Part shown: one piece after another, positions 1 through 64,000 of the stretch | Layout: the number at the start of each line of letters is the position of its first letter | How positions within the stretch are numbered: the stretch's first letter is position 1 | Origin: Candidatus Aminicenantes bacterium | Lineage (GTDB): Bacteria; Acidobacteriota; Aminicenantia; Aminicenantales; CAVYOD01 | Length of the DNA: 64,000 nt | Direction of reading: 5' to 3' | NCBI GenBank assembly: GCA_963701305.1 | Contig: OY969586.1 | Coordinates: 1,074,690 to 1,138,689, forward strand | Position numbers and translations under genes: made by a program | The notes under the pieces: model-generated | What the model was told of the DNA's origin: nothing | Seen by the model: only the letters and a program-made list of their open reading frames with translations | Database searches by the model: none

Positions 1-2201
1 AAACATTGCGCTAGCTCCCAGGCCACGAGAACAGCTTCCGAAGACGGCTTGAGGATAACCGAGTTGCCCGCGGCCAGTGCCGCGGCGACGCCGCCGCAGG
101 GGATCGAAATCGGGAAATTGAAAGGTGAGACGACGACAACAACACCCCTGGGCCGAGCAACCAGTGTGGGCATCTCCTGCCACCAGCTGGCGGTGTCACG
201 ATAGAACTCCACAAAGTCGACGGCTTCAGAGACCTCGGGGTCCGATTCCGAGATGGTCTTGCCGCCGCTGGCCAGGGCAGCGCCGACGAGGTCGGCGCGG
301 GCGAGACGGATCTCTTCGGCCACCTTGCCCAGCAGCTCGTGCCGACTGCCCGCCGATCTTCTCCGCCAGCCGTCTTCGTCGGCCAAGGCGCACTTGATCG
401 CAGCCTCGATATCGTCCTCAGTGGCTTGCCGGAAGCGTCCGACCACGAACCCCGGCCTGGAGGGATCGGGACAATTGCGGATCGCCCGTCCCGAAGTCCC
501 TGCGGACTTGTCGTGCTCAGCCGTCGGCCTGCCCTCGAAAATATCCTCCCCTCCGAGGACCAGCGGGATTTCGGAGGCCTTCTCGCCGTGCCGAGATTCC
601 CAGTTTGCGATCAACCGTTTCGCCCATTCGCTGTTGTGCGGCAGCGAAAAATCGGTGTCGGGCTCGTTCACGAAATGCTGCCAACCCCGGGCGACGGCGG
701 GCTGGAGTGGTGGCGGGAGCAGTCTGTTCTGCGTTCGACGCGGCGACTCGGACAGCTTCTCGATGGCCGCGAATGCATCTCTGAAGCCTCTTTCCAATCG
801 CTCCCAATCCAGACCGCCGGCCTTGATGCGAAAGGCGTAGCGGAGAAAGTTTTCGGGCCCGGTGTTTTCGTCGAGCCGGCGGATCAAATAGCCGATGGCG
901 CTGATGAAATTCTCTTTGCGGAACACCGGGGCATAGACAAGAATGTTTCCGGCCAGCTCGAAGAGCGCCCGTCTTTCGGGATTGGCCATGCCTTCGAGCA
1001 TCTCAAATTGAACTTTGTCCTCGAGATCGTTGTCCACGGCCAGGACCAGCGCGTAGGCTAGATCAAACAGGTTGTGGGAGGCCACGCCCAAGCGGACGGC
1101 GGAGATGTTCTGGGGTCTAATCGCCTCCTGGATCATACGCTTGAAATTGGCGTCCGTCTCGAGCTTTGTCTTGAAAGGCGCCTGCGGCCAGCCTTTGAGT
1201 GACGCCTCCACTCGCTCCATTTCCAGGTTCGCTCCTTTGACAATTCGCAGTGTCACCGGCGCGCCACCAGCCGCCACCCGCCGTCGGGCCCAGGCGTTGA
1301 GTTCCTTCTGGGTCCTGAAAGAATCGGGAATGTAGGCCTGCAGGGCGATGCCGGCGCTCACCTTCTCCAGCCCCGGCCGGCTGAGTGCCCGTATGAAAAC
1401 CTCAGCGGTGAGGCTCATATCGCGATACTCCTCCATGTCAAGATAGATGAACTTGGGCACGGCCGTGCCGTCGAGACGAACAAAGCTGAATCGTGCGGCA
1501 CTCCGGAAAAAGAGTTCGAGAAGATCGGAGAGGGTGGCGATTGTATGGTCGCGGGCAAGTCCCGAGATCTGCGAATAGAGCGTCGAGATTTTCAATGAGA
1601 TAACCTCGACCTCGGGGAGCTGGAGTCCGGCCAGGTTCAGGCGAATCCGGTTGGCAACCTCCTCCTCACTGAGCATCGCTTCGCCGAGGAAGTTCACGTT
1701 CATGCGAACGCCTTCGGCGCGGCGCTGGCGCAGGAAACGCTGGAGATCCTCAGCCTCGCCGGGAAGGACGATGTCCGAGGTCTCCCTCCGCATCCGGCTT
1801 TTGACGAGGGGAGCGGCGATGCCGGGCGCATAGCCTCCGAAGGCCCGAAGTCCCCTCAGGAGGGCCCGGTCTACGGGGCCGAGAAAGCGGGGGATGCCCT
1901 GGGAGCGAAGAATGTGATTGAATTGTTCCACGGCGCGGCTCGGCTTATTCGACCGGAAAGCCTGATCGGTCATGAGGACAAGAGTGGCTTTGTCCCGGGG
2001 ACTGTGGAGCAGGCCATCGAGCCTTGATCTCCGGCGGCGTTCGGAAGTCTTCTGCAGCCGTGAGGATCGCTCCTCAAGGAGGCGGGCGACGAAAAGAGCT
2101 TTTTGGATAACGGCCGGGAGCTGTGATTGAGGATCGGGCCTGAACTCGGCAAGCCGGTCTCGGAACCCGGCCCGCCGTGTCGGAACATTCCCCTGAGACA
2201 T
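1..2201 (-). CDS. putA: Bifunctional proline dehydrogenase / delta-1-pyrroline-5-carboxylate dehydrogenase (PutA-like). The N-terminal ~733 aa lie in the window; the C-terminus runs past position 1.
   Basis: Manual minus-strand translation from ATG at complement(2199..2201) gives an uninterrupted frame to position 1. It contains a PRODH TIM-barrel signature (RIVKGANLEMERVEASLKGW, SHNLFD) and then an ALDH-type motif (VVVVSPFNFPISIP). It is absent from the ORF track because there is no stop inside the window. Confidence 0.8.
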   Translation of the reverse strand, partial: MSQGNVPTRRAGFRDRLAEFRPDPQSQLPAVIQKALFVARLLEERSSRLQKTSERRRRSRLDGLLHSPRDKATLVLMTDQAFRSNKPSRAVEQFNHILRSQGIPRFLGPVDRALLRGLRAFGGYAPGIAAPLVKSRMRRETSDIVLPGEAEDLQRFLRQRRAEGVRMNVNFLGEAMLSEEEVANRIRLNLAGLQLPEVEVISLKISTLYSQISGLARDHTIATLSDLLELFFRSAARFSFVRLDGTAVPKFIYLDMEEYRDMSLTAEVFIRALSRPGLEKVSAGIALQAYIPDSFRTQKELNAWARRRVAAGGAPVTLRIVKGANLEMERVEASLKGWPQAPFKTKLETDANFKRMIQEAIRPQNISAVRLGVASHNLFDLAYALVLAVDNDLEDKVQFEMLEGMANPERRALFELAGNILVYAPVFRKENFISAIGYLIRRLDENTGPENFLRYAFRIKAGGLDWERLERGFRDAFAAIEKLSESPRRTQNRLLPPPLQPAVARGWQHFVNEPDTDFSLPHNSEWAKRLIANWESRHGEKASEIPLVLGGEDIFEGRPTAEHDKSAGTSGRAIRNCPDPSRPGFVVGRFRQATEDDIEAAIKCALADEDGWRRRSAGSRHELLGKVAEEIRLARADLVGAALASGGKTISESDPEVSEAVDFVEFYRDTASWWQEMPTLVARPRGVVVVVSPFNFPISIPCGGVAAALAAGNSVILKPSSEAVLVAWELAQC

Positions 2202-2226
2202 CCCTTTCGCCTGCTTCTTTAAGGAG

Positions 2227-2242
2227 GGTTGCACCTGCAACC
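2227..2242. promoter_or_regulatory. Perfect 16-bp palindrome GGTTGCACCTGCAACC, ~26 bp upstream of the putA start. It contains inverted GTTGCA half-sites.
   Basis: Seen directly in the sequence. GTTGCA is the half-site recognised by enterobacterial PutA repressor domains, so this is a candidate operator. Confidence 0.35.
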
Positions 2243-2533
2243 ATTTAATAAAAATCTAGAGCGGCTCGAGAATTCCCATCAAGGCGCCGCTCTGAGAGAC
2301 CTTCCGACGACAAAGGTTGGGCTCGGCCCCCGCAAAGAAATTCGGCGAAAATAACTCCGTTTTCTCCGGTCGGCAATCATCCCAAAATTGAATCGGCGGG
2401 GCGGGAACCCGACTGCACAAATACCTGCGTTGGAGAAACCATAGGCGTTTGGGCCTGTGCTCCGCAGGCAAGCTCAAAAAGCAAGAGAAACGAAACTCGT
2501 TTTTTTTCTGGCTAATCGCTTAAATTGATGCCT

Positions 2534-2935
2534 TTATTCCGTCTCGACGATGCTCTCGACCTTGATGATGTCCTTTTCCTTCGTGCCCATGACCGTGATC
2601 ATCATGTTGTCGGTTTTCGTAGTTTTGTTGAGCAGATCTGCTGCCATCTTGTTCCCGGCCGCGTCGAATTTGAAGAATTCGTATTTGCCCATCGAGTCCT
2701 TCATGATGATCCCATAGCCGGAGCTCATACAGCCCGGCATCTTCAAGCAGGCGACGGTGTGTTTTTCGGGGTTCATTTTCATGTCCGTTCCATCACCGGC
2801 CTTTCCCGCCGTCCAGCAGGCAACATCAGACAGAATTCCCTTGAATTCCATAGTTTTTGCCTGCACAGGAAGGAGACTGCCGAGATAAAGCACGGCCAGA
2901 AAGACAAAAATGCCCACGATAAACTTTTTGTTCAT
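2534..2935 (-). CDS. Small secreted/lipoprotein-like hypothetical protein, 133 aa.
   Basis: ORF with an N-terminal signal peptide (MNKKFIVGIFVFLAVLYLGSLLPVQA) and several Cys. No recognisable family. Confidence 0.5.
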   Translation of the reverse strand: MNKKFIVGIFVFLAVLYLGSLLPVQAKTMEFKGILSDVACWTAGKAGDGTDMKMNPEKHTVACLKMPGCMSSGYGIIMKDSMGKYEFFKFDAAGNKMAADLLNKTTKTDNMMITVMGTKEKDIIKVESIVETE

Positions 2936-3049
2936 TTAGTACCTCTCTTAGGGTTATGTTAGCGCATCCCGGAGCGACTGTCAATTTCCTACGTACTTTA
3001 CCCGGGTTGAGGGAGAGGCCCGGGAGATCGGTATAAATGAAAAGAAGGT

Positions 3050-5773
3050 TTACTTCGAGCCAAGGTCGGGGATGGGAACTTGCTCTGCGGCGCAGGTTGC
3101 CGACAACTCTTGCAGCGACCAAGGCTCGTCCTCAGGATAGATCGCCGAGTACGGCTGCTGAAGAAGCTCGACCGCCTCGCTGGTCTGCGCGTCGCACCAG
3201 CCGGGAATCTCCTTTTTGATTTCATTCAGCGAAACGCCGCTCAGTTTGAGGGTGATCAAGGTTTTCACGCTTTCGGTGTTGATCAGGATCGTTTTCATTC
3301 CTCCCTCAAGGATCTTCTTTTTGGCCCGGGCGATCTTCCCGTCCCCGATTTCGTCGAGGAGATGCATGTATTTCTCAAACAAAATCCATTCGTTGATAAG
3401 CACAGCTATTTCCGAAGGAGAAAACGAGGTCCAGAACCGGACGGGTTGCCTCAAACAGATGAACCGGCCGAGCATGAAGGTCCCCGCGGAATAGCCGTAT
3501 TTCTTTGTCTGGACGCATCTGCGGAGGGCATCCTTGAAAAACCTGATCTTTCTGTCCGGGGTCAAGAGGTTAAACACGGCGTGCTGTTTCAGATGGTCAC
3601 CCATCTCGCTTCGGAGAACATCCTTGACGTAGATGGTTCGATGGCCGTCGAACCATTTGTTGACAAGTTCTTTGGCCTTTTCCGTTTCCCCCCTGAATTC
3701 CAGGATCGCCAGCCGAATAATCTCCCGAAGGCTGGAGATCTGCTCCAGCTTCAGGCTGGCAATGAGTTCGTTGTAGGCCCGGTAAGCGCGGGCCATGGAG
3801 GCGAAGGCCGGTTTTTCCGCTTCATCCAGTTCAACGGCCTCGCCCTTCATATAGCGAAGCAGCCGGGCCGACTTGAACTTGGCCTTACCGAGATAGAGCG
3901 CCCTTCTGTAGGACGAGACGGTCACCCAATCGCCTTCTCGGATGACCAGGCCGTCCGGATTCACGAGCCTACGGCCGGCCGACCAGGTGATTCCTTTTTT
4001 TTCAAGGTTGATCAGGCCCGGCAGACCATAACTCTGACAGATGGTCACGACATGGATAGCCGCCGATGTCAAGCTGAGGATCGCGTCCATCTCGCGCATG
4101 ACCGCGGTGTCGCTCGGCTCGAATGCCTTTTTGCAGAGGCAGACCTTGTGTCCCATCTTTTTTTGGGCCAGGGCGGCCTCGGGAGTGAAGAAGACCTGGG
4201 CGGTCACGGCTGTCCGGGGAAGGAGCGAGACTCCCGAGCTGAAATGGACCAGCTCCTTGAATGACTCTGGATCGATCGTGTCCGACTCGATCTGTTTGAT
4301 TTGATAGGGCTTGATCAGTTCGGGAACCCTGCGCTGCGGGATGATCCCGCGTTTGTGAAGCTCCATCACGGCGATGAACGCCCCCCGACCGGTCATTTCC
4401 GAACGGTTCAGCTGGAGCAGGGCAAAAAACTCCTGCCGATCCGTAAAATCGGTCGCAAATTCAATGGTCACGGGAGACTGAAAATGTCGTTCCAGCCCGG
4501 TGAGCGCCGCGCTGAAATGATAAACCGCCGGGAAATCCGCTTTGATCTCGGCCCGCTCGGTGAAGTTCGTTTTCTCAGTTTCCACGGTGCCCGCCATGAT
4601 CTCTTCGCCAAAAATGTTCGTGGCGTGTTCGATCTGCTTGCATTCGCCCGTCCGGGGATGCCGGCTATAGAGAACCCCCACCTGAGAATTCTTGTTTCGG
4701 ACCGTGCAGATCATGTTCTGAAGGATCAGAGAGGGAAAGTGGGTCTCGCCCTTAGAAAAGGTGGTCAATAAATCCAGGTTGCTTTCGAAATACTTGTAGG
4801 CCTGCCTGACAAAAAAATCCGTCTGGTAATAGGGGTCCTGGAGGAGGTCCGGATCTTTCTTTTTGACCCGATCGAAAAGCTGGCCGAGCAGGGAGTTCAG
4901 GTTCTCGGGGGGCGCCTTGGGGCGCAAAAAGAGGGAGGCAAAGCCGCTCTGGTCCACGGCCCGGAGCATGTTCTTGAGGTTGTTCAGAAAGATCCGGGAG
5001 GCGGCCTCCTGGCCATAATAGAGGACGAGGGCAGGGAAGGCATTCTCCGTGACGCCGGCGTTGAGGTAGGTGGGCATGATGCCGGGCATGTAGCTGGGCA
5101 TGGCGCAGCGGATGGCGAATATCATAGGGTAAGTGGCCGAGCCAAGTGTTTGGGCGGTCAGCCTCTCCAAGTCATGCACTGCGGTTTCAATCTTCTTCTG
5201 ACGCTCCGGCGGCTTCTTCCGATAAACGTTGGCCGTCAAGATGACAAAATCCGGCACCGGATAACCTTGCTGGCTCAGACTCAAGAGAGTCGCACCCTTG
5301 TCCCCGGTGATTTTCTTAGAGTAGCGATCGGGACTCGTGCAGGGGACTACGCAATCATCACCCTGCCGAGGGACATTGCGGAAGAAATACCGCCACTCTT
5401 GATAATAATCGTTGATCAACCGGCGCATCTTCTGTTGAGACGGAGCGGAGCGATTCCGGGCGGAGAAAATGAGGCGGCAGTAGTCGAGCGCCTTTTTGAA
5501 GTCTTTCTGGCAAAGAAAGGGTAGGTCGAGCTCTCTGATCTCTGTCTCGCCGAGAAATCTCCCTCCTCTGCCGTAAAGCTCGAGAACCGGGGGAGAAAAG
5601 CCGGTCGGGCGCCGAGCCCGTTCATTCAAGAGACGCTCTTTCATGCTGCTCAGAATGGCCCGCTGGTTGGGGTAATTCCCGCTGACGAAGAACCTCTCGA
5701 TGGATCGAAGATCTTTGACAATCATCCCCTGTGCCACGGAAGATTCAGTATCATAGGAGATTGGGAAAGTCAA
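3050..5773 (-). CDS. PEP-synthase / pyruvate-phosphate-dikinase family protein (PPDK_N ATP-grasp-like nucleotide-binding domain plus PEP-utilising mobile domain), 907 aa.
   Basis: The motif GDKGATLLSLSQQGYPVPDFVIL resembles the PPDK N-terminal GGKGANL...GLPVPPGF motif. A central TSAAIHVV...GLPGLINL...EGDWVTVSS segment resembles the phosphohistidine swivel domain (GGRTSHAAI...GIPAVVG...DGDRVTVDG), but the His is displaced. The N-terminal ~150 aa and C-terminal ~270 aa are unrecognised. Confidence 0.6.
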   Translation of the reverse strand: MTFPISYDTESSVAQGMIVKDLRSIERFFVSGNYPNQRAILSSMKERLLNERARRPTGFSPPVLELYGRGGRFLGETEIRELDLPFLCQKDFKKALDYCRLIFSARNRSAPSQQKMRRLINDYYQEWRYFFRNVPRQGDDCVVPCTSPDRYSKKITGDKGATLLSLSQQGYPVPDFVILTANVYRKKPPERQKKIETAVHDLERLTAQTLGSATYPMIFAIRCAMPSYMPGIMPTYLNAGVTENAFPALVLYYGQEAASRIFLNNLKNMLRAVDQSGFASLFLRPKAPPENLNSLLGQLFDRVKKKDPDLLQDPYYQTDFFVRQAYKYFESNLDLLTTFSKGETHFPSLILQNMICTVRNKNSQVGVLYSRHPRTGECKQIEHATNIFGEEIMAGTVETEKTNFTERAEIKADFPAVYHFSAALTGLERHFQSPVTIEFATDFTDRQEFFALLQLNRSEMTGRGAFIAVMELHKRGIIPQRRVPELIKPYQIKQIESDTIDPESFKELVHFSSGVSLLPRTAVTAQVFFTPEAALAQKKMGHKVCLCKKAFEPSDTAVMREMDAILSLTSAAIHVVTICQSYGLPGLINLEKKGITWSAGRRLVNPDGLVIREGDWVTVSSYRRALYLGKAKFKSARLLRYMKGEAVELDEAEKPAFASMARAYRAYNELIASLKLEQISSLREIIRLAILEFRGETEKAKELVNKWFDGHRTIYVKDVLRSEMGDHLKQHAVFNLLTPDRKIRFFKDALRRCVQTKKYGYSAGTFMLGRFICLRQPVRFWTSFSPSEIAVLINEWILFEKYMHLLDEIGDGKIARAKKKILEGGMKTILINTESVKTLITLKLSGVSLNEIKKEIPGWCDAQTSEAVELLQQPYSAIYPEDEPWSLQELSATCAAEQVPIPDLGSK

Positions 5774-5909
5774 AAGACGTCTCTCTCGTCGTCGCGTCTA
5801 TCTCGCAGTCGCGTCGGGCTCATTACTCCTGCCCTTTCATCCTCACTTCCATTCTGCATTTACAAAAGCAGATCAAAAACATAAAATACAGCTCCTGGGA
5901 AAATTAGAG

Positions 5910-6650
5910 ATGAAAGCGAGACCCGATTCGAATCAGATTTGCGTACTGGATAAAATTCCCCTCAGGCTGGACGCCGACCAAGCCGTGATGGCGCTTCACT
6001 GGAACAGCAAGAGGGACCCAGAATCGGAGCTGCGAAAACTCCTCGATCAGGCGAAAATGCTGATTCAGGCAAAAGCCGTCTACCGTGTTTCTGCTGTTGG
6101 TTCGGTTTCGGGAGATGAGGTCGCCGTCGGGGGCGTAACATTTTCCAGTCGTGTTTTGAGGATCAACCTGGCGAGAGTCAAATCGGCATTTCCTTATATC
6201 ATTACGATCGGGAAATCCCTGGAAACTGAGGCTCAGTCATCTGGGGACCTTCTCAAACAATATTATCTTGAAACCCTGGGCGACTTGGCTCTCCATCTGG
6301 CAGAGGAATATCTCGCCAAAACGATAAAAAAAGAGTACCGGCTCAAGCATCTTTTCAGCATGAATCCCGGCTCGCTGAAAAACTGGCCTCTAAGCCAGCA
6401 AAGACCGCTTTTCGCCCTCTTTGGAAATATAGAAGGACTTCTCGGGGTTAGGCTCTCGGACCAGATGCTCATGATCCCAAGGAAATCGATCTCAGGCATC
6501 TTTATCCCGTCGCCTGCAAAATTCTCGAGTTGCAAGCTCTGTCGCAGGAAAAACTGCCAGGGGAGAAAAGCCCCTTATGACGCCCGTCTGAGACAAACTT
6601 ACCAGCTCGAAGAGGAGTTCGATTCGCCCGGCGAAAGCTGCGAATTCTAG
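5910..6650 (+). CDS. Stand-alone protein resembling the methionine synthase (MetH) B12 reactivation/AdoMet-binding domain.
   Basis: FSMNPGSLKNWPLSQQRPLFALFGNIEGLLGVRLSDQMLMIPRKSISGIFI matches the conserved core of Met_synt_B12 activation domains (FSPGYGDWPL..Q..LF.LL...IGV.LTESCMM.P.KSVS). There is also a C-terminal CKLCRRKNC cluster. Confidence 0.55.
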   Translation: MKARPDSNQICVLDKIPLRLDADQAVMALHWNSKRDPESELRKLLDQAKMLIQAKAVYRVSAVGSVSGDEVAVGGVTFSSRVLRINLARVKSAFPYIITIGKSLETEAQSSGDLLKQYYLETLGDLALHLAEEYLAKTIKKEYRLKHLFSMNPGSLKNWPLSQQRPLFALFGNIEGLLGVRLSDQMLMIPRKSISGIFIPSPAKFSSCKLCRRKNCQGRKAPYDARLRQTYQLEEEFDSPGESCEF

Positions 6651-6692
6651 CGCGGACGGCGCGTCGGAAATTCCGCTTTCAGTCTCCCATAT

Positions 6693-7184
6693 TCAGCTGA
6701 GGAAGCCCGCTTCTCCGATCTGGTAGCTCTCCACGTCTTGCCCATAATAAAGGCTTGGAATGTAGGGAATCGATCCGGTCCACCAAAAGCGCTTGGGATC
6801 GATTTCAATCGTCTGGATCCGCTTCTCCCGTTTCAGCCGGGCCAGAAAGGAAACAATATCCAGATGATCGGTATCCCGGAAGCAGGTCAAGAAGGGGCTC
6901 AAAGGCGCAACCGTCTTTATGAGGTCTTGATTTCGCTCGGGCAAAATCATGATAATCTGGGTCTCACGGAGGAATTTCTGGAGTGAGACGATGCTCATAA
7001 CCTCCTCTTCGTCTGCCGTCAGAAAAACGGCGATGTCCGGGGACGAGAAATTCCCCAGATAGCTGGCCAAGCCCGAGACGGTTCTCATGATCCTAAGCTT
7101 TTCGTCGGGAACAGTCTGCTTGATCAGTTCCTGGATTCGATATCCCTCATCCCGAGTTTTAGCCGAAAAAAAGAACAAGCTCAT
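6693..7184 (-). CDS. Hypothetical protein with a degenerate receiver-like (pseudo-REC) fold. Paralog of 8705..9112.
   Basis: Clear paralogy to the 8705..9112 product (DIAVFLTADEEEVMSIVSLQKFLRETQIIMILPERNQD versus LSVAILFAPTKEELLALVPLRESFRETKVLLILQDQD). The layout is CheY-like but the phospho-acceptor Asp and the Lys are missing. The ribosome-binding site is GGAGGG. Confidence 0.45.
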   Translation of the reverse strand: MSLFFFSAKTRDEGYRIQELIKQTVPDEKLRIMRTVSGLASYLGNFSSPDIAVFLTADEEEVMSIVSLQKFLRETQIIMILPERNQDLIKTVAPLSPFLTCFRDTDHLDIVSFLARLKREKRIQTIEIDPKRFWWTGSIPYIPSLYYGQDVESYQIGEAGFLS

Positions 7185-7243
7185 TGTTTCCCTCCGTCTG
7201 ATGCGTTTTTCTCATTTTTTTTCCGTGACTCTTTTCCCCTGAT

Positions 7244-7258
7244 TCAAGAAATGTGCCA
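7244..7258 (-). promoter_or_regulatory. Sigma54-type promoter (-24 TGGCAC / -12 TTGA, N5 spacing) upstream of 6693..7184.
   Basis: The minus-strand sequence reads TTGGCACATTTCTTGAATC. The same TGGCAC-N5-TTGA architecture recurs upstream of the paralog at 9158..9172. An NtrC-family activator is encoded nearby. Confidence 0.45.
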
Positions 7259-7466
7259 AACTCATAAGACGAATTCTCCCCCCGATTCAAGGGGAATATT
7301 TGAAATCCCGGGTCGGGTTGATCCAGTCTGAGTATCGCGATACAGAACAAATCTTCCTTCGCAGGACTCTAAGATAATATTCTGTATGTCGCTGTTTTCG
7401 GCCGGAATCGCGGAAAATGGACATATGATTTTATTTGGGCCGGCGGGGGCGAAAAGGAGGTCTCCT

Positions 7467-7497
7467 CTGGCCCCTCGCGGTCACCGCGGGGGGCCAG
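7467..7497. other. GC-rich hairpin (13-bp stem, 4-nt loop) in the 690-bp divergent intergenic region between the pseudo-REC gene and the superoxide reductase gene.
   Basis: CTGGCCCCTCGCGG-TCAC-CGCGGGGGGCCAG, seen directly. It is flanked by AAAGGAGG and AAGGAGATGG. Confidence 0.4.
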
Positions 7498-7873
7498 AAG
7501 GAGATGGCGAAGAGTTTATTTAAAAGGAGGAATTGAGAGTCTTGGATTCTTTGATCCACCTTCTTTTTAACAACCTCACTCGCCCATAATACAAAAAACA
7601 TGCCAAAGTCAGGACAACTACAGTTTTACTCTATAAGGGGAAAGGACCGGCTCTGCATCTAAGTTCGACACGCGAGGGCTCACTTTATTCTGCAAAACAG
7701 GAAAATTTCCTGCCAGGTGGGAATCTTCCCTCTATTTATATAAACTTGGATTCTCGAGTTCTGGACTTCAAGGGTATGGGAAACGGAGGGGGCTTGGCCA
7801 GATTCTGGTATGTATCTTGCAGGCAAAATTGAATTGAAGGACGTTTTATGCTCAATAAAAAGGAGGTTCCTTA

Positions 7874-8269
7874 ATGGCCGGCTTCAAGGACTTATTTCAG
7901 TCAGCGGATTGGAAGCAGGAAAAACACATCCCAGTCATTGACGCGCCGAAGAAGGTCAAGAAGGGGGAATTCTTCCAGGTCAAAGTGACCATCGGGAAAG
8001 AAATCGCCCATCCCAATAAGACCGAGCATCACATCAGTTGGATCGACGTTTACTTCCATCCGGAGGGAGAAAAATTCCCCCACCAAATCGGAAAAGCCGA
8101 ATTCATGGCCCACGGCGCTTCGACCCAAGGCCCCGATACCAGTACGGTCTATACCCACCACGAAGTCATTTTTAGCTTTAAAACCGACAGGCCAGGCGCT
8201 ATCTTCGCTTCAAGCCTCTGCAACATCCATGGGCTCTGGCAAAATTCTCAACCCCTAGAAGTCGATTGA
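7874..8269 (+). CDS. Superoxide reductase (neelaredoxin / desulfoferrodoxin-family ferrous-iron centre II domain).
   Basis: Contains EKHIPVI (EKHVPVI box), HPNKTEHHISWI (iron-ligand His) and CNIHGLW (Cys ligand, CNLHGLW consensus). Strong RBS AAAGGAGG 7 nt upstream. Confidence 0.8.
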   Translation: MAGFKDLFQSADWKQEKHIPVIDAPKKVKKGEFFQVKVTIGKEIAHPNKTEHHISWIDVYFHPEGEKFPHQIGKAEFMAHGASTQGPDTSTVYTHHEVIFSFKTDRPGAIFASSLCNIHGLWQNSQPLEVD

Positions 8270-8344
8270 GGAGCGGAGAAAGAATTGAGCAGGGACCTGC
8301 TGCGGCCGGAAAAGCGCTCTCTTAGATCAAATTGAAAAAATATC

Positions 8345-8686
8345 TTAGGAGAGAGGTTCTCTAAATTCTTCGGAGACGCTTGGACGTCCCAATCTCTTTT
8401 CCAGTATTCGTCTCGGATACTCGCCCGAGTGGCCGAAATAAAGCCAGCTGTCTCCCGCAAAATTTTCCTGGAGCCCGAGCAGGTCATCGAGAGCGATGAC
8501 CAGGTCGGCCATGTCTCTTTTCCTAATCCATCTTTTTTCCCTGAGGCGGACGATCCAGTCCAGAACCTCGGAGGAAGTATTGCAGGAGGTCAGAGGGATC
8601 GTATACAGGCAATCCCCTCCGCCGTTGCAAAATCGGAGCGACAAATTCTCCGCATCCGCCAACCACCTGCCCCATGTTTTTTTCAT
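8345..8686 (-). CDS. Hypothetical protein, 113 aa. It sits 19 bp downstream of the pseudo-REC paralog and is probably co-transcribed with it.
   Basis: ORF only. No family recognised. Confidence 0.4.
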   Translation of the reverse strand: MKKTWGRWLADAENLSLRFCNGGGDCLYTIPLTSCNTSSEVLDWIVRLREKRWIRKRDMADLVIALDDLLGLQENFAGDSWLYFGHSGEYPRRILEKRLGRPSVSEEFREPLS

Positions 8687-8704
8687 CGGCCCCTCCTTTG
8701 GGAT

Positions 8705-9112
8705 TCAGGCACCCATTCCCTCGAGCCCCGATCTATTTTGATGCGAATCCAACAGGTTTTGTAGCACCGAAAGGGTTCGGCTGTAATTATTCTCCGTGTA
8801 GGAAAGATAGGTTGGAAATAGCCTGTGAGCCAGAGAAATCGTCTCCCTATCCTGGTCCTGAAGGATGAGTAAGACCTTCGTCTCCCGGAAAGACTCACGC
8901 AGAGGGACGAGGGCCAAGAGCTCTTCCTTTGTCGGCGCAAAGAGAATTGCGACTGACAATGTGTTTTTGGGTTTCAAGAGCCTCTCAGACAAGCTCTGGT
9001 ACGTTCGGAAGATTTCCAACCCCGCCTTGGGTGCCGCCTGCCGAACGTCCCGGATGAGATGGGTTCCTTCGGCGCTCGTGCTGGCCGCATAAACAAATAC
9101 ATTCATATCCAT
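8705..9112 (-). CDS. Hypothetical pseudo-receiver-like protein. Paralog of 6693..7184.
   Basis: See the paralog entry. RBS is GGGGAG. Confidence 0.45.
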   Translation of the reverse strand: MDMNVFVYAASTSAEGTHLIRDVRQAAPKAGLEIFRTYQSLSERLLKPKNTLSVAILFAPTKEELLALVPLRESFRETKVLLILQDQDRETISLAHRLFPTYLSYTENNYSRTLSVLQNLLDSHQNRSGLEGMGA

Positions 9113-9157
9113 ACTCCCCTCTAGATCTTCTCATTCATTCTCCCAAGCTAAATGCAA

Positions 9158-9172
9158 TCAAGAAACGTGCCA
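9158..9172 (-). promoter_or_regulatory. Sigma54-type promoter (TGGCAC-N5-TTGA) upstream of 8705..9112.
   Basis: The minus-strand sequence reads TTGGCACGTTTCTTGATTGCA. It is the second copy of the motif found at 7244..7258. Confidence 0.45.
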
Positions 9173-9539
9173 AATCTCCTAGATTTCGGCGTTCTTCAGA
9201 CAAATTGCTCAACAGCCTAGAGGGGCCTTGAAAATCGGCGGCACCGATTCCGCTCCTTGGAGGCACAGAGTTGACTGAATAATTGAGTCCTTCAGTTTTT
9301 GTCCTGCGGGAGTAGACTGACTCCGCAAAAGAGGACAAGCTAATCCGTACACATTACCTCGTGCCTCGTGCCCCGTTCTCAAAGTATTTAAATAAGAAAA
9401 TACCTTAGCTTCTAAGCTGGCATGGCAGAGCGTCGGCCTTAGAGAACCAATTAAACTCCCGGCCTGCGGTTCGTTCCCGGTTAAGTATTTTATTTATAAA
9501 AAAGAATCAGAGTTGGCTTCCAGCGCATGTTCCAGGTGT

Positions 9540-10949
9540 TCAGCGGGAGGACGGTATCCTGTATCTTTTCAGCAGAGTGTACAGGCGGGACCTCGATAGA
9601 CCTGAGATCCTGCAGGCCTCTTTTATGTCGCCGCCGGTGCTCTTCATGAGGCTTCTCAGGTAATCTTGCTCGATCTTGGCTAAGCCCGTTTCCCGCACAT
9701 CCGCCAGGCTCTGGAGCCCGCCGGCCGAATCCGCCGCCGCACCCGATTCCTGGCTCGGCGTCTCCTTCTGACTGAATGATGACCGGGCCATGTGGATGCG
9801 GATGTGCTGAGGAAGGTGCTGGGGAAAGAGCGCCGGTCCGTCCAGGGCAACCACGACCGCCTTTTCCAGGGCCTGAATCAATTCCCGGACATTCCCAGGC
9901 CAACTATATTCCATAAGGATATCGAAAAATTCGGGGGAAAAACCTTTCATCGGCAGGCCGTACTGCTGGCATAGCTTATCAAGATAATGGAGGACGAGCT
10001 CCTTGATGTCTTCGCGGCAGGCTCGTAGTGGCGGCAAATCGATCGTCAGTGTTCGCAGCCTGTAGAGGAGGTCCTCGCGGAAGCTGTTTTTCTTGATCAT
10101 GGCCTCGAGGTCCCGATTCGTCGCGGCGATAAGGCGGAAATCGCTTTGGACCTCCTGCCCGCCACCCACCGGACGGAACATCCGCTCCTGGAGCACACGC
10201 AAAAAGGCTTTCTGAATCGATGGAGAGAGCTCTCCGATCTCGTCCAGAAACAGCGTTCCGCCATCGGCCTGCTTGATCAGTCCATCTCTGGGTTTATCCG
10301 CTCCGGTGAATGCTCCTCGGACGTGCCCGAACAGGGTGCTTTCGACAAGGGTCTCGGGGAGAGCGGCGCAATCGACCACGACAAAATTACTTTTGCTCCG
10401 GTTGCTGTTCCTGTGAATCGCCCAGGCAAAAAGCTCTTTACCGGTCCCTGTCTCGCCGGTCAGGAGGACATTGGCCTCGCTGCCGGCAGCCTGGGCGAGG
10501 CCGTCCAGGCAGGTTCGGAGCGGAGGGCTGTTGCCGATGATGCCCTCACGATGCAACGCGAAAGGCGGGCTAGCCGACTGCTTCTTTTCCCGATACTGGA
10601 TCGCTCGTTCGACAACGAGTGCGATTTCCTTCGTGGAAACGGGCTTTTCGAGGTAATCCCAGGCCCCCTGCTTGATGGCCAGTTCCGCGCCGTCGGGGTC
10701 TCCGAAACCGGTCATGATGACGACTTCGGGCGCACTAGGACTTCTTCTGATCTCAGGCAGTAGGTCCAGCCCCGAACCGTCAGGGAGCCTGACGTCGCAG
10801 AGGACAAGATCAAAAGAACCGGACATGATTTTTTGGCGGGCCTCGTTCACGCTGCCGGCCGTTTCGATTTTGTGCCCAAGGCTTTGAATGACCCTGCCCA
10901 GGGAATCTAGGACCAGGCGATCGTCATCGATGACGAGAAGACTTGCCAT
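9540..10949 (-). CDS. Sigma54-dependent response regulator (NtrC family: REC + AAA+ sigma54-activation + Fis-type HTH).
   Basis: Receiver motifs ([21 protein letters not shown]). AAA+ region ([15 protein letters not shown] and a GAFTGA loop variant in HVRGAFTGA). C-terminal HTH ([19 protein letters not shown]). The start was chosen at the internal ATG ([10 protein letters not shown]); the ORF track extends to 10994. Confidence 0.85.
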
Positions 10950-11192
10950 TTCTCTTTGTTTTAGCCAGTGTTCACGGCCCTTCCGAAAGCCCACGACTTT
11001 ATATCACGAGAAGAAACGCCTGTCAAACTGACGCCCTTCAGGAGTTGAGAGGAGCGAGGTGCAAACAGCATGAGGATCCTAGCTGGACTCCTCCCCCTAA
11101 CCCCTTATTCCTTACTTTTGGGAGTTTGCGCTTTTATTTGAATCACGGCCTGATGTATTCTAATGGGAGGGACCTAAGAAAGACGAGCCAGA

Positions 11193-12563
11193 ATGAAAAC
11201 CTACGATGTCGTGGTTGTCGGATCGGGTTCGGGCGAGATTATTGTGGAGGAGGCCCTGGCTCACGGCCTGAAAGTAGCGCTGATCGACCGGGGGGCCCTC
11301 GGCGGAACCTGCCTGAATGTCGGCTGCATCCCTTCCAAGTTGCTCATCGTACCAGCGGACAGGATCGTCGACATCCAGGACTCCCGAAAGCTTGGGGTCC
11401 GGGCCGAAATCGAGAGGGTTGATTTCACGAGCATCATGGAGCGGACAAGGCGGTCGGTCCGATCATCCGAACATCTGATCAGCCAAAGGATCCGGAAAAT
11501 CAAAAACCTCGAATTCTACGGACAGAGGGCGAGGTTTGTGAACAAATCCACCTTCCGGGTTGGTGGCCAGGATATCAGCGGAGGAAATATCTTTCTCGCC
11601 TCGGGGGCGCGGCCCTCTATTCCTCCCGTCAAAGGGCTGAGAAAAATTCCCTACCTGACCAACGAAACGGTCTTTGCTCTGAACAGGAAACCCCGGAGCC
11701 TCATCATCATCGGCGGCGGCTACATCGCGGCCGAATTTGCCCATTTCTTCGCTGCCGTGGGGACCGCCGTCACGGTCCTCCAGAGGGACCACCGTTTGGT
11801 CAAAGAAGAAGAGCCGGAGATCTCCGCGCTTTTGAAGAAAAAACTGGGAGAGAGGATGAAGGTTCGCACGGGAATGGAAGCCGTTGAAGCCAGGACAGAG
11901 GGAAAGTTCGTCGTGATCTCCGCCCGCGATAGGGACTCCGGCCGGAAGCAAGTATTCAAGGCCGAAGAGGTGCTCGTCGCCGCCGGTCGAAAGTCCAATG
12001 CCGATCTGTTGGATGTCGAGAAGGCGGGCATCGAAACCGACGGGAAAAACTACATCAGGGTGAACGAATATCTGGAAACGAGCCAAAAAAACATCTGGGC
12101 CTACGGAGACGCCATCGGACAAAAGATGTTCCGGCACGCCGCCAACTATGAAGCCGAGCTAGCTTTTCACAACGCTATTCACGGCGGAAAAAACAAAATG
12201 GACTTCCTCCTCGTCCCTCATGCCGTTTTCACATCGCCCCAGATTGCCTCGGTCGGGATGACCGAAGCGGAGGCCCGGTTAAAGCACAAAATCCTAGTGG
12301 GAAAGGCCATGTATTCGACGACCGCCATGGGCGAAAGCCTGATGGACACGGACAGTTTTGCCAAGGCTATCGTGGAGAAAGAGACCCTGAAGATCCTGGG
12401 TTTTCACCTGATCGGCCCCCAAGCTTCCCTGCTCATCCAGGAGGTCGTCGATGCCATGTCCTCCGACGGCACCATCCTGCCCATCATCAGGGGGATCCAC
12501 ATCCATCCAGCGCTCGCGGAGATCGTCGTCCGGGCTCTTATCAATCTCAAAGAAAAAGATTAA
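11193..12563 (+). CDS. Class I pyridine-nucleotide disulfide oxidoreductase, dihydrolipoyl dehydrogenase-like.
   Basis: FAD fold (VVVVGSGSG), redox-active disulfide box (GGTCLNVGCIPSKLL) and C-terminal HIHPALAE (HxHPT..E) dimer-interface motif. Confidence 0.8.
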   Translation: MKTYDVVVVGSGSGEIIVEEALAHGLKVALIDRGALGGTCLNVGCIPSKLLIVPADRIVDIQDSRKLGVRAEIERVDFTSIMERTRRSVRSSEHLISQRIRKIKNLEFYGQRARFVNKSTFRVGGQDISGGNIFLASGARPSIPPVKGLRKIPYLTNETVFALNRKPRSLIIIGGGYIAAEFAHFFAAVGTAVTVLQRDHRLVKEEEPEISALLKKKLGERMKVRTGMEAVEARTEGKFVVISARDRDSGRKQVFKAEEVLVAAGRKSNADLLDVEKAGIETDGKNYIRVNEYLETSQKNIWAYGDAIGQKMFRHAANYEAELAFHNAIHGGKNKMDFLLVPHAVFTSPQIASVGMTEAEARLKHKILVGKAMYSTTAMGESLMDTDSFAKAIVEKETLKILGFHLIGPQASLLIQEVVDAMSSDGTILPIIRGIHIHPALAEIVVRALINLKEKD

Positions 12564-13333
12564 GCCTTTCCGGTCCAGACTGTTCTGAGCCGTGTGAGTT
12601 CAACGCCCGACGCCTCGTTGGAAATTTGATGGAGAAAAACAACGGGCGCTTCGCCGGATTGTCTTCCGGCGCGCGAGATGACCCGCTCACCGCTGAAGGC
12701 CTCTGCACGGTAAGAGACTTCCACATCCGATGGCAGCATCGAGTTTGAGATGTCTTCGGGGACGGCTTCCAGGGCCCATTGGACATAAACGGCGTTGTTG
12801 ACGTGCCGGTTAAAATCCAGGTCTTTTCTTAAAACCGGGAATGTCAATTCAACCTCAGGCTGGCGGAGCTGGGGAAAGGGCTTGAAATCGTCGTCCAGAG
12901 CTCTCCGCTCCAGGACCATCCGCCCCGGAAAGGACTCGTTGAGCCGGATCGGCTGCTTTTTACCAAGATCGAGGAGGATCCACGAGCTTGTGGCCGCGAG
13001 GAAGACCTTCCCTCTCTCGTCGGCCAGCTCGAAATCCCTCAAGGCAAAAACCCCCTGCGTCGCCGACGGCCAGGTCGAAACCGTCACCTTGTCCCCATAC
13101 GAAGGATAGCACAGGACTTTGACGTGATAGCGGGAGAGGAGCCAGGTCTGATTTTTTTTGAGGAGCTCGGTGATCGAGAAGCCGAGCAGCGCGGCATGAT
13201 CGCCGGCCGCGTCCTGCAAATAATTGAGCAGCGAGACGAGATGCGCCCGCCCCTCGGAATCCACCTCGTACGCATGGAGATCGAATGTTTTCCTGTAAAG
13301 CTTGTGGACCGGGGTCAAGCTTTCGTCGCCCAT
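12560..13333 (-). CDS. Acyl-ACP thioesterase (FatA/FatB-type tandem hotdog).
   Basis: YEVDSEGRAHLVSLLNYLQDAA and DLDFNRHVNNAVYVQW motifs are typical of pfam01643. Confidence 0.7.
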   Translation of the reverse strand: MGDESLTPVHKLYRKTFDLHAYEVDSEGRAHLVSLLNYLQDAAGDHAALLGFSITELLKKNQTWLLSRYHVKVLCYPSYGDKVTVSTWPSATQGVFALRDFELADERGKVFLAATSSWILLDLGKKQPIRLNESFPGRMVLERRALDDDFKPFPQLRQPEVELTFPVLRKDLDFNRHVNNAVYVQWALEAVPEDISNSMLPSDVEVSYRAEAFSGERVISRAGRQSGEAPVVFLHQISNEASGVELTRLRTVWTGKA

Positions 13334-13433
13334 TCTGAATTTCCTCTCCTTCTATTCTATGAATCTCTCTTTTGTCTGTCCAGCCAATCTCACACCCTGG
13401 TGGCAGTACCCCGTGCCCTTAAAAACTGTGACT

Positions 13434-13586
13434 GGTAAGGAGTAAGGGGTAAAGGGTTAAGAAGCTATCAAAGTCTACTGAATCGTACCGTTAACCGCAA
13501 CACATCCGGCAGGGAATATTAAAATGTAGGGCGATCGCCAAAGACAGCTTACCCCTTACCATTTACTCTTTACCGTTCACCCCTGC
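13434..13586. repeat. Intergenic inverted pair of GGTAAGG / GGGGTAAAGGG-type repeats (REP-like family), flanking ~85 bp.
   Basis: GGTAAGGAGTAAGGGGTAAAGGGTTAAG at 13434..13461. Its imperfect reverse complement CTTACCCCTTACCATTTACTCTTTACCGTTCACCCCTG is at 13549..13586. Confidence 0.5.
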
Positions 13587-13594
13587 TATTTTGT

Positions 13595-14236
13595 TTAGAA
13601 GGGGGCGATAATAAACACCAAAATATCCCAGATCGTGTGACTCAAGGCGACGAGGACGACGGAGCGATACTGCCGATAGAGCCATCCCCAAAACAGACCG
13701 CAGACCGCCGCCGCCAGGACAAGCATCAGGTTTCCGCTTCCGAGATGAACCAGAGAATAGAACCCGCCGGAGACGAGCCAGCCCGGCGTATCTCCCCACC
13801 GCCCCATGAACCGGCGCTGCAGAGACCCTCTCCAGAAAACCTCTTCTCCGGGTCCGATCACGAGAATCATGAGCAGAACGATGCGGAACGTGGAGGCCTC
13901 TCCTCTAAAGGCGTAGACGCGGCGGATTCCCTCGCCGGCGAAAGGAAGGAGGGTGCTGGAGAGAACCTTTCCGACATAAAAAAAGCCGTAAAGGGCAAAG
14001 GCGGAGAGGATCCCCAACAGAATCTTCTTGGCCAACCCGGCGCGAAAGTCCGCTAAAAGAATTCGGCCGAACCGTCTATCGCTAGTAGAGCTTAAGAAGA
14101 GAAGCAGGATCAGGTCGAGACTCATCCACCACCAGAAATCGAACGGCCCGATCCGGCGGAAAACAAAGAGGGGGACAAAGAGCACGGCTGCGGACAAAGC
14201 TAATAAGAACAAACGGCGCGCGTCGGAAGGGGCCAC
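13595..14236 (-). CDS. CPBP-family (CAAX protease / Abi) intramembrane metalloprotease.
   Basis: Multi-TM protein with GEEVFWRG (EExxxR), YSLVHLG (FxxxH) and SHTIWDIL motifs. Confidence 0.7.
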   Translation of the reverse strand: MAPSDARRLFLLALSAAVLFVPLFVFRRIGPFDFWWWMSLDLILLLFLSSTSDRRFGRILLADFRAGLAKKILLGILSAFALYGFFYVGKVLSSTLLPFAGEGIRRVYAFRGEASTFRIVLLMILVIGPGEEVFWRGSLQRRFMGRWGDTPGWLVSGGFYSLVHLGSGNLMLVLAAAVCGLFWGWLYRQYRSVVLVALSHTIWDILVFIIAPF

Positions 14237-14246
14237 GGTCCGGCCC

Positions 14247-15191
14247 TCAGCGCAACCGGAGCAGATACTGAAGCCAGACTGCGGCCGTGCAGAGGATTCC
14301 GAAAAGGAGGTTGTAGTTGGCCGTGGCTCCGTCCAGGATGATAAAGTCCATGGGCCGTCGGGGCTCCCGGCGTCTCACCGCCCGGCGCCAGAGCTGGAGC
14401 GCCCTCGGCAAAGCCAGCCAAACCAGGAAGAAGGTTAAAGGCATGGGAGTTAGGGAGGGCGATATGACGCGGGGGATCAAGATCAGGCCGAAGATAATGG
14501 CCATAGAACCGAAAAGCAGAAAAGCATAATAAAAGAGAGAGCCCCCGTCTCCGAGAACGGAGGCCATTGTCCTGACTTTTCGCTCCCGATCGGTGATTGT
14601 ATCCCGCCAGTTGTTAGCATGGAGGATGGCGATGACCAGCATGGCCATGGGAACCGTCCAGACGACCGGCAGCCAGGAAAAAGAACGGGTCTGGACGACC
14701 CATGCTCCCAGCGAACCGAGCAGCCCGAAGTTCAGGAACACGGCCAGATCCCCGAGGGCGTGATACTTAAGAGCCGAGTAAAAAAGGCCAATAACGATGC
14801 CGGCCCCACCGATGATGAGCAGGACAGGGCCAGTAAGCCAAGCCAGGATTAGCCCGATAGCCGTTCCCAAGACGAACAGCGCCGCGGCCCCGCCGGCCAC
14901 CGACTGAGCGGAGAGCCAGCCGCGGACGATCGCGCCGCTCACGGGTGTGATGTCTTTGTCCAGACCTCGCCTGTGGTCGAAGACATCGCTGAGCATGTTC
15001 GCGGCCGAATGAAGGATCATCATGCCGGCCAGGGCGAGCAAAAAATGGAACGGCCGGAAGCGCGCTCCAGCCATCACGATAGCCAGGGACGTGCCGAAGA
15101 TGACCGGCATGGTCGAGGCTGGAAAGGACCACGGCCGGGCGGCGACGATCCATTTTTTTAGAAGTGGGGTGTGAACGGCGTTTTCGACCAT
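14247..15191 (-). CDS. UbiA-family aromatic prenyltransferase (MenA-like).
   Basis: Eight or more TM helices. N-terminal WIVAARPWSFPASTMPVIFG and Asp-rich NMLSDVFDHRRGLD motif. The start was set at the internal ATG (MVENAVH), which has an AAGGAA RBS. The ORF track extends to 15308. Confidence 0.7.
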   Translation of the reverse strand: MVENAVHTPLLKKWIVAARPWSFPASTMPVIFGTSLAIVMAGARFRPFHFLLALAGMMILHSAANMLSDVFDHRRGLDKDITPVSGAIVRGWLSAQSVAGGAAALFVLGTAIGLILAWLTGPVLLIIGGAGIVIGLFYSALKYHALGDLAVFLNFGLLGSLGAWVVQTRSFSWLPVVWTVPMAMLVIAILHANNWRDTITDRERKVRTMASVLGDGGSLFYYAFLLFGSMAIIFGLILIPRVISPSLTPMPLTFFLVWLALPRALQLWRRAVRRREPRRPMDFIILDGATANYNLLFGILCTAAVWLQYLLRLR

Positions 15192-15356
15192 GAAATTGTT
15201 CCTTGAGGTTTCCGCGCAATGTCCTCGCTGCGGAAACCTCAGAAAAATCAAATGAAGTCGTTTTTTATACCATACCCGGACCCCGCGGTCAAACGAGAGC
15301 TGCCCCAACCGGCTGGATTTCCGGGCCGGCGCCGCCCGCCTCTGTCCTCAGCACCT

Positions 15357-15923
15357 TTATTTTTTAGGACATTTAGCGACCCAGGGGCAGTTCTCGCAAT
15401 GGGAGTAGGCAAGGCTTTGATGAAAAGTCTCATTATGGAGAATCGAGCCGTCTTTGCTTTTCTCCATGATGTGAATTTCGCTGACCACAAAAGCCACAGC
15501 GTTTTTTACTCCCGATCGAATTGTCGTCCCCTCTGGAGGACCGCTCACGTAGACGGAGACCAATTTGAAGCTCAGTGTCTTCCCCTCGGCCCGCGTCTTC
15601 TTCCAAAATGCCGAGCTGTCTTGCCCGTAGATGATTTCAAAATTCTCTGTCGAAAGGACACCGAGACGCTCGACATAGAGATCGATCATCGCCTGGAAAT
15701 TCCCGGCCTGGAAACTGGAGCTGAGGAGCGCGTTATCTATCTCGATTTGCTTCGCTAGTGACTCCAGTGCTTCCGGCTTGATGGCCTGTGCCGCCTTACC
15801 GATGAGGCACAGCAGGTCTTTGAGCACTTGCCCGGGCGCGGCAGTCTGTTTCTGGGTCGAAACAGCGGGCAATGAAAAAAAGAAAAGCAAAATGACTCCC
15901 AGGACCCAACCTTTTGATTTCAT
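15357..15923 (-). CDS. Secreted hypothetical protein, 188 aa, ending in a Cys-rich tail (CENCPWVAKCPKK).
   Basis: Signal peptide MKSKGWVLGVILLFFFSLPAVS. No family recognised. Confidence 0.45.
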   Translation of the reverse strand: MKSKGWVLGVILLFFFSLPAVSTQKQTAAPGQVLKDLLCLIGKAAQAIKPEALESLAKQIEIDNALLSSSFQAGNFQAMIDLYVERLGVLSTENFEIIYGQDSSAFWKKTRAEGKTLSFKLVSVYVSGPPEGTTIRSGVKNAVAFVVSEIHIMEKSKDGSILHNETFHQSLAYSHCENCPWVAKCPKK

Positions 15924-16023
15924 AGATCCCTCCTTTTTGATGTTGATCTATCTTGATCTGTCCAACCCCCCTTGCGTCACCGGAGAAAGGACAGTTGATT
16001 CCCCCCTCTCTCAAGAGGCCGAG

Positions 16024-18618
16024 CTATAAATCACCGTATTTTTTCAATCGTTCTTCATGGGCCTTCTTTTGCTTTTTGAGGATTTCGATGAATCGAGGGT
16101 CAGCTCTTAAGGGATCATAGAAGAAACAGTTCAATAAGTGAGGATAGGGATAGAGATACTCAAAGATTCTTTTGAAACCCACTTCCGTCCCGTTGCGAAT
16201 GAACTCAAGAGCCTCATCCTTGAAACCCAAGATCGCGTAGTTTTGGGCCAGAAAATAGGTAAACCGAAAGGGATCTTCCTTTTTCGCCTTTTCTAAGATG
16301 GGCGCAGCCTTGGTTCTATCCCCTCTAACGGAATAAACAAAAGCTCGCGTGTAGAGAATATATTCGCTGCCCGGATTGGACTTCTCGGCAACGGCGATTT
16401 CTTTCTCAGCCTCATCCGTCTTTTTCGTCGCGATCAGAGCGCGGGCGAGAAAAAGCCGATTAGAAAGATTACCGGGCTCCATCTCGATCATTTTTTTCAC
16501 GTGGGCAAGTTCCTCCTCGTACCTGCCAAGAAACATCGCGCAGCGGGCCAGAAAATTATAGGGTTTAAGGGTCGAGTCGCCGAACCTGATAGCCTCGTGA
16601 TAATGCCTCATTGCCTGATCGAACAAACCCACGCTCCTGAGGAAGGAACCCACATGGAGGTGGATGAAGGAGTTTTCGGGTTCCAATCTTAGAGCGGTCT
16701 TGAAATATCCATAAGCCTTGTCCAGGTCCTCCTTAAAAAAATAGGCCCAGCCAAGCCCGGCATTGGCTCCGGCCAGATGTGGCTCTAATTCGTAAGCCCG
16801 TTCATAATATTTCTGCATCAGCTCATAATCTTCCGGCTCTTCTATGGCGACATACCTGCTCTGATAAACATCTCCTAAGCCCCAATAGGCCATGGCAAAA
16901 CGAGGATCTTCCCGGATCGCCGTTTCGAGTTTTCCGAGAGCCTGATGGAACAACGAATCCTTCTCCCTCGGATCGTCACTCAAGTATTCTTTCGTCTCCA
17001 GGTCTCTCGCTTCGAGATAACACTTCCAGGCCAAGGAAGAGCTCGTGGGGATTGGAGCCTCGGCTCCTTCGCTAGGGACCCTGAGATTCTCCAGGACATT
17101 CCTGGTTAGTGCAGGTACCATTTTATCGAAAGCGTCCTCCCCGGCTCCGTCTTCTTGGCCGGAGCCTATAGTCATTCCCGTCGCCGCTTCTTTGAGGTCG
17201 TAGATCAGCTTCAAACCACGGCCCGCTTTGAAAAAGTAACCGGTCATGATATGGGAGATATTACCCATGCCCCGGATTTTGCGCAGGTCCGTCAACGAAT
17301 AGGCGTTGGCTTTCTCTAGTCCCAGCGCGTTCAAGATATACAAAATGCTTTCCGGATTGAGAACCGTGACCTGCCGGGTGGACTGGCGAATGTCATAAAT
17401 AAAAAAATGACAGAGGCTTGTCTTCCAGTTGTCCAACCTCTGATCCCCGGTGTTGTTCGAAAAATAGAGGACCGCCAGCGAAGGCTTCCCCGGTGGAGAA
17501 GAGACCCCCGGTTTCCGCGGCCAGAATCGTGAGGTCGCCATAATGACAAGCAATATAATCAGTATTCCGGCGGCGCTGAGCGCTTTTTTTCTCTTAATCT
17601 GCTCCGTGATGCCTCCGAGGAAACCTGCCTTCTGTTTGAGCGACACTCGTTCCGTCGTCGGGAGTCCTTCCTCTATGTGCTTCAATTCGGCCAGGACTTC
17701 TGAGGCGCTCTGAAACCTCTTCTCTCTGCTTTTCTCCAGGCATTTGGAGATGAGTCCAGCCAGGGATTCGGGAAGTTGGGGATTGATTTTTCGGGGATCT
17801 GGAGGTGTTTCGGTTTTGTGTTTGAGGGCAACGCTCAGAGGATTGTCACCTTCAAATGGAACTCGCCCACAGACCATTTCATAGAGGATGATCCCCAGGG
17901 AATAGATGTCGGACCTTGGATCCCCACGCTCCCCGCCGGCTTGCTCGGGAGATGAGTATTCCGGAGTTCCGATCATGATCCTTGGACCGGTCGAGGCTTT
18001 TTCCTGGACGGAGTGGGCGATCCCGAAATCCATGATCTTGGCGTTTCCGTCCCTATCGACCATGATATTCTTTGGCTTCAGATCCTGATGGACGATCCCC
18101 AGCCGGTGGGCTTCCGTCAGACCCGCGCAGACCTGCCTGGCGATCGAAATCGCCTGTCCGGCGCTCAATGGGCCCATCATCCGGATCATGCTCTTGAGGT
18201 CTTCGCCGGGCACGTATTCCATGGTGATAAACGGGATCCCTTCGGCCTCGCCCAGGTCGTACATCCGGCAGACATTCTTGTGGGTGATCTTCCGGGCAAG
18301 CCTCAGCTCTTCCTGAAAACGTTCGTTGATTCGGCTGCGGTCAGCCAGTTCCGGCTTGATGAGCTTGAGCGCCACGATCTCTTTGATCTTGTGATCAAAG
18401 ACTTTGTAGACCTCGCCCATTCCGCCCCGGCCCAATTCCTCAATGACTTCGTATCTTCCGGCAAAGAGGCTTCCTCGATCGAGCCCGGAGACGGGCGTCA
18501 AAAGGGTGCTTGTTTCTGCGGGGGAGCCTGCCTTTGAACCGGGCACAAGGGCGCCGCAGTTCCCGCAAAACCGGGTGGTGCCGGGGTTCTCAAAGTGACA
18601 ACGAGGGCATTTCATCAA
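16024..18618 (-). CDS. Serine/threonine protein kinase with an N-terminal zinc-ribbon, one TM helix and C-terminal TPR repeats.
   Basis: CPRCHFENPGTTRFCGNCG zinc ribbon. Hanks kinase motifs (GRGGMGEVY, VALK, HQDLKPKNIM, DFGIA, GTPEYSSPE). TM segment ILIILLVIMA. Multiple TPR-like repeats toward the C-terminus. Confidence 0.85.
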   Translation of the reverse strand: MMKCPRCHFENPGTTRFCGNCGALVPGSKAGSPAETSTLLTPVSGLDRGSLFAGRYEVIEELGRGGMGEVYKVFDHKIKEIVALKLIKPELADRSRINERFQEELRLARKITHKNVCRMYDLGEAEGIPFITMEYVPGEDLKSMIRMMGPLSAGQAISIARQVCAGLTEAHRLGIVHQDLKPKNIMVDRDGNAKIMDFGIAHSVQEKASTGPRIMIGTPEYSSPEQAGGERGDPRSDIYSLGIILYEMVCGRVPFEGDNPLSVALKHKTETPPDPRKINPQLPESLAGLISKCLEKSREKRFQSASEVLAELKHIEEGLPTTERVSLKQKAGFLGGITEQIKRKKALSAAGILIILLVIMATSRFWPRKPGVSSPPGKPSLAVLYFSNNTGDQRLDNWKTSLCHFFIYDIRQSTRQVTVLNPESILYILNALGLEKANAYSLTDLRKIRGMGNISHIMTGYFFKAGRGLKLIYDLKEAATGMTIGSGQEDGAGEDAFDKMVPALTRNVLENLRVPSEGAEAPIPTSSSLAWKCYLEARDLETKEYLSDDPREKDSLFHQALGKLETAIREDPRFAMAYWGLGDVYQSRYVAIEEPEDYELMQKYYERAYELEPHLAGANAGLGWAYFFKEDLDKAYGYFKTALRLEPENSFIHLHVGSFLRSVGLFDQAMRHYHEAIRFGDSTLKPYNFLARCAMFLGRYEEELAHVKKMIEMEPGNLSNRLFLARALIATKKTDEAEKEIAVAEKSNPGSEYILYTRAFVYSVRGDRTKAAPILEKAKKEDPFRFTYFLAQNYAILGFKDEALEFIRNGTEVGFKRIFEYLYPYPHLLNCFFYDPLRADPRFIEILKKQKKAHEERLKKYGDL

Positions 18619-18735
18619 CGCCGTCCCTTTTTTGCTGTGCTTGCCTCAAATAAAGATAAGCTTGAGCCGACCAAATGTCAAATTCCGCAATTCAAGTGAG
18701 GAGTTGGATTTGCTGCTCAGTGCTTACTCCTCAAT

Positions 18736-18854
18736 CGTCTATCTGGTCTATCTCGTCCCTCGTCCTTCTCGTCAAGAGAAAGAACGCATTTGGTTCTTTC
18801 TTTTCGTAATTTTTTGTTGGGACAGACTAGATGACGAGAAAGACGAGAGAGACG
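18736..18854. repeat. Long imperfect inverted repeat (~22 bp arms with internal TCTATCTGGTCTATCTCGTC direct repeats) in the divergent promoter region.
   Basis: Left arm CGTCTATCTGGTCTATCTCGTCC at 18736..18773. Right arm GACAGACTAGATGACGAGAAAGACGAGAGAGACG at 18821..18854. About 19 of 22 positions are complementary. Confidence 0.4.
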
Positions 18855-18934
18855 TCCTTTGGTTTGAGATTCATTTTGGTCTGTGATATAAGCAATATCT
18901 TTATGTGATCTCAGGGTCCTTTTGAAGGAGGTCC

Positions 18935-20026
18935 TTGATGGCTAAATTTGAAGGGGTCAAATGGGCCTCCCGTCAGATGCGCTACAGTCTGGCCGAGAGG
19001 GAATTCGAGCTTTTGCCGGCCGACGCCCAGGTGTACGCGGTCTCTCGCTCCATCCACTATGCATTGTTCCTGGCCTTCGAGGGGATCAGGTTCTTCTGCA
19101 AGAAAAACGAGCGGGGCAGGACGGTGGCCATCTTTTTAAATTGGCACAAGAACCTGGAACGGTTCCAAAAAGGGATCGCCTTTAACCTGGGCCGCGACCA
19201 GCAGTCTTTGGTTCCATCGGCAGAGGAGATGGAACAGGTCTTCATCCAACGTTATTTCGGCCACCCTTCGATGCTGAGTTTTTTCGAAGAAATGGCCGGG
19301 ATGGAGGCGCAGGGTTATCTCAGGCCGTTTACGATCGACGAAGAGCAATCTACCGGCGTCACCTTCCCGGGAAAGCCGGCCATCCGGGCCACCGCCTACC
19401 GTTATGACCGCTACTTGGGAGAGCCCTTCTGCGGGGTTGTCATGCCCGGGATGGTCCGGGCCATCGGCATCAACAAAACGGGCTGTCTGAAGCTGGGCAC
19501 GAATTATGTCATCAGCATCAAGGCCATCGATGCCGCCAGGGAGATTTGCCCCGATTCGGCCTCGGCGCTCTTTCTCGATGACCAGCCGCACGCCAAACTC
19601 GAGGACCGCCGGATAACGGAATGGGATTCGTCCTGCTGTCTGTTCGGATTCAGGGACGGCACCGTCCTCAAGATCCCGGAGCACGAGCTGATCCTGCCTT
19701 CCGTGACCATCCTGGGGATCGTGGCCATTCTCAAAGAGGCGGGGGTGTCGGTCGAAGAGAGGCACCTGAAATATGGGGAACTTTTGGAAAGGGCAAAAAG
19801 CGGCGAACTTGTCGTGGCCTGTAGCGTTGGCACGGCAGGCATCTTGAACAGGTGCCAGAAGCTCGTCCTCACCGGCGAAAAAAACCAAATCATCGATACC
19901 CATCATCCGGACGAGAATCACCCGCTTTACCATAAGCTCGCTGAAGCCCGGGCGCGCTATTGGAGCATATTTAAAGAGAGAGCTTCGGCCCCACCTAACT
20001 GCAAGCTCTTCAAGTATGAGCTATAA
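18935..20026 (+). CDS. Class IV (fold-type IV) PLP aminotransferase-like protein (BCAT/DAAT family), atypical.
   Basis: Layout matches IlvE-like enzymes: SIHYALFLAFEGIRFF (hYg..vFEG.R), a Lys-containing GINKTGCLKLGTNYVIS, DGTVLKIP...LPSVT and ILKEAGVSVEERHLKYGELLERAKSGELVVACSVGTAGI. The usual E-x-G-x-N box is replaced by EWDSSCC. Confidence 0.55.
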   Translation: MMAKFEGVKWASRQMRYSLAEREFELLPADAQVYAVSRSIHYALFLAFEGIRFFCKKNERGRTVAIFLNWHKNLERFQKGIAFNLGRDQQSLVPSAEEMEQVFIQRYFGHPSMLSFFEEMAGMEAQGYLRPFTIDEEQSTGVTFPGKPAIRATAYRYDRYLGEPFCGVVMPGMVRAIGINKTGCLKLGTNYVISIKAIDAAREICPDSASALFLDDQPHAKLEDRRITEWDSSCCLFGFRDGTVLKIPEHELILPSVTILGIVAILKEAGVSVEERHLKYGELLERAKSGELVVACSVGTAGILNRCQKLVLTGEKNQIIDTHHPDENHPLYHKLAEARARYWSIFKERASAPPNCKLFKYEL

Positions 20027-20303
20027 TTCCGTCTCCGTGCCCCGTAAAGACAAGTGAGAAGTGAAGAACAAGAGTCGGGTTTCAGTCACTGCTTATCGCC
20101 CCAGGAGAAACTCATAGGCGGGTTCCCTCGCCCGAATCCGGAACCGCGCTCCACGAAATTAAAGCATTTTTGTTCTGACTGATAGCTTTAATGTTCTTTG
20201 TATTTGACTGCCCAGTGTTCATGGCTCACAGCTCACCATTTATGTTGATTAAATGAGGTTTTCTGTCTAAAATGATCCTAAACTTTCCCAGAGGAGGTCT
20301 CTG

Positions 20304-22703
20304 ATGAAATTATTCCCGGAATTGTCGCGCCCCAGAGTTTTCTTTCTGTGGTTGTGCGCGTTCATTTTGAGCACGGCGGGTTTTTCGGAGCAGGCGAGGA
20401 AACCGCAGATCGTCCAATCGACCGACCCCCAGCTTAGAATCAGCGGCTTCGAGCAGCATCTGGCCATGAAGCAGAGTTCCAAGTTTAAAGACCTGAAGTG
20501 GCAGTTCCTAGGCCCTAAGAATGTGAGCGGCCGCTGCACGAGCATCGCCGCAGTCACGCCCAAAGGCAAGAATTATGTCGTCTATGTGGCCAGCGCCTCC
20601 GGCGGACTCTGGAAAACCGAGAACGAGGGCACGACCTGGAATCCCGTTTTCGAGCAGTTCCCGTCGACCGCATTCGGCGCTGTGGCCGTTTCCCCTTCGA
20701 ATCAACAGATCGTCTGGGCGGGGACGGGAGAAGCCAATATTTTCCGCAGCTCCCAGTCGGGAATTGGCGTTTACAAGTCAATCGACGGGGGGAAGAGCTG
20801 GCAGCACATGGGACTCACTGGAACCTATACGATCCCCAGGATCGTCGTCCATCCCTCCAATCCCGAAGTCGTCTACGTAGCCGCTTCGGGCCACGAATGG
20901 ACATTCAATCCGGACAGGGGAGTTTTCAAGACGACCGACGGCGGCAAAACCTGGACCAAAGTCCTCTATGTCAACGAGAAGACCGGGGCCATTGACCTGA
21001 TCATGGACCCATCCAACCCCGACACGCTTTACGCGGCCACGTGGCAAAGGATCCGTTTCAAATGGAACGACCCCAGGAATTCTCCCGATTACACTGGGTC
21101 GGGCATTTATAAAACTGCAGACGGCGGAAATAGCTGGAAGGCTATTAACAGCGGCCTGCCGGAAGCGAAGTTCAGAGGCCGCATCGGGATCGACCTCTGC
21201 CGGGCCAACCCCAATGTCGTCTACGCTTTCATCGATGACTATGAGCTCGCCCGCCCATCCACGGAAGAAGAATCCGATTCCTACGGCCGGCCCTCGGGCG
21301 GAATCATTAAGGGAGCCACTCTCTATCGCTCGGATGACAAGGGCGAGAGCTGGAAGCTTGTCTGCCCCACGACCCCGGAGATGACAACGTACATGGAGAG
21401 GCACTCCGGGACCTACGGCTGGGTGTTCGGCCAGATGCGGGTCGACCCCAATGACGAGAACACGGTTTACACGATGGGGCTCGGGCTCAGCGTTTCAACG
21501 GACGGCGGTAAGACGCTCAAGGAAATCGGCGACATGCACGGCGACCACCACGGTCTGTGGATCGACCCCGACAACTCCAATTACATGGTCGACGTCAACG
21601 ACGGAGGGGTCGTTTTCTCCTACGACAAGGGAAAGACCTGGCGGAAGTTCCAGGACAATCTCCCCGTCACCCAGTTCTTCAATATCAACTACGACATGGG
21701 CACCCCATTCCGGGTTTACGGATCGGTCCAAGACTGGGGGAGCTTTCGCGGGGTCGTAGACCTCAGCCGGGGGCGGGACAAGATCCGGACGCAGGACTTC
21801 GAGAATGCGCCCGGCGGGGAGGGCAGCCATCATGCCATCGACCCCGATGAAGCAAACACCGTTTACTCGGCCGGTTTTTACGGAACGATCGAGAGAACCG
21901 ATTACACCTCCGGAAAGTCCTGGTATCAAGCCACGAAAATGCTGCTTCCCAAGACCTATCCCGATGAGCCGCGCCTCAGGGGTCAATGGCTGGCCCCGTT
22001 CATCCTCTCGCCTCACAATCCCAAGATCATCTACCACGGAATGCAGTACCTCTTCCGCTCCCTAGACCGCGGAGACACGTGGGAAAGAATCAGCCCGGAC
22101 CTGACCTACAACACCAAGACGGAGATGGGAGATATCCCCTACCACACCCTCTTCGCCATCTCGGAATCTCCTCTCAAATACGGGTTGATCTACGCCGGCA
22201 GCGATGACGGCAGGGTCTGGGTGACCAAGGACGGCGGAAGGAGCTGGGAGGAAATTAACGCCGGGCTTCCCTATCAAAAGTGGGTCTCCAGGCTCGCAGC
22301 TTCGGCCTACGACATGGGGACGGTCTATATGACCCAGAACGGAAAGCGCGACGATGACTTCACGCCTTATGTCTGGAAATCCATGGACTTCGGCAAAACC
22401 TGGGTCAACATCTCCAAGGGCATCCCTTTGGGGCCGGTCAACGTCATCCGCGAAGACCCAGTGGATAAGAATATCCTCTACGTCGCGACCGATTGCGGTG
22501 TTTACGTGACGACAGACGGCGCCAAGACTTGGAATGTCCTCGGCGCTAACCTGCCCTCGGCCTACGTCCATGACCTGATCATCCACCCGCGGGATAACAT
22601 CATCGTCATCGCCACCCATGGCCGAGGCACCTGGGCCCTCGACGCCAACGGGGTCAACAACAAAGACAAGAGACGACCCCGTTTCTATTTTGACGAAGAT
22701 TAG
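20304..22703 (+). CDS. Secreted BNR/Asp-box (sortilin/VPS10-like, GH74-like) repeat protein, 799 aa.
   Basis: Signal peptide plus at least 7 S/T-x-D-G-G-x-S/T-W Asp-box repeats (SASGGLWKT, TTDGGKTW, TADGGNSW, SDDKGESW, STDGGKTL, TKDGGRSW, TTDGAKTW). Confidence 0.7.
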   Translation: MKLFPELSRPRVFFLWLCAFILSTAGFSEQARKPQIVQSTDPQLRISGFEQHLAMKQSSKFKDLKWQFLGPKNVSGRCTSIAAVTPKGKNYVVYVASASGGLWKTENEGTTWNPVFEQFPSTAFGAVAVSPSNQQIVWAGTGEANIFRSSQSGIGVYKSIDGGKSWQHMGLTGTYTIPRIVVHPSNPEVVYVAASGHEWTFNPDRGVFKTTDGGKTWTKVLYVNEKTGAIDLIMDPSNPDTLYAATWQRIRFKWNDPRNSPDYTGSGIYKTADGGNSWKAINSGLPEAKFRGRIGIDLCRANPNVVYAFIDDYELARPSTEEESDSYGRPSGGIIKGATLYRSDDKGESWKLVCPTTPEMTTYMERHSGTYGWVFGQMRVDPNDENTVYTMGLGLSVSTDGGKTLKEIGDMHGDHHGLWIDPDNSNYMVDVNDGGVVFSYDKGKTWRKFQDNLPVTQFFNINYDMGTPFRVYGSVQDWGSFRGVVDLSRGRDKIRTQDFENAPGGEGSHHAIDPDEANTVYSAGFYGTIERTDYTSGKSWYQATKMLLPKTYPDEPRLRGQWLAPFILSPHNPKIIYHGMQYLFRSLDRGDTWERISPDLTYNTKTEMGDIPYHTLFAISESPLKYGLIYAGSDDGRVWVTKDGGRSWEEINAGLPYQKWVSRLAASAYDMGTVYMTQNGKRDDDFTPYVWKSMDFGKTWVNISKGIPLGPVNVIREDPVDKNILYVATDCGVYVTTDGAKTWNVLGANLPSAYVHDLIIHPRDNIIVIATHGRGTWALDANGVNNKDKRRPRFYFDED

Positions 22704-22737
22704 GATCGTGAGCACTGAGCGGTGAGCTGTAAGCAGC
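22704..22737. repeat. REP-like element (CACTGAGCGGTGAG type), downstream of the BNR gene.
   Basis: GATCGTGAGCACTGAGCGGTGAGCTGTAAGCAGC resembles 54928..54957 (GTGAGTCGTGGGCACTGAGCAGTGAGAAG). Confidence 0.35.
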
Positions 22738-23134
22738 TAAATTCCGGGGGCTGATGCAATCGAACTTTTCTTGGAGAAAAGGGACTTTGGAAAGGGCTTT
22801 GCTCCCGAAGCTTCGGTCGGCGGCCTGAGAGCCCCGTCTTTCTCGGCTCTTCCGGGCCAAAGCGCCGAATCAACCACGCCCCAGGGAGATGGGGCCCCGC
22901 GACGGCGCTCCCCCACGCCTGCCCCCCCATCTCCAAACAAATTTGATCTAGAACGGGGGACGGGGGACGGGCCGACGATTTGTTTGGTCTGATCTCCGCC
23001 TCATGGTCGCCGCAGCCCTTCCCAGAATCCCTGCTCGACGATCACGAGATTGGATAAGGTCACATCTTTTGTCTGGCTCTTGTGAATTTTCTTAAAACGC
23101 ACTAAAATCTAATCTTCTATTTCTTAAACCGTCG

Positions 23135-24415
23135 ATGGAGGTTTATTTGAGCAAAGCCAATAATAATCACGAGCACGAGATCGAGATGCCGAGCCGCCGA
23201 GATTTTTTTAAGAAGTCAGGAGCGGCTCTCCTCTTCCTGAATTCCCCGTTCCGGCATCTCGCGGGCGACGATTTTGAGCCGTTTTCGACGGCCCAAACCC
23301 AGCCGCCATCGGCGGCTCCCGGCATCTTCATCATGGAAGGCCCGCCGGGACCCGAAACAATCATCAGCGGCAAGCGATATGTTTACTTTGGGGGAACGGG
23401 TTACTTTGCCCTCCAAGGCCATCCTGATGTGATCGAGGCCGGGATCGCAGCCTTCAGAAAGTACGGCGTTCACCCGGCCACCTCTCGGACCGGCTTTGGA
23501 AACTGCCCCATCCAGCTCGACCTGGAGCGGAAGATCGCCGAGTACTTCGGCACGGAAGATTCCCTCCATTTTGTCTCCGGCTACCTCGACAACCTCTTCC
23601 AGGTCCAGGCTCACAAAGAAGAGATCGATGTCGTCTTTATCGATGAGACGGCGCATTTCAGCATCAAGGACGCGGTCTATTCGGCGCTGAAGCCGGTCAT
23701 CATGTTTCGCCACCGCGATCCCGAGGACCTGAGCAAAAAACTCAAAGAGACGCTTAAGCCCGGGCAGGTCCCCCTCCTGATGACAGATGGCATTTTCCCG
23801 ACCATGGGCGTCATCGCCCCCGTGCCTGATTATCTAAAAATCATCGAGCCCTATAATGGCTTCATTTGCCTGGATGATTCTCACTCGGTCGGAGTGCTCG
23901 GCCCGAACGGCCGCGGCACCTACGATCACTTTGGCCTCAAGTCCGATCGCCTCTACTACGCGGGAACAATGAGCAAGGCTTTCGGCGGACACGGCGGCTT
24001 TATCCCGGGGACCAAGAAGTACATCCAGTACATCAAGGATCATTGCGGCGCTTTCGCCGGAGCCACCCCGAGCCCGACGGCGGCGATGGCCGCTTCGGCC
24101 AAAGGCTTGGAGATCGTCAAAAACCATCCCGAGATGAGGGATCGCCTGAGGAAGAACGTGGCCATGGTCAAATCCGGAATGAAGAAACTCGGCTTCGAGA
24201 TGAACGACAACCCGGTGCCGATCGTGACCTGGACGATGAAGTCCGGAGATGATATGAAGAAGATCCAGCTGGAATTGATGAGCCGGGGCGTGGCCGTGGC
24301 CTATACAAAATATGTCGGCGCGCCTCCCAGCGGGGCTTTGAGGGCTTCCATTTTCTCCGAGCACAAACCCGAGCACATCAGCAAGCTGCTTGAAGAAGTA
24401 GGCAAGCTCGCCTAG
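23135..24415 (+). CDS. Alpha-oxoamine synthase family PLP enzyme (8-amino-7-oxononanoate synthase / serine palmitoyltransferase-like), with an N-terminal Tat-type signal.
   Basis: DDSHSVGVLGPNGRG and GTMSKAFGGHGGF (the PLP-Lys box). The N-terminus MPSRRDFFKKSGAALLFL resembles a twin-arginine signal. Confidence 0.75.
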   Translation: MEVYLSKANNNHEHEIEMPSRRDFFKKSGAALLFLNSPFRHLAGDDFEPFSTAQTQPPSAAPGIFIMEGPPGPETIISGKRYVYFGGTGYFALQGHPDVIEAGIAAFRKYGVHPATSRTGFGNCPIQLDLERKIAEYFGTEDSLHFVSGYLDNLFQVQAHKEEIDVVFIDETAHFSIKDAVYSALKPVIMFRHRDPEDLSKKLKETLKPGQVPLLMTDGIFPTMGVIAPVPDYLKIIEPYNGFICLDDSHSVGVLGPNGRGTYDHFGLKSDRLYYAGTMSKAFGGHGGFIPGTKKYIQYIKDHCGAFAGATPSPTAAMAASAKGLEIVKNHPEMRDRLRKNVAMVKSGMKKLGFEMNDNPVPIVTWTMKSGDDMKKIQLELMSRGVAVAYTKYVGAPPSGALRASIFSEHKPEHISKLLEEVGKLA

Positions 24416-24513
24416 ATCGCCCACGGCCAACAGCTCGTGGCCGATAGAGATCATAATCGTGATATATGAAAAGGGACGGCCTTTGAGCTGGTTTTGCAGG
24501 AAAGGAGTCAAAC

Positions 24514-25947
24514 ATGAGGGTCTTCAGGTTTCTTTTTTTAAGCCTCTTCTTGATCGGGTCAACAACCGTTTTTGGTCCGCTGGCCTCAGGGATTAACGGG
24601 CCGTCCTCCTCGGCTGCTCTCGATACGAAGACGATTGATGCATTCGTGGCCGATCAGGTCAAAACCAAAGGGTTGGTTGGGCTCTCGGTAGCCATTCTAA
24701 AAGACGGCCGGCCCGAGCTTGTCAGGGGCTATGGAGTGAGTTCCCTAGCGAACAGGCAGTCCGTCACCGAGGACACGATGTTTGCGATCGGGTCCATCAC
24801 CAAACAGTTCACCTCGGCATGCGTCCTTCTCCTGGCCGAGGACGGCAAGCTCACCGTCGGCGATAAGGTGGCCAAGTACTATCCCAACCTGACGAGAGCG
24901 AATGACATCAGCCTCCTCGACCTGATGAACCATGTCTCGGGCTATCCTGACTATTATCCTCTCGACTTCGTCGACCGCCGGATGCAGAAACCGGCCACCG
25001 TTGATGAAGTCATCCGCCAATACGGCACGACCAACCTCGACTTCGAGCCGGGCACGAAATGGTCTTACTCCAACACCGGTTTCTTGATCCTCGGCCGGGT
25101 GGTCGAGAAGGTCAGCGGGGAGCCGTTCGGTCAGTTCTTGACACGTCGCATTCTGAAGCCCGTCGGCATGGACCACACCGCCTATGAGCCCGACACCAAG
25201 AAACCCGGCTTCGCGCAGGGGCACAGCTCATTTTTCCTCAGCCCGCCGGAAACGCCCGTTTCGGAGCAAAAGGGCTGGATCGCAGCCGCAGGGGCAAATT
25301 ATTCCACAGCTTCCGACCTGGCCAAGTGGGATCTTGCGTTGATCGAGGGAAAGGTCTTGAAGCCAGAATCGTACAAGCTCATGACCACCGCGCGCAAACT
25401 GGCCGATGGCCGACCGACGGGTTACGGCTGCGGCCTGTCGGTGGGCGAACGAAGCGGGATCACCGTGCTCTCGCACAATGGAGCCGTGGCGGGCTTCTAC
25501 GCGCTCAATACGATGATCCCCTCCTCCAAGTCAGCTGCCATCCTGTTATCAAATTTCGACGATTACAACGAAGTGAACACTGTCTACACGAAAATTGTCC
25601 GCTCCGTGCTGCCCCAGCCGTCGGACCCCAACCTTCCGAAGGTCGCCGGCCTGCCGGCGGCAGAGGAGGCCATGGCCTTCTTCCATCGGCTCCAGGCTGC
25701 CTCGGTGGACCGTTCGGAGCTGGGCGATGAGTACAGCTATTTCCTGACCGACGCCAAGATCAAAGCCGCCGCGGAGCATCTCAAGCCTTACGGCGAACCC
25801 ACGGCAGCGGATGTCGAGGGCTTGCACGAACGGGGCGGCATGGAGGTCTCCACGGTGCGTTTGACCTTCAAGTGCGGCATCCTCAAGGCATCGATGTACC
25901 GCTCACCCGACGGAAAGATCCAGCAGTACCTTATCCAAAAGGACTAA
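24514..25947 (+). CDS. Beta-lactamase-family serine hydrolase (class C / esterase EstB-like), secreted.
   Basis: Signal peptide. S-x-x-K active site (GSITKQFT). YSNTGF (Y-x-N) motif. Confidence 0.75.
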   Translation: MRVFRFLFLSLFLIGSTTVFGPLASGINGPSSSAALDTKTIDAFVADQVKTKGLVGLSVAILKDGRPELVRGYGVSSLANRQSVTEDTMFAIGSITKQFTSACVLLLAEDGKLTVGDKVAKYYPNLTRANDISLLDLMNHVSGYPDYYPLDFVDRRMQKPATVDEVIRQYGTTNLDFEPGTKWSYSNTGFLILGRVVEKVSGEPFGQFLTRRILKPVGMDHTAYEPDTKKPGFAQGHSSFFLSPPETPVSEQKGWIAAAGANYSTASDLAKWDLALIEGKVLKPESYKLMTTARKLADGRPTGYGCGLSVGERSGITVLSHNGAVAGFYALNTMIPSSKSAAILLSNFDDYNEVNTVYTKIVRSVLPQPSDPNLPKVAGLPAAEEAMAFFHRLQAASVDRSELGDEYSYFLTDAKIKAAAEHLKPYGEPTAADVEGLHERGGMEVSTVRLTFKCGILKASMYRSPDGKIQQYLIQKD

Positions 25948-25980
25948 TACAAACGCAATAACTCATGCGACATCTCCGTT

Positions 25981-26111
25981 CAATGTTGCGCCGGAGGCCA
26001 CCCTTGGGACCCCGTAGCAGAGGGGGGCCCGTCGGCTTATCCGACGGGGGAACCGTGGGGACTGGTTCCTCGGGGGCCGGGGGCCAGAGGGTGGCCTCCG
26101 GCGCAACATTG
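25981..26111. repeat. About 130-nt highly structured repeat element, copy 1. It has a 23-bp perfect outer inverted repeat and two internal hairpins.
   Basis: Outer arms CAATGTTGCGCCGGAGGCCACCC (25981..26003) and GGGTGGCCTCCGGCGCAACATTG (26089..26111). Inner hairpins CCCGTCGG-CTTAT-CCGACGGG and GGAACC-GTGGGGACT-GGTTCC. A near-identical core lies at 34051..34150. Confidence 0.6.
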
Positions 26112-26176
26112 GACATTTCAAGTTGCTTATCGCGTCTGCATTGGTCCGAGCCCTTCATTTGTTTTCGGAGGAACAC

Positions 26177-26971
26177 ATGACGAGAGTCTTAGAAGGAAAA
26201 ATCGCGATTGTGACGGGCGCCGGTTCGGCGGGGGAGGGTATCGGAAACGGCAAAGCCACAGCCATCGTTTTCGCTCGTGAAGGCGCCAAGGTCATGCTCG
26301 TCGATCAAAAGCTGGACGCCGCCGAAGAGACCCGAGGGATCATTGAAAAGGAAGGCGGTGTGAGTTTCGCCTTCAAGGCGGATGTGAGCCGCCCCGATGA
26401 TTGCCGGAAGATTGTTGACGCCTGTCTCCGGGCCTACGGTCGGGTCGATATCCTTCACAACAATGTCGGGATCGAACTCGCCGGCGGACTTGAAGAAACG
26501 ACCGAAAAGGACTGGGACCGGACCCTGGCGGTCAACCTGACGAGCATGTTCCTGTTGAGCAAGTATGCCGTGCCTCACATGCTGGCCCAAGGCGGAGGAG
26601 TCATCATCAACATTTCCTCGATCAATGCTATCAGGACCTTGCCCGCCTTGTCGCTCGCCTATGGCGTTTCTAAGGCGGGTGTCATCTCACTCACCCGCGA
26701 GATCGCGGTGCAGTATGCCGCAAAAGGGATACGGGTCAATGCGATCCTTCCGGGGATGATGAATACGCCTTTCGTCCGCGTCTCACTGACCAAGGCCTAC
26801 GGGGGAGATATCGAAAAAATGACCAGGTTCCGGGATTCCCTCTGCCCGACCGGAAAACAGGGGGAGCCCTGGGACGTCGCCAACCTGGCTCTCTTCCTGG
26901 CGTCAGACCAATCAAAATACATCACCGGCCAGGCCATCATCGTGGACGGCGCCCAGACCTGCAAAATTTGA
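26177..26971 (+). CDS. Short-chain dehydrogenase/reductase (SDR).
   Basis: TGAGSAGEGIG cofactor motif, NNVG, and Y-x-x-x-K (YGVSKAG). Start at ATG with GGAGGAACAC RBS. The ORF track begins at 26123. Confidence 0.8.
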   Translation: MTRVLEGKIAIVTGAGSAGEGIGNGKATAIVFAREGAKVMLVDQKLDAAEETRGIIEKEGGVSFAFKADVSRPDDCRKIVDACLRAYGRVDILHNNVGIELAGGLEETTEKDWDRTLAVNLTSMFLLSKYAVPHMLAQGGGVIINISSINAIRTLPALSLAYGVSKAGVISLTREIAVQYAAKGIRVNAILPGMMNTPFVRVSLTKAYGGDIEKMTRFRDSLCPTGKQGEPWDVANLALFLASDQSKYITGQAIIVDGAQTCKI

Positions 26972-27975
26972 TGATCATGGAAACCAGGCGCATTTTTTCA
27001 ACGATCGATACGCACACCGCGGGTGGGCCGACGCGGATCCTGACATCGGGAGTTCCTTTCCTCTCCGGAGCGACCGTTGCCGAGAAATTTGATCATTTCC
27101 AGGCCAATTTCGACCCCATCCGCAAATTGCTGCTGACCGAGCCTCGCGGCCATAAGGATATGTACGGGGCCGTCGTGACCGAAAGCCGACTCGACGACGC
27201 CGACCTCGGGGTTTTCTTCATGACCGCCGCCGGATATCTCCCGACTTGCGTGCACAGCGCCATGGGAGTCGCCGCGGCCATGCTTCAGACCGGCGCTCTA
27301 ACCCTCGAACCCCCCAAAGTCGAATTGGCCTTTGAGACCCCCAGCGGACTCATCTCCCTGGAACCCCATTTTCGGTCGGGCAAGATCCATTCGATCAGCC
27401 TGCAGACCAAGCCCGCCTACGTTCAAGAAATCGGAGCGACTCTCGGGGCGGGTGGGAAAGACCTGCGCGTCGACCTCGTGTTTTCCGGCGTTTTCTTCGT
27501 ACTGGTTGATGCGGGCACGAACGCGCTGGAAATAAGACCGAGAAATCTTCCGGATATCGTCGCCCTGGGACAGCAGGTTTTGGCCGAGGCTAATCGGCGT
27601 TTCGAAACTCGCCATCCAGAGCTTCCCCAGGTCAAAGGATTCGCGCTGGCCCTTTTTTACGAGCGAATCGACAAGAACCACTTCAAAGATGTCGTGATCG
27701 GCCGGACCGGCGGTGTCGACCGCTCTCCCTGCGGGGCAGGCTCGGGCGCGCTGGCCGTTCTCCAAGCCGTCGGGGGGGAAATCGCTTCAACTGAGGAAAT
27801 CGACATCGAGGGCGTCATCGGCACTCATTTCGCAGCTCGGTTGGTCAGACAGCTCAAAGTGGGCGCCTATTCCGGCGGGACACCACGGATCAGCGGCAGC
27901 GCCTACGTGACCGGATTCCATCAGTTCATCCTGGACGCGGACGACCCCCTCCAAGAAGGTTTCGTCCTGGGATAA
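26968..27975 (+). CDS. Proline racemase family enzyme (proline racemase / 4-hydroxyproline 2-epimerase-like).
   Basis: Both catalytic-Cys regions are present (LPTCVHS and the signature DRSPCGAGSGALAV). The start overlaps the SDR stop (ATGA). Confidence 0.75.
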   Translation: MMIMETRRIFSTIDTHTAGGPTRILTSGVPFLSGATVAEKFDHFQANFDPIRKLLLTEPRGHKDMYGAVVTESRLDDADLGVFFMTAAGYLPTCVHSAMGVAAAMLQTGALTLEPPKVELAFETPSGLISLEPHFRSGKIHSISLQTKPAYVQEIGATLGAGGKDLRVDLVFSGVFFVLVDAGTNALEIRPRNLPDIVALGQQVLAEANRRFETRHPELPQVKGFALALFYERIDKNHFKDVVIGRTGGVDRSPCGAGSGALAVLQAVGGEIASTEEIDIEGVIGTHFAARLVRQLKVGAYSGGTPRISGSAYVTGFHQFILDADDPLQEGFVLG

Positions 27976-28048
27976 AATCGTCTTTCCCCGCGAGTACGGA
28001 ATAAAACCTCGCCTGGTGTTGTATTATGTTTATCGAGGAGGACGAACG

Positions 28049-31000
28049 ATGATCAGCCAATCGCTACGGAATATTATTGCGGCGGTTTTGTTCGCCGCTC
28101 TGCTCATCACCGCGGGAAGCGTGGTCAAAGGCAGGCAGGCTGGGCCGATGCAAGAGAAAACGACGCAGGAGCTCTGGAAAAAGGTCGCAGAAGCTGAAAA
28201 GAGCGGGCTTCCGAAAACGGCCGCTGATTATCTCAAGCAGATCGCGGCGATGGCCCTCCGGCAAAAACGATATGGGGAATCACTCCGCGCCCTCACCAGG
28301 CAGATCATTCTGGAATCAGTCATCAAGGGGAACAAGCCGGAGGTTCGAGTCGCCCGGCTGCAGGAGGAAATGGAGAAAGCGCCGGCGGAAATGAAGCCCA
28401 TGATGAAGCTCATCCAAGCCCAGTGGTATTGGCATTACTATTCGCGAAATAAATGGAGGTTCATGAACCGCACCGCGACAGAGGGGTTCGATGAAAAGGA
28501 CTTCACCACCTGGGACCTGCCCAAGCTGTTCCGGGCGATCGACTTCCTCTACCGAGAGATCCTGAAAGATGAAGCGGATCTCAAGAAGGAGGCGCTCTCC
28601 TCTTGGAAAAACCTTCTGATCGAAGGGAATCGGCCTCCAGCGCTTCGCCCGACCGTTTTCGATTTCGCAGTCTTCGAAGCCCTGGACTTTTACACCTCGG
28701 GAGAGCAATCCGCACTCCCGGAAGACGCATTTTTCATCCAGGCTGATTCCGACGCCCTCGCCCCGGCCGGCCAGTTTCTCAAATACGTGCCGGAGACGAC
28801 CGATCTGGATTCCCCCAAGCTCCAGGCCCTTAGGCTTTTCCAAAAGGTGATGTCTTTTCACCTCGAAGACGGAAACAGGGACGTCTTTCTGGATGCGGAC
28901 CTCCAGCGCCTGGGTTTCGTCAAAAACGTAGCCGCGGGTGAGGGTGCCTCCGACCGGTACCTGGCACGGCTGAAAGAGATTGCTGAGGCCTCCCCCTCCT
29001 CCGAGCTTTCGAGCTTGGCTCTGTACCACATGGCCCAGGAATTGTACGATCGAGAACAACCGGTCGAGGCGTACGCACTCGCCGACCGCGCTCAGAAATC
29101 GCATCCCTCTTCTCTGGGCGCCTCCAACAGCAGGGCTCTGTTGGCTAGGATTACGGCCAAGGAATTTGAGCTGCGCTGCGAAGCCGTTCTCCGGCCCGGC
29201 TCTCCGGGGAAGCTGGGGCTCGAATATCGAAATATCTCCTCCCTTCATCTCCGGGTCATCCAAGACGATATCTCGGCGCTCCTGGCCAGAAAAGACGGAG
29301 AGAGTCTTCTCTGGCCTTCGAATGAATTCGTCCGGGGACTTGTCCGACGAGCTCCGGCCGCCCGTTGGACCGCGAGCCTCAAACCCACTCCAGACTATAA
29401 AAAGAAAACCGCCTTCCTTGAAATTCCTCCTTTAAAGCCCGGATTCTACTGGATCTTCGCCAGCTTCCGGGAAAGCTTTTCCTGGGAGGAGAACAAGGTC
29501 CAGGTGGCCTCATTCTGGGTCAGCGACCTGGGTCTGGTCACGCGAGGCGTGGCCGGCGGCCTGCAGGGATACGTTGTCCGCAACCAAGCAGGGACACCCG
29601 TGGAATCCGCCGAGGTCACACTCTATAATTGGAATTACAACAGCTCGGCCTTCCAAAAAGTGGGCAGTGCACGGACCGACAACCTGGGTTCTTTTTCCCT
29701 GAGCCTGCCCGATTCCTACTCCAATCGTATCGTCCTCGTCCGGGAGGCGCAGGGGGCCGAGCTCGCCGAGGTCGAGGTGCCCTCCCCATCCTCCCGAACC
29801 GAAAACCCAACCGCGATCTGTGTATTCTTCACCGACAGGTCGATGTATCGTCCCGGACAGATGATCTTCTTCAAAGGCATTTGCCTCAGTGTGGACAAAG
29901 CGCAAAACGATTACAGGCTCCTGCCGAAGCAAAGAGCAAGAGTCGCTTTCCGCGATGTGAACCATCAGGAGATCGCCAATCTCGACCTGGTCAGCAACGA
30001 GTTCGGCTCATTGAGCGGAACTTTTATCGCCCCCGCGGACCGATTGACCGGTCAGATGACGATCTCGACTGAATCGCCCCGTGGCTCTTGTTCAGTCAGG
30101 GTCGAGGAATACAAGCGTCCCAAGTTCGAGGTGAAGCTAAACGTCCCAGCGCAAGAATTCAGGCTGAACGATCAGATTGCCCTCCCCGGCGAGGCCATGG
30201 CCTACACGGGCGCGCCGGTGGACGGCGCGTTGGTTAAGTATCGGGTCGTCCGTGAAGTCCAGTACCCCTGGTGGTGGTTCTACTGGTCCGGTTGGTCGGC
30301 GAGAAGCCAGAGCCAGGAAATTGCCCACGGTATCATGAGAACCGACGAAACGGGTAAGTTCAGCGTTGGCTTCCAGGCCAAGCCGGATCCTTCAGTTCCG
30401 GCTTCCAGCGGCCCGACTTTCCAATACAAGGCGTACGTGGATGTCACCGACAGTGCCGGCGAAACACGCAGTGCGCAAGGCGGCGTGCGGTTGGGATATG
30501 CCTCGCTCGAGGCGGGCATGGGCTGCCGGGATTGGCAGGAGACGGGAAAGCCGGTCATCCTATCCGTCACGACCACGACGCTGAATTATAAGAAAGTGGC
30601 GGCGAGGGGAACGATCGAGGTGTTCAACCTGAACGGGCCGGAAAAGCCGGTGCCCGCAGATTTGATCGGCGAGGTGGCTTTCCGTGAACAGGAAGTGTCG
30701 AGAGGGAAGACGTTTCAAGGGCTCAGCGACACGGCCGATTGGAAGAAGTGGCCCGAAGGCCGGATGGCCGCCACAAAAGAATTTATCACTTCCGAAAAAG
30801 ACGATGTCCCGTGCACTCTTCCGTTCGACCTCAAGAAAGGCGCCTACAAGGCGAAGCTCAAGACTCAAGATAAATACGGTACGGCTGTCGAGAGCTATCT
30901 TTATTTCATCGTCCTCGATCCTGCCGAAAATAAGTTCCCACTCAAGATCCCCTTCTTCAACTCGTCGAAGGGCTCAACCGCCGAAGTGGGCCAGACGTAT

Positions 31001-34000
31001 GAAACACTTTGGGGGACGGGACATGAAAAAGGTCCGGTTCTGGTCGAGGTCTTCCAGAACAACGCCTGGCGGCAACGGTCTTGGATGCCACCTCAACAAA
31101 CCCAAGGCGTCCTCCGGGTGGCCGTGGATGAAAGCCTGAGGGGCGGCTTTACGGTCGCCATCTCTATGGTCAAAGAAAACCGATTTTATCGAAGCGAACA
31201 ACGCGTCAATGTTCCCTGGTCAAACAAAGTCCTCGACCTCCGCTGGCTGACCTTCCGTTCCAAGCTCAGACCGGGACAAGCGGAGACCTGGTCGGTGCAG
31301 ATCAAAGGCCCTCAGATGGCGCTCAGAGCCGCCGAGATGGTGGCCACGTTGTACGACGCATCCCTCGATCAATTCTATCGTCACGGCTTTCCGGGGATGA
31401 TCGGAGTCTTCCGGACGGATTGGACCTACGTGGCCTCGAATTTTGCGAACAGACGGCACGACCTCCAGACTTTCGTTGATCTTCTGAACTCATACCCGAG
31501 TTTCATATCGATCATCTACGTCCACTTTCCGCCCGACATCGAAGAGGATGCTTACGGATACGCCTACCCGCGCGCAGCCAGGGAACAATTGGCAGCGAGC
31601 CCTGCGGCCGCCGAAAAAAACAAGGATTTGGAAGGAAAAGTTCTCGGCGGAGTGGTCGGGGGCGTCTTGGGCGGTGTTGTCGGGGAAGCGGAAGCCAAAA
31701 AGGCCGCGGAAATAGACCTCACCAGTGTGCAGGCTCGGAAAAACCTGAACGAAACGGCCTTTTTCTATCCCCATCTTCTGACCGACAAAAAGGGCGTCGT
31801 AACTCTGGAGTTCAAGATACCCGAAGCGCTCACCCAGTGGCGCTTCCTCGGGTTCGCCCACACCAAAGACCTGGAAAGCGGATCTCTAGAGGCGACCGCC
31901 GTCACCCAGAAAGAGCTGATGGTCCAACCCAACCCGCCTCGGTTTCTGCGGGAGGGAGACAACCTCGAGTTCACTGTCAAGGTGACCAACATGGCCGAAA
32001 AAGAGGCCGAGGGCGCGGTCGAGCTCGCCTTTTTTGACCCGAGAACCGAGAAGCCGCTTGATGCCGCGCTGGGCAATCGCACAAAAAAGCTTGCTTTTAC
32101 GATTCCGGCCAAACAATCGCGGTCATTTTCCTGGCCGGTGGCCGTGCCAGACGGCCTGGATCTCGTGAGCTATAAAGCCGTCGCAGCCACGCCCGGCTTT
32201 TCAGACGGCGAAGAGGGCGTGCTTCCCATTCTGAGCCGCCGGCTTCTCGTCCGCGAATCCGTCCCCCTCTGGATCAGCGACCAGGGCGAAAAGAAATTCA
32301 CTTTCGAAAAGCTGGTGGCGTCCGCCGGATCCAAGACCCTCCGGAACATCGGGCTGGTCGTCCAGATGGCTTCCAACCCGGCTTGGTACGCCGTCCAGGC
32401 CCTCCCCTTCCTCATGGAATTTCCTTATGAGTGTTCCGAGCAAGTTTTCAACCGGCTTTACGCTAACAGCCTGGCTCAAAAGATAGCCAACTCCAACCCC
32501 AAAATCCGGAGAATTTTCGACCTCTGGAAAGGGACCGAGGCGCTCAAATCCAACCTCGAAAAGAACGAGGACTTGAAAAGTGTCCTTCTCCAGGAAACTC
32601 CCTGGGTGCTTGAATCCAAGGCCGAGACCCAAGCCAAGCACAACATCGGCCTCCTCTTCGATGAAAACCGGATGGGCCTCGAGATCAAGCAGGCCCTCGG
32701 GAAACTCGCCAACATGCAGCTCTCCGACGGCTCCTGGCCCTGGTTCCCCGGCGGCCGCGGGAACAGCTACATCACGCTCTACATTCTGACCGGGTTCGGC
32801 AGGCTGAAACATCTGGAGGTCTCCTCTGTCTCCCAGGCAACAGCCGAAAAAGCACTCGGCCACCTGGACGGCTGGATTCGGGAGATTTACGAGGACATCA
32901 TGCGCTCCGGAAACCAGGACCAAAACCACCTCAGCCCGGTCGCGGCGCTGTACCTTTACGGCCGGAGTTTTTATCTGACCACAAGGCCGATTCCCGAGGC
33001 CAGCCGAAAGGCCGTCGATTACTTCCTCAAACAAGGGGAAAGGTATTGGCTGCAACTCGACTGCCGCATGAGCCAGGCGCATTTGGCTCTCGCCCTGAAG
33101 AGATTTGGGGACGAGCCGACCGCTCAAAAAATCATGCATTCCATGAAAGAGCGCAGCCAGCTGGACCAAGAAATGGGCCGGTTCTGGAGCGAGCTCGAGT
33201 ATTCCTGGTGGTGGTATCGCGCCCCGATCGAAACTCAGTCGGTCATGATCGAGGCGTTCGACGAGATTATGAACGACCAGAAGGCGGTTGAGGAATGCAG
33301 GGTTTGGCTCCTTAAGCAAAAACAGACCCAGGATTGGAAGACGACCAAGGCCACGGCCGACGCCGTGTACGGCCTCGTCCTGAGGGGAACGGATCTTCTA
33401 GCCTCTGACAGTATTGTCGAGGTCAGCCTGGCAGGCAAAAATATCGAGCCGGAGAAAGTCGAGCCCGGCACGGGATTCTATGAGAAAAGGTTCGAACCGG
33501 GAGTGATCGTGCCCGCCATGGGAAACATCCTGGTGAAGAAAGCTGACAAGGGCATCGCCTGGGGCGGCGTCCACTGGCAATACATGGAGGATGTTTCCAA
33601 GATCACACCGCACAGCCAGAACCCGCTCCGGCTGAAAAAATCCGTTTTCGCCCAGAGGCTGACCAAGAAAGGCCCGGTCATCGAACCCGCGCAGGCGCCT
33701 CTTCATGTCGGCGACACGCTGATCATCCGCATTGAGCTGCGCACGGACAGAGACATGGAGTACATTCACCTGAAAGATCACCGCGGCAGCGGCCTTGAAC
33801 CGGTTAATGTGCTTTCCCAATATAAATATCAGGGGGGACTCCTCTATTATGAATCGACCAAGGACACGGCCACCCATTTCTTCATCGACTATCTGCCCAA
33901 GGGGACCTATGTCTTCGAATATCCGCTCCGGGTTGTCCACCGCGGCGCTTATCAGAACGGCCTGGCTCATATCGAGTGCATGTATGCTCCGGAATTCAAC

Positions 34001-34036
34001 AGCCACTCTGAGAGCCTGGAGCTGGAGGTCAAGTAG
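28049..34036 (+). CDS. Bacterial alpha-2-macroglobulin family protein (about 1995 aa; MG domains plus thioester-type domain).
   Basis: Size, signal peptide, MG-domain motifs (PGQMIFFKGI) and a thioester-like box FPYECSEQ (CSEQ at 32432..32443, versus CLEQ/CGEQ consensus). Start set at ATG with GAGGAGG RBS. The ORF track begins at 28016. Confidence 0.8.
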   Translation: MISQSLRNIIAAVLFAALLITAGSVVKGRQAGPMQEKTTQELWKKVAEAEKSGLPKTAADYLKQIAAMALRQKRYGESLRALTRQIILESVIKGNKPEVRVARLQEEMEKAPAEMKPMMKLIQAQWYWHYYSRNKWRFMNRTATEGFDEKDFTTWDLPKLFRAIDFLYREILKDEADLKKEALSSWKNLLIEGNRPPALRPTVFDFAVFEALDFYTSGEQSALPEDAFFIQADSDALAPAGQFLKYVPETTDLDSPKLQALRLFQKVMSFHLEDGNRDVFLDADLQRLGFVKNVAAGEGASDRYLARLKEIAEASPSSELSSLALYHMAQELYDREQPVEAYALADRAQKSHPSSLGASNSRALLARITAKEFELRCEAVLRPGSPGKLGLEYRNISSLHLRVIQDDISALLARKDGESLLWPSNEFVRGLVRRAPAARWTASLKPTPDYKKKTAFLEIPPLKPGFYWIFASFRESFSWEENKVQVASFWVSDLGLVTRGVAGGLQGYVVRNQAGTPVESAEVTLYNWNYNSSAFQKVGSARTDNLGSFSLSLPDSYSNRIVLVREAQGAELAEVEVPSPSSRTENPTAICVFFTDRSMYRPGQMIFFKGICLSVDKAQNDYRLLPKQRARVAFRDVNHQEIANLDLVSNEFGSLSGTFIAPADRLTGQMTISTESPRGSCSVRVEEYKRPKFEVKLNVPAQEFRLNDQIALPGEAMAYTGAPVDGALVKYRVVREVQYPWWWFYWSGWSARSQSQEIAHGIMRTDETGKFSVGFQAKPDPSVPASSGPTFQYKAYVDVTDSAGETRSAQGGVRLGYASLEAGMGCRDWQETGKPVILSVTTTTLNYKKVAARGTIEVFNLNGPEKPVPADLIGEVAFREQEVSRGKTFQGLSDTADWKKWPEGRMAATKEFITSEKDDVPCTLPFDLKKGAYKAKLKTQDKYGTAVESYLYFIVLDPAENKFPLKIPFFNSSKGSTAEVGQTYETLWGTGHEKGPVLVEVFQNNAWRQRSWMPPQQTQGVLRVAVDESLRGGFTVAISMVKENRFYRSEQRVNVPWSNKVLDLRWLTFRSKLRPGQAETWSVQIKGPQMALRAAEMVATLYDASLDQFYRHGFPGMIGVFRTDWTYVASNFANRRHDLQTFVDLLNSYPSFISIIYVHFPPDIEEDAYGYAYPRAAREQLAASPAAAEKNKDLEGKVLGGVVGGVLGGVVGEAEAKKAAEIDLTSVQARKNLNETAFFYPHLLTDKKGVVTLEFKIPEALTQWRFLGFAHTKDLESGSLEATAVTQKELMVQPNPPRFLREGDNLEFTVKVTNMAEKEAEGAVELAFFDPRTEKPLDAALGNRTKKLAFTIPAKQSRSFSWPVAVPDGLDLVSYKAVAATPGFSDGEEGVLPILSRRLLVRESVPLWISDQGEKKFTFEKLVASAGSKTLRNIGLVVQMASNPAWYAVQALPFLMEFPYECSEQVFNRLYANSLAQKIANSNPKIRRIFDLWKGTEALKSNLEKNEDLKSVLLQETPWVLESKAETQAKHNIGLLFDENRMGLEIKQALGKLANMQLSDGSWPWFPGGRGNSYITLYILTGFGRLKHLEVSSVSQATAEKALGHLDGWIREIYEDIMRSGNQDQNHLSPVAALYLYGRSFYLTTRPIPEASRKAVDYFLKQGERYWLQLDCRMSQAHLALALKRFGDEPTAQKIMHSMKERSQLDQEMGRFWSELEYSWWWYRAPIETQSVMIEAFDEIMNDQKAVEECRVWLLKQKQTQDWKTTKATADAVYGLVLRGTDLLASDSIVEVSLAGKNIEPEKVEPGTGFYEKRFEPGVIVPAMGNILVKKADKGIAWGGVHWQYMEDVSKITPHSQNPLRLKKSVFAQRLTKKGPVIEPAQAPLHVGDTLIIRIELRTDRDMEYIHLKDHRGSGLEPVNVLSQYKYQGGLLYYESTKDTATHFFIDYLPKGTYVFEYPLRVVHRGAYQNGLAHIECMYAPEFNSHSESLELEVK

Positions 34037-34050
34037 GGGCGGATCGAACA

Positions 34051-34150
34051 TCCCTTCAATGATCAGCCTGTCGGTTTGTCCGACGGGGGAACCGAGGGGA
34101 CTGTTTCCTGGGGGTGCGGGGGCAAAGGGGTGGCCTCCGGCGCAAACTTG
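34051..34150. repeat. Structured repeat element, copy 2. The left outer arm is degenerate.
   Basis: CCTGTCGGTTTGTCCGACGGGGGAACCGAGGGGACTGTTTCC...GGGGTGGCCTCCGGCGCAAACTTG. More than 85% identical to the core of the 25981..26111 element. Confidence 0.55.
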
Positions 34151-34184
34151 AACTGAGATGTCGCAGGTGGTTATTTAGCTGGTA

Positions 34185-35210
34185 TTAGCTGCTTTTTTTG
34201 TTCTTCGCCAAAAAATAATCGTAGGCGGACCGGGCGATAACTCCCATTTTGTGTTTGATTTCGTAGTGGATCTCTTTGAGGTCGTTCCCCCAGAGGCAGA
34301 TGATGAGGTGGCCGGCCTTTTCTGGGAGCCAGATCACCGCTGAATCAAGCAAGGCCGTGTTATCGCCGGACTTGACTAAACTGCCTCCCTTCCGGGCGAT
34401 CTCGGTGAGGTAGGGAAGATAACGCAGGATCAGCTCGGCTCCGGTGTGATTCTTCATCGTCTCAAGAATCTGATCGCTTGTCGTCCGGTCCACGATCTCT
34501 CCCTTCACGCATTTCTCCAGGAGCAAACTGATCTCTAAAGGAGTCGACGTGTTGTGCAGGGAAGATTCAAAGGCCTTCTGCTTGTCAAGGCATTCTCTGC
34601 TCGTCCAATAGGATTCAGGAACTTGCGCCAGCTCGGCGATGGTCAGGCGTTTCGAAGGGTCTAGCCCGAGAAAAGCCAAGATGACCTGGCGGGTGTCATA
34701 ATCGATCGTTGTGTTTTTCAATCCGAGCTCGCTCATGTAATCCGAAATCGCTTGCGCAGTGACCAGCTGAAATAGGATATCGGTGGCCGTATTGTCGGAT
34801 CGCGCCATCATCAGGAGCTGCAGGTCCTGGACGGAGATATTGAGACCGGGTTTCATGGAAACCATGAGCCCGCCGCCGTACGTCTTCATCCGCTCTTCAA
34901 AGTTGATCCGGTCGTCGAGAGATATCTTGCCGAGATGAATTTGCCTGTAAAGCGTGAGCAGGACGGGAATCTTAAAAACGCTGGCCAGCTGGAAGCGGCG
35001 GTTCTCATTGAACCCTAGGGATTCGCCCGATTGGACGTGTTTGATATAGACGCCCATCGTTCCTTGGATCTTATCGATCTGGTCCTTGACCACCTGTTCC
35101 AGCTCGGCTTTGGTCTTTGGAGCCTTGAACTGAAAATCCTGGGGCGAGGCAATAACCAGCCCCCCGCAAAAGCCTACTAAAACGAAAAAAATAATCAATC
35201 TTTCGGACAT
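34185..35210 (-). CDS. Class A beta-lactamase-like serine hydrolase, secreted.
   Basis: Signal peptide. S-x-x-K (ASVFK). SDN loop (RSDNTATD). Confidence 0.65.
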   Translation of the reverse strand: MSERLIIFFVLVGFCGGLVIASPQDFQFKAPKTKAELEQVVKDQIDKIQGTMGVYIKHVQSGESLGFNENRRFQLASVFKIPVLLTLYRQIHLGKISLDDRINFEERMKTYGGGLMVSMKPGLNISVQDLQLLMMARSDNTATDILFQLVTAQAISDYMSELGLKNTTIDYDTRQVILAFLGLDPSKRLTIAELAQVPESYWTSRECLDKQKAFESSLHNTSTPLEISLLLEKCVKGEIVDRTTSDQILETMKNHTGAELILRYLPYLTEIARKGGSLVKSGDNTALLDSAVIWLPEKAGHLIICLWGNDLKEIHYEIKHKMGVIARSAYDYFLAKNKKSS

Positions 35211-35234
35211 CAGGCCCTCCTTTCAGCTAAGTAA

Positions 35235-35350
35235 CCGGGGACGTTTCCCACGCCGACAGCCTCGAATCTTCAAGCACGGTTCTCATGGCAGCCAAACTGG
35301 AAACCTAATGAATGGAAACCAAAGAGTGTCCCCCTGGGGAACGTCCCTCA
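35235..35350. repeat. MITE-like inverted-repeat element, copy A (arms GGGGACGTTTCCCACG ... GTGTCCCCCTGGGGAACGTCCCTCAG).
   Basis: Terminal inverted repeats related to the copies at 52387..52504 and 61617..61737. The spacer is ~70 bp. Confidence 0.5.
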
Positions 35351-35428
35351 GTTTTTGATATTATATTTTGGGTGCTGGGACTTGACAACACAAAAAATAT
35401 CCTATAAAAGGTGGACGAGGGGGAGGTT

Positions 35429-36109
35429 ATGAACGAACGGGCAAACAACCCATTTGAAGTCCCGGCAACGATCAGCGAGACAATCTACAAGTACCTCAAG
35501 AAGGCCATCATCGAGGGCGAGTTCAAGCCTAATCAAAGAGTCCAAGAGAAAGAAATCGCGGGGCTTTTCAACGTGAGCACGACGCCGGTCCGCGAATCCT
35601 TCCGCAGGCTCGCGGCCGAAAAGTTCCTGACGATCGACGCCCGGCGCGGTATCGTTGTCATTTCAACCAGCCTGGACGAGATCAAAGACCTCTTTGAAGT
35701 CGTCACCATCCTCGATGTCTTCGCTACGAAGAGGGCGATGATGAGTCTGCCTCGCGAGGCCATAAACCAGTTGAAGGAGATGACCCGCGAGCTTGGAGAA
35801 CCATACCGCGAAAAACAGATCCTCTCCTATGTCAAAAAGAACTTCGAGATTCATTTCAAGATCTGGGAGTACTGCGGAAACGAGTTCCTGAGACGGGCCC
35901 TCACGGATTACGGAGAAAAAATCGTCTTCCATATGAACCAATTCTTCCTGCTTCTTCCCGAGCAGGCGTCCTATTTTGATAGGTCCTACAGAGACCATCT
36001 GGATCTTCTCGGGGCCGTAGAAAACAAGGATGAGGTTCAGGTTGAGAGGATCCTTCTTTCCCATTGGGGAAAAAACTTTTTTGGGGAGACGGATTCAAAA
36101 AGTGAGTGA
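35429..36109 (+). CDS. GntR-family transcriptional regulator (FadR/FCD subfamily).
   Basis: N-terminal winged HTH (VQEKEIAGLFNVSTTPVRESFRRLAAEKFL) and C-terminal FCD-like helical domain. RBS GGGGGAGG. Confidence 0.8.
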   Translation: MNERANNPFEVPATISETIYKYLKKAIIEGEFKPNQRVQEKEIAGLFNVSTTPVRESFRRLAAEKFLTIDARRGIVVISTSLDEIKDLFEVVTILDVFATKRAMMSLPREAINQLKEMTRELGEPYREKQILSYVKKNFEIHFKIWEYCGNEFLRRALTDYGEKIVFHMNQFFLLLPEQASYFDRSYRDHLDLLGAVENKDEVQVERILLSHWGKNFFGETDSKSE

Positions 36110-36180
36110 GCAAGCAGCCATCCCCCTTTCTGGCGAACTTAAAGATTGACCTGGCTTTTGTTCTGGGTTAAAAAGAATCC

Positions 36181-37668
36181 GTGAAAAGACATTTGGCTCC
36201 CATCCTTGGTTTCATTTTTGTCCTTGTCTTTGCGTCCTTTGATGCTCCAGGAAGTGCATCGCAGACGGAAAGAAAGGGAGAGCCTCTGAGTGAAGCATCG
36301 AAGCAGTGGCTGGACGAGGCCGTCCCCTACATCGTCACGACCAAGGAAAAAGAGGTTTTCCTCAGCCTTCCCACAGAAGCCGATCGCGGACGGTTCATCG
36401 AGATGTTCTGGAAGAAAAGAGACCCCAACCCCCAGACCCCCGAGAATGAGTACAAAATCGAGTTTTACAAGCGTATCGCCGCGGCCAATAAGCTTTTCGG
36501 GACAGGGGGCCTCACCGGCTGGAGAACGGACAGAGGGAAGATCTATATTCTCCTCGGCCCGCCCAAGGAAATACAACGAGACTCGAATCCTCAGCCCCAA
36601 GGGGCCACTCTGGTCTCCGTTTTCCAAGGGCCCAAAGAAACCTGGCAGTATTGGGGGCTTCCCAATCCCAACCTTCCCTACAATATGGAATTTGTCTTTG
36701 TTGATAAATTTGGCACCGGAAATTACATGCTGGAAAACACCTTCCAGGTCGAAACCGGACGGAACAGACCCTTTGATTCCAGCGACCTGACCTACCAATT
36801 CGACTACCAGGAATTGTTGGCCGAGGCCCAAAAGAACCCGTTCGAGGGCTTCGACAAGCTCAAGGAGATCATCACCACCCAGGTCAGCTACACGAACATC
36901 CCCTTCAGGTCGGAGGTCTTCTATCTCAAAGGAGCCGAGAAAAAGACACTCATTCCCCTGACGCTTGAAATCTCGACGGCCGCTCTCGCCTCCAAAAAAA
37001 TCGAGGCCCGGGAATTCTTTTCGCTGAGCCTGGTCCTCAACGTCAGCAACCCGCTCGGCCAACTGGTTTTCGAAAAGAGCCGCGACCTGAATTTCCGGAA
37101 GGCCGACGGGGAGGCGGGTTCGGCACAAAACAAAGCTTTCGAAGTCGAGACGGCACTAGAACTGGAGCCCGGCCGGTACAAGCTCCATCTTCTCCTCCTT
37201 GATAACTTCAGCGGCAAAGTCGGAACAGTCCACGAAGACCTGAGTGTGCCTTCGTTCGGAGGCCAAGAACTCGCCCTGAGCTCAGTCCTCCTCTCGTCTG
37301 GGGCTGCCGAGAGTGTCCGGAACAGGGAGGAAGATCGGCCCCAAGAAAAAACCGAGATGCGGACCGGCCGTGTGTTCCATAGCGGCGAGGAGCTCAACGT
37401 CTACTTTGAGGTTTATAACCTCTCGTTGGACCAGACGACGGGCCTCAACAAGTTCAGGGCTGATTATTCCTTTCTTCAGGGAGGGGCGCCTCTGATCCAG
37501 GTGCCTCCGTCGGCAACAAAACCCAGCCCGGAGAAGGATTGCCGAGTCCGGGTTTCCTTCCGGCTGAAGAATTTCAAGCCGGGAGAATACAATTTCAGGG
37601 TCAGAGTGATCGATGAGCCGTCGGGGAAATCGGTGATCCGCGAGACCTCACTCCTTATCTTGGATTAG
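36181..37668 (+). CDS. GWxTD-domain secreted protein.
   Basis: Signal peptide and the hallmark GWRTDRGKIYILLGPP (GWxTD domain, described mainly from Acidobacteria). GTG start. Confidence 0.8.
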   Translation: MKRHLAPILGFIFVLVFASFDAPGSASQTERKGEPLSEASKQWLDEAVPYIVTTKEKEVFLSLPTEADRGRFIEMFWKKRDPNPQTPENEYKIEFYKRIAAANKLFGTGGLTGWRTDRGKIYILLGPPKEIQRDSNPQPQGATLVSVFQGPKETWQYWGLPNPNLPYNMEFVFVDKFGTGNYMLENTFQVETGRNRPFDSSDLTYQFDYQELLAEAQKNPFEGFDKLKEIITTQVSYTNIPFRSEVFYLKGAEKKTLIPLTLEISTAALASKKIEAREFFSLSLVLNVSNPLGQLVFEKSRDLNFRKADGEAGSAQNKAFEVETALELEPGRYKLHLLLLDNFSGKVGTVHEDLSVPSFGGQELALSSVLLSSGAAESVRNREEDRPQEKTEMRTGRVFHSGEELNVYFEVYNLSLDQTTGLNKFRADYSFLQGGAPLIQVPPSATKPSPEKDCRVRVSFRLKNFKPGEYNFRVRVIDEPSGKSVIRETSLLILD

Positions 37669-37944
37669 CCATTTGTTCAAAAGATTCGGGGCGGAGGTTC
37701 AAACGAAAAACAAGTTTTTGAGACCGAGCTAGATAGAAAATTCCTGACCCTCGGAGGAAAGGCCGAAACCCAAGTCGATCAGTCTTCGATGGGCCGTGCC
37801 CTCTGGCGGAAGGGCGAGGTTCGAGTGGTTGAGGTGGGTGAAAAAAACCTCAGTCCCATTCCTCGTTCTCGGCCTCTCAAGAATCTCCATTGTATGAGTC
37901 ATCAAGGGGTGCCCGATCTTGCTCAGATCGCGGCCGGGCAGCTC

Positions 37945-38730
37945 CTACGCCGAGTAAAAGGTGCCGTCGAGAAGCGCGATGTCGACTCGAACGATCAGAT
38001 TCCGGATGGACTCATCCCAAGCTTCCCAGCTCTGAATATCCGGAATATAAAGCAGTTTTCTTTTCCTCCCTGAGAAGATGAACCCGAGCGTATCCGTGTA
38101 TTCGTCCCGGTGCGGCACAGAAAAGGGAAGGACCGTGAGGTTCGAGGTCAGCATCATGGCCTTCCCGGAGAAAAGGGGCCGGACGGATATGTTTCCCAGC
38201 CGGACGAGCTGGCTCCAGGGACCGTTTGCGGCCAAGAATCTGCGCATGGATTCGGTCCCGTAAACGGGCACTCCCTGGGCCGATATGGATTCATAGCCAT
38301 AGAACATCAGACCGGTATAATGGCCGATGTGGGCGTGGCTCAAGATAACGGCGTCGGGCAATCTTGTCCGGGTTGATTTTTCAAGGTCCCAGCCCAGGCG
38401 CTCGTGAAGGAGAGACGCCTGGGCCCTGATATCGGGTGTCGCATCTACCAGAAAGAATTTTCTCTCTTCGAAATCGATTAAGGCCAGGGAGGAAATCAGC
38501 CTGGCAAACTGGGGATCCTCCCGGGCCCGGCGGCAGTTCGGGCAATAGCATCCGATTTCTGGAAGGCCGCCGTCCTGCGCCGTTCCCAGGACCTTGACCA
38601 GGATCCCGGATTCCGTGAAGGCCTTTTTTTCTTGGGGTCCAGGGCGAAGAAAGAGATCTCTTTTTGGGTTTGAGAATCCCGGGGTCATCAGGATCCCAGA
38701 AAGAGCAGAAAAGAATTGCCTCCGTCTCAT
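37945..38730 (-). CDS. MBL-fold metallo-hydrolase with a Tat signal.
   Basis: MRRRQFFSALSGILM twin-arginine signal. Metal-binding box LSHAHIGHYTG. Confidence 0.65.
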   Translation of the reverse strand: MRRRQFFSALSGILMTPGFSNPKRDLFLRPGPQEKKAFTESGILVKVLGTAQDGGLPEIGCYCPNCRRAREDPQFARLISSLALIDFEERKFFLVDATPDIRAQASLLHERLGWDLEKSTRTRLPDAVILSHAHIGHYTGLMFYGYESISAQGVPVYGTESMRRFLAANGPWSQLVRLGNISVRPLFSGKAMMLTSNLTVLPFSVPHRDEYTDTLGFIFSGRKRKLLYIPDIQSWEAWDESIRNLIVRVDIALLDGTFYSA

Positions 38731-38759
38731 CGGAGCCCGGCCGACCGCCTAATCTTTTC

Positions 38760-39974
38760 TCAGACTTTTTTCAGCTTCTTGAGATAGGCCGGGTCGATGT
38801 CCACACCCAGACCCGGTTTCTCGGGGAGTGTGATCATGCCACCCTTGACCTTCATCCCGTCGACCACCGGGTCAATCGTATGGGAGAAATAGCCATCCAG
38901 GTCGGCGTAATAGATGTTCCGGCAGGCGCCGTGCACGTGGGCAGCCGCGGTCAGGGCGATCCGGGATTCGTTCATGCAGCCCAGCATGCAGCGCATGTTG
39001 GCCGCTTCGGCGACATGGGCGATCTTGAGCGAGGTGGTCATCCCGGCTGATTTCATCAGTTTGATGTTGAAAAAATCGCACGAATCGGCTCTGATGAGTT
39101 CCATCGCGTTGGCCAGACTGAAGAGGGCCTCGTCGGCCATAATCGGGATCGGATTTTCTTCGCGGACCTGCTTCATGCCGTTGATATCAGAAGCAAGGAC
39201 CGGCTGCTCGCAGTACTGGATCTTGAATTTCTCCATTTTACGCAAGGCATAGATGGCCTGGGGAACCGTGTAGCCCTGGTTCGCGTCGATTCGGATTGAA
39301 TAATCGTAGCCGATGGCGTCGCGAATCGCCTGCAACCTGGCCACATCCATATCTGGATCCTGACCAATCTTGACCTTGAGGGTTTTGAAGCCGGCCGCGA
39401 TGTGGTCTTTGGCATTCTTGACCATGTTCTCCGGCGTATCGATGCCCGTGGTGACATCGGTCTCAAAAGTCGTCTTGTCGCCGCCGAGGAGACGGAAGAC
39501 GGGGAGTCCGGCCGTTTTGCCGAGGATATCGTAAAGGGCCATGTCAAAAGCGGCGATGATGCTGGGGCTGGAATGGACGAAGGCCCCAAAGAGCTTATTG
39601 GCGCTGTCGATGGCCAAGGGGTCCTTACCTTTCAGCATTTCCCTGAGACTCTTGGCGACAGAGACATTGCTGTCCTGGGTTTCGCCGGTGATCGGCTGGA
39701 AGGGCGACGACTCGCCGATGCCGGTGATGCCGGAATCGGTCAAGATCCGGATCAGGACACCGTTGCTGCTATAAACGGTTCCGAGGGAGATCGTGAACGG
39801 CTCGGTGAGGGCGATCTCATAATAATAAATTTCAACGTCTGTGATTTTGAGCATTTTGGCCGTGGCCTTCGCTTCCTCCATCTTCTGCGAGGAAAAGCCC
39901 CAGCTCGCCGGCACAGTGGAGCCCAGGGCTCCGAAGCCCAGCATTTTTAAGAATTGTTTTCTAGAAAACGTCAT
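38760..39974 (-). CDS. Enolase-superfamily enzyme (mandelate racemase / muconate lactonizing / dipeptide-epimerase-like), with an N-terminal signal-like extension.
   Basis: Capping domain (ITGIGES), barrel motifs (KVKIG, IRIDANQGY, EQP, ADE) and an N-terminal SRKQFLKMLGFGALGS segment. Confidence 0.7.
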   Translation of the reverse strand: MTFSRKQFLKMLGFGALGSTVPASWGFSSQKMEEAKATAKMLKITDVEIYYYEIALTEPFTISLGTVYSSNGVLIRILTDSGITGIGESSPFQPITGETQDSNVSVAKSLREMLKGKDPLAIDSANKLFGAFVHSSPSIIAAFDMALYDILGKTAGLPVFRLLGGDKTTFETDVTTGIDTPENMVKNAKDHIAAGFKTLKVKIGQDPDMDVARLQAIRDAIGYDYSIRIDANQGYTVPQAIYALRKMEKFKIQYCEQPVLASDINGMKQVREENPIPIMADEALFSLANAMELIRADSCDFFNIKLMKSAGMTTSLKIAHVAEAANMRCMLGCMNESRIALTAAAHVHGACRNIYYADLDGYFSHTIDPVVDGMKVKGGMITLPEKPGLGVDIDPAYLKKLKKV

Positions 39975-40107
39975 GATGATTCCTCCATTTCAAAGCGTTG
40001 GTCCTTCCATTTTATTTAAATCGCGCCTCAATGACAAGATCATTTTTGGGTCTCCGCCGAAAAAGCGAGGCAAGAGCGGTGAGTTTTTGAAAAGGCGCAA
40101 CCGGCCT

Positions 40108-40132
40108 CTCTCCCTGACCCCTTACCCTTCAC
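40108..40132. repeat. REP-like element (CCTGACCCCTTACCC type), immediately downstream of the CocE/NonD gene stop.
   Basis: CTCTCCCTGACCCCTTACCCTTCAC. It is the reverse orientation of GTGAGGAGTCAGGGGTAAGGGGG at 41999. Confidence 0.45.
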
Positions 40133-41901
40133 TTTTTTATTATCGGAAGGACGATGGCTGAGGGGTGCTTGGCGTCGTGGTAGATCGTCTGGCGGGCGAT
40201 CCTGCGCTCGATGTCGGTCCCGATATCATTCCCGGTGTTCGTGTTCGGGAGAAACGTCGGAAAATAGCTACTCGAAACTTCGACACGGATGCGATGCCCC
40301 TTCAAAAATTGGTGCCCGGTCGCCCAGAGATCGATCTCGAACTCGTAGACCTTCCCGGTTTCGATATGCGTCGGCTTCTCGTAAGAATCACGATAGCGGG
40401 CCCTGACAATCCCGTAGGTCATCATCTGGGCCATGTCGTTGGGGTGGACATCGACGAGCACGCCCGTAAAATCAGTGTCCACGGCCGAGGAAGCGGCGTA
40501 AAGGGTCATCTTGACGGGCCCGACAACCAGCAAGTCCTCCTGGAGCGGTTCCGAGGTGAAGACGAGGACGTCGTCCCGCCTCTCGATCGGGCGCTGGTCG
40601 AGCGAGTCGCCGAGGCGGTCGGAGTCCGAGCCCGTGGGCACGGGATTCGATGGATCGTAGGTGAAATGGTCCTGCGGCTCCGTCGAAGGGGCCACAGGGC
40701 TGAGCGCCCCGTCTCCGATGAGGCTGTTGGCCCGGCCGCCGCCGTGGAGATAGTAGGGGACGAACTTGCTTTCCGGGAGAGGCCAATCGGTCGCGGTGAT
40801 CCAGTCATTCATTCCGGTAAGGAAGATCTTGATCGGCGGCGAGCTCATGATGCCCGTGTCGATCCCTTTGAGCCAGTAGTCGTACCAGCGGAGATGAAGC
40901 TCGTTGAAGCAGACTTTGGCCTTCTCGCCGAAATCGACCTCCCCGACCTTGGTCGAAGAACTGCAATGGCTCCAGGGGCCGATGAAGAGCTTTTGGCTCC
41001 TCCGGCCCTCTTCCGTCCGCCCTTTCTTGGCGACGCCCAGGTAATTCCTGATCGTCCCCATGATGTCGCTCTGGCTGTACCAGCCTCCGATATTGAGGGC
41101 CGGCACATCGATCTCCTGGAACTTATTGTGCACGCTCGTCCGCTTCCAGTACTCGTCGTAGGTCGGATGCTTGAAATAGTCCTTCCACCACGGAATGTTG
41201 AATCCGAAGTACTCGTCGGCTTTATCGAGGGGAAGGGTCATGAGGGCCCTCCTCAAGTCGGCGGACCTCAGGTTCCGCGAGGTCCGGCCCGCATCGCCCA
41301 GGGCCCAGTTGAGCCAACCCTGGTAGACTCCATCACGCATGAAACCTCCATCAAAATATGGATCGGAGGTCGCGTCGCGGGGGACCATGCACTTGAGGTA
41401 GGGATTCCGCAGGTGGGCGGAATACCACTGGATGCAGCCGCTGTAGGAACAGCCGAAGGTCCCGATCTTGCCGTTCGACCAGGGTCGGGTGCCGCACCAA
41501 TTCATCGTGTCGAAACCGTCTTCGGCGTCATAGATCTCGATGTAGAAGTCGCCCTCGGAATCCCAGCGTCCCCGGCAATCCTGGACGACAACCGCATAGC
41601 CGCGTGTGACTAAGTACCGGATAAATCCCGCATCATCCTGATGAAAGATGTCCTGAGTGCTTTTCCCGTAATAGGTTCGGGTGAGAAGGACGGGGAATTT
41701 TCCCTCGGCCTCCGGCCGGTAAACGTCAGCCGAGAGCTTGACCCCATCCCTCATCGGAATCGTCACATTGAATTCGCACTTGACCTTGAATTGAGGCTGG
41801 GAAAGGTTTGCCGTCGGCTTCGTCTCGGCGGCGAAAGTCTTCGCTGCGCAGATGAACGAAACGACAACCGCCAGGCCAAAGACCACGACTTTTTTCTTCA
41901 T
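40129..41901 (-). CDS. CocE/NonD-family hydrolase (S15 X-Pro dipeptidyl-peptidase-like), secreted.
   Basis: Signal peptide, nucleophile elbow GCSYSG, and ELHLRWYDYWLKG (family hallmark). Confidence 0.75.
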   Translation of the reverse strand: MKKKVVVFGLAVVVSFICAAKTFAAETKPTANLSQPQFKVKCEFNVTIPMRDGVKLSADVYRPEAEGKFPVLLTRTYYGKSTQDIFHQDDAGFIRYLVTRGYAVVVQDCRGRWDSEGDFYIEIYDAEDGFDTMNWCGTRPWSNGKIGTFGCSYSGCIQWYSAHLRNPYLKCMVPRDATSDPYFDGGFMRDGVYQGWLNWALGDAGRTSRNLRSADLRRALMTLPLDKADEYFGFNIPWWKDYFKHPTYDEYWKRTSVHNKFQEIDVPALNIGGWYSQSDIMGTIRNYLGVAKKGRTEEGRRSQKLFIGPWSHCSSSTKVGEVDFGEKAKVCFNELHLRWYDYWLKGIDTGIMSSPPIKIFLTGMNDWITATDWPLPESKFVPYYLHGGGRANSLIGDGALSPVAPSTEPQDHFTYDPSNPVPTGSDSDRLGDSLDQRPIERRDDVLVFTSEPLQEDLLVVGPVKMTLYAASSAVDTDFTGVLVDVHPNDMAQMMTYGIVRARYRDSYEKPTHIETGKVYEFEIDLWATGHQFLKGHRIRVEVSSSYFPTFLPNTNTGNDIGTDIERRIARQTIYHDAKHPSAIVLPIIKK

Positions 41902-41998
41902 GCGCCGACCCTCCTCATTTTCGATTCTTGTCCAGAACTCGTTAAGGGAATTATCATAGGTTATTCCCCCCGTGTCAACGCCGTTGCCAAAATAAAAG

Positions 41999-42024
41999 GT
42001 GAGGAGTCAGGGGTAAGGGGGCCA
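41999..42024. repeat. REP-like element (GTGAGGAGTCAGGGGTAAGGGGG).
   Basis: Direct-orientation copy of the dispersed motif. Confidence 0.45.
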
Positions 42025-42164
42025 ATCCAAAGCATCGTTAGACTTCTTGCTTTTGACGTTGTCCGTCAGACCGTTTGCTGCGCGGGGGGTGAGGCAGATT
42101 CTTAACGAGTGCTTTCAATCCGAGGCTAAATAAATTAGAATATCATTCCAGGAAAGGAGGCACG

Positions 42165-43859
42165 ATGTTCAAAAGCGTTTCTCCCTCAAGATTGTTGTTG
42201 GGTTTGGTTCTTGTTCTCTTTCTCGGCTCGCTTCTTTCGGCCGATGAGACGACGGACAAGGTCGATAAAATCTTCGCCCAGTGGGATAAGACGACCTCGC
42301 CCGGCGCGGCCCTGGCCGTGATCAGGGACGGACAGATCATCTACGAGCGCGGCTACGGCATGGCCAAGCTCGAGGACGGGATCGTCATGACGCCCAAGAA
42401 AATCTTCGACATCGGCTCGACCTCCAAGCAATTCACCGCCACCTGCATTGCCATTCTCGCCCGGGAAGGAAAGATCTCGCTCGATGACGACATCCGGAAA
42501 TATTTCCCCGAGATGAGAAGCTACGAAAAACCGATCACGGTCAAGCATCTCATCTATCACACCAGCGGGCTTCGCGATTACAACGGACTTCTGGAACTCG
42601 CCGGGTTCCGGGCCGAGTCCGATTGCCCGAATGTCGATGAGGCGCTGGACGTCATCTTCAGGCAAAAGAAGCTCAACTACACCCCCGGCCAGGAGTTCTC
42701 CTACACCAACACAGGCTATTTTCTTTTGGGTCAAATCGTCGAGAGGGTGAGCGGCAAATCGCTGAACGAGTTCGCCCAGGAGCACATCTTCAAGCCACTG
42801 GGGATGACCCATACCCTCTTTCAGGAGGACCACAGGCAGGTCATAAAAAACCGGGCCACCGGCTACGACCCGGCGGAGAACGGCTACAAAATCAACATGA
42901 GCAATTGGGACGAGACCGGAGACGGGAACGTTTATACTTCGGTCGAAGACCTCTACCTCTGGGATCAGGCCTTCTACAACTTCAAGCTGGGCAAGGACCT
43001 CATGGACATGCTCCAGACGACCGGATTCCTCAATGACGGGAAGAAGCTCGACTACGCCTTCGGGCTCTTCATCCATGATTACAAGGGACTCAAGGTCGTC
43101 GAGCACGGCGGAGCCTGGGCGGGTTTTCGTGCCGGCTTCGTCCGTTTCCCCGAACAACAATTCTCGGTCATCTGCCTGACCAACCTCGGCACCCAGAATC
43201 CTGATTCTCTCTGGCGCAAGGTCGCGGACATCTACCTGGCCGACAAGATCAAGGAACCCGCCAAGGAAGAAGCCAAACAAGAGAAAAAGAAGGCGGAGAC
43301 GATCACTCTCCCCAAACAGGAGCTCGAAGAAAAAGTGGGCAATTACCAGGACCGGAAGTTCGGGGGGTGGATGACCGTCTCCATAAAGGACGAAAAACTC
43401 ACGCTCTCCGCCATGGGGATGGATCTGGAGATCGCGCCGATCAGCAAAACCACTTTTAAGGCTGTGAACACCCCGGCCGAGATGGCCGAGATCACGGTGG
43501 AGTTTCAGCTCGACGCCAAGGGGAAGACGATGGGGGCCAGTGCCAGCATCGGCGGGATCGAGCGCTTCAGCATGATCAGATCCGCTCCCCTCGCCCCGCT
43601 CACACCCGCCCAACTCAAAGAATACGCCGGGGACTATGTCAGTGAGGAGCTGCTCAACGCCAAATACAGATTCGTCGTGGAAAAGGACGGCCTCGTCCTG
43701 AAGTTCAGGAGCGCCCCGCCGGGAGCCTTTAAGCCGATGGCGCCGGACAAGTTCACCCAAGGCATGATCAACGTCGATTTTGTTCGCGCCGGCAACAAGA
43801 TCACCGGGTTCAAGCTCAACATCGGGCGCGTCTCCGGCATCGAATTCGTGAAAAGATAG
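42165..43859 (+). CDS. Beta-lactamase-family serine hydrolase with a C-terminal beta-sandwich-like extension.
   Basis: Signal peptide. S-x-x-K (GSTSKQFT). YTNTGY. RBS AGGAAAGGAGG. Confidence 0.75.
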   Translation: MFKSVSPSRLLLGLVLVLFLGSLLSADETTDKVDKIFAQWDKTTSPGAALAVIRDGQIIYERGYGMAKLEDGIVMTPKKIFDIGSTSKQFTATCIAILAREGKISLDDDIRKYFPEMRSYEKPITVKHLIYHTSGLRDYNGLLELAGFRAESDCPNVDEALDVIFRQKKLNYTPGQEFSYTNTGYFLLGQIVERVSGKSLNEFAQEHIFKPLGMTHTLFQEDHRQVIKNRATGYDPAENGYKINMSNWDETGDGNVYTSVEDLYLWDQAFYNFKLGKDLMDMLQTTGFLNDGKKLDYAFGLFIHDYKGLKVVEHGGAWAGFRAGFVRFPEQQFSVICLTNLGTQNPDSLWRKVADIYLADKIKEPAKEEAKQEKKKAETITLPKQELEEKVGNYQDRKFGGWMTVSIKDEKLTLSAMGMDLEIAPISKTTFKAVNTPAEMAEITVEFQLDAKGKTMGASASIGGIERFSMIRSAPLAPLTPAQLKEYAGDYVSEELLNAKYRFVVEKDGLVLKFRSAPPGAFKPMAPDKFTQGMINVDFVRAGNKITGFKLNIGRVSGIEFVKR

Positions 43860-43897
43860 CGCAGGCGCCGCGAAAAACTCTCTCCGCGGACGGGAGA

Positions 43898-45637
43898 GTG
43901 AAGGATGATTTCTCGGAGGAGGAAGTTATATTGAAGCGTTTTGCATGGGGCATTGTTTTTCTTGGTTTCGCAGCGTTTCTAGCCGCATCCGGCTCGGCGC
44001 CGGAGACAGCGGGATATGACATCATCATCAAGGGGGCCAAGATCGTCGACGGGACAGGAAACCCCTGGTTTTACGCGGATATCGCAATCCAGGGCGATTC
44101 TATCGCCGAAATAGGGGACCTCAGCGGAGTGAGCGCCAAGGCGGTGATCGATGCCAAGGGTCTGGTGGTTGCGCCCGGCTTTATCGACATGCACACTCAT
44201 TGCGATTTCAACATCGGGAACCCGGAGTGCAAGGCCAATCTCAACTACCTTTCTCAGGGTGTCACGACCGTTGTGACCGGGAACTGCGGCGGCGGACCCT
44301 TGCCTGTGGGAGAGACGGCGGCTCTCTGGGAAAAGCAGGGCATCGGAACGAACGCGGTCATCCTGATGGGGTTCGGGACCGTGAGACGGGCCGTCATCAA
44401 AAACGAGCCTCGAGCCCCGACTCCCGAAGAGCTCGAGAAAATGAAAGCGATTCTTCGTCAAGGTCTGAAGGAAGGGGCGTGGGGGATGAGCACCGGCCTG
44501 GAATACATACCGGACAGATACTCGAAGACGGAAGAAGTCATCGCCATGACAAAAGTTGTCGAAGAATTTGGTGGAATCTACACCAGCCACATGCGCGACG
44601 AATCCGCCGTCATTTGCGATGCCGTGAAGGAGACGATCCGGATCGGCGAGGAAACGGGCGTCAGGGTCAACATCGCCCACTTCAAAGTTTGCGGGAAAAA
44701 CAACTGGGGATTGATGAAGCAGGCGATCCATCTTGTTCAGGAAGCGAGGGCCCGCGGAATCTACGTCTCTGCCGACCAGTATCCCTATACCAAGTCCGCG
44801 CCCTTCGGCCCCGTCTGGGAAATCCCCGTCATCCCCGACAAAATGGAGCCGCTGACAGCCATCCACAAGAAAGGAAGAGAACTCTACCGTAAGCACGCCT
44901 CCGAAGCAGAGCTCAACAAGCTGAAAGAAGAATATGTATCGGAGCTGATCAAGGCCCTCGGGAATAAATCCAAGCGGGAGGAGATCAAGAAGATGACCCT
45001 CGAGGGGACGGCCAACGACCCCAGCCCGATTGCCATGTGGGGCTGGCACAATTATACAATCCTCATCTCCAGGAAAAACCCGCAGCTCAACGAAAAAAAC
45101 ATGAGCGACCTGATCCAGGAACAGAAGAGAGACGGGTTCGAGATTCTGGCCGATCTGATTATGGAGGAGCCCGATGCGTTCTATTCCGGAGGCGCCATGT
45201 CGGAAGACGAAGTCAGGGAGGCGATGAATCAGGACTGGGTCATGATCTCGAGCGATGGAGAGGCCGCGCCGATCGTCAAAGAGACGGATGCGCCCCAGGC
45301 GGGACATCCGCGATTGTTCGGAAGCCAATCCAAGATTCTGCGTGAGTATGTGCGCGAGGACAAAGTCCTCACTCTCGAAAACGCCGTCCGGAAGATGACC
45401 TCCCTTCCGGCCTCCTTCCTCCGAATGAAAGATCGCGGCCTTCTCCTGCGCGGTTATAAGGCCGACCTGGTTATTTTTAATCCGGAGACGATCAAAGACA
45501 ACGCGACCTTTATCGATTCCCAGAAATATTGTAGCGGCGTTGAATTTGTCATTCTGAACGGACGTATGAGTATCGAGAAAGGAAAATTCAACGATTCCCT
45601 GAACGGGAAGGTCTTGCTTCGCCAGGACTCGGAATAG
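43898..45637 (+). CDS. N-acyl-D-amino-acid deacylase (D-aminoacylase) family amidohydrolase, secreted.
   Basis: VIDAKGLVVAPGFIDMHTHCD metal-binding motif and typical D-aminoacylase length. The likely true start is the TTG at 43931 (GGAGGAGGAAG RBS 7 nt upstream), which gives the signal peptide MKRFAWGIVFLGFAAFLAA. Confidence 0.75.
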   Translation: MKDDFSEEEVILKRFAWGIVFLGFAAFLAASGSAPETAGYDIIIKGAKIVDGTGNPWFYADIAIQGDSIAEIGDLSGVSAKAVIDAKGLVVAPGFIDMHTHCDFNIGNPECKANLNYLSQGVTTVVTGNCGGGPLPVGETAALWEKQGIGTNAVILMGFGTVRRAVIKNEPRAPTPEELEKMKAILRQGLKEGAWGMSTGLEYIPDRYSKTEEVIAMTKVVEEFGGIYTSHMRDESAVICDAVKETIRIGEETGVRVNIAHFKVCGKNNWGLMKQAIHLVQEARARGIYVSADQYPYTKSAPFGPVWEIPVIPDKMEPLTAIHKKGRELYRKHASEAELNKLKEEYVSELIKALGNKSKREEIKKMTLEGTANDPSPIAMWGWHNYTILISRKNPQLNEKNMSDLIQEQKRDGFEILADLIMEEPDAFYSGGAMSEDEVREAMNQDWVMISSDGEAAPIVKETDAPQAGHPRLFGSQSKILREYVREDKVLTLENAVRKMTSLPASFLRMKDRGLLLRGYKADLVIFNPETIKDNATFIDSQKYCSGVEFVILNGRMSIEKGKFNDSLNGKVLLRQDSE

Positions 45638-45640
45638 TAA

Positions 45641-45717
45641 ATGGTAAGTGGCAAGGCGTCAGGGGTAAGACACAAAGATCAAGGAACAAGGTTAATTTTC
45701 AGTGGCTTACTCCTCAC
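45641..45717. repeat. REP-like element pair (GGTAAGTGGCAAGGCGTCAGGGGTAAGACAC ... CAGTGGCTTACTCCTCAC) between the D-aminoacylase and pylSc genes.
   Basis: Inverted GGGGTAAG / CTTACTCC arms, seen directly. Confidence 0.45.
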
Positions 45718-45727
45718 TTTCTTTGTG

Positions 45728-45756
45728 TTGACTTCGAGTGAGTCTGTTTTTACAAT
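45728..45756 (+). promoter_or_regulatory. Sigma70-like promoter for the pyl operon (-35 TTGACT, 17-bp spacer, -10 TACAAT).
   Basis: TTGACT at 45728..45733 and TACAAT at 45751..45756. The predicted transcript start is only ~8 nt before the pylSc ATG, giving a near-leaderless mRNA with no SD. Confidence 0.5.
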
Positions 45757-45771
45757 ACTTGACATAGACAC

Positions 45772-46602
45772 ATGATCGGCTGGACATCCTCTCAAAAGCA
45801 GCGCCTAAGAGAATTGAATGCCGACCCCGGCCTGCAGGAGAAAAACTTTTTGAGCTCTCGGGAACGAGACAAGGCCTTCCCTCTAGCCGAACGGCCACTC
45901 TGCCAAAGGAGCCTTCGGAAGCTACAGAAAATAAGGGAGAGCCGCAAACGGCCCAAGATCTGCAGATTGGAATCCAGGCTCATCCGCGCTCTCGTACGGG
46001 AAGGGTTCGTTCAGGTGACAACACCCATTCTGATCTCCCGGGGATCTCTGGAAAAAATGTCTATCGGAGAAAGCCACGAGCTGGCCAAGCAGGTCTTCTG
46101 GGTCGACGAGAACCGCTGCCTGCGGCCTATGCTGGCCCCTAACCTCTATTTTCTCCTGCGAGAGCTTGTCAAAGTCTGGGAGAAACCCGTTCGAATCTTC
46201 GAGGTGGGACCTTGTTTTCGCCGGGACAGCGCGGGGAAACACCACCTCAATGAATTCACGATGCTGAATCTGGTTGAACTCGGCCTCCCGGAAAAAACCA
46301 AGACGGAGAGGTTCGAGGAGCTGGCCGCTCTGGTCATGAAGACCGCCGGGATTCAGAATCATAAGTTTACCAGGCACCAGAGCGAGGTCTACGGCGAGAC
46401 AATCGACATCGATTCTACGATCGAGCTTGCTTCGGGGGTGATCGGCCCGAATCCGTTGGATTCCCGGTGGGAGGTCGTTGACAACTGGGTGGGCATCGGA
46501 GTCGGACTGGAGAGGCTGATCATGGTCAGCGAAAAGTATCAGAATATTCAGCGGGCTGGCCGGGCGCTTGTTTATCTGGACGGGATTCGGCTCAACATCT
46601 GA
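45772..46602 (+). CDS. pylS: Pyrrolysyl-tRNA synthetase catalytic (C-terminal) domain protein, PylSc.
   Basis: Near-collinear match to the PylS class II core: CLRPMLAPNLY, PVRIFEVGPCFRRDSAGKHHLNEFTMLN, VYGETIDI, ELASGVIGPNPLD, W.GIGVGLERL and the C-terminal GIRLNI (archaeal GISTNL). Confidence 0.88.
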   Translation: MIGWTSSQKQRLRELNADPGLQEKNFLSSRERDKAFPLAERPLCQRSLRKLQKIRESRKRPKICRLESRLIRALVREGFVQVTTPILISRGSLEKMSIGESHELAKQVFWVDENRCLRPMLAPNLYFLLRELVKVWEKPVRIFEVGPCFRRDSAGKHHLNEFTMLNLVELGLPEKTKTERFEELAALVMKTAGIQNHKFTRHQSEVYGETIDIDSTIELASGVIGPNPLDSRWEVVDNWVGIGVGLERLIMVSEKYQNIQRAGRALVYLDGIRLNI

Positions 46603-46639
46603 AAAGGACAAGGCCGCCCATTCATCAAGGAGGTTGCCA

Positions 46640-47287
46640 ATGGCTAAAGAAGAGATTCTCAAGGAAGCCGCAGAATCCATCATCAATCATGATAAGGCCA
46701 AGGCCGAAGAGGTTGCCAACCGCGCTTTGGCCCAGGGGCTGGACCCGCTCGAAGTCATAACGAGGGGATTCCGGGAGGGCATCATCCAGGTCGGAGATCT
46801 CTTCGGGCGAGGTGAAATCTTCATGCCGGAGCTCCTGGACGCCGCTGAGGCGATGAAAACTGCCAACACCATTCTCACGGCCGCACTGCCCGAAGGGGCG
46901 CAGCAAAAAAAGGGAAAAGTGGTTGTCGGGACGGTTCAGGGCGACATCCATGACATCGGAAAACTCCTGGTTGTTTCTCTTCTCCAGGTCAACGGATTTG
47001 ACGTTTTTGACCTCGGGCATGACGTCGAAATCGGGAAATTTATCGAAAAAGCCCTGGAAGTCGATGCCGATATCATCGGCACCAGCGCTCTCTTGACGAC
47101 GACCATGACCGGCCAAAAGACGCTCGAAGAGGAGCTGAGAAAGGGGGGCCTCAAGCCCCGCTTCAAGACGATGGTCGGAGGAGCCCCGGTGACACAGCGC
47201 TGGGCAGACCGGATCGGAGCCGATGCTTATGGAGAGGACGCGTCCGAGGCAGTCAAAAAGGCCCTCGAATTGATGGAGAAAAAGTAG
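46640..47287 (+). CDS. Methylamine-type corrinoid protein (MtbC/MtmC/MttC-like B12-binding protein).
   Basis: N-terminal helical cap, then a B12-binding Rossmann domain with the D-x-H-x-x-G box (GDIHDIGK) and a C-terminal ...ADAYGEDASEAVKKAL. Strong RBS AAGGAGG. The ORF track starts at 46568. Confidence 0.8.
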   Translation: MAKEEILKEAAESIINHDKAKAEEVANRALAQGLDPLEVITRGFREGIIQVGDLFGRGEIFMPELLDAAEAMKTANTILTAALPEGAQQKKGKVVVGTVQGDIHDIGKLLVVSLLQVNGFDVFDLGHDVEIGKFIEKALEVDADIIGTSALLTTTMTGQKTLEEELRKGGLKPRFKTMVGGAPVTQRWADRIGADAYGEDASEAVKKALELMEKK

Positions 47288-47299
47288 CTCCATAATCTC

Positions 47300-48415
47300 A
47301 TGCTTGATCAGCCCGTGTTCTCTTTAAAATTAGAAGACGTTCTGGGGAAGGCCCTGAGCCTGAGGGGCCTGACGGGTCCGGAAATCGTTTTCCTGCTGGG
47401 TCTCAAAGCAGAAGACGAGATCTGCCTCCTCTTTCAAACAGCCCAAGAGTTGAGGGAACGCTTTTTTGGCCCCAAGGTCTTCGCCTACGGATTCGTCTAC
47501 TTTTCGACCTATTGCCGCAACAATTGTCGGTTCTGTTCTTCGCGCATCTCCAATAAACAAAAATCACGATACCGGAAGACCGAATTCGAGATCAGGGAAG
47601 CGGCCTCGGGCCTGGCTGAATCGGGGGTCCACCTGATCGACCTGACCATGGGGGAAGATCCTCGTTATTACGGCCGCAGAGAAGAGTTCGAGGGCCTGGC
47701 CGAATTGGCCGCTGTCGTGAAACGCGAAACGGGCTTGCCGCTGATGATCTCTCCGGGCGCGGTCTCCGGGAAGACGCTCGGAGATTTCGCCCAAGCCGGA
47801 GTGGATTGGTACGCTTGCTACCAAGAAACGCACAACCGTCGGCTTTTCGATGAGTTGCGCCCCGGCCAGAGTTATGAGCGCCGCATGCTGAAGAAATACC
47901 GGGCCAGAGATTTGGGGATGCTGATCGAGGAGGGGATCATGGCCGGAGTCGGCGAGACCAGCCTGGATATCGCAGATTCCATCTCGGCCATGCGCGGGAT
48001 GGGCGCCCATCAGACCCGGGTCATGAGTTTCATCCCCCAGGACGGAACGCCCATGGTCGATAGACACTCTCCTCTGCGCCTCCGCGAACTTCTCATCATC
48101 GCCGTTCTTCGTCTTGCCTTTCCGGACCGGTTGATACCGGCCTCTCTGGATATCGACGGCCTGGCCTACCTGAAAGAGAGGCTCGAAGCCGGAGCCAATG
48201 TCGTCACTTCACTCATCCCACCGTCGATGGGGTTGTCCGGTGTTTCCCAGGCCAGTCTGGACATCAACGAAGGAAACAGAACGATCCAGGGAATTATCCC
48301 GGTCCTGGACGAGACCGGATTGGAGCTGGCCGACGCGGAGGACTACGGGAATTGGGTCGGAGAGGAAAGAAGGAAGCTTCGACGACAAAATCTCAACTGC
48401 GAGGCCGAGATTTGA
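47300..48415 (+). CDS. pylB: PylB, radical-SAM 3-methylornithine synthase (lysine mutase).
   Basis: CxxxCxxC radical-SAM box (YCRNNCRFC). BioB-like length of 371 aa. Position between pylS and pylC. Confidence 0.85.
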   Translation: MLDQPVFSLKLEDVLGKALSLRGLTGPEIVFLLGLKAEDEICLLFQTAQELRERFFGPKVFAYGFVYFSTYCRNNCRFCSSRISNKQKSRYRKTEFEIREAASGLAESGVHLIDLTMGEDPRYYGRREEFEGLAELAAVVKRETGLPLMISPGAVSGKTLGDFAQAGVDWYACYQETHNRRLFDELRPGQSYERRMLKKYRARDLGMLIEEGIMAGVGETSLDIADSISAMRGMGAHQTRVMSFIPQDGTPMVDRHSPLRLRELLIIAVLRLAFPDRLIPASLDIDGLAYLKERLEAGANVVTSLIPPSMGLSGVSQASLDINEGNRTIQGIIPVLDETGLELADAEDYGNWVGEERRKLRRQNLNCEAEI

Positions 48416-49578
48416 AAATCGCTGTGGTCGGGGGAAAGCTGCAGGGCACCGAGGCGACCTATCTTTCACACAAAGCGGGCTGGGAGGTCGTCCTGATCGA
48501 CAGGAGACCTACCGTGCCGGCGATGGGATTGGCCGACGAATTCCATCAAATCGACGTCGTCGACCAGGCCTCGAAGCTGCCTTCGATCCTGAAGAAAGCC
48601 GACCTTGTCATCCCGGCCGTCGAAGACGCGCTGGCGCTGCTGTCTTTAAGACTGGTGACCGAGCAAGAAAACATCCCCCTTGCCTATGACGAAGCCTCGT
48701 ATCGCGTGTCCTCATCGAAGATAAAATCCGACCGACTCTTCAAAGACCTCGACCTCGCCGCCCCTCGAGTCTGGCCTCGTTGCGACCCACCCTTTCTGGT
48801 CAAGCCATCCAGCGCGAGCGGAAGCCACGGCGTCCGCAAGATCAAAAACAGAGAGGACCTCGCTCCTTTTATTGCCGCAAGAGATACGCAGGGGGAGAGT
48901 TGGGTCGTCCAGGAATTCCTGGAGGGCCCTTCCTATTCTCTCGAAGTCTTGGGCTGTCGAAGAAAATTCGTCGACCTTCAGACGACGACAATCGAGGTGG
49001 ACACCCTCTATGATTGCAAGAGAGTCCTGGCACCGGCGGATCTTCCGCCGGTGTTGAAGGCCAATTTCGGCGACCTCGCCCGGAAGATCGCCGCCGATCT
49101 GGATCTTCGGGGGATCATGGACATCGAAGTCATCCTCCACCAGGGTCAGCTCAAGATCCTGGAGATCGATGCCCGCCTGCCGAGCCAGACCCCGACCGCA
49201 GTATATTGCTCAACGGGCATCAACATGATCGAGCTCCTCGTCGATATTTTTGCGCGGGGCTCGCTTCCCGATTCTCTCACCATCGATCAAGAAAAAGCGG
49301 TGATCTACGAGCACATCAAGGTCACGCCAGAGACGATCGAGGTCGCCGGCGAACACATCATGGCCGGGGCCGAACCTCTCAGAGTCCGGAAGGGCTTTTT
49401 TGGCGCGGACGAGGCCATCACAGATTTCAAACCGGGAAAAGCTGAGTGGGTGGCCACCTTGATCTTTGTCGGAAAAAGCCCTCAGAAGGTTCAGGCGCGG
49501 AGGGAAGCGACGATTAACGAACTCAAAAAATACTTTGGCTTAAACGTCTATAGGGACACGGTCCCCGGGAAAGATTGA
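48412..49578 (+). CDS. pylC: PylC, ATP-grasp 3-methylornithine--lysine ligase.
   Basis: The N-terminus KIAVVGGKLQGTEATYLSHKAGWEVVLIDRRP matches archaeal PylC (MKTICLIGGKLQGFEAAYLSKKAGMKVVLVDKNP). ATP-grasp core present. Probable TTG start overlapping the pylB stop (TTGA). The ORF track begins at 48352, inside pylB. Confidence 0.85.
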   Translation: MKIAVVGGKLQGTEATYLSHKAGWEVVLIDRRPTVPAMGLADEFHQIDVVDQASKLPSILKKADLVIPAVEDALALLSLRLVTEQENIPLAYDEASYRVSSSKIKSDRLFKDLDLAAPRVWPRCDPPFLVKPSSASGSHGVRKIKNREDLAPFIAARDTQGESWVVQEFLEGPSYSLEVLGCRRKFVDLQTTTIEVDTLYDCKRVLAPADLPPVLKANFGDLARKIAADLDLRGIMDIEVILHQGQLKILEIDARLPSQTPTAVYCSTGINMIELLVDIFARGSLPDSLTIDQEKAVIYEHIKVTPETIEVAGEHIMAGAEPLRVRKGFFGADEAITDFKPGKAEWVATLIFVGKSPQKVQARREATINELKKYFGLNVYRDTVPGKD

Positions 49579-49619
49579 TGCGTTCCTTCAATGATCTTAA
49601 ACGCCGGGTTGGGTAGGAA

Positions 49620-50492
49620 ATGACGCGCCTGACGACGGAATTTGTCCGTTCCATTCCAGACGATCTCCGTCTCTATGACCAGGGATTGCTCGAGAAGACC
49701 GGCCACAGCCTCCGACAGATTGCCTGCCGGGCCTCCCGAATCGAAGAATCGGAGATGGGCATGCTTCTTGGCTCAACACTCGTCGGGATCGTACCGGTGA
49801 CCTCGGGAGAAGGTAAGATCGAGGGCTTCTGTCAGGCTGTTCAGGGCATTACGAACCACCTCGGCGCCCCTTCGTTCGTGACGCGTCATCCGGACGTGGC
49901 CGGCTTGGCCGAAGCCGTCGAACGAAGAGCCGAGGTCATCTTCCTCGCCGATGATGGCAGATTCATCGCCCTGAACATGGTGTCCAGGACGGCCGTCGAC
50001 AATTCCGAAGCCACCGCCCGGGGATATCTCGCGGCCCTCGATTTCCTTGCGAAGGGGCTGAGGGGGAGGCCCGTCCTGGTCATAGGCGCAGGCCGGGTTG
50101 GGGGAGAAGCGCTTTCCGTCCTTCAAGAGTACGGAGCACGGCCGGGAGTCTATGATCCCGACGACAGGAAAACCCGGCCCCTCGAATCGGGAAGCATGAT
50201 CATCATCGAAAGAGATCTGGAGAAGGCTCTGGAAAAATATTCTCTCCTTCTCGAAGCCTCTCCGGCCTCAGCGATCATTCAGGAGAGACACATAAAGCCT
50301 GATACTATGATTGCCGCTTGCGGCATCCCGCTGGGGTTGAGCCCCGCGGCCGCGGTCCTCGTCCGGGAGCGTTTGATCCATGATCCCTTGCAGATCGGTG
50401 TGGCCGCCATGTTGACGATGGCGCTCACGAGGCGGAGGAATAAAGTGTGGGGGGTAGATCGGAAAGATCCCATAGACCCTAAATCTATGTAG
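49620..50492 (+). CDS. pylD: PylD, pyrrolysine synthase (NAD-dependent dehydrogenase).
   Basis: GIVPVTSGEGKIEGFCQAVQGITNHLGAPSFVTRHPDVAGLAEAVERRAEVIFLADDGRFIALNM is collinear with archaeal PylD (VGIVPVTSGNGIIGNFSASL...DMPDVSGYYEAVQNGAEIILMADDRTFLAHN). Rossmann GAGRVGG. A C-terminal ~20-aa extension reads into the pylT gene. Confidence 0.85.
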   Translation: MTRLTTEFVRSIPDDLRLYDQGLLEKTGHSLRQIACRASRIEESEMGMLLGSTLVGIVPVTSGEGKIEGFCQAVQGITNHLGAPSFVTRHPDVAGLAEAVERRAEVIFLADDGRFIALNMVSRTAVDNSEATARGYLAALDFLAKGLRGRPVLVIGAGRVGGEALSVLQEYGARPGVYDPDDRKTRPLESGSMIIIERDLEKALEKYSLLLEASPASAIIQERHIKPDTMIAACGIPLGLSPAAAVLVRERLIHDPLQIGVAAMLTMALTRRRNKVWGVDRKDPIDPKSM

Positions 50493-50521
50493 CCGGGTGA
50501 AACTCCCGGACTCCCCGCCAC
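50450..50521 (+). tRNA. pylT: tRNA-Pyl (pylT), anticodon CUA, with the CCA end encoded.
   Basis: Manual fold: acceptor GGGGGGT/ACTCCCC (7 bp, one G-U); one nt (A); D-stem GATC/GATC with a 5-nt loop GGAAA; one nt (C); 6-bp anticodon stem CATAGA/TCTATG; loop CCCTAAA (anticodon CTA at 50480..50482); 3-nt variable loop TAG; T-stem CCGGG/CCCGG with loop TGAAACT; discriminator G; then CCA. These are the hallmark tRNA-Pyl features (6-bp anticodon stem, short D-loop, 3-nt variable loop, single nt between acceptor and D stems). Confidence 0.78.
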
Positions 50522-50578
50522 AACGATATAGATAGCGCAGTCGGCGAAACCAAAGGTTTCGCGACCGAGGCCGAGACG

Positions 50579-50908
50579 ATGACCGAGAAGATCAAGGAAA
50601 AATACTATCGAAAGCAGACCGACTTCTTTTTGCTGCTCGACAAGATCAAGCTTTGGCCGTCCCGAAAAGGTCTTCTTCACGGTGTCAAAGTCCTCGAGAT
50701 CAAAGGATCTCTGGCTGAGGTCACCACTCATTGCGACCGGACGTTCCGAGTTCGCTACTCACGGCACAGCCGGGCCGCCCGGTGGCTGCGCAACAAATGG
50801 CACAAGGGCCCCTGCCGGGAGTGCCAGATTCCCGACTGGAAACTCGAAAAATACGAGAAGACATATTTTGACCAACATCGAGGGTCAACCCTGAGAGGCA
50901 AGGACTGA
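50579..50908 (+). CDS. pylSn: PylSn, stand-alone N-terminal tRNA-Pyl-binding domain of the split pyrrolysyl-tRNA synthetase.
   Basis: LWPSRKGLLHGVKVLEIKGSLAEVTTHCDRTFRVRYSRHSRAARWLRNKWHKGPCRECQIP aligns with the archaeal PylS N-terminus ([61 protein letters not shown]), including the zinc-ligand Cys/His positions. Confidence 0.82.
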   Translation: MTEKIKEKYYRKQTDFFLLLDKIKLWPSRKGLLHGVKVLEIKGSLAEVTTHCDRTFRVRYSRHSRAARWLRNKWHKGPCRECQIPDWKLEKYEKTYFDQHRGSTLRGKD

Positions 50909-50939
50909 TGAATCCAGAAAAAAAGGAGGTGAAAAAGAC

Positions 50940-52325
50940 ATGTCGAAAATCAGAACCAGAATGGGAGATGCGTCTGTTGTCGAGGTCACCGAGGGCCGGC
51001 TCCGGGCCGACTTAGAGGAGGGAACGAAAGATGCGGCTCAACGGGGGAAAATTCCGCCGTTGTCGCAGGATGAGCTGAACCATCTGTATGATATCTACAG
51101 CGCGCCTTCAAGAGTGGTCGGCGTGGAGCCGGGCAACGAGGTCGTCTTCACCTATGACTCCACGGTGGGCGAAATCCAGCGCACCCTTATCCCTGTGAAC
51201 AGAATCCAGTCACTGCAGATGTTCGAGCGGATGTTGGGCGCGGACACAGTCGAACTGGCTCATAATGATTACAGCTTCAAAGCCGTAAAGCCCATCATCA
51301 GCGATGAACGCACCGCCCTGGAGCAAGCCCTTTTGGTGACGACGGTGCCCGTGCTCTACGGCGCCATGCCTAACCTCGGGCTCTATAATAAGCCCGAAGG
51401 CCCAGTTCCGAATTCCTCAAAACTGATGTCCGAAGGAAAAATCAAGGAAGCCAGAGCGTCCATGGAAGAGGCCATCGAATTTGCGATCCGGGATATGGTC
51501 TATGTGGCCAGCGAACTTTACGAATCCGGCGTCGACGCGATCGATTTTGACACCACGGGCTCGGCCGGTGATCCCGATTTTTTGGCCACGCTGAAAGCCG
51601 TCGAAATCCTGAAGAAAAAGTATCCTGATATCTGCGTCGAAATGGGAATGTCCGGAGAGTTTATCCTGGGAATGCACGGCGGACTGACTTATGACGGGAC
51701 CAGGTTGGCCGGGCTCTACCCGCACCAGCAGGTGAAGCTGGCCGAGAAAGCGGGCGTCACAATCTTCGGCCCGGTCGTCAACACGAACACGAGCAAAACC
51801 TGCGCCTGGAACGCGGCCCGAGTCATCACCTTCCTGAAGACCTGTGTAGAACAATCCAACATTCCCGTGCACGCGAATATGGGGATGGGTGTGGGCGGAC
51901 TTCCTGTGACCCCCTTCGTGCCTATTGACGCGGTTTCGAGGGCATCGAAGGCCGTTGTCGAGTTGACGAGACTGGACGGGTTGTAGGTGGGCGTAGGCGA
52001 TGTTCTCGGCATGGCCGCGACTCATGCGATCGCTTCGGGCATGGGCGGGATGCGCACTGCCGGAGATCTGGTGGCGCGCATGCAAATGTCCCGGGGCCTG
52101 AGAATCCGACAAGCCAAAGAGTACGTGGCCGGCAAACTGAAAATTAGCCCCATCGATCTGGCCGATCCGTTGATCATGTCAGAAATCAGAGAGGACTTGA
52201 AGCTGGGCCTGATCAATCCTCCTCCCAACTACGCGGTTGGGATCGAGGCCAAGTTCCATGTCGCCGCGCTTTTGGGAATCGAAATCCGGAGCCTCAAACG
52301 CTTCAAGGAAAAGGCGGGCCTTTGA
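50940..52325 (+). CDS. mtbB: Dimethylamine:corrinoid methyltransferase MtbB. A single in-frame UAG is read as pyrrolysine (codon 349). The ORF track splits it at 51986.
   Basis: Both halves are collinear with archaeal MtbB: RMGDAS..., GAMPNLGLYNKPEGP, VVNTNTSKTCAWNAARVITFLK, ...[17 protein letters not shown][TAG][51 protein letters not shown] (MtbB reads ...[53 protein letters not shown]...). Both ORFs are in the same frame. RBS AAGGAGGTG. Confidence 0.85.
51984..51986 (+). other. In-frame amber (UAG) codon predicted to encode pyrrolysine in mtbB.
   Basis: A TAG in frame joins ORFs 50940..51986 and 51987..52325 exactly at the conserved Pyl position of MtbB homologs. Confidence 0.8.
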
Positions 52326-52330
52326 GAGCT

Positions 52331-52346
52331 GCTCCCCAAAGGGAGC
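52331..52346 (+). terminator. Small hairpin GCTCCC-CAAA-GGGAGC, 6 nt after the mtbB stop. Possible weak terminator with no U-tract.
   Basis: Seen directly. It lacks a T-run, so confidence is low. Confidence 0.25.
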
Positions 52347-52386
52347 TGGCTTAAAAAGACTTATTAAACGGGCAGGGGAAAAGGAT

Positions 52387-52504
52387 GGGGACGTTCCCCA
52401 AGGGGACACCCTTGGGGAACGTGAGTCTTGGATGAAATTCCGCATTGCTGTATAGTTTTGCTCGAAGGCCGAAGGGTGTCCCCGTGGGGAACGTCCCTCA
52501 GTTT
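52387..52504. repeat. MITE-like inverted-repeat element, copy B. The left arm alone forms a perfect 14-bp hairpin.
   Basis: Left GGGGACGTTCCCCAAGGGGACACCCTTGGGGAACGTGAG at 52387..52425. Right GGGTGTCCCCGTGGGGAACGTCCCTCAGTTT at 52474..52504. Related copies at 35235 and 61617. Confidence 0.55.
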
Positions 52505-52533
52505 ATTCAGATAGACCAGGAAGGAGACACAGA

Positions 52534-54921
52534 ATGAGAGTTCGCGCCCTGATATTCATGGTTATGGTTACTTTGCTTTCGATGCTCACGCCGCTCGCCG
52601 GCCAACAGCAACTCACCCGTGATGATTATGCTCGGGCGGAGCGCTTTCTCATGTGGAACATCAACAAGCTGGTCTTCAAATTGAAGGTCACTCCCCACTA
52701 CGTCGGAAAAACAGACCGATTCTGGTACAAGAACGAGACCCGCGAGGGGAAGGAATTTGTCCTCGTCGACCCGGTGCTCAACACGCGGCAGCCCGCCTTT
52801 GACCAGGCCAGGCTTGCCGCGGGTCTCTCCACGGCCTCGGGGAAGGCCTATGAACCGATGAAACTTCCTTTTGAGATATTCGAATATGCGAGAGATGGGA
52901 AAGCCATCCAGTTCGATATCGAAAAAACGCGCTGGACTTGCGATCTCGGGACCTACGCCTGCACAAAAAGCGATGCGTCCAAAGCCATAGACGAGGGAGA
53001 GAGTCTCTCCCCGGACGGCCGCTGGGCGGCTTTCGTCAAAGACCACAATCTTTATGCCAGACCCACGGCGGGCGGGGCGGAGGTCCAGCTCACGACCGAT
53101 GGTGAGGCCTATTACGATTACGGCACCGAAACCGAGCAGAGCACATCCGCCGTGACCGTCCGGCTGAGCGGCAAAAAACAGCCTCCGGTTCTTCTCTGGT
53201 CCCCCGATTCCAAGAAGATTCTCACCCACAAGCTCGACCAGAGAAAAGTCGAGCCGCTCTACCTTCTCCAATCTGCACCGCCTCAAGGCTTTGGAAGGCC
53301 CGCTCTCCACACCTATCGTTTCGCCATGGTCGGTGATAAGAACCTTCCGCTCGCGGAGATGGTCATCATCGATGTCGAGCAGAAAAAACTATCGCCCTTT
53401 AAGGGCAAGCCGTTCGTGCTAAACTTCATGTCACCCGTCACGATGCAGCAGGTTTGGTGGGGCGAGGACAGCCGGAACGTTTATGCCATCGAGGAAGAGC
53501 GCGCCTATAAGGCGGTCCGTCTCTGGTCCGCCGATGCGGTCTCGGGAGAGACCCGACTCCTCGTCGAGGAAAAGGGCTCGACCTTCGTCGATCTCAACCT
53601 CATGGAATTCCGGCCGAATGTCCGGATCCTGGGAATCGGGTCAGAGATCATCTGGTTCTCCGAGCGCGACGGCTGGGCCCATCTCTATCTTTATGACGGC
53701 AAAACCGGGGCCCTCAAGAACCAGATCACCAGGGGGCCATGGGTTGTCCGCGACATCCTTCTCGTCGACGAAACAAATCGGTGGGTTTACTTTACAGGGG
53801 GCGGCCGGGAAAAGGGCCGTGATCCGTATTTTCAGCATCTTTACAGGGTGAAGCTGGATGGCTCCATGACTCAGCTATTGACCCCAGAAGACGCCGAACA
53901 CTCGCTCTCAACCATGCCGACGAATCCGGGCTCTCTGGAAATGCAGAGCACATTTTCACCATCGGGTCGCTATTTTGTGGATTCCTACTCCCGCCTCGAC
54001 ATGGCTCCTGTATCAGTGGTCCGGGACTCGGAGGGCCGGCTCGTCCGGGATCTCGAAAAGGGGGATGTCGATCTTCTGCTCGCCACCGGATGGAAATGGC
54101 CGGAGAGATTTTCGGTCAAGGCAAGGGACGGAGTCACGGATCTCTACGGCACCATCTATAAACCCACGAACTTTGACCCTGCGAAGAAATATCCGGTCAT
54201 TGACGGAATCTATCCCGGCCCTCAGGTCATCCGGACTCCGAAAGCCTTCGGCTCCGACCTCTTCTCTATCTACGAGCTCAGCGAGGACGTTTCTCTGGGG
54301 GAGCTGGGGTTTATCGTGGTCAACATCGATGGGCTGGGCACTCCCCTTCGCTCGAAAGCGTTTCATGATTTCTGCTATGGAAAGATGGAAGACGCCGGAG
54401 GGCTTGAAGACCACATCACCGGACTCAGGCAGCTGGCGGCTTCCAGGCCGTATATGGACCTCAGCCGGGTCGGTATTTACGGCCACTCGGGCGGAGGGTT
54501 CGCCTCGACGCATGCCATTCTGGCCTACCCTGACTTCTATAAGGTGGCCGTCTCCTCGGCCGGGAACCATGACCAAAGAGGATACCTGGCCGGCTGGGGC
54601 GAAAAATACCAGGGATTGCTCGAAGGGGACAATTACAAAGCCCAAGCAAACTTGGGCCTGGCCGCCAACCTCAAGGGAAAACTGCTTTTGGCCCACGGCG
54701 ACATGGACGACAACGTCCATCCCTCGCTGACCATGCAGGTCGTCGACGCTCTTATCAAAGCCAACAAGGACTTCGACCTTCTCATCTTGCCCAACCGGAA
54801 CCATGGCTTTTCTGTGGATCCTTACTTCACCCGGCGCAAGTGGGATTATTTTGTCCGGCACCTTTTGGGTGCCGAGCCTCCCCAGGGCTATGAGATCAAA
54901 ATGGGCAAATTGAATTTTTGA
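52534..54921 (+). CDS. S9-family serine peptidase (dipeptidyl aminopeptidase / acylaminoacyl-peptidase-like; beta-propeller plus alpha/beta hydrolase), secreted.
   Basis: Signal peptide. Nucleophile elbow GHSGGGF. C-terminal Asp/His region (AHGDMDDNVH, NRNHGF). Confidence 0.75.
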   Translation: MRVRALIFMVMVTLLSMLTPLAGQQQLTRDDYARAERFLMWNINKLVFKLKVTPHYVGKTDRFWYKNETREGKEFVLVDPVLNTRQPAFDQARLAAGLSTASGKAYEPMKLPFEIFEYARDGKAIQFDIEKTRWTCDLGTYACTKSDASKAIDEGESLSPDGRWAAFVKDHNLYARPTAGGAEVQLTTDGEAYYDYGTETEQSTSAVTVRLSGKKQPPVLLWSPDSKKILTHKLDQRKVEPLYLLQSAPPQGFGRPALHTYRFAMVGDKNLPLAEMVIIDVEQKKLSPFKGKPFVLNFMSPVTMQQVWWGEDSRNVYAIEEERAYKAVRLWSADAVSGETRLLVEEKGSTFVDLNLMEFRPNVRILGIGSEIIWFSERDGWAHLYLYDGKTGALKNQITRGPWVVRDILLVDETNRWVYFTGGGREKGRDPYFQHLYRVKLDGSMTQLLTPEDAEHSLSTMPTNPGSLEMQSTFSPSGRYFVDSYSRLDMAPVSVVRDSEGRLVRDLEKGDVDLLLATGWKWPERFSVKARDGVTDLYGTIYKPTNFDPAKKYPVIDGIYPGPQVIRTPKAFGSDLFSIYELSEDVSLGELGFIVVNIDGLGTPLRSKAFHDFCYGKMEDAGGLEDHITGLRQLAASRPYMDLSRVGIYGHSGGGFASTHAILAYPDFYKVAVSSAGNHDQRGYLAGWGEKYQGLLEGDNYKAQANLGLAANLKGKLLLAHGDMDDNVHPSLTMQVVDALIKANKDFDLLILPNRNHGFSVDPYFTRRKWDYFVRHLLGAEPPQGYEIKMGKLNF

Positions 54922-54927
54922 CCAAAT

Positions 54928-55035
54928 GGTGAGTCGTGGGCACTGAGCAGTGAGAAGAAAGGGAGCGGGAACAAGAGGACAGCGATCCGGCTTGAATTCT
55001 TTGCTCCTCACCCCTGACCCCTTACCCCTCACTGT
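54928..55035. repeat. REP-like element pair (GGTGAGTCGTGGGCACTGAGCAGTGAGAAG ... CTCCTCACCCCTGACCCCTTACCCCTCACTG) downstream of the S9 peptidase gene.
   Basis: Shares the CACTGAGC..GTGAG and CCCCTTACCCC cores with the other copies. Confidence 0.45.
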
Positions 55036-55074
55036 CCCTGTGCGAGAGACGATACCTTGAGAAGGAGGATGCTG

Positions 55075-56475
55075 ATGGCAAACTTCACAAAGAAGCTTGG
55101 TATTCTTGGGATCATAGTGTTGCTCTTGACCGGTTTCTTGGCCTTTGCTCAGGAAAAGGCCCAGGACAAGCGGAAAGCCCTCGACCCGAAAACACCGACA
55201 ACCGATGACCCCCGGCGGATTCCCGTGCCGCCGGGTCCACGCGGGCCGGAGGGTGTTCTCGTCCTCCGGGGGGGGCGCATCTTTGACGGCACGGGCGCTC
55301 CGGTGCGGCCCGGGACTCTTGTCATCCGGCGAAACAAAATTGACAAAGTCCTCCCGGCCGGGTCCGCCGACTGGCCGAAAGAGGCGCGGGTCATTGATCT
55401 TGCGGGGAAAACGGTCCTGCCGGGGCTGATCGACGCCCACACCCATATCGACTACGCCGAGCCCGGAGCCTCATTCCTGATGGAGATCAGCGAGGCCGAC
55501 GCCATGCTCCGGGCCGTCGAAAAGGCGCGGTTCTTTTTGGAGTGCGGCATCACCAGTATCCGGGACGTCGGCTCGTTGCACAACGTCCCCTTCCGGCTCA
55601 AGGAGTGGGTTTCACAGAACCGTGTCCCCGGCCCGCGCATCTTTGCCGCCGGAGCATTCATCACCTCGACCGGCGGCCACGGCGCAGAGGGAATCGACCC
55701 GGACATCCTCGTGCCCAAGAGCACCCGGATCGCCGAGGGCCCGGACGAGTGGAGGCAGGCCGTCCGGGAGCAGTTCAACCGCGGCGCCGACCTCATCAAG
55801 ACAGGTAGTCATTTCAGCCGCGAGGAGATCGGAGCCGCCGTAGAAGAAGCACACGCCCTGGGACTCAAAGTGGCCTGCGACGCCGAGACTTTTTACATCC
55901 GCTGGGCGGCCGAGGCCGGAGTCGACGTCATCGAGCATCCATTGCCCCGGACCGATGAGACGATCCAGCTTATGGCCCAAAAAGGCACCCAATCTGTGCC
56001 CACGCTCGTCCCCTACACCTATATCTTTGACCAGTCCGGCGGATACTTTTTCTCAACTTCACGCCGATTCACTTTCTCCAAGGAGGCCAACCTCGAAGTC
56101 CTCCGCCGCATGAAAAAAGCCGGAATCAAAATGGGAATCGGCACCGACCTGGTGACAGATTGGTTCCGCTACCTCCCGATCCCCTACATCAGCGAGCTCA
56201 AATATTTTGTCCAGGCCGGGTACACGATGGGCGAGGCCCTCGTGGCCGGGACCAAAACCAACGCCGAGATCCTGGATATGGATGATAAGCTCGGGACGCT
56301 GGAATCGGGAAAGCTTGCCGACGTCACTGTCATCGATGGAAAGCCGGACGAGAATCTGGACGACCTCGCCAAAGTGGACCTGGTCATCCGGGACGGGTTT
56401 CTCGTCGTCAAGGGAGGCGAAGTCGTTATACCGCGACACGTTCCCATCATACCGCCCCAGCCCAAAACCAAATAA
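55075..56475 (+). CDS. Amidohydrolase-family metallo-hydrolase (imidazolonepropionase / Xaa-Pro dipeptidase-like), secreted.
   Basis: Signal peptide. LPGLIDAHTHID metal-binding motif. RBS GAAGGAGG. The ORF track begins at 55057. Confidence 0.7.
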   Translation: MANFTKKLGILGIIVLLLTGFLAFAQEKAQDKRKALDPKTPTTDDPRRIPVPPGPRGPEGVLVLRGGRIFDGTGAPVRPGTLVIRRNKIDKVLPAGSADWPKEARVIDLAGKTVLPGLIDAHTHIDYAEPGASFLMEISEADAMLRAVEKARFFLECGITSIRDVGSLHNVPFRLKEWVSQNRVPGPRIFAAGAFITSTGGHGAEGIDPDILVPKSTRIAEGPDEWRQAVREQFNRGADLIKTGSHFSREEIGAAVEEAHALGLKVACDAETFYIRWAAEAGVDVIEHPLPRTDETIQLMAQKGTQSVPTLVPYTYIFDQSGGYFFSTSRRFTFSKEANLEVLRRMKKAGIKMGIGTDLVTDWFRYLPIPYISELKYFVQAGYTMGEALVAGTKTNAEILDMDDKLGTLESGKLADVTVIDGKPDENLDDLAKVDLVIRDGFLVVKGGEVVIPRHVPIIPPQPKTK

Positions 56476-56544
56476 GAATTAAAGATTACGCGGGGAAAAG
56501 GGGCGGCTCGCTCGTCCACCCGGACTCAAACATCTTTCTGTCAG

Positions 56545-57882
56545 CTAATCGTAGCCCTTAAACTCTTCTTCGAGTTTCAGGTGGAGAGTGGCCGTATAGC
56601 AGGTGAGGCAGGTCATGGTGACGTACATCTGCCAACTCTCATCGGCGCTTGTCAGAAGAACCCCGTTGTTGGAAACGGCACCGTTTATCCAGTCCGTTAC
56701 GATTCCCGTGAGATTGACGACCATGTCGACCTGATCGTTCGGCAGGTTCGCCCAAAAGGTCTTCAGCGTGTTCCAGCAATCAAACCCCTGCAGCAAAGGA
56801 CCGTCCAGCCTGTGCACTTTGCCGGCGCAGGAAAACAGGCTCTGGTTGGCGGAGTATGTGCCTTCCCTTTTGAGAAGCAGCATGGCTTCCAGAACGTGCG
56901 GCTTCTTCGCCTGGAATTGTTCTATCGGGAATTTCAGTTGGGCACGATGGATAAAGCCGTGCCATTGTGAGGTTCCTGTCGAATCCGTGTAGTAGAAGAA
57001 ATCAAAACCCACGTGAGCCTTGGAAATCCCCTGCTCACAACGGGGTCGGACCGGAAACGGATTCAGAAAATTGCTATTATGCACACACATCGCATTCGTG
57101 ATCGAAGCCTGCAGTGTATATTCGTGGACTTTCATGGGCCAGGTGAGGTGGAACCTGCCGCTCCAGGCGGTGAGGTTCTTCCCATAGCTGTAGAGGCGGA
57201 GTTTGTACCAGCCGGGGGCCATGATATCGCCAAAAGGGATGGTCCAGATGTAGAAATATTCATTGGGATGCGCAGGGCCTTCGGGTATAACGCCCGAGCC
57301 GGCCCCGTAGCCCCCCGAGTAAACCTCTATAATCTTATTCGAGCCGGTTTCGTTATAGAGCTCGATATCGAGGCCGTCATTAGGCAAAGTAACAGCCTGG
57401 AACACTATGTTCATTTTATCGCCGTTGTGCCAGGAGCTTTCCGGATTGGGTTGCACGACCTTGAGGAAAGGACTTATCTGCACCGCTACCTTCACGGGCA
57501 CTTTTGTCATGGGGGTTTTTGGAGATGGTTGCCCGGACACCAGGTTAAAAATGCCGCTGTCGCCATGAACATCCGCCCCTTTGACCTTGACCCTGATGCG
57601 GTAGCTTCCGTCCGGGATGTCATTCGGAATCGCCCATTGATAGGATCCGCTGTTCGGAACCCCGTCCGCTAACTCCCTGATGGTGGCGGTTGAGCTCTGG
57701 TTCCTCAACATGATCTTTACTGTATCGGGCATGTTCCCTGATTTTATCCAGGTGATGAGGTAAGTTTTGTTTTTTTCCCAGTTGTCCCCGGCCGCCGGTT
57801 TTGTCACCGTAATCGCGGGTGCGGAGTAAACCAGGCCCGCAAGCAGGCTCATGAAGAGAAAAAATGGCAGGATTTTTTTCAT
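56545..57882 (-). CDS. Secreted hypothetical protein, about 445 aa.
   Basis: ATG with a perfect GGAGGA RBS (7-nt spacer) gives the signal peptide MKKILPFFLFMSLLAGLVYSAPA. The ORF track extends upstream to 58017. No family recognised. Confidence 0.5.
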   Translation of the reverse strand: MKKILPFFLFMSLLAGLVYSAPAITVTKPAAGDNWEKNKTYLITWIKSGNMPDTVKIMLRNQSSTATIRELADGVPNSGSYQWAIPNDIPDGSYRIRVKVKGADVHGDSGIFNLVSGQPSPKTPMTKVPVKVAVQISPFLKVVQPNPESSWHNGDKMNIVFQAVTLPNDGLDIELYNETGSNKIIEVYSGGYGAGSGVIPEGPAHPNEYFYIWTIPFGDIMAPGWYKLRLYSYGKNLTAWSGRFHLTWPMKVHEYTLQASITNAMCVHNSNFLNPFPVRPRCEQGISKAHVGFDFFYYTDSTGTSQWHGFIHRAQLKFPIEQFQAKKPHVLEAMLLLKREGTYSANQSLFSCAGKVHRLDGPLLQGFDCWNTLKTFWANLPNDQVDMVVNLTGIVTDWINGAVSNNGVLLTSADESWQMYVTMTCLTCYTATLHLKLEEEFKGYD

Positions 57883-58085
57883 GGTGTGATCCTCCCTATC
57901 GGATGTTCCCATTTCCCTTGCGGCCAATTTATAAAAAGGCGGGAAAAATGTCAACCCTCCTTTGTCCCAAAATCCGGGGACGACGATCGGGCCGCACGAA
58001 CGCTGCTCGCCGCTCACCGGCTCACTTCTTTTTTGACATCTTCCGCGACTTCCTCTATCTTTATGGGTGATGTTATCGCTACGTT

Positions 58086-59399
58086 TTGGACAATTGCCTT
58101 TTCAAATTCGTGCTCATGGCTGAAAGAGACAGCGCTCCCGCCCGGGAAACGGGTGAGCCGTTCATTCTGGCGAGGTCCGGGCACCCGATCTCAAGGCGCG
58201 ACATCGACCCGGACGCCCTCAAGATCCTCTATCGCCTCTGCCGGCTGGGCTTCACCGCCTACCTCTGCGGCGGGGCGGTCCGGGACCTGTTCCTGGGAAA
58301 GCCGCCTAAGGACTTTGACATCGTGACCGATGCCCGCCCCGGGCAGATCAAGAGATGCTTCCACAATGTTTATATCATCGGGAGGCGATTCCGCCTGGCC
58401 CACATCCACTTCCAAGGAGGGAAGACGATCGAGGTGGCGACCTTCCGGAGGAACCCCGATGTCTGCGACGAGAACTCGCCCGATGCCAAGATCGATCCCA
58501 AAAACGCCTACGGGACCCCGCGCGAGGACGCTTTCCGCCGCGACATCACGATCAACGCCCTGTTCTATGATATCGCTACGGCCTCAGTCATTGATTATAC
58601 TGGGGGCATCGAGGATCTGGCCTGCCGCCTGGTCCGGGTTATAGGCGATCCCGCTGAACGCTTCACGGAGGATCCCGTCCGCATCTGGCGTGTCGTGAGA
58701 CACGCCGCTCGGCTGCAATTCGGGATCGAGGAGGCGACCGAGCGCGCGATTCCTCAGCTCAGACATCTGCTGGCGGAATGTTCCGGAGCGCGACTATACG
58801 AGGAGCTGAACAAGGACCTCGCCTACGAAAAGACACGTCCCGTCATTGAAGCCATGCGTCGATACCATCTTATGAGGTTTGTCCTCGGCCAGCCCGGCGA
58901 GGACTACGAGACTCATCCGGACCTCTTCTCCAGGGTTTGTTCGCTACTTGAGATCCAAGATAAGGCAAAAGCGTCGGGATACGTCCCCTCCCCGGTCGAA
59001 ATGTATGCCGTGGTCTTCTGGCCTTGGATGGAACCGCTCTTCACCGGAGCGCGCGGTGATATGCACGTGACCCTGAAGAACGCTCTGGCGACGGCAGGGA
59101 CAAAAGCGACCCTGCCCCGGAACCTACGAGCCGATGTCATCCAGACCATGATCATCGCCGGAAGAATGATCCAGGCCCTTCGCTCCGGCCAGATGCGCTG
59201 GTCCTTGAAGCAGCGTCCTCATTACGCCCCAGCCTCCCGGCTGCTTTTCCTGATCGAGAAGGGACGGCCGCAGGAAGCCGGGGAGTCTTTTGAGAGCCTT
59301 TTCCGGCAGGCCTTCCCTTCGGCTCCGACCAGGCGACCGAGACGGCGAAGGCGGCACCGGCGCTTCCGGAATGCTCCGACGGGGCCGGCCGCCCCTTAA
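58086..59399 (+). CDS. pcnB: Poly(A) polymerase / tRNA nucleotidyltransferase family protein (PcnB-like) with an Arg-rich C-terminal tail.
   Basis: GGAVRDLFLGKPPKDFDIVTDARP (head domain G-G-x-V-R-D and D-x-D). RFRLAHIHFQ. Basic tail RRPRRRRRHRRFR. Confidence 0.7.
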   Translation: MDNCLFKFVLMAERDSAPARETGEPFILARSGHPISRRDIDPDALKILYRLCRLGFTAYLCGGAVRDLFLGKPPKDFDIVTDARPGQIKRCFHNVYIIGRRFRLAHIHFQGGKTIEVATFRRNPDVCDENSPDAKIDPKNAYGTPREDAFRRDITINALFYDIATASVIDYTGGIEDLACRLVRVIGDPAERFTEDPVRIWRVVRHAARLQFGIEEATERAIPQLRHLLAECSGARLYEELNKDLAYEKTRPVIEAMRRYHLMRFVLGQPGEDYETHPDLFSRVCSLLEIQDKAKASGYVPSPVEMYAVVFWPWMEPLFTGARGDMHVTLKNALATAGTKATLPRNLRADVIQTMIIAGRMIQALRSGQMRWSLKQRPHYAPASRLLFLIEKGRPQEAGESFESLFRQAFPSAPTRRPRRRRRHRRFRNAPTGPAAP

Positions 59400-59495
59400 G
59401 AAAAGTTCGGGGGGGAAGTCGGTGGTTTCGTTGACCCTGTCTTTTTCTTGTGTTATAAGCGAGGAAGATAGCGCGAAAAAGAGAGGAACAAACCC

Positions 59496-60869
59496 ATGAA
59501 AGAAAAAAATAAGATTTCCCGCCGGACATTCCTGGGGACTTCCGCGACTGCGGCAGCCGCATTCATGGTCGTCCCCCGCCATGTGATCGGCGCCATCGGA
59601 GACAAGAAGGCGCCCAGCGATACCCTGAACATCGGTTGCGTTGGTGTCGGCGGCAAAGGATTTTCGGACACCCAGAGCGTCAGCACCGAAAACATCGTGG
59701 CTTTGTGCGACGTCGATGACATCATGATGGCTGATTTCCTGAAGTCGGATGAGCATCCCCCCGAGAAAAAAGTAAAGTACGAGAAGGCCAATAAATATCG
59801 TGATTTTCGGCTGATGCTGGATAAAGAAAAGAGCCTCGACGCGATCACGGTGAGTGTGCCGGACCATAATCACGCCGCGATTGCCATGGCGGCCATCAAA
59901 CTGGGCAAACATGTCTTTGTCCAGAAACCCTTGACCCATACGGTGAAAGAAGCTCGGCTATTGCTGCAGGCGGCGAGGCAGGCCAACGTCGTCACTCAGA
60001 TGGGGAATCAGGGGCACGCCAAGGAAGGAGCGCGTCTTATCAACGAGTGGATCTGGGCGGGCGCGATCGGCAGTGTCGGCGAAGTCCACGCCTGGACCGA
60101 CCGGCCGATCTGGCCACAAGGCGGAATCGATGCCCCCCCCGAGGTCCCCTCTGTGCCATCCACTCTCGATTGGGACGTTTGGATCGGCCCGGCGCCATTC
60201 CGTCCTTACCATCCCCTTATTCACCCTTTCAAATGGCGCGGTCTTTGGGATTTCGGCACCGGCTCACTCGGCGACATGGGCGCTCACATTCTTGACCAGC
60301 CTTTTTGGGCCCTGAAGTTAGGCTATCCGACGAGCGTGCAGGCCAGCTCTTCCGTTTTCAGCAAAGACTATTATCCTCTGGCGGAAATCGTGACTTACGA
60401 ATTCCCCGCCAGGGGCCCAATGGGGCCGGTCAAGCTGACGTGGTACGACGGAGGATTGATGCCACCCAGGCCGCCGGAACTCGAAGACGGCAGGATGATG
60501 GGTGATGAAGGCGGCGGCGTTCTTTTCCTCGGCGACAAAGGCGCCCTGATGTGCAGTGTCTATGGAGAGAACCCGCGTTTGATCCCCGAGTCCAGGATGC
60601 AGGAATACAAGAGGCCGGAGAAGACCATCCCCCGATCCCCAGGGATCCATGAGGAATGGATTGAGGCGATTAAGAAAGGGACAAAATCAACGACCGACTT
60701 CGAGTACTCCGCGCCCCTGACAGAGGCCATGCTCCTGGCCAATATCGCCGTCCGAATGAAAGAGTCGAACACGAAACTCCTCTGGAATGGAGAGAAGTTG
60801 GAGTTCACCAACCTCCCCGAGGCTAATAAGTATCTCCACTGTGAATATCGTCCTGGCTGGAGTTTGTGA
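59496..60869 (+). CDS. Gfo/Idh/MocA-family NAD(P) oxidoreductase with a Tat signal.
   Basis: SRRTFLGTSATAAAAFMVVP twin-arginine signal. Rossmann GCVGVGGKG. Family-typical length. Confidence 0.8.
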   Translation: MKEKNKISRRTFLGTSATAAAAFMVVPRHVIGAIGDKKAPSDTLNIGCVGVGGKGFSDTQSVSTENIVALCDVDDIMMADFLKSDEHPPEKKVKYEKANKYRDFRLMLDKEKSLDAITVSVPDHNHAAIAMAAIKLGKHVFVQKPLTHTVKEARLLLQAARQANVVTQMGNQGHAKEGARLINEWIWAGAIGSVGEVHAWTDRPIWPQGGIDAPPEVPSVPSTLDWDVWIGPAPFRPYHPLIHPFKWRGLWDFGTGSLGDMGAHILDQPFWALKLGYPTSVQASSSVFSKDYYPLAEIVTYEFPARGPMGPVKLTWYDGGLMPPRPPELEDGRMMGDEGGGVLFLGDKGALMCSVYGENPRLIPESRMQEYKRPEKTIPRSPGIHEEWIEAIKKGTKSTTDFEYSAPLTEAMLLANIAVRMKESNTKLLWNGEKLEFTNLPEANKYLHCEYRPGWSL

Positions 60870-61648
60870 GGGGGAAGAAAACGAAGCAGGTCCTGGTCAT
60901 GGCTATCTTATCTTCGACCATCGCATTGGTGGTTTCGGCCGAGAAGCAATGGCAGGTCCACGATCCTAGCAGGCCCCTCCCCCCGGTCGTTAATCCAGGT
61001 CCCGCCGGCCCTTCGATCCAGCCGCCGTCAGATGCCGCCATCCTCTTCGACGGCCGGGATCTTTCCCAGTGGACGGACGCCAAAGGCCATCCGGCAAAAT
61101 GGAAGGTTGAGAACGGTTATGCGGAGGTCGTGGACAAAACGGGGAGCATCCGCACGATCAAAGGATTCGGAGACTGTCAGCTCCATGTCGAATGGAGGGC
61201 GCCTCTCCCGGCCATCGGCGAAGGACAGGATAGAGGCAACAGTGGCGTTTTTTTGATGGACACTTACGAGATCCAGGTTCTGGATTGTCACAACAATAAG
61301 ACCTATGCCGATGGAATGGCGGCAGCCGTCTATGGCCAATATCCGCCCCTGGTGAATGCCTGCCGGCCGCCCGGAGAATGGCAGACCTATGATATCGTGT
61401 TCCACCGGCCACGTTTTGACCAGGAAGGGAAACTCCTGAAGCCTGCCCGGATGACCGTCTTCCACAATTGCGTTCTGGTTCAGGACGATGTTGCACTCAC
61501 CGGGCCGACGGCCCACAAAGCCCGGCCGCCTTACAAAGCCCATCCTGACAAGATGCCGCTTTCCCTTCAGGATCACGGCCACCCCGTCCGCTACCGGAAC
61601 ATCTGGATTCGTGAGCTGGGGGACGTTCCCCAAGGGGACACCCTTTAG
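60866..61648 (+). CDS. DUF1080 (3-keto-disaccharide hydrolase, LamG-like) domain protein, secreted.
   Basis: Signal peptide. ILFDGRDLSQWTD, HVEWR, GNSGVFLM and C-terminal YRNIWIREL are typical DUF1080 features. The start overlaps the upstream gene's stop (ATGA). Confidence 0.7.
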   Translation: MRGKKTKQVLVMAILSSTIALVVSAEKQWQVHDPSRPLPPVVNPGPAGPSIQPPSDAAILFDGRDLSQWTDAKGHPAKWKVENGYAEVVDKTGSIRTIKGFGDCQLHVEWRAPLPAIGEGQDRGNSGVFLMDTYEIQVLDCHNNKTYADGMAAAVYGQYPPLVNACRPPGEWQTYDIVFHRPRFDQEGKLLKPARMTVFHNCVLVQDDVALTGPTAHKARPPYKAHPDKMPLSLQDHGHPVRYRNIWIRELGDVPQGDTL

Positions 61649-61737
61649 TCCATAAAGGAAGAACAGCGGGGTGGTAAGCCTCATAATACGACATTCAGGG
61701 ATCAAGGGTGTCGCCTAGGGGAACGTCCCCCAGTGAG
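61617..61737. repeat. MITE-like inverted-repeat element, copy C. Its left arm supplies the last 9 codons of the DUF1080 gene.
   Basis: Left GGGGGACGTTCCCCAAGGGGACACCC at 61617..61642. Right GGGTGTCGCCTAGGGGAACGTCCCCCAGTGAG at 61706..61737. Confidence 0.55.
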
Positions 61738-61810
61738 CGCGGCATGCTCCGGGCCGCCCATTCTCCGGAATGATAGCTGTCTTACACCAAAACTCGGACT
61801 GAGACTAACC

Positions 61811-63967
61811 TCAGCAACCCGAATTCTTATTTATGGCACGGTCGATCGTTTCCGCGATTTCTTGGATCGAGAATGGTTTCATCAAAAATGCCTTGACCCC
61901 GGCGGCCTTCGCCTGGGCGGCGTCCACCGTCTCGCTGTACCCCGTGCAGAGGATGATGGGGATGTCGGGCCTGAGCAGGAGCATTTCTTCCGACAGCCTG
62001 ATGCCTGAGAGTTTGGGCATGATTTGGTCTGTGATCACAAGGTCGAAGGCGGCGGGATTTTTTCGGAAAAGGGCCAGCGCTTCCGAGCTGTCGGCCTTCA
62101 CGTTGACTTCATAGCCCAATCTCTCTAAGACGTTTTGATAGCTTTCGAGCTGCATCTTTTCATCATCCACGACTAGGATCCGGCCCTTCCCCCGAGTGAT
62201 CTTCCCCCTCCCGGGTTCAGGGGCGGGCGCCAGTCCTTTCACAAGGGGCAAGTAAACGGAAAACTCGGTCCCCTTCCCGAGTTCGCTCTGTGCCGTGACG
62301 CCGCCTCCGAGCATTCTGACGATGCCCAAAACGACCGAAAGGCCCATCCCGGAACCTTCGCCAGGTTTCTTGGTGGTGAAAAAAGGATCAAAAACTCGTT
62401 CCAGGACCTCGCGCTTTATCCCCGGGCCCGTATCGGACACGGTCAGCTTGAGATACGGGCCGGGCTTCAAATCCTGAAGGGCGGGCGGGAGGTTTGGCCC
62501 GACTTCCTCCTGAGCGAGTTTCACCTCGAGGACCCCTCCCTTTTCTCTCATCGCCTGCGAGGCATTATTACAGAGGTTCATGACAATCTGGTGAATCTGG
62601 CTGGGGTCGCCCAGGATCAAGTCGTTCCCGTCCTGAATCTGCTGCCGGATTTCGATCGTTTCGGGGAAAGAAGACCGGATTAGCTTCATCGTCTCCTTGA
62701 TGAGCGGGCCTAAGCGAAGCGGCTGCCGTCCCTGCTCTTTCTGGCGGCTGAAGGTGATGATCTGCTTAACCAGCTGCTTTCCCCTCGAGGCGGCGGAAAG
62801 AGCCAGCTCGAGCATATTCCTCGTTGGATTGCCCTCGGGGAGGCCGCGCAGGGCCATCTCTGTATTGATGATGATAGGCATCAAGATGTTGTTGAAGTCA
62901 TGGGCGATCCCGCCGGCCAGAGTGCCCAAGGCTTCGAGCTTCTGGCCTTGCCGAACGAGCTGGTCGAGCTTTAGCTGCTGGGTCACGTCGCGCTCGACCG
63001 CGAGATAGTTGATCACTTTTCCGAACTGGTCACGGATGGGTGAATAGGTGACTTCCAGCTCCTGCTCCACTCCTGAGGCGTTCTTCCGGCTCACCTGGGT
63101 ATTCAGGGAGTCCCCACAGCGGAATGCTCCCTCCAAATTCTTTTTGAGGACGGCATTTTCTGCCCCGCCGGTCAAGACATTAAGGTATTTCTTTCCCAGC
63201 AGGTCGGCTCCGGAGCATCCGGCGAGCTCCTCGAAAGCGGGATTGACATAGCTGATGATTCCCTCGGGCGAGGTGATGGCGATCCCTTCGCTGCCTTGCT
63301 CAACGGCCGCCGCGAGGCGCAGGCGCTCTTCCTCGCTTCGTTTTTTCTCAGTAATATCCGCAAAAGAGCCCACCCAGCCGAGGACCCCGCCCTCGGGGTC
63401 TTTGAGAACAGACAGGTTGACCAGGGCATCAGAGAGTTCATTATTTTTTCGGCGCAACCGCAACTCGAACGTCCTCCCTCCTTTTTCCGCGCCTCGGACC
63501 TCCTCGAAAGCCCGCGAGATCGCCGCGACCTCTTTTTTCGGCCAATAGGGCTGCGGCGACTCGGAACCCACGAGTTCTTTTTCGCCCCAGCCAAATAATC
63601 GGCAGAAAGTCCGATTGACATAAGTTTGTCTTCCCTCCAGGTCCCAGGCCGCGAGGCCGATCAGGACGGAATTGTCGATGGCCTGGCGGTAGGCAAAGGC
63701 CCAACGGGCTTCCATCTCTTTCTCTTTGCGGGCGCTGATATCGCTGACAGCGCATTGCATTCCCGTGACCGTCCCCGGCCAGACCTTGAGGCCGGAGCAC
63801 GAAAATGCCACCCAGAAACTGGTCCCGTCTGCCTTCCTCAATATGAGCTCGAAGCTTTCCTTGGCGCCGGTTTCAAAAACCCTGCTCTTACATTCCAAAT
63901 ATGCATCCCGCCACTCGGGCGCCACGAATTGGGAAAAAATGAGACCTCTGAGGGATGGCCGCGCCAT
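61811..63967 (-). CDS. PAS-domain hybrid sensor histidine kinase (PAS x2-3, HisKA, HATPase_c, C-terminal REC). It may extend past the window end.
   Basis: H-box AHDFNNILMPI. G-boxes (DTGPGI, GSGMGLSV). Receiver ILVVDDE...DLVITDQIMP. The minus-strand frame stays open to position 64000. Confidence 0.8.
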   Translation of the reverse strand: MARPSLRGLIFSQFVAPEWRDAYLECKSRVFETGAKESFELILRKADGTSFWVAFSCSGLKVWPGTVTGMQCAVSDISARKEKEMEARWAFAYRQAIDNSVLIGLAAWDLEGRQTYVNRTFCRLFGWGEKELVGSESPQPYWPKKEVAAISRAFEEVRGAEKGGRTFELRLRRKNNELSDALVNLSVLKDPEGGVLGWVGSFADITEKKRSEEERLRLAAAVEQGSEGIAITSPEGIISYVNPAFEELAGCSGADLLGKKYLNVLTGGAENAVLKKNLEGAFRCGDSLNTQVSRKNASGVEQELEVTYSPIRDQFGKVINYLAVERDVTQQLKLDQLVRQGQKLEALGTLAGGIAHDFNNILMPIIINTEMALRGLPEGNPTRNMLELALSAASRGKQLVKQIITFSRQKEQGRQPLRLGPLIKETMKLIRSSFPETIEIRQQIQDGNDLILGDPSQIHQIVMNLCNNASQAMREKGGVLEVKLAQEEVGPNLPPALQDLKPGPYLKLTVSDTGPGIKREVLERVFDPFFTTKKPGEGSGMGLSVVLGIVRMLGGGVTAQSELGKGTEFSVYLPLVKGLAPAPEPGRGKITRGKGRILVVDDEKMQLESYQNVLERLGYEVNVKADSSEALALFRKNPAAFDLVITDQIMPKLSGIRLSEEMLLLRPDIPIILCTGYSETVDAAQAKAAGVKAFLMKPFSIQEIAETIDRAINKNSGC

Positions 63968-64000
63968 TCCCAGCAGATCGGCCGCGGTTAGATTGGCTTC

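Follow-up and report, generated by a model that had tools for sequence, protein, structure and literature searches.

Genes, promoters and candidate small RNA of the locus

The window analysed here, i.e., the whole 64-kb stretch of DNA, carries a sigma-54 activator gene that adjoins four sigma-54-type promoters within 2 kb. On the best reading, a superoxide reductase (SOR) gene, a probable small RNA and the genes of two receiver-fold small proteins lie downstream of these promoters. A re-check of ORFs, domains and motifs recovered every feature of a preliminary description of this DNA; the sigma-54 cassette that it noticed is confirmed and extends further than first described.

The NtrC-type sigma-54 activator (EBP), which had been called a sigma-54-dependent response regulator, has 469 aa (9540..10949, minus strand) and combines a receiver, an AAA+ domain with an intact GAFTGA loop and a Fis-type HTH (Pfam Response_reg, 8.9e-25; Sigma54_activat, 1e-65; AAA_lid_14; HTH_8). 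The receiver residues D9/D10, D52, T80 and K102 are present, as read directly from the sequence. Two further minus-strand genes encode paralog 1 (6693..7184, 163 aa), which ends in a conserved, aromatic-rich C-terminal tail of ~40 aa, and paralog 2 (8705..9112, 135 aa), whose 133-aa orthologs start at Met3. Their proposed paralogy was borne out by BLASTP (25% identity over 118 residues, E = 4e-14). Between them, as originally reported, lies a SOR gene (7874..8269, plus strand), the 131-aa product of which is a 1Fe SOR of the neelaredoxin type; its match to Pfam Desulfoferrodox (5.1e-33) spans positions 2-97 of the 98 in the profile.

An exact search for TGGCAC-N5-TTGA in the 64 kb returned two matches against 0.07 expected, and none of 100 shuffles reached at least two. 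These matches are P1 (TGGCACATTTCTTGA, 7244-7258, minus strand), assigned to paralog 1, and P2 (TGGCACGTTTCTTGA, 9158-9172, minus strand), assigned to paralog 2 and a 113-aa gene; the respective ATGs follow 60 and 46 nt downstream, and both motifs are directly preceded by a T. The sequence of P1 is identical in the related loci L001, L002 and L065, and that of P2 in L001, L002 and L003. The suggestion that the paralogs have sigma-54-type promoters is thus upheld by a motif that is far above chance, identical in four related genomes and typical of the family, since a sigma-54-like site occurs at most 250 nt upstream in 35/42 distant family clusters, where the background is 0.07 per equivalent stretch. 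At the -12 element, TTGA stands in place of the canonical TTGC; across the family, TTGA and TTGT are as frequent as TTGC. The rpoN gene is absent from the 64-kb window.

Two additional promoters, both overlooked in the preliminary description, are intergenic, correctly oriented and located inside the same 2 kb as P1 and P2. The sigma-54-type P_SOR (TGGTATGTATCTTGCA, 7806..7821, plus strand) lies 52 nt before the start codon of SOR and is identical in L001 and L002. The sigma-54-like P_sRNA (TTGGCATGTTTTTTGT, 7591..7606, minus strand) precedes a conserved non-coding element and is kept in L001, L067 and L065, while L002 has TGGCAC, which is nearer the consensus. At the scoring threshold used for sigma-54-like sites, weak matches occur at ~0.25 per kb in general. 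Also overlooked was the 113-aa gene (8345..8686, minus strand), second in the paralog-2 operon after a 19-nt gap. L066 carries it at the equivalent position with 78% identity, against only 66% for paralog 2; it is missing from L001, L002 and L067. Its product had no match in Pfam or PADLOC, but the ORF is a real gene.

The element behind P_sRNA is a candidate sigma-54-dependent small RNA of ~130 nt (7450..7580, minus strand), proposed from conservation and folding. It is made up of a 5′ stem-loop, a C/U-rich stretch that is fully conserved, and a GC-rich 3′ hairpin of 20 bp (7461-7504) with UUUU after it, and it is 85-90% identical across four related loci, with a 49-nt core that is 100% identical. 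The folding z-score is -5.26, and the hairpin shows one compensatory pair. A 1-nt indel in L065 disrupts a 56-codon ORF that overlaps the element, and no match was found in Rfam.

For P2, a tandem enhancer (UAS) pair, TGTCCTGCGGGAGTAGACT and ACTCCGCAAAAGAGGACA, 20 nt apart at 9300..9337, precedes the -24 element by 129-165 nt. No other tandem pair in the 64 kb scored as high (22.4; the top score among 30 simulated windows was 21.0), and this one is kept in L001-L003. Both sites fit the family-wide GTCC-N8/9-GGAC sites at -115/-135/-155, which were found in 22/32 loci against ~0.08 expected per locus. A candidate pair with the same 20-nt spacing, ATTCTGCAAAACAGGAA and TTCCTGCCAGGTGGGAA (7687..7724), lies ~100-120 nt from both of the divergent promoters P_SOR and P_sRNA. 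It is the third-best pair in the window, with a score of 16.9 that alone is not significant, being at the level of the best chance matches; it is kept in L001, L002 and L065 and resembles TTCCTGCTCAGCAGGAT, a palindrome that separates the divergent promoters in the distant relative L068. A weak enhancer-like pair upstream of P1 (7331..7368; eighth-best, 9.3), 73-124 nt from the -24 element, is an uncertain P1 enhancer, and the region around it is conserved in L001, L002 and L065. Only the sites of P2 are statistically convincing, and another activator could serve P1, P_SOR and P_sRNA.

The receiver-fold family and its conserved partners

Structure prediction confidently assigns the paralogs and their family to the CheY-type receiver fold; the model of paralog 1 likewise shows five alternating beta-alpha units, and its tail is predicted with low confidence. 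The earlier label of pseudo-receiver therefore stands as regards the predicted fold, but every receiver sequence model failed, as Pfam Response_reg, receiver profile-profile comparison and a PDB sequence search gave no match to the family. At E ≤ 1e-3, the family has 2010 representatives, and no Pfam or NCBIfam model matched it. No conserved acidic residue is found at the ends of beta1 or beta3, and all five receiver active-site residues are missing; judged by these residues, the canonical site of the paralogs could not take up a phosphoryl group. The conserved positions lie mainly in beta4-alpha4-beta5 (L82, L84, P85, D86, T91, H96, L98, P100, Y105 and D107). P0019, in which two family domains are naturally fused in tandem, fits with the formation of dimers.

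Orthologs of the activator found beside family members elsewhere are 53-68% identical. One of them (53-60% identical) is encoded directly upstream, on the same strand, in 19/29 family clusters, and an activator within reach is absent in 8/37 loci with enough upstream sequence. These upstream orthologs, together with the tandem enhancers upstream of paralog 2, make it very probable that the cognate activator is the adjacent one.

The whole block is syntenic in four genomes. In L068, the SOR is 84% identical to that of the window, and a 164-aa paralog-1 ortholog (47% identical), preceded by TGGCACGTTTTTTGA, is encoded next to the activator (68% identical), with sigma-54 promoters that diverge towards this gene and PRTase-SOR. 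The sequence TGGTATGAATCTTGC occupies the place equivalent to P_SOR, before PRTase-SOR, in L068 and L070. Since L068 keeps PRTase-SOR and the 164-aa gene at such levels of paralog and activator identity, the association of the 163-aa subtype with SOR is no accident.

Proposed mechanism and its alternatives

The regulon architecture is well supported. In the reading that we favour, to which we assign a probability of about 0.45, the locus would be a sigma-54 regulon under phosphorylation control, in which protein binding lets the receiver-like proteins modulate the activator pathway. As the intact receiver domain suggests, a histidine kinase would phosphorylate the activator and switch it on in answer to a presumed inducing signal. 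No histidine kinase gene was found inside the conserved cluster of the window (about 3-13.3 kb), and a MEDS-PAS kinase is encoded alongside in one distant relative. The active protein would bind tandem GTCC-N8/9-GGAC inverted repeats, 20 bp apart and ~100-165 bp upstream of its targets, and with sigma-54 RNA polymerase it would open up to four promoters in 2 kb, namely P2, P_SOR, P_sRNA and P1. The paralogs, as stand-alone receiver-fold proteins, would be part of the regulatory device itself, because the activator orthogroup and the sigma-54 promoter are the constant partners at family loci and the other operon genes vary. We infer that the newly made paralogs would bind the receiver domain of the activator, or its kinase, and so feed back on activator activity. 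They are predicted to make this contact through beta4-alpha4-beta5, the face where conservation is highest; dimers of NtrC-family receivers form on alpha4-beta5, and pseudo-receiver/receiver heterodimers have been proposed (PMC12632262). The feedback would most likely be negative, giving a self-limiting pulse of SOR and other targets. Its sign is suggested by analogy with the activator-partner pairs of PspA, GlnK and FleN.

A possible, though doubtful, alternative is that the receiver-like proteins are outputs, i.e., non-phosphorylatable CheY mimics that act as small adaptors docking, in most of the family, on machinery such as chemoreceptor-CheW-CheA arrays or the flagellar switch, with a redox-related role at this locus. 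They share the fold of CheY, and among 45 distinct loci the immediate downstream gene encodes CheW in 18 and a chemoreceptor in 4 more, with CheR, Hpt and Cache-like genes nearby. Such frequent co-transcription could instead reflect a role in chemosensory complexes. However, chemotaxis genes are missing at the locus in the window, in its relatives and in L068. Downstream genes of other members encode, besides Cache-like and Hpt-domain proteins, a receiver, CstA and HtrA, and the pairing with CstA, HtrA or a binding protein at other loci counts against this alternative; a cargo-specific adaptor should not retain one conserved surface across such varied cargos, and the activator is the only near-constant neighbour.

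It is unlikely that only P2 is under the adjacent activator, with P1, P_SOR and P_sRNA under one or more activators encoded elsewhere and the promoters clustered because duplicated genes share an ancestor. Such bacteria often encode dozens of sigma-54 activators (PMC4641369), only the P2 enhancer pair exceeds chance, and the half-sites near P_SOR and P_sRNA (TTCCTG...CAGGAA) differ in flavour from the P2 sites. Nevertheless, in L068-L070 the 164-aa gene and PRTase-SOR are tightly clustered with a single activator, a palindrome of the TTCCTG...CAGGAT flavour lying between the divergent promoters, and TCCTG...CAGGA variants also form enhancer sites beside activator orthologs in L005, L048 and L051. 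The synteny of the entire block also argues against separate control.

We consider it improbable that the paralogs are co-sensors or co-activators in which a relocated pocket (D86, H96, D107 and D109, paralog 2 numbering) binds a metal or small ligand or even accepts a phosphoryl group, the loaded protein then stimulating the activator in positive feedback or coincidence detection. Conserved polar residues do cluster in alpha4 and at the C-terminal ends of strands beta4 and beta5, beside the would-be active site, and the association of the 163-aa subtype with an oxygen-defence metalloenzyme is conserved; coincidence detection is known for the receiver heterodimer WhiI/BldM (cited in PMC12632262). 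However, the residues differ between the paralogs, with E in place of D86 in paralog 1, and the family's P85 is Q85 in the window's own paralog 2; the proteins showed no known ligand-binding motif and matched no family model. Finally, the idea that the motifs and small ORFs are functionless chance features, which only the general frequency of weak sigma-54-like matches favours, is refuted by the exact-motif statistics, the conservation of genes and promoters across genomes, the ~2000 family representatives and the confident fold, and retains hardly any probability.

Comparison with known systems

Pseudo-receiver, or aspartate-less receiver (ALR), domains, such as those of the WhiI-BldM heterodimer and C. 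difficile CmrT (reviewed in PMC4395418 and PMC12632262), likewise fold as receivers but lack the phospho-acceptor aspartate. They are proposed to work through contacts with other proteins, which often involve the alpha4-beta5-alpha5 face, and may pair with a genuine receiver from their own pathway (PMC12632262). Published ALR domains are by definition detected by receiver sequence models and mostly carry an output domain, whereas the members of the present family are stand-alone, escape receiver models, lack all five active-site residues and not the Asp alone, and are marked out by a sigma-54 promoter and a neighbouring NtrC-type activator.

The genomic logic of an activator gene, an enhancer, a sigma-54 promoter and a small partner as first target is also that of PspF-PspA in enterobacteria, FleQ-FleN, HrpS-HrpV and NtrBC-GlnK, in which a small protein, encoded beside a sigma-54 activator and expressed under its control, binds the activator pathway and limits it. 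These partners have no sequence or fold relationship to the paralogs, PspA being a coiled-coil protein, FleN a MinD-type ATPase and GlnK a PII protein; the partner in the window would instead mimic the input domain of the activator, with which it is predicted to interact. In LuxO-Qrr, small RNAs are expressed from sigma-54 promoters next to the activator gene. The candidate RNA is similarly short and structured and lies in the cluster of the activator; it has a sigma-54 promoter of its own, a single-stranded stretch that is conserved and a terminator hairpin, but it lacks similarity to Rfam families and the U-tract after its hairpin is short. Myxococcus xanthus offers a parallel in Che3-CrdA, where the target of chemosensory signalling is an NtrC-like sigma-54 activator. 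Many family loci similarly consist of the activator and the receiver-like gene, then CheW, chemoreceptors and sometimes Hpt/CheA or CheR, whereas the locus in the window is without chemosensory genes; to our knowledge, no receiver-like aspartate-less partner has been described for Che3.

The preliminary description took the paralogs for effectors of an oxidative-stress response. This is not what their neighbourhoods indicate, as family neighbours are mostly CheW and chemoreceptors or CstA, not redox genes, and one close relative, L065, has lost the SOR gene and kept both paralogs and the small RNA element. The paralogs belong to a large, unnamed and unannotated family that accompanies this activator in many anaerobic bacteria. 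The constancy of that partner points to a regulatory role, and suggests that the paralogs may be regulatory proteins rather than stress-effectors.

Promoters and gene content of the superoxide reductase cluster

Two minus-strand genes encode small receiver-like proteins, paralog 1 (6693-7184, 163 aa) and paralog 2 (8705-9112, 135 aa), and both were found where a preliminary description of the sequence had located them, as was the superoxide reductase (SOR) gene between them (7874-8269, plus strand). On the minus strand, TTGGCAC(A/G)TTTCTTGA lies ahead of each paralog gene, in agreement with that description; within the 64-kb window, the motif TGGCAC-N5-TTGA has two matches against 0.07 expected, and none of 100 shuffled sequences reached two. 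We identified two further sigma-54-like sites that the preliminary description lacked: P_SOR (TGGTATGTATCTTGCA, 7806-7821), located 52 nt before the SOR start codon, and P_sRNA (TTGGCATGTTTTTTGT, 7591-7606, minus strand), ahead of a candidate small RNA. In the consensus TGGCAC-N5-TTGC, the -24 GG and -12 GC elements have a 10-nt spacing, which is exact at all four promoters. The -24 element is an exact TGGCAC at the promoters of paralog 1 (P1) and paralog 2 (P2), TGGCAT at P_sRNA and TGGTAT at P_SOR; the -12 element is TTGA at P1 and P2, TTGC at P_SOR and TTGT at P_sRNA, i.e., the C is replaced in three of the four. Of the 29 sigma-54-like matches in the window at the threshold used, none but these four combine an intergenic position and the correct orientation with clustering within 2 kb. 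All promoter elements are identical among the close relatives of the window. No RpoN-box motif was found within the 64-kb window (genome size, ~4.07 Mb).

The SOR is a 131-aa, 1Fe protein (Pfam Desulfoferrodox, 5.1e-33). The match covers positions 2-97 of the 98 in the PF01880 profile, and there is no N-terminal desulforedoxin domain. Residues H18, H45, H51, C116 and H119, which we take to be the iron ligands, are spaced as in the Pyrococcus enzyme; with the ligands assigned by this spacing, the protein has the characteristics of the 1Fe (neelaredoxin) class. Downstream of paralog 2, at a distance of 19 nt, lies a 113-aa ORF (8345-8686), which is a real gene. At the corresponding position of locus L066, its product is conserved with 78% identity, compared with just 66% for paralog 2, and the gene is missing in three closer relatives.

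The block consisting of a Pyr_redox gene, the activator gene, paralog 2, SOR, paralog 1, a 246-aa gene and a gene similar to pyruvate phosphate dikinase (PPDK) is kept in the related loci L001, L002, L003 and L067. In L001 (compared over 10790-11563), L002 and L067, a PRTase gene (Pfam Pribosyltran, ~240-250 aa) is present between P_SOR and SOR; in the window, a clean ~620-bp deletion at 7822-7873 removed it. In L065, the SOR gene has been lost, leaving a 3′-end remnant, and both paralogs and the small-RNA element are retained. A cluster from a much more distant organism (L068-L070) contains a MEDS-PAS histidine kinase, a PRTase-SOR operon, a 164-aa gene and the activator, with divergent sigma-54 promoters (TGGTATGAATCTTGC and TGGCACGTTTTTTGA) and the palindrome TTCCTGCTCAGCAGGAT in between. 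The activator is 68% and the SOR 84% identical to those of the window, and paralog 1 only 47%. Since the SOR link is kept at such a distance, the association of the 163/164-aa subtype with SOR is real.

Adjoining paralog 1 is a conserved divergent gene pair (3050-6650). The 907-aa product resembles the nucleotide-binding domain of PPDK weakly and only in part, and the 246-aa product shows faint similarity to the B12-dependent methionine synthase activation domain. Synteny of the two genes extends to L001 and L002, and partly to L067. A 133-aa gene past the PPDK-like gene was considered as a third paralog and rejected, as it encodes an unrelated secreted protein. Elsewhere in the window, a complete bacterial pyrrolysine cassette (45772-52325) comprises PylSc (45772-46602), the corrinoid protein MtbC (46568-47287), PylC (48352-49578), PylD (49620-50492), tRNA-Pyl with anticodon CUA (50449-50520), PylSn (50579-50908) and the dimethylamine methyltransferase MtbB, whose two ORFs (50940-51986 and 51987-52325) are joined by an in-frame TAG (51984-51986) expected to be a pyrrolysine codon; PylB was not located in the parts inspected, on either side of 47287-48351.

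The candidate sigma-54-dependent small RNA (7450-7580, minus strand) is ~130 nt long, with its promoter-like site at 7591-7606. Identity of the stretch in four related loci amounts to 85-90%, and five genomes share, without any substitution, a 49-nt C/U-rich core (CUCAAUUCCUCCUUUUAAAUAAACUCUUCGCCAUCUCCUUCUG and the bases around it). The predicted fold of the RNA is much more stable than those of shuffled sequences (z = -5.26), and we treat the element as part of the cassette. The 3′ end carries a 20-bp GC-rich hairpin followed by UUUU, a strong hairpin with a tract of only four U, and one compensatory pair was observed in this hairpin among five close sequences. Rfam gave no match on 6000-11500 at E<=1. 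An overlapping 56-codon ORF was rejected as a small protein based on its non-synonymous changes and a frameshifting 1-nt indel in L065. We also rejected a pairing of the RNA with the SOR ribosome-binding site (9 nt of CCUCCUUUU versus AAAAGGAGG), a match too generic to be counted as evidence. The closest known concept for this element is the LuxO-Qrr arrangement.

A large family of stand-alone proteins with a receiver fold

The two small proteins are paralogous, as proposed, with 25% identity over 118 aligned residues (E 4e-14). The preliminary description also assigned them a CheY-like layout without the phospho-acceptor Asp, which holds for the fold and fails for the sequence, where there is no receiver or pseudo-receiver call. 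Structure prediction, a check that the same description had named, yielded a confident AlphaFold2 model of paralog 2 (pLDDT 90.3; 52-sequence alignment) with five alternating beta-alpha units, i.e., a receiver fold; the five units and central parallel sheet of PF00072 receivers are present in the paralogs. At the sequence level, Response_reg matched neither paralog at E<=0.1, nor any of 52 family members at E<=0.01; the family profile, aligned by hhalign to the receiver of the activator itself, gave a probability of 0.2; a profile search of PDB sequences returned no receiver among its matches; and no model of Pfam, NCBIfam or PADLOC matched either paralog.

The active site of receivers is likewise absent, according to a register and residue mapping based on predicted secondary structure rather than superposition. 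In paralog 2, positions 58-61 at the end of beta3, the phospho-acceptor site, read F-A-P-T, and the fraction of D+E at these positions among the 52 members is 0.00, 0.02, 0.08 and 0.21. Column statistics for the same members showed variable residues after beta1 (D+E <=0.37) with no conserved acidic pair, P-D after beta4 with no conserved Thr/Ser, and A/T-D-S-D after beta5, where the conserved Lys is absent. The conserved positions concentrate in beta4-alpha4-beta5 and at the beginning of alpha5, with the family consensus ILILPDR..DTI..GH.L.PRF..Y.D.DF..V.AVL.KM. The paralogs therefore belong to PF00072 by fold, and not by sequence models or by any of the catalytic residues. In the same way, the concept of pseudo-receivers or aspartate-less receivers (PMC12632262) fits them, but its operational definition does not, because sequence methods do not identify them as receivers.

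The C-terminal 40 residues of paralog 1 (6693-6815) form an aromatic-rich tail, EIDPKRFWWTGSIPYIPSLYYGQDVESYQIGEAGFLS, which is conserved in the 163/164-aa subtype, was modelled with low confidence and may be a docking motif. In other family members, a conserved Trp is part of a short C-terminal motif (e.g., ...KWQN or ...EWLN).

An exhaustive profile search retrieved 2010 cluster representatives at E<=1e-3, 959 of them at E<=1e-10; a word-indexed protein search returned close relatives alone, labelled "hypothetical protein". Nearly all members are stand-alone proteins of 120-150 aa. Pfam and NCBIfam searches of the 52 members and the longest ones detected no known family and no fused domains. 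Longer members were explained by mis-called starts and one tandem duplication, the sole fusion observed in the family.

Distant members were analyzed in 56 loci from genome and metagenome collections, mostly of Desulfobacterota with one of Acidobacteriota, clustered at ~80% protein identity. A sigma-54-like -24/-12 element is located at most 250 nt upstream in 35 of 42 clusters, versus a background of 0.07 per equivalent stretch. The TTGA of the window is typical for the family, since the -12 variants TTGA (11), TTGC (10) and TTGT (9) are about equally frequent there. Of 45 distinct loci, 18 have a gene for a CheW homolog immediately downstream and four a chemoreceptor gene; other downstream genes encode a Cache-like periplasmic protein, CstA, a genuine receiver, an Hpt domain, HtrA and a binding protein. 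In the lineage of the window, the cargo is SOR.

The activator and its predicted enhancer sites

The sigma-54-dependent activator (9540-10949, minus strand, 469 aa) lies where it had been reported, upstream of paralog 2, and contains Response_reg, Sigma54_activat, AAA_lid_14 and HTH_8. Its translation has a complete receiver active site (D9/D10, D52, T80 and K102) and an intact GAFTGA loop at residues 213-218 (window ~10301-10316, minus strand). It thus shows the intact receiver, the AAA+ domain with GAFTGA and the C-terminal HTH of the response-regulator class of the NtrC family. Using this activator as the tblastn query, we found an ortholog directly upstream of the family gene, on the same strand, in 19 of the 29 clusters with enough sequence (53-60% identity over ~445 residues; gap of 220-960 nt), and in four further loci one lies some kb upstream or immediately downstream. 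Because several metagenomic loci are of limited length, a missing activator there is often uninformative.

When the family promoters were aligned at the -24 element, two or three tandem GTCC-N8/9-GGAC inverted repeats with 20-bp phasing appeared at approximately -155/-135/-115. They occur in 22 of 32 loci, compared with ~0.08 expected per locus, and evidently represent enhancer sites of this activator orthogroup. Based on 35 such sites from other loci, a half-site weight matrix was built and tandem pairs were ranked across the window. The first-ranked pair (9300-9337; score 22.4, against a maximum of 21.0 in 30 simulated windows) is a predicted enhancer located 129-165 nt upstream of P2. A candidate pair between P_SOR and P_sRNA, ~100-120 nt from each (7687-7724), ranked third with a score of 16.9, about the level of random maxima, and a weak one upstream of P1 (7331-7368) ranked eighth (9.3). 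The second-best pair (1492-1532) was taken as chance, being in a coding region with no sigma-54-like promoter near.

The combination of a cognate activator and upstream enhancer sites expected of a sigma-54 promoter is therefore found at P2, and the sites are weaker for the other three promoters. The reading of the locus as a sigma-54 cassette, in which a phosphorylation-dependent activator would drive at least P2 through tandem enhancers, is well supported. One alternative is a split regulon, with other activators serving three of the four promoters, as the weaker sites there might allow; the same activator very probably drives P_SOR, P_sRNA and P1 too.

The best single match to the half-site matrix in the window (11456-11473, GGTCCGATCATCCGAACA, score 15.6) is inside the Pyr_redox gene, ~500 nt upstream of the activator start codon and on the other strand, with no sigma-54-like promoter near; it would be either a chance match, as treated here, or an autoregulation site. 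At many distant family promoters, an AT-rich stretch (e.g., AACTAATTGAAATTA) was noticed by eye, unscored, between enhancer and promoter, ~45-65 nt upstream of the -24 element (L005, L020, L022, L032, L039, L043 and L048). It looks like an IHF site, which would be expected because sigma-54 promoters involve DNA looping; inspection by eye of the P2 region of the window showed no obvious counterpart. No kinase gene is present within the conserved cluster (~3-13.3 kb). The sole kinase among the annotated ORFs, a scanned minority of the ~55 ORFs in the window, is a 718-aa hybrid PAS histidine kinase (61811-63967, minus strand). It may be the partner of the orphan activator.

A proposed role of the receiver-like proteins as partners of the activator

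Whatever the cargo, one activator orthogroup has the receiver-like family as its near-constant neighbour and first target; on this basis, we infer, as the parsimonious reading, that its members belong to the control device and not to the physiological output. The CheW association of the family argues for a different role, that of an output or adaptor in chemosensory complexes, which the context of the window does not favour. A co-sensor function via the conserved Asp/His cluster would be another alternative.

If the receiver-like proteins are part of the control device, their conserved face offers a possible mode of action. The beta4-alpha4-beta5 face is the dimerisation face of NtrC-family receivers (PMC12632262); it is therefore possible that the receiver-like proteins pair with the receiver domain of the activator or compete with that domain at the kinase. 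Among the closest concepts for the paralogs are pseudo-receiver or aspartate-less receiver domains (PMC4395418, PMC12632262) and the feedback partners of sigma-54 activators. The sign of the feedback is suggested by such partners: PspA, FleN and GlnK are activator-encoded partners, and by analogy with them we favour a negative feedback.

The fullest reading, to which we assign a tentative probability of about 0.3, is that the paralogs exemplify a widespread class of activator partners that had not been recognised before, namely receiver mimics giving an "input-domain decoy" feedback, which was here duplicated and recruited together with a new small RNA for superoxide defence. The mimic would be expressed from the sigma-54 promoter that is the first target of the activator itself and would either form a heterodimer with the receiver of a specific NtrC-type orthogroup or occupy its kinase, setting the gain or duration of the response. 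Such feedback would be common to several hundred to a few thousand loci of Desulfobacterota, Acidobacteriota and relatives; in this anaerobe, the duplicated pair and a new sigma-54-dependent small RNA would control superoxide defence. Searches of the literature returned neither a stand-alone receiver mimic that depends on sigma-54 and is coupled to an activator nor a description of sigma-54 control of SOR, which is only weak evidence of absence and of novelty.

The mode of action of pseudo-receivers is considered an open question in two-component signalling (2025 review, PMC12632262). Their examples are mostly single cases, and this family, being large, uniform and simple in its genetics, provides a test bed: its members are stand-alone, have no active site, are preceded by a sigma-54 promoter and usually adjoin one conserved activator with recognisable enhancer sites. 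Because of these traits, the heterodimer or decoy hypothesis is directly testable with few proteins and one reporter. Through this analysis, ~2000 clusters of "hypothetical proteins" outside every family database also acquire a name and a context. SOR is normally seen as a housekeeping defence of anaerobes; the arrangement described here suggests that in this organism it is inducible through sigma-54, possibly with an RNA arm.

Follow-up and report, generated by a model that had tools for sequence, protein, structure and literature searches.

Correia repeat-enclosed elements of Neisseria are small (100 to 155 bp) and non-coding, with inverted-repeat ends and a TA duplication. They insert near genes, are co-transcribed to give a long hairpin RNA, and carry an IHF site and promoter-like ends; to our knowledge, no parent insertion sequence (IS) has been identified for them. 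Stowaway MITEs of plants derive from Tc1/mariner elements, duplicate TA, have a high hairpin potential and are mobilized in trans by transposases that share little with them beyond the terminal repeats. ERIC/IRU, RUP and BOX-type repeats are imperfect palindromes of 100 to 200 nt in transcribed intergenic regions, in either orientation, and for most of them we know of no established transposase or target duplication. Members of the IS630 family insert into TA with a 2-bp duplication (PMC2170065), and a passage of the same paper states that IS630 itself prefers CTAG (PMC2170065; Tenzen & Ohtsubo 1991 cited there).

The window analyzed here, 64,000 nt of DNA from a Candidatus Aminicenantes bacterium, contains two copies of a palindromic repeat that is very probably a miniature inverted-repeat transposable element (MITE), derived from an IS630/Tc1-mariner-family insertion sequence and non-autonomous. 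Like the ISs of the IS630 family (IS630, ISY100) and their bacterial MITE derivatives, it shows a TA duplication, with the CTAG preference of IS630, terminal inverted repeats of about 30 bp and a parent of about 1.1 kb with an HTH plus DDE_3 transposase matching NF033545. It differs from them in its host lineage, the Aminicenantes (Acidobacteriota), in a parent transposase split into two ORFs with a conserved +1 offset, and in a MITE that has only its ends in common with the IS. The Correia elements are similar in their small non-coding form, inverted-repeat ends, TA duplication and closeness to genes, but their sequence is unrelated, and the element described here is 201 bp long, has a GC-rich core and an identified parent family, and a scan for promoter-like sites found none. 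Stowaway elements share the TA duplication and the hairpin potential, but they are eukaryotic, do not prefer CTAG and have an unrelated sequence, whereas ERIC/IRU, RUP and BOX repeats differ in that transposase and target duplication are documented for the present MITE. The literature on IS630 and MITEs yielded general references and nothing on this element, and the curated entries searched held no match to its termini or cargo.

Extent and parts of the two copies

The boundaries of copy 1 come from an alignment of 11 copies that included their flanks and from a terminal-repeat search. The two copies and their neighbors have the following parts.

24514-25947, + strand: gene for a beta-lactamase-family serine hydrolase (PF00144), flanking copy 1
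25944-26144, + strand: copy 1, complete 201-bp MITE including target bases (11-copy alignment, terminal-repeat search, empty site)
25944, C; 25945-25946, TA duplication; 26142-26143, second TA (now TG); 26144, G: target parts of copy 1
25947-26141: element proper of copy 1 (195 nt)
25944-25977, + strand: left terminal inverted repeat and subterminal region, the "A" end (CTAATACAAACGCAATAACTCATGCGACATCTCC)
25981-26003, + strand: left arm of a perfect 23-bp inner inverted repeat, the outer stem of the palindromic cargo
26004-26088, + strand: asymmetric G-rich core, nearly invariant across three subfamilies
26010-26025: CCCC/GGGG in the core of copy 1
26028-26048: hairpin CCCGTCGG/CCGACGGG in the core of copy 1
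26049-26069: hairpin GGAACC/GGTTCC in the core of copy 1
26089-26111, + strand: right arm of the perfect 23-bp inner inverted repeat
26112-26144, + strand: right terminal inverted repeat, the "B" end (reverse complement CCAATGCAGACGCGATAAGCAACTTGAAATGTC)
28016-34036, + strand: alpha-2-macroglobulin (A2M) gene, C-terminus intact compared with an orthologue
34066-34188, + strand: copy 2, a remnant without its left end (core covariance model search, 49.5 bits, E 2e-7)
34067-34087 and 34088-34108: hairpins in the retained part of the core of copy 2
34128-34150: right stem arm of copy 2
34151-34188: "A" end of copy 2
34185-35210, - strand: gene for a class A beta-lactamase-like protein (PF13354), with its stop codon within the terminal CTAAT of copy 2

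The first-pass annotation had described a repeat of about 130 nt. The repeat is real, but its length was too short: what had been taken as copy 1 is the inner palindrome only, and a terminal repeat of about 35 nt on each side had been overlooked. The perfect 23-bp inverted repeat and the two inner hairpins were recovered as described, and the former grows to arms of 37 nt with 89% complementarity once mismatches are allowed. Its description as highly structured also held, as the segment folds as RNA at -107 kcal/mol (z = -8.0, with none of 200 shuffles as good) and as DNA with z = -8.1 against shuffled sequence. A 17-mer from the arm was counted 3 times in the window, where 0.37 occurrences would be expected. 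The terminal inverted repeats of about 30 bp begin with CTAATRCAAACGCRATAA, and CTAATRCAAACGCRATAA and TTATYGCGTTTGYATTAG stand at the ends of all full copies. Elements run from CTAAT to ATTAG, the CTAAT start being present in 189 of 212 ends, and the "B" end of copy 1 has 2 mismatches to the consensus terminus. The 201-bp element has no transposase coding capacity and is crossed only by spurious ORFs of 71 and 81 aa.

Copy 2 aligns to copy 1 over 34066-34153, with 84% ungapped identity over 88 nt. The inner hairpins and the right arm are kept, as had been noted, at an identity slightly below the claimed value of more than 85%, but the right limit that had been set for copy 2 (34051 to 34150) was wrong, since the element continues to 34188. 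On its own, copy 2 does not fold unusually (z = -1.2). Its left half was probably lost by a deletion between two GCCYGTCG direct repeats.

The identities given to the flanking genes were correct, the orthologues having PF00144 (beta-lactamase-family hydrolase) and MG2/A2M/bMG10 domains, respectively. Both copies had been placed 3' of genes for exported proteins. This is so for copy 1, which follows the hydrolase gene, but copy 2 adjoins the convergent minus-strand gene and not the A2M gene. The latter ends 30 nt before the truncation point and is a neighbor of copy 2, not its target.

Insertion history and the probable IS630-family parent

A syntenic empty site could be compared with copy 1. 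Where a relative has A(T/C)-TA-G, the window has AC-TA-[195 nt]-T(A>G)-G. The sequence at the site is AAAAGGATTAGTCTGA in the syntenic loci L114 and L112 and AAAGACTAGCCG in L113, and the window reads AAAAGGAC-TA-[195 nt]-TG-GTCCGA; in all three loci the 195-nt element is missing and (C/T)TAG stands once at the site. By alignment, the empty site reads as a TA duplication inside CTAG. Because the right TA of copy 1 reads TG, we infer the duplication from the consensus of the other copies together with the empty site. Copy 1 is to all appearances a lineage-specific insertion, absent in a relative whose flanking hydrolase is 88% identical at the amino-acid level, and copy 2 is an apparently older one, common to the window and to that same relative, in which its core has been lost. 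The comparison thus dates both insertions relative to the sister genome. At a second candidate empty site, upstream of an aminotransferase gene, where L112 and L114 have a copy, no clean junction could be defined, because the upstream DNA of the window cannot be aligned.

The same termini bound larger elements. In metagenome loci, seven pairs of terminal inverted repeats are spaced 1106 to 1111 bp apart, and an eighth copy (L221) was found by tblastn; these full-length ISs come from short metagenome contigs without an assigned host. The first 18 nt of their ends are identical to those of the MITE, and about 30 nt are approximately so. They encode HTH_32/33/29 and DDE_3 domains (Pfam DDE_3, E = 4e-19), and the NCBIfam model of the IS630 transposase, NF033545, matches with 85.5 and 96.2 bits at model positions 3-137 and 160-294, across two ORFs. 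The two ORFs have a conserved +1 offset, and owing to this split of the gene each alone scores under the 100-bit NF033545 cutoff. The window and 72 kb of loci from the metagenome-assembled genome (MAG) described below yielded no transposase gene bounded by these termini, so that a parent in the same genome is hypothetical. The likeness of the MITE to the IS is limited to about 30 nt at each end and, judged by this comparison, the GC-rich palindromic cargo, a stem of 23 to 37 bp around a G-rich core of about 85 nt, is not IS-derived. The termini of about 30 bp are predicted binding sites of an IS630-family transposase, which would be supplied in trans by the 1.1-kb relative. Movement would be by cut and paste into the TA of (A)CTAG(T), with duplication of TA; the empty site and flank statistics document both the duplication and the target.

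At least nine further loci, with 87 to 94% identity and on both strands, are present in one Aminicenantes MAG, CAVYOD01. They come from a scan of a genome collection with the inner-arm 17-mer; at least 110 loci were listed, of which most are single chance matches, and the real ones among those listed are these nine. In 0.9 Mb of metagenome loci, about 30 copies with the core were counted, and copies are found in both orientations next to unrelated genes. Forms of 115 and 93 nt without the core, a 172-nt form and one nested insertion were also seen, and such core-less, shortened and nested forms are typical of the decay of palindromic MITEs. Many other cargos lie between identical termini, and therefore the cargo is modular. 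Altogether, Aminicenantes and the freshwater and sediment metagenomes contain what looks like an active IS630/MITE system, in which many hairpin cargos are interchangeable; the mobile elements of the Aminicenantes lineage have been little annotated. A scan of viral contigs with the terminal repeat gave 11 matches.

The suggestion of a second MITE family, which the first-pass annotation had listed as its last option, is the one that fits: it is backed by terminal inverted repeats, by the duplicated TA and the orthologous site without the element, by the dispersal of the copies and by an IS630-family parent with the same ends.

RNA readings and the conserved core

A GC-rich palindromic intergenic repeat in many copies could also be of the REP/REPIN type, or some other palindrome, and owe its dispersal to a RAYT (IS200/IS605-like) enzyme or to recombination instead of a DDE transposase. 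The conserved termini are identical to IS630-family ends, however, and neither the TA duplication nor the empty CTAG site is a REPIN feature, which leaves this origin a negligible chance. The reading as a 3'-UTR element, sRNA or terminator deserves more discussion. A dedicated structured RNA (a 3'-UTR stabilizer, processing site, sRNA or factor-independent terminator), selected for its effect on upstream exported-protein genes, would agree with the extremely stable fold (z about -8) and with the location of both window copies just 3' of genes. But no family of Rfam 15 matched at its gathering score, and an E-value threshold gave no usable match either (best MIR1846, E = 0.21; an HDV ribozyme match of 15 bits, E = 7.8, is noise), and no terminator-like site, that is, a GC-rich hairpin followed by a T-run, was found in 25700-26400 or 33800-34500, around the two copies. 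Promoter scans at the copies and a tRNA scan were negative. Transcripts reading into the core meet it 11 times in sense and 11 times in antisense, without bias; a copy may follow a gene, precede one or lie between two divergent genes; the adjoining genes are unrelated between copies, and the orthologous hydrolase gene has no element. Covariation, proposed earlier as the check on an RNA, gave a divided answer. In the outer stem, which is perfect but of different sequence in the three subfamilies, 4 pairs (6 cells) carry changes on both sides, where shuffles gave 0.9 (1.0). None of the three inner helices varies, so that they provide no covariation evidence, and conversion between the arms of a palindrome at the DNA level explains the outer stem equally well. 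We consider a dedicated RNA very unlikely; the element is an ordinary kind of bacterial mobile DNA and not a dedicated regulatory RNA, and in the annotation of the window the candidate RNA gives way to a mobile element. The hairpin may secondarily affect flanking transcripts, for example as a very stable 3'-UTR hairpin, and any such effect would be a by-product.

Within this MITE, the conserved, flippable core is the sole part that may go beyond the ordinary. Over about 75 nt it has 92% mean column identity in 17 sequences from three subfamilies, whose flanking stems and subterminal regions differ, and between subfamilies it is more alike (about 90%) than the stems around it. Those stems differ with compensating changes, so that each subfamily keeps a perfect stem. 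Neither the conservation of the core above that of the stems nor the compensatory changes are predicted by plain neutral MITE decay. Relative to the A and B ends, the core is found in both orientations (4 versus 12 copies), both within one MAG, each locus being fixed in its assembly. Besides two orientations, an invertible DNA switch (inverton) would have a recombinase and a promoter, and a scan found no promoter-like site. Two loci, L184 (about 11296-11373) and L198 (about 3101-3177), hold the core in a different perfect stem and without recognizable IS630 termini. A covariance model of the core (R1) recovered nothing beyond the copies found by BLAST. These two loci, the core identity amid differing surroundings and the many other cargos on the same termini would suit a core that is a functional module in its own right, be it a DNA site for protein binding or a structured element of RNA or DNA that helps transposon or host, and that was captured by or spreads through several MITE backbones. 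Several results argue against it. The diversity inside a subfamily is about even along the element (0.077 in the terminal repeats, 0.044 and 0.086 in the stems, 0.056 in the core), and inserted copies therefore show no sign of strong purifying selection on the core. A strand bias is absent, no known RNA family or tRNA matches, and the core had no match in the viral-contig scan. The sampling started from the termini and gave a small set, and the conservation could simply stem from recent recombination between master copies. Such an independent module is, in our judgment, highly improbable. A further proposal is that the 75- to 80-nt G-rich core (CCCGTAGCGGAGGGGGG-CCCGTCGGCTTKTCCGACGGGGG-GAACCGACGGGACTGGTTCC-YCGGGGYCCGGGGGC) is a functional structured nucleic-acid module riding IS630-type MITEs. 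It fits the perfect stem with its compensating drift, the survival without recognizable IS630 ends and the flipping; we regard it as unlikely, with a small chance of being right. By flipping between the stem arms, the core can, as far as the assemblies indicate, present either strand to neighboring transcription. If the proposal were true, the core could represent a novel element, ribozyme-like or protein-recruiting, or an invertible switch borne by MITEs, in Aminicenantes and uncultured bacteria related to them.

The CTAG target and stop codons

The IS630-type target accounts for the contact of both window copies with gene ends, as CTAG contains TAG. The target of copy 1 included the TAG stop of the hydrolase gene, and the insertion turned this stop into TAA, which now stands at 25945-25947 within the left end. 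Likewise, the target of copy 2 included the TAG stop of the convergent beta-lactamase gene, which is now TAA, read on the plus strand as TTA at 34185-34187. The insertion would swap TAG for TAA by using the first A of the element. CTAG is depleted, with 37 sites observed against 243 expected. Given its rarity in this DNA and the TAG within it, a viable site for insertion will often be a stop codon; the position of the element beside genes follows from this target. For open frames of 100 codons or more, the stop coincides with 22 of 190 element ends (11.6%), compared with 77 of 860 unoccupied CTAG sites (9.0%). Targeting of stop codons was rejected on these figures, and since unoccupied sites meet stops almost as often, the adjacency needs nothing beyond the target. 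As a curiosity, the genome in which these TAG stops are rewritten to TAA also has a pyrrolysine insertion element.

The element and its insertion upstream of the SDR gene

The first-pass annotation described a structured repeat of about 130 nt, present in two copies with a 23-bp inverted repeat and inner hairpins, and offered a 3'UTR element, an sRNA, a terminator or a second MITE family as explanations. The sequence is as described there, and the repeat is very probably a MITE of the IS630 family, as indicated by terminal inverted repeats, a TA duplication, an empty site and 1.1-kb IS630 relatives with the same ends.

Features of the two copies (window positions)
25944-26144, copy 1 (w1), complete element
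25981-26003 and 26089-26111, perfect 23-bp inverted repeat of copy 1
26028-26048, hairpin CCCGTCGG/CCGACGGG inside that repeat
26049-26069, second hairpin inside that repeat, GGAACC/GGTTCC
28016-34036 (+), alpha-2-macroglobulin (A2M) gene
34066-34188, copy 2, remnant without the left end

A repeat search of the window extended the arms of copy 1 to 37 nt at 89% complementarity and found copy 2 with 84% identity over 88 nt (34066-34153); a 17-mer from the arm occurs three times in the window versus 0.37 expected. Copy 1 folds strongly both as RNA (-107 kcal/mol, z = -8.0) and as DNA (-63 kcal/mol, z = -8.1). The fold of copy 2 by itself is ordinary (z = -1.2), because one arm has been lost.

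Scanning a collection of species-representative genomes with the arm 17-mer gave mostly single chance matches, and genuine copies (87-94% identity) at at least nine loci of one MAG, Candidatus Aminicenantes MFD04408.bin.2.57, an MFD assembly from long reads. When these were aligned with their flanks, the similarity continued for about 35 nt past the palindrome on both sides and ended abruptly at CTAAT...ATTAG. Copy 1 therefore spans 25944-26144 (201 bp), so that the earlier observation stands but its borders do not; copy 2 retains its right end, to 34188. The element has two kinds of ends, A (CTAATACAAACGCAATAAC...GCGACATCTCCGTTCAAGG) and B (CTAATGCAAACGCGATAAG.AACTTGACATGGTCAAGG), which are imperfect inverted repeats of one another.

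The window and three syntenic metagenome contigs (L112, L113 and L114) have a common gene order of aminotransferase, hydrolase, SDR, proline racemase, A2M and beta-lactamase2. The hydrolase (PF00144) upstream of copy 1 has 88% amino acid identity to its relatives in L114/L112 and 77% to that in L113, and the hydrolase-SDR spacing is 32 nt in L114/L112 versus 230 nt in the window.

Junctions between the hydrolase and SDR genes
L114, empty: AAAAGGA-T-TA-G-TCTGA
L113, empty: AAAGA-C-TA-G-CCG
Window, occupied: AAAAGGA-C-TA-[195 nt]-TG-G-TCCGA

Judged from these junctions, the insertion of copy 1 is a TA duplication within (C/T)TAG, of which the right-hand TA would later have taken one substitution. 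The target was the TAG stop of the hydrolase; insertion changed the stop to TAA, whose final A belongs to the element proper and is its first base. Between the BNR/sortilin-like gene and the aminotransferase gene, L112 (1118-1290) and L114 (5324-5458) carry an extra degenerate copy, which in L114 has additionally lost the B end compared to L112. The window has no copy between these genes (about 22900-23135), and its upstream DNA is not alignable there and gives no clean empty site.

The probable parent IS630-family element

A scan of metagenomes with the 18-nt terminus gave at least 120 loci. Among the matches listed, the paired termini form two groups, many short elements of 60-250 nt and at least seven pairs 1106-1111 bp apart; an eighth full-length copy was found by tblastn.

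Full-length 1.1-kb IS elements in metagenome loci
L171, 875-1985
L118, 728-1836
L120, 23-1133
L150, 241-1346
L156, 288-1393
L210, 132-1242
L227, 201-1311
L221, ORFs at 3112-4144 (ORF coordinates, not element ends)

The 1.1-kb elements encode two ORFs, one of 182 aa (HTH_32/33/29) and one of 156 aa (DDE_3, E = 4e-19). In the NCBIfam IS630 transposase model NF033545, the first aligns to positions 3-137 at 85.5 bits and the second to 160-294 at 96.2 bits. That copies with only 57-92% identity share this split and its +1 offset suggests programmed frameshifting or transcriptional slippage and not decay. The ends (CTAATACAAACGCAATAAATAATTTGACA and CTAATACAAACGCATTAAGTAATTTTACATA) match the A and B ends of the MITE over about 30 nt and not beyond, and all 1.1-kb elements have C-TA...TA-G flanks. 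According to PMC2170065 and references therein, the IS630 family inserts at TA and duplicates these 2 bp, and CTAG is the preferred target of IS630 itself. Neither the window nor the nine MAG loci contain a transposase copy.

Many unrelated hairpin cargos lie between identical termini. In the loci L115-L234, among the matches listed, dozens of short elements (73-366 nt) lie between copies of the 18-nt terminus, and their cargos are unrelated and for the most part palindromic, for instance CCCCCCACCCTCCCCTCCCCC/GGGGGAGGG... hairpins (examples of such elements are L133 1908-2013, L152 8094-8232, L158 2786-2912 and L229 8101-8466, the last having the core with a nested insertion). These elements make up a MITE "superfamily" with modular cargo.

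The conserved core and the RNA readings

MITEs of this kind are well known and the host phylum is poorly studied; the sole lead to something new is the conserved, invertible core, the G-rich interior between the stem arms. The core of the window's element has a mean column identity of 92% and occurs in three subfamilies; compensating substitutions and paired indels distinguish the stems that enclose it.

Enclosing stems of the three subfamilies
First form: GCGCCGGAGGCCACCC / GGGTGGCCTCCGGCGC
Second form: GGCGGCGCTTAGGCCGCCC / GGGCGGCCTAAGCGCCGCC
Third form, without recognisable IS630 ends: AGAGGCGTTGGCATCGCCC / GGGCGATGCCAACGCCTCT

Diversity within one subfamily is about uniform (0.077 in the terminal repeats, 0.044 and 0.086 in the stems and 0.056 in the core), and inserted copies therefore look neutral. 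The core is found in either orientation relative to the ends: w1, L011, L027 and L218 have A-core-B', whereas twelve copies, copy 2 among them, have B-core-A', and both arrangements are present within one MAG. This means that the core was flipped between perfect stem arms at least once. All seven copies of the second subfamily have a single arrangement, equivalent to B-core-A'.

A 3'UTR element, sRNA or terminator is unsupported. The element has no match in Rfam and contains no tRNA, and neither copy has a terminator-like or promoter-like site. Among about 30 core-bearing copies, genes read into the core in sense in 11 cases and in antisense in 11, and many copies precede a gene or separate two divergent genes. 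In the window's subfamily, four pairs (six cells) of the 26-bp outer stem changed on both sides versus 0.9 (1.0) in shuffles, and the three inner helices are invariant throughout. The structure is therefore maintained, which conversion between the two arms of a DNA palindrome explains just as well as RNA selection.

Gene ends, copy 2 and neighboring features

The first-pass annotation had placed both copies just 3' of exported-protein genes. Among the matches listed, the element-end TAA closes an open frame of 100 codons or more at 22 of 190 ends (11.6%), and TAG does so at 77 of 860 unoccupied CTAG site-strands (9.0%). As these rates are similar, target choice and loss of in-gene insertions account for the position at gene ends without any connection to exported proteins. 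CTAAT is preceded by an A at 141 of 215 ends among the matches listed, so the preferred target is approximately ACTAGT. The window has far fewer CTAG sites than expected (37, where base composition predicts 243 and a Markov estimate 61), and ACTAGT is absent from the whole window. At another locus (L063, copy at 2141-2341), a 600-codon minus-strand frame (2163-3965) runs into the element for about 180 nt and ends there; the last ~59 codons and the stop of this gene may come from the element.

In L114, an orthologue of copy 2 lies between A2M and a convergent PF13354 gene, with the same right junction as in the window (GTATTAG joined to CTGC). It is a 115-nt form with the B end intact and the core deleted, resembling L086 of the MAG. 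The common junction means that this insertion is older than the split of both genomes, after which the two lineages each lost a different part of the element. The break in copy 2 falls exactly where GCCCGTCG from the core hairpin joins a native GCCYGTCG that lies downstream of A2M; the simplest account would be a deletion between these 8-nt direct repeats. The A2M C terminus is intact in the window, and it is a minus-strand beta-lactamase-like gene, not A2M, that has its stop (34185-34187) in the copy 2 terminus. Core-less mini forms that keep one stem arm have arisen independently in two subfamilies.

Core-less forms
115 nt: L086 1530-1644; L114 16398-16512
93 nt: L148 3871-3963; L166 1303-1395; L205 2177-2268

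Short direct repeats, CCGGRGGCC in the case of the 115-nt forms, mark their breakpoints, a pattern that indicates recurrent palindrome excision.

The window also has a gathering-level Rfam match (64.4 bits, E = 3e-13) to PYLIS_2, the pyrrolysine insertion sequence of mtbB, at 51984-52083 (+). The organism thus probably decodes UAG as pyrrolysine in dimethylamine methyltransferase, and the same host has a MITE that turns TAG stops into TAA at insertion sites. The repeat search of the window found a separate family (35237-35354, 52387-52504 and 61616-61736), about 120 nt long, whose inverted-repeat arms read GGGGACGTTCCCCAAGGGGACACCCTT; it is presumably the other MITE family of the first-pass annotation. 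One of its copies is found 300 nt 3' of the PYLIS match.

Follow-up and report, generated by a model that had tools for sequence, protein, structure and literature searches.

The three inverted-repeat loci in the 64-kb window (the whole stretch of DNA analysed here) are probably old, non-autonomous elements of a REP/REPIN-like family that belongs to a Y1/HUH tyrosine transposase. The association with a Y1 gene, the absence of target-site duplications (TSDs), the conservation of the arms only and the high frequency of solo arms together point to an anatomy of the REP/REPIN or TIRYT type. Genomic parasites of this kind are already known, and what is new is this member of the kind, which comes from poorly studied phyla. 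Work on REP/REPIN-RAYT systems has dealt almost wholly with Proteobacteria, and the TIRYT class is scarcely named in the literature that we searched, and then without biochemistry. The family described here adds a large and well-defined example from uncultivated phyla, together with a clear co-variation of arm sequence and enzyme clade.

Arms were scored as mismatches to a 22-nt core in a Hamming scan, which together with direct reading of the window finds six arms that make up three convergent pairs, and no others (Table 1). The three inverted pairs reported in an earlier note on this DNA are real, given that no arms are expected by chance: a 23-mer with up to 3 mismatches has 5 matches in the window against 0.00 expected (100 shuffles), and, when one mismatch at most is allowed, the 12-mer GGGGAACGTCCC has 6 against 0.69. 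Conservation is confined to a unit of about 30 nt, (AACTGR)GGGGACGTTCCCCAAGGGGACACCCTT, with the layout (AACTGR)G-GGGACGTTCCCCAAGGGGACAC-CCTT, in which the AACTGR tag is present on the oriented Aminicenantes copies. Whole elements are about 115 nt with terminal inverted repeats of 26–30 nt, and the window copies have spacers of 66 nt between the 22-nt cores, or 58 nt between the 30-nt arms. As the earlier note had it, the spacers are not conserved, and those of copies A, B and C cannot be aligned with one another. Its statement that the elements are always intergenic holds for copies A and B but not for copy C, which overlaps the 3' end of an open reading frame; extragenic position was checked for the window copies. 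At gathering thresholds, Rfam covariance models give no match at the three loci, and the sole match in the window is PYLIS_2.

Table 1 Arms and associated features of the three copies in the window.
Feature	Position	Strand	Description
Copy A, whole	35237-35353		Core mismatches 5/22 (left) and 1 (right)
Copy A left arm	35237..35263	+	GGGGACGTTTCCCACGCCGACAGCCTC; degenerate, 5 mismatches to the 22-nt core
Copy A right arm and polarity tag	35322..35353	-	AACTGA-GGGACGTTCCCCAGGGGGACAC-TCTT on the minus strand; 1 mismatch to core
Copy B, whole	52387-52503		Core mismatches 0 (left) and 1 (right)
Copy B left arm	52387..52413	+	GGGGACGTTCCCCAAGGGGACACCCTT; exact core match
Copy B perfect 14-bp hairpin	52391-52404 and 52409-52422		ACGTTCCCCAAGGG, loop GACA, CCCTTGGGGAACGT
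Copy B extra inverted arm	52414..52422	-	GGGGAACGT; truncated, abuts left arm; direct reading
Copy B right arm and AACTGA tag	52472..52503	-	1 mismatch
DUF1080 gene	60866-61648		TAG stop 61646-61648
Copy C, whole	61616-61733		Core mismatches 0 (left) and 2 (right)
Copy C left arm with CTGG extension	61616..61645	+	0 mismatches; runs into TAG 61646-61648
Copy C right arm with CTGG extension	61704..61733	-	2 mismatches

The 22-nt core is present in at least 96 genome stretches, labelled as Aminicenantes, Omnitrophota and four other groups, and the host genomes that carry the identical 22-mer range from 40% to 61% G+C under several phylum labels. Some of the carriers are MAGs with the labels "Eubacteriales" and "Planctomycetia". 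In the syntenic sister genome CAVYOD01 no fewer than 21 separate 8-kb blocks contain arms, and at least 30 other assemblies have them too, so this is a multi-copy family. Among arm pairs within 400 nt, 52 are convergent, none is divergent and one is direct, with modes of spacer length at 58 and 65–67 nt. About 45 arms are truly solo, which makes solos about as common as pairs. A single arm folds into two adjacent 5-bp hairpins (-7.9 kcal/mol, z -2.1), and whole copies fold far more strongly (z -6.4 for copy B and -7.4 for copy C). As a further regularity, short tandem duplications end exactly at GGGGACG|T.

No TSD was found, whatever the offset or length, when 38 pairs were compared with permuted flank pairings. 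There is also no clean pair of occupied and empty orthologous sites: the two candidates that lack the element, L178 for copy B and L181 for copy C, also differ in gene order, the former in the upstream gene and the latter in the downstream gene. The spacers of different Aminicenantes copies have no recognisable relationship, which leaves that lineage without any sign that whole pairs were copied recently. One Omnitrophota MAG has several pairs with a common spacer (L015, L036, L057, L059, L069). A scan of viral contigs for phage carriage gave no match.

In Omnitrophota genomes and in metagenomes the arms bracket an IS200-like Y1 (HUH) transposase. The gene, of about 195 codons, is flanked by arms in the same geometry in L020, L054 and L081, and no tnpB accompanies it there. 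The protein matches Pfam Y1_Tnp with 53.5 bits (cut-off 23) over residues 13–124, its sole Pfam domain; no C-terminal HTH or Bac_DnaA_C domain is detected by Pfam, and a divergent small helix-turn-helix is possible. Its best NCBIfam match is the REP-associated tyrosine transposase NF047646, with 63.8 bits, below the cut-off of 80. Among solved structures, the best match is TnpA_REP (4er8, E 6e-4), with weaker matches to the TnpA of IS608 and ISDra2 (E 5e-3 to 1e-2). Across 15 homologs there is little or no variation in H60, H62 and Y120-IER-N124-P125, the residues of the HUH and Y---NP signatures.

The window arm type lies on both sides of the gene in 24 of the 80 metagenome loci that encode the protein, at about 100 nt on the upstream side and about 8 nt on the downstream side. 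When flanking repeats were searched for de novo, 54 of 70 loci had an inverted repeat of 17/20 or better around the gene, and the sequence of this repeat co-varies with the protein clade. When open reading frames near arms were clustered, the recurrent neighbours proved to be the Y1 gene or else loci related by orthology or paralogy, and the response-regulator genes beside arms in L052 and L088 look coincidental. There is no Y1 transposase gene in the window by tblastn or HMM, and none by tblastn, HMM or tblastx in about 170 kb of CAVYOD01 and in the loci of other Aminicenantes assemblies. The names of the members of the protein cluster pointed to no Aminicenantes transposase either, and nor did the most GARP-rich homologs, which led to a host of 59% G+C with variant arms, GGGACGTTCCCCTTGGGGACAG. 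The region upstream of the transposase gene may have some similarity to sequence within certain solo arms of Omnitrophota.

The earlier note had likened the copies to miniature inverted-repeat transposable elements (MITEs) and proposed a search for a cognate full-length insertion sequence. In part this was apt, given that the family is multi-copy and that its arms flank a transposase gene elsewhere, but that gene is of the Y1/HUH tyrosine type and not DDE. A classical MITE is an internally deleted derivative of a DDE insertion sequence that moves by cut-and-paste through its terminal inverted repeats and makes TSDs, and bacterial examples (Correia, ERIC, RUP) share with the present copies small size, terminal inverted repeats, an intergenic position and folding into a long hairpin. 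The length of about 115 nt, the 26–30-nt repeats, the many copies and the common spacer in the one Omnitrophota MAG, as in a young burst, would all fit such an origin. However, MITEs have TSDs, conserved interiors and a DDE source, whereas here TSDs are absent, the Aminicenantes interiors are unrelated, solo arms are about as frequent as pairs, and the only gene that the arms recurrently enclose encodes a Y1/HUH enzyme, with no DDE family recurring near them. We consider this origin very improbable.

Given the type of enzyme, a miniature of the IS200/IS605 type (PATE) also has to be weighed, that is, a deletion derivative whose left and right subterminal hairpins differ and which inserts 3' of a fixed short target. 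IS200/IS605 elements (IS608, ISDra2) share Y1/HUH chemistry, hairpin-forming ends and the lack of TSDs with the family described here, and the positions of the duplication junctions allow GGGGACG to be read as a fixed target or cleavage sequence. These elements, though, have asymmetric ends and a fixed tetra- or pentanucleotide target and are autonomous, multi-copy and often equipped with tnpB, whereas in the present family both ends are one sequence inverted and the transposase gene has no tnpB beside it. The protein is also closer to TnpA_REP than to the IS608 and ISDra2 enzymes and has the Y---NP signature, which with HuH marks class-2 TnpA_Y1 proteins (PMC6006769). A PATE therefore appears extremely improbable.

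The REP/REPIN or TIRYT assignment is best judged against the systems already described. The REPINs and RAYTs of Pseudomonas and Enterobacteria (Bertels and Rainey 2011, PMC3116915; PMC3337134) likewise consist of two inverted short palindromic units with a spacer, about 100–120 nt in all, which are non-autonomous, make no TSD and occur as singlets beside doublets, with a Y1 gene flanked by its own units. In contrast to these and to classical REPs, the arms here start with (AACTGR)GGGGACG, and the palindrome has no GTAG at its foot. Two 5-bp hairpins make up the unit in place of one long imperfect palindrome, the spacers are unconserved within the Aminicenantes genome, and the protein does not reach the NCBIfam cut-off for RAYTs. 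Carriers of the family come under several phylum labels; REPIN-RAYT systems, by contrast, are described as passed on mainly by vertical descent. E. coli REP/BIME and its TnpA_REP (PDB 4ER8; PMC3479197) provide the best relative of the protein with a solved structure, though only a remote one. What that enzyme recognises is a single-stranded repeat in its folded form; GTAG is required, and the cut is made next to the hairpin.

TIRtrons or TIRYTs (Di Nocera et al. 2013, PMC3733652; subclass 2.1 of Quentin et al. 2018, PMC6006769) are similar in having a RAYT-like Y1 gene between inverted repeats without GTAG, HuH and Y---NP in the proteins, and repeat families of moderate abundance in the genome, whose members stand singly, as dimers or in clusters. 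The inverted repeats that flank TIRYTs have the motif GGGGWSAS, that is, GGGG[AT][CG]A[CG] (PMC3733652; PMC6006769), and the arm fits it with GGGGACAC at core positions 15–22. Unlike most TIRYTs, the protein here is short and without the C-terminal Bac_DnaA_C/HTH domain described for them, as far as detectable. The hosts are uncultivated Omnitrophota, Aminicenantes and others outside the sampling of those studies, and one 22-nt arm is common to several phylum labels, in pairs with a preferred spacer length. We also considered the CGTC-tagged REPs of Di Nocera 2013, which have an unpaired terminal CGTC, an 8–9-bp stem that starts with A/T pairs and a CCA tail (PMC3733652), and rejected them, given that the arms here lack a CCA tail and have CGT/ACG in a loop closed by a G/C stem of 5 bp.

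On the REP/REPIN-like reading, the functional unit would be the arm of about 30 nt, which as single-stranded DNA is predicted to fold into its two adjacent hairpins and which occurs alone or in convergent pairs about 58–67 nt apart. Arms would serve as recognition sites of the RAYT/TIRYT-type transposase whose own gene is flanked by like arms. By analogy with TnpA_REP and the IS200/IS605 enzymes, the transposase may bind the folded arm on single-stranded DNA, and cutting and rejoining without target duplication would then move arms or arm pairs in trans by a single-strand mechanism. The sharply placed duplication junction names a candidate cleavage site near GGGGACG^T. A more specific composite, which we regard as quite unlikely to hold in full, is that the 22-nt arm and the small Y1 transposase spread horizontally among Omnitrophota, Aminicenantes and Desulfobacterota-like and Planctomycetes-like hosts, that the nick falls in the first hairpin loop at GGGGACG^T, as with rolling-circle Rep proteins and unlike the cut that TnpA_REP and IS608 TnpA make beside the hairpin, and that the Aminicenantes arms have been co-opted by the host and are under purifying selection with no resident transposase.

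The Aminicenantes copies would be vertically inherited relics in which selection for recognition, or else homogenisation, preserves the arms but not the spacers, which drift. Copy C, which is common to three genomes, offers a natural measurement of this contrast between constrained arms and neutral spacers. Its arms are identical at 174/180 positions (97%), conserved like first and second codon positions, whereas its spacers are 74–79% identical, near the third-codon-position identity of 75–86% and so drifting at about the synonymous rate. The copy lies in a convergent gene gap, and its left arm does supply the end of the DUF1080 gene, as first noticed from the sequence: it encodes the nine C-terminal residues (GDVPQGDTL) together with the TAG stop. 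In L180 the ancestral ...CTGGAATAA stop is retained, followed by 8 nt and then the arm, and it is because of a 17-nt deletion that the arm supplies the stop codon in the window. At the other end, homology to the sister genomes ceases exactly at the outer end of the right arm (61733), where the blastn alignment to L034 halts and beyond which the flanks are unrelated. The copies also mark rearrangement breakpoints, and arms that lie at breakpoints or alter the ends of genes, as in the DUF1080 tail, bear on annotation and MAG assembly in the host groups.

Constraint on arms in a lineage where no transposase is seen would also be expected if a host function retains them, instead of or after mobility, as bidirectional terminators, mRNA-stabilising hairpins or sites for nucleoid or regulatory proteins. 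Such roles have been reported for classical REPs (PMC3733652), the pairs form very stable long hairpins, the outer tag yields ...CGTCCCYCAGTTT, and the arm ends of copy B are picked up by a simple scan for terminators. The T-runs are short, however, and the window contexts have no common regulatory logic: copy A lies in a divergent promoter region, between a beta-lactamase-family gene (-) and a GntR regulator (+), copy B in a co-directional gap and copy C in a convergent one. The left arm of copy A is better kept in its ortholog L084 (2 mismatches), and with the arms of this copy decaying differently in the two sister genomes the constraint is not universal. Identical arms across 40–61% G+C and several phylum labels suit a mobile element better than a lineage-specific regulator, and the regulator-binding palindromes suggested in the earlier note are not supported as the primary explanation. 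A host function is compatible with a mobile origin, but we judge it unlikely to be what retains the arms.

Copy B has mtbB, with its in-frame UAG, on one side and a DPP-IV/S9 peptidase gene on the other; both genes are on the plus strand, and an exact look-up of the DPP-IV protein gave no match. The perfect 14-bp hairpin ascribed to its left arm is real, CCCTTGGGGAACGT being the reverse complement of ACGTTCCCCAAGGG, and it arises because the truncated extra inverted arm GGGGAACGT abuts the left arm. In the ortholog L177 (91% identical), only the outer ends GGGG ... GGGAACGTCCCTCAG are left, and these enclose an unrelated, G+C-rich palindromic insert.

The six arms in the window form three convergent pairs (copies A, B and C), and exact Hamming scanning for the 22-nt core GGGACGTTCCCCAAGGGGACAC finds no further ones; none is expected in a shuffled window, and a looser 12-mer gives six observed against 0.69 expected in shuffles. 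Direct reading of the sequence places the inverted-repeat pairs where the earlier note put them, and its description of the spacers as non-conserved holds, given that the three copies can be aligned in their arms only. The perfect 14-bp hairpin ascribed to copy B is also real, and exists because a truncated extra inverted arm (52414-52422) abuts the left arm. Rfam gave no match at the three sites. The feature is real and its explanation is of an ordinary kind, a known class of element: it is best supported as a REP/REPIN-like, non-autonomous element of the TIRYT type. A Y1/HUH enzyme would recognise its arm in folded single-stranded form and move the element without target duplication.

Coordinates of arms and other features in the window and in retrieved loci outside it (L handles).
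Feature	Position	Strand	Remark
Copy A, left arm	35238	+	5 mismatches to core
Copy A, right arm	35326	-	1 mismatch to core
Copy B, left arm	52388	+	0 mismatches to core
Copy B, right arm	52476	-	1 mismatch to core
Copy C, left arm	61620	+	0 mismatches to core
Copy C, right arm	61708	-	2 mismatches to core
Arm-edge duplications, examples	L095 (arm 3266-3287), L085 1611, L023 109, L001 7910
Arm-edge duplications, further examples	L006 161, L069 6094, L157, L105
Class-II aaRS-like gene, possibly pylS	45772-46602		Pfam: generic class-II synthetase domains only
B12-binding corrinoid protein	46568-47287
Radical-SAM gene, possibly pylB	47300-48415
pylC	48352-49578
pylD	49620-50492
tRNA-Pyl	50449-50520		Anticodon CUA
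Dimethylamine methyltransferase mtbB			Split by in-frame UAG at 51987-51989
PYLIS_2	51984-52083		Rfam match, at mtbB UAG
Second palindromic repeat family	25966-26114, 34066-34165; L084 1933-2202; L039 2141-2344
Third motif	11095-11116, 13546-13567, 40112-40133, 55012-55033	+
Third motif	13429-13453, 41993-42017, 45645-45669		Inverted sense

Across the family, conservation sets in sharply at G-GGGACG and stops at ...GACAC-CCTT, with nothing in common further inward, and a single arm folds into two adjoining 5-bp hairpins, GGGGA(CGT)TCCCC and AAGGG(GACA)CCCTT. Arms with at most three mismatches that lie within 400 nt of each other are almost always convergent (52 convergent, 0 divergent, 1 direct), with spacer-length modes of 58 and 65-67 nt, and approximately 45 arms are truly solo. 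Aminicenantes pairs are polar, carrying an outer AACTG(G/A) tag on one arm, as do nearly all solo arms of the sister genome CAVYOD01; copies A and B have the tag on a single arm each, and copy C has CTGG on both; no orientation could be assigned to it. Spacers are unrelated among the Aminicenantes copies, and in one Omnitrophota MAG a spacer is common to several pairs. The earlier note had proposed target-site duplications as a check for a MITE, and the flanks of 38 pairs, compared with permuted pairings, contain none at any offset or length; the inverted repeat of these pairs usually reaches just one base past the core. Of the note's two suggestions, a MITE-like element or regulator-binding palindromes, the mobile type is favoured, but three findings contradict a classical DDE MITE: target-site duplications are missing, solo arms are abundant, and the associated enzyme is of the Y1/HUH class.

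That enzyme is a protein of ~195 aa, the gene for which is enclosed by a convergent arm pair in three Omnitrophota loci (L020, L054 and L081). The earlier note had called for a search for a cognate full-length IS with the same ends. The Y1 gene is absent from the 64-kb window and from all retrieved Aminicenantes DNA. The protein is a Y1_Tnp by Pfam (53.5 bits, cut-off 23), and its best NCBIfam model is the REP-associated tyrosine transposase (RAYT), at a sub-threshold 63.8 against 80. With a 15-homolog profile the closest solved structure is E. coli TnpA_REP (4er8), ahead of the IS608 and ISDra2 TnpA, and the HUH histidines and a Y---NP motif are conserved in the homologs, which belong to a family numbering over 800 in the protein collection. 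Arms of the window type occur on both sides in 24 of the best 80 metagenome loci, at typical distances from the gene of ~100 nt on its upstream side and 8 nt on its downstream side. A de novo search found a flanking inverted repeat of at least 17/20 in 54 of the 70 loci with enough flank, for which we estimate a chance of roughly 7e-4 per locus, and the arm sequence varies with protein clade (GGGGACGTTCCCC..., GGGGACGTCCTCC..., GGGGACGTGTCA..., GTACCGGGTACC... and others). No other gene family recurs beside the arms. One 196-aa Y1 transposase (P0038), flanked by the variant arm GGGACGTTCCCCTTGGGGACAG, is identical on four metagenome contigs from four samples (L182-L185; one host contig has 59% G+C) and adjoins one and the same HTH/cupin gene on both contigs of sufficient length; this agrees better with a stable chromosomal locus than with an IS that is actively hopping.

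Di Nocera et al. reported RAYT-like genes with flanking inverted repeats instead of GTAG REPs, many sharing GGGGWSAS and forming genomic families of singles, dimers and clusters, and named them TIRYT and TIRtrons (PMC3733652). TIRYT largely corresponds to subclass 2.1 of Quentin et al., whose class-2 signature is Y---NP (PMC6006769). The arm described here includes GGGGACAC, consistent with GGGGWSAS, and the protein shares Y---NP, although it is short and has no detected HTH or DnaA_C-like C-terminal domain. The arm qualifies neither as a GTAG REP nor as a CGTC-tagged REP as defined by Di Nocera et al.

Scanning one genome per species with GGGACGTTCCCCNNGGNGACAC gave at least 96 genome stretches, with host groups taken from depositors' labels. 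Among the matches listed are MAGs of Aminicenantes (6), Omnitrophota (19), third-party "Eubacteriales" (4) and "Planctomycetia" (2), and one each of Desulfaltia, Syntrophaceae and unclassified. Three further hits, each a single one in G+C-rich coding DNA of two Streptomyces and one deltaproteobacterium, look like chance matches. Host G+C spans ~40% (Omnitrophota) to 56-61% (window, CAVYOD01, Desulfaltia), and the viral contig collection had no match. This wide host range, together with the unrelated gene contexts of the three window copies, contradicts a dedicated regulator site. An identical arm under several phylum labels is modestly interesting given that REPIN-RAYT systems are described as passing mostly by vertical inheritance. 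The window is syntenic, at ~90% identity, with the Aminicenantes MAG contig CAVYOD010000014.1, which provides orthologs of the copy A (L084) and copy C (L034) regions; protein neighbours likewise carry Aminicenantes names.

Copy C occupies the same position in three genomes (the window, L034 and L180). Over three pairwise comparisons its arms are identical at 174/180 positions and its 58-nt spacer at 74-79%, near the 75-86% of third codon positions in the neighbouring gene (first and second positions, 93-97%); the arms are therefore constrained or homogenised and the spacer is roughly neutral, a clean and modestly interesting contrast. The arms may have a secondary role in the host, such as terminating transcription, stabilising RNA or binding a protein, and this would help to explain their conservation in DNA with no transposase seen; a simple terminator scan flags the copy B arm ends, but the T-runs there are weak. 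The DUF1080 gene does take its end from the copy C arm, as the earlier note had it: homologs end in ...IWIRxLE, whereas the window and L034 proteins end in ...LGDVPQGDTL. L180 retains CTGGAATAA, 8 nt and then CTGG-GGGACG, an arrangement indicating that 17 nt between two CTGG repeats were lost in the window and L034, fusing the ORF to the arm. The arm came to supply the stop codon by a secondary microdeletion; no insertion into the gene was involved.

The window ceases to be homologous to L034 and L180 at position 61733, precisely where copy C has its outer end, and the DNA downstream of it is unrelated. Two paralogous CAVYOD01 elements (L003 1571-1681 and L087 4913-5022) are alike in left flank and arms, the left-arm variant staying in place, yet their 66-nt spacers are inverted with respect to one another, which suggests inversion or recombination between arms; their homology likewise stops at the element's outer end. 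The elements thus mark breakpoints of rearrangement and of inversion. Copy A decays differently by genome, with five mismatches in the left arm in the window and in the right arm in L084. In L177 783-1121, a 91%-identical ortholog of window 52326-52533, the interior of copy B has given way to a G+C-rich palindrome of unrelated sequence (GGGGCCCCGGCAACGG...CGATTTTTGC...), and all that remains of the copy is GGGG at its left end and TAAATGGGGACGTATTAAATGGGAACGTCCCTCAG at its right. No clean empty site was found among the orthologous loci compared. On the best-supported reading, the copies in the window are of ancient origin and have been passed on vertically.

Exact short tandem duplications cross the outer arm boundary in 11/146 arms against 0.4% of random positions in a first test, and in 17 of 474 arm starts when all loci and variant arms are included (periods 11-25 nt); the window itself has none. 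In 10 of the 17, GGGGACG forms the exact end of the repeated unit, and in three more the apparent extension is a rotation ambiguity, so that 13/17 are consistent with the junction GGGGACG|T. On its left the unit reaches a variable 5-10 nt into unique flank; the loci given in the table exemplify such duplications, 11-16 nt in length. No microhomology that could account for slippage was found at the duplications. This fixed junction is modestly interesting, and can be read as marking a candidate recurrent break between G7 and T8, in the predicted loop of the first hairpin.

The window also contains a pyrrolysine cassette (45772-52325) in an Aminicenantes-like genome; no paper that connects pyrrolysine use with Aminicenantes was returned by a text search of the literature. 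Inverted arms of 37-49 nt (GTTCAATGTTGCGCCGGAGGCCACCC...) ~63 nt apart characterise a second palindromic repeat family, unrelated to the first, and ~150 nt extra of it in the sister genome, at the site matching window 34046-34066, means that the two genomes differ in its extent. The sister genome also has ~3.2 kb extra in L034 834-4073 relative to window 59387-59428, which was either inserted in the sister genome or deleted from the window. A third short motif, CCCTGACCCCTTACCC(T/C)TCACT, recurs with its complement near gene ends.
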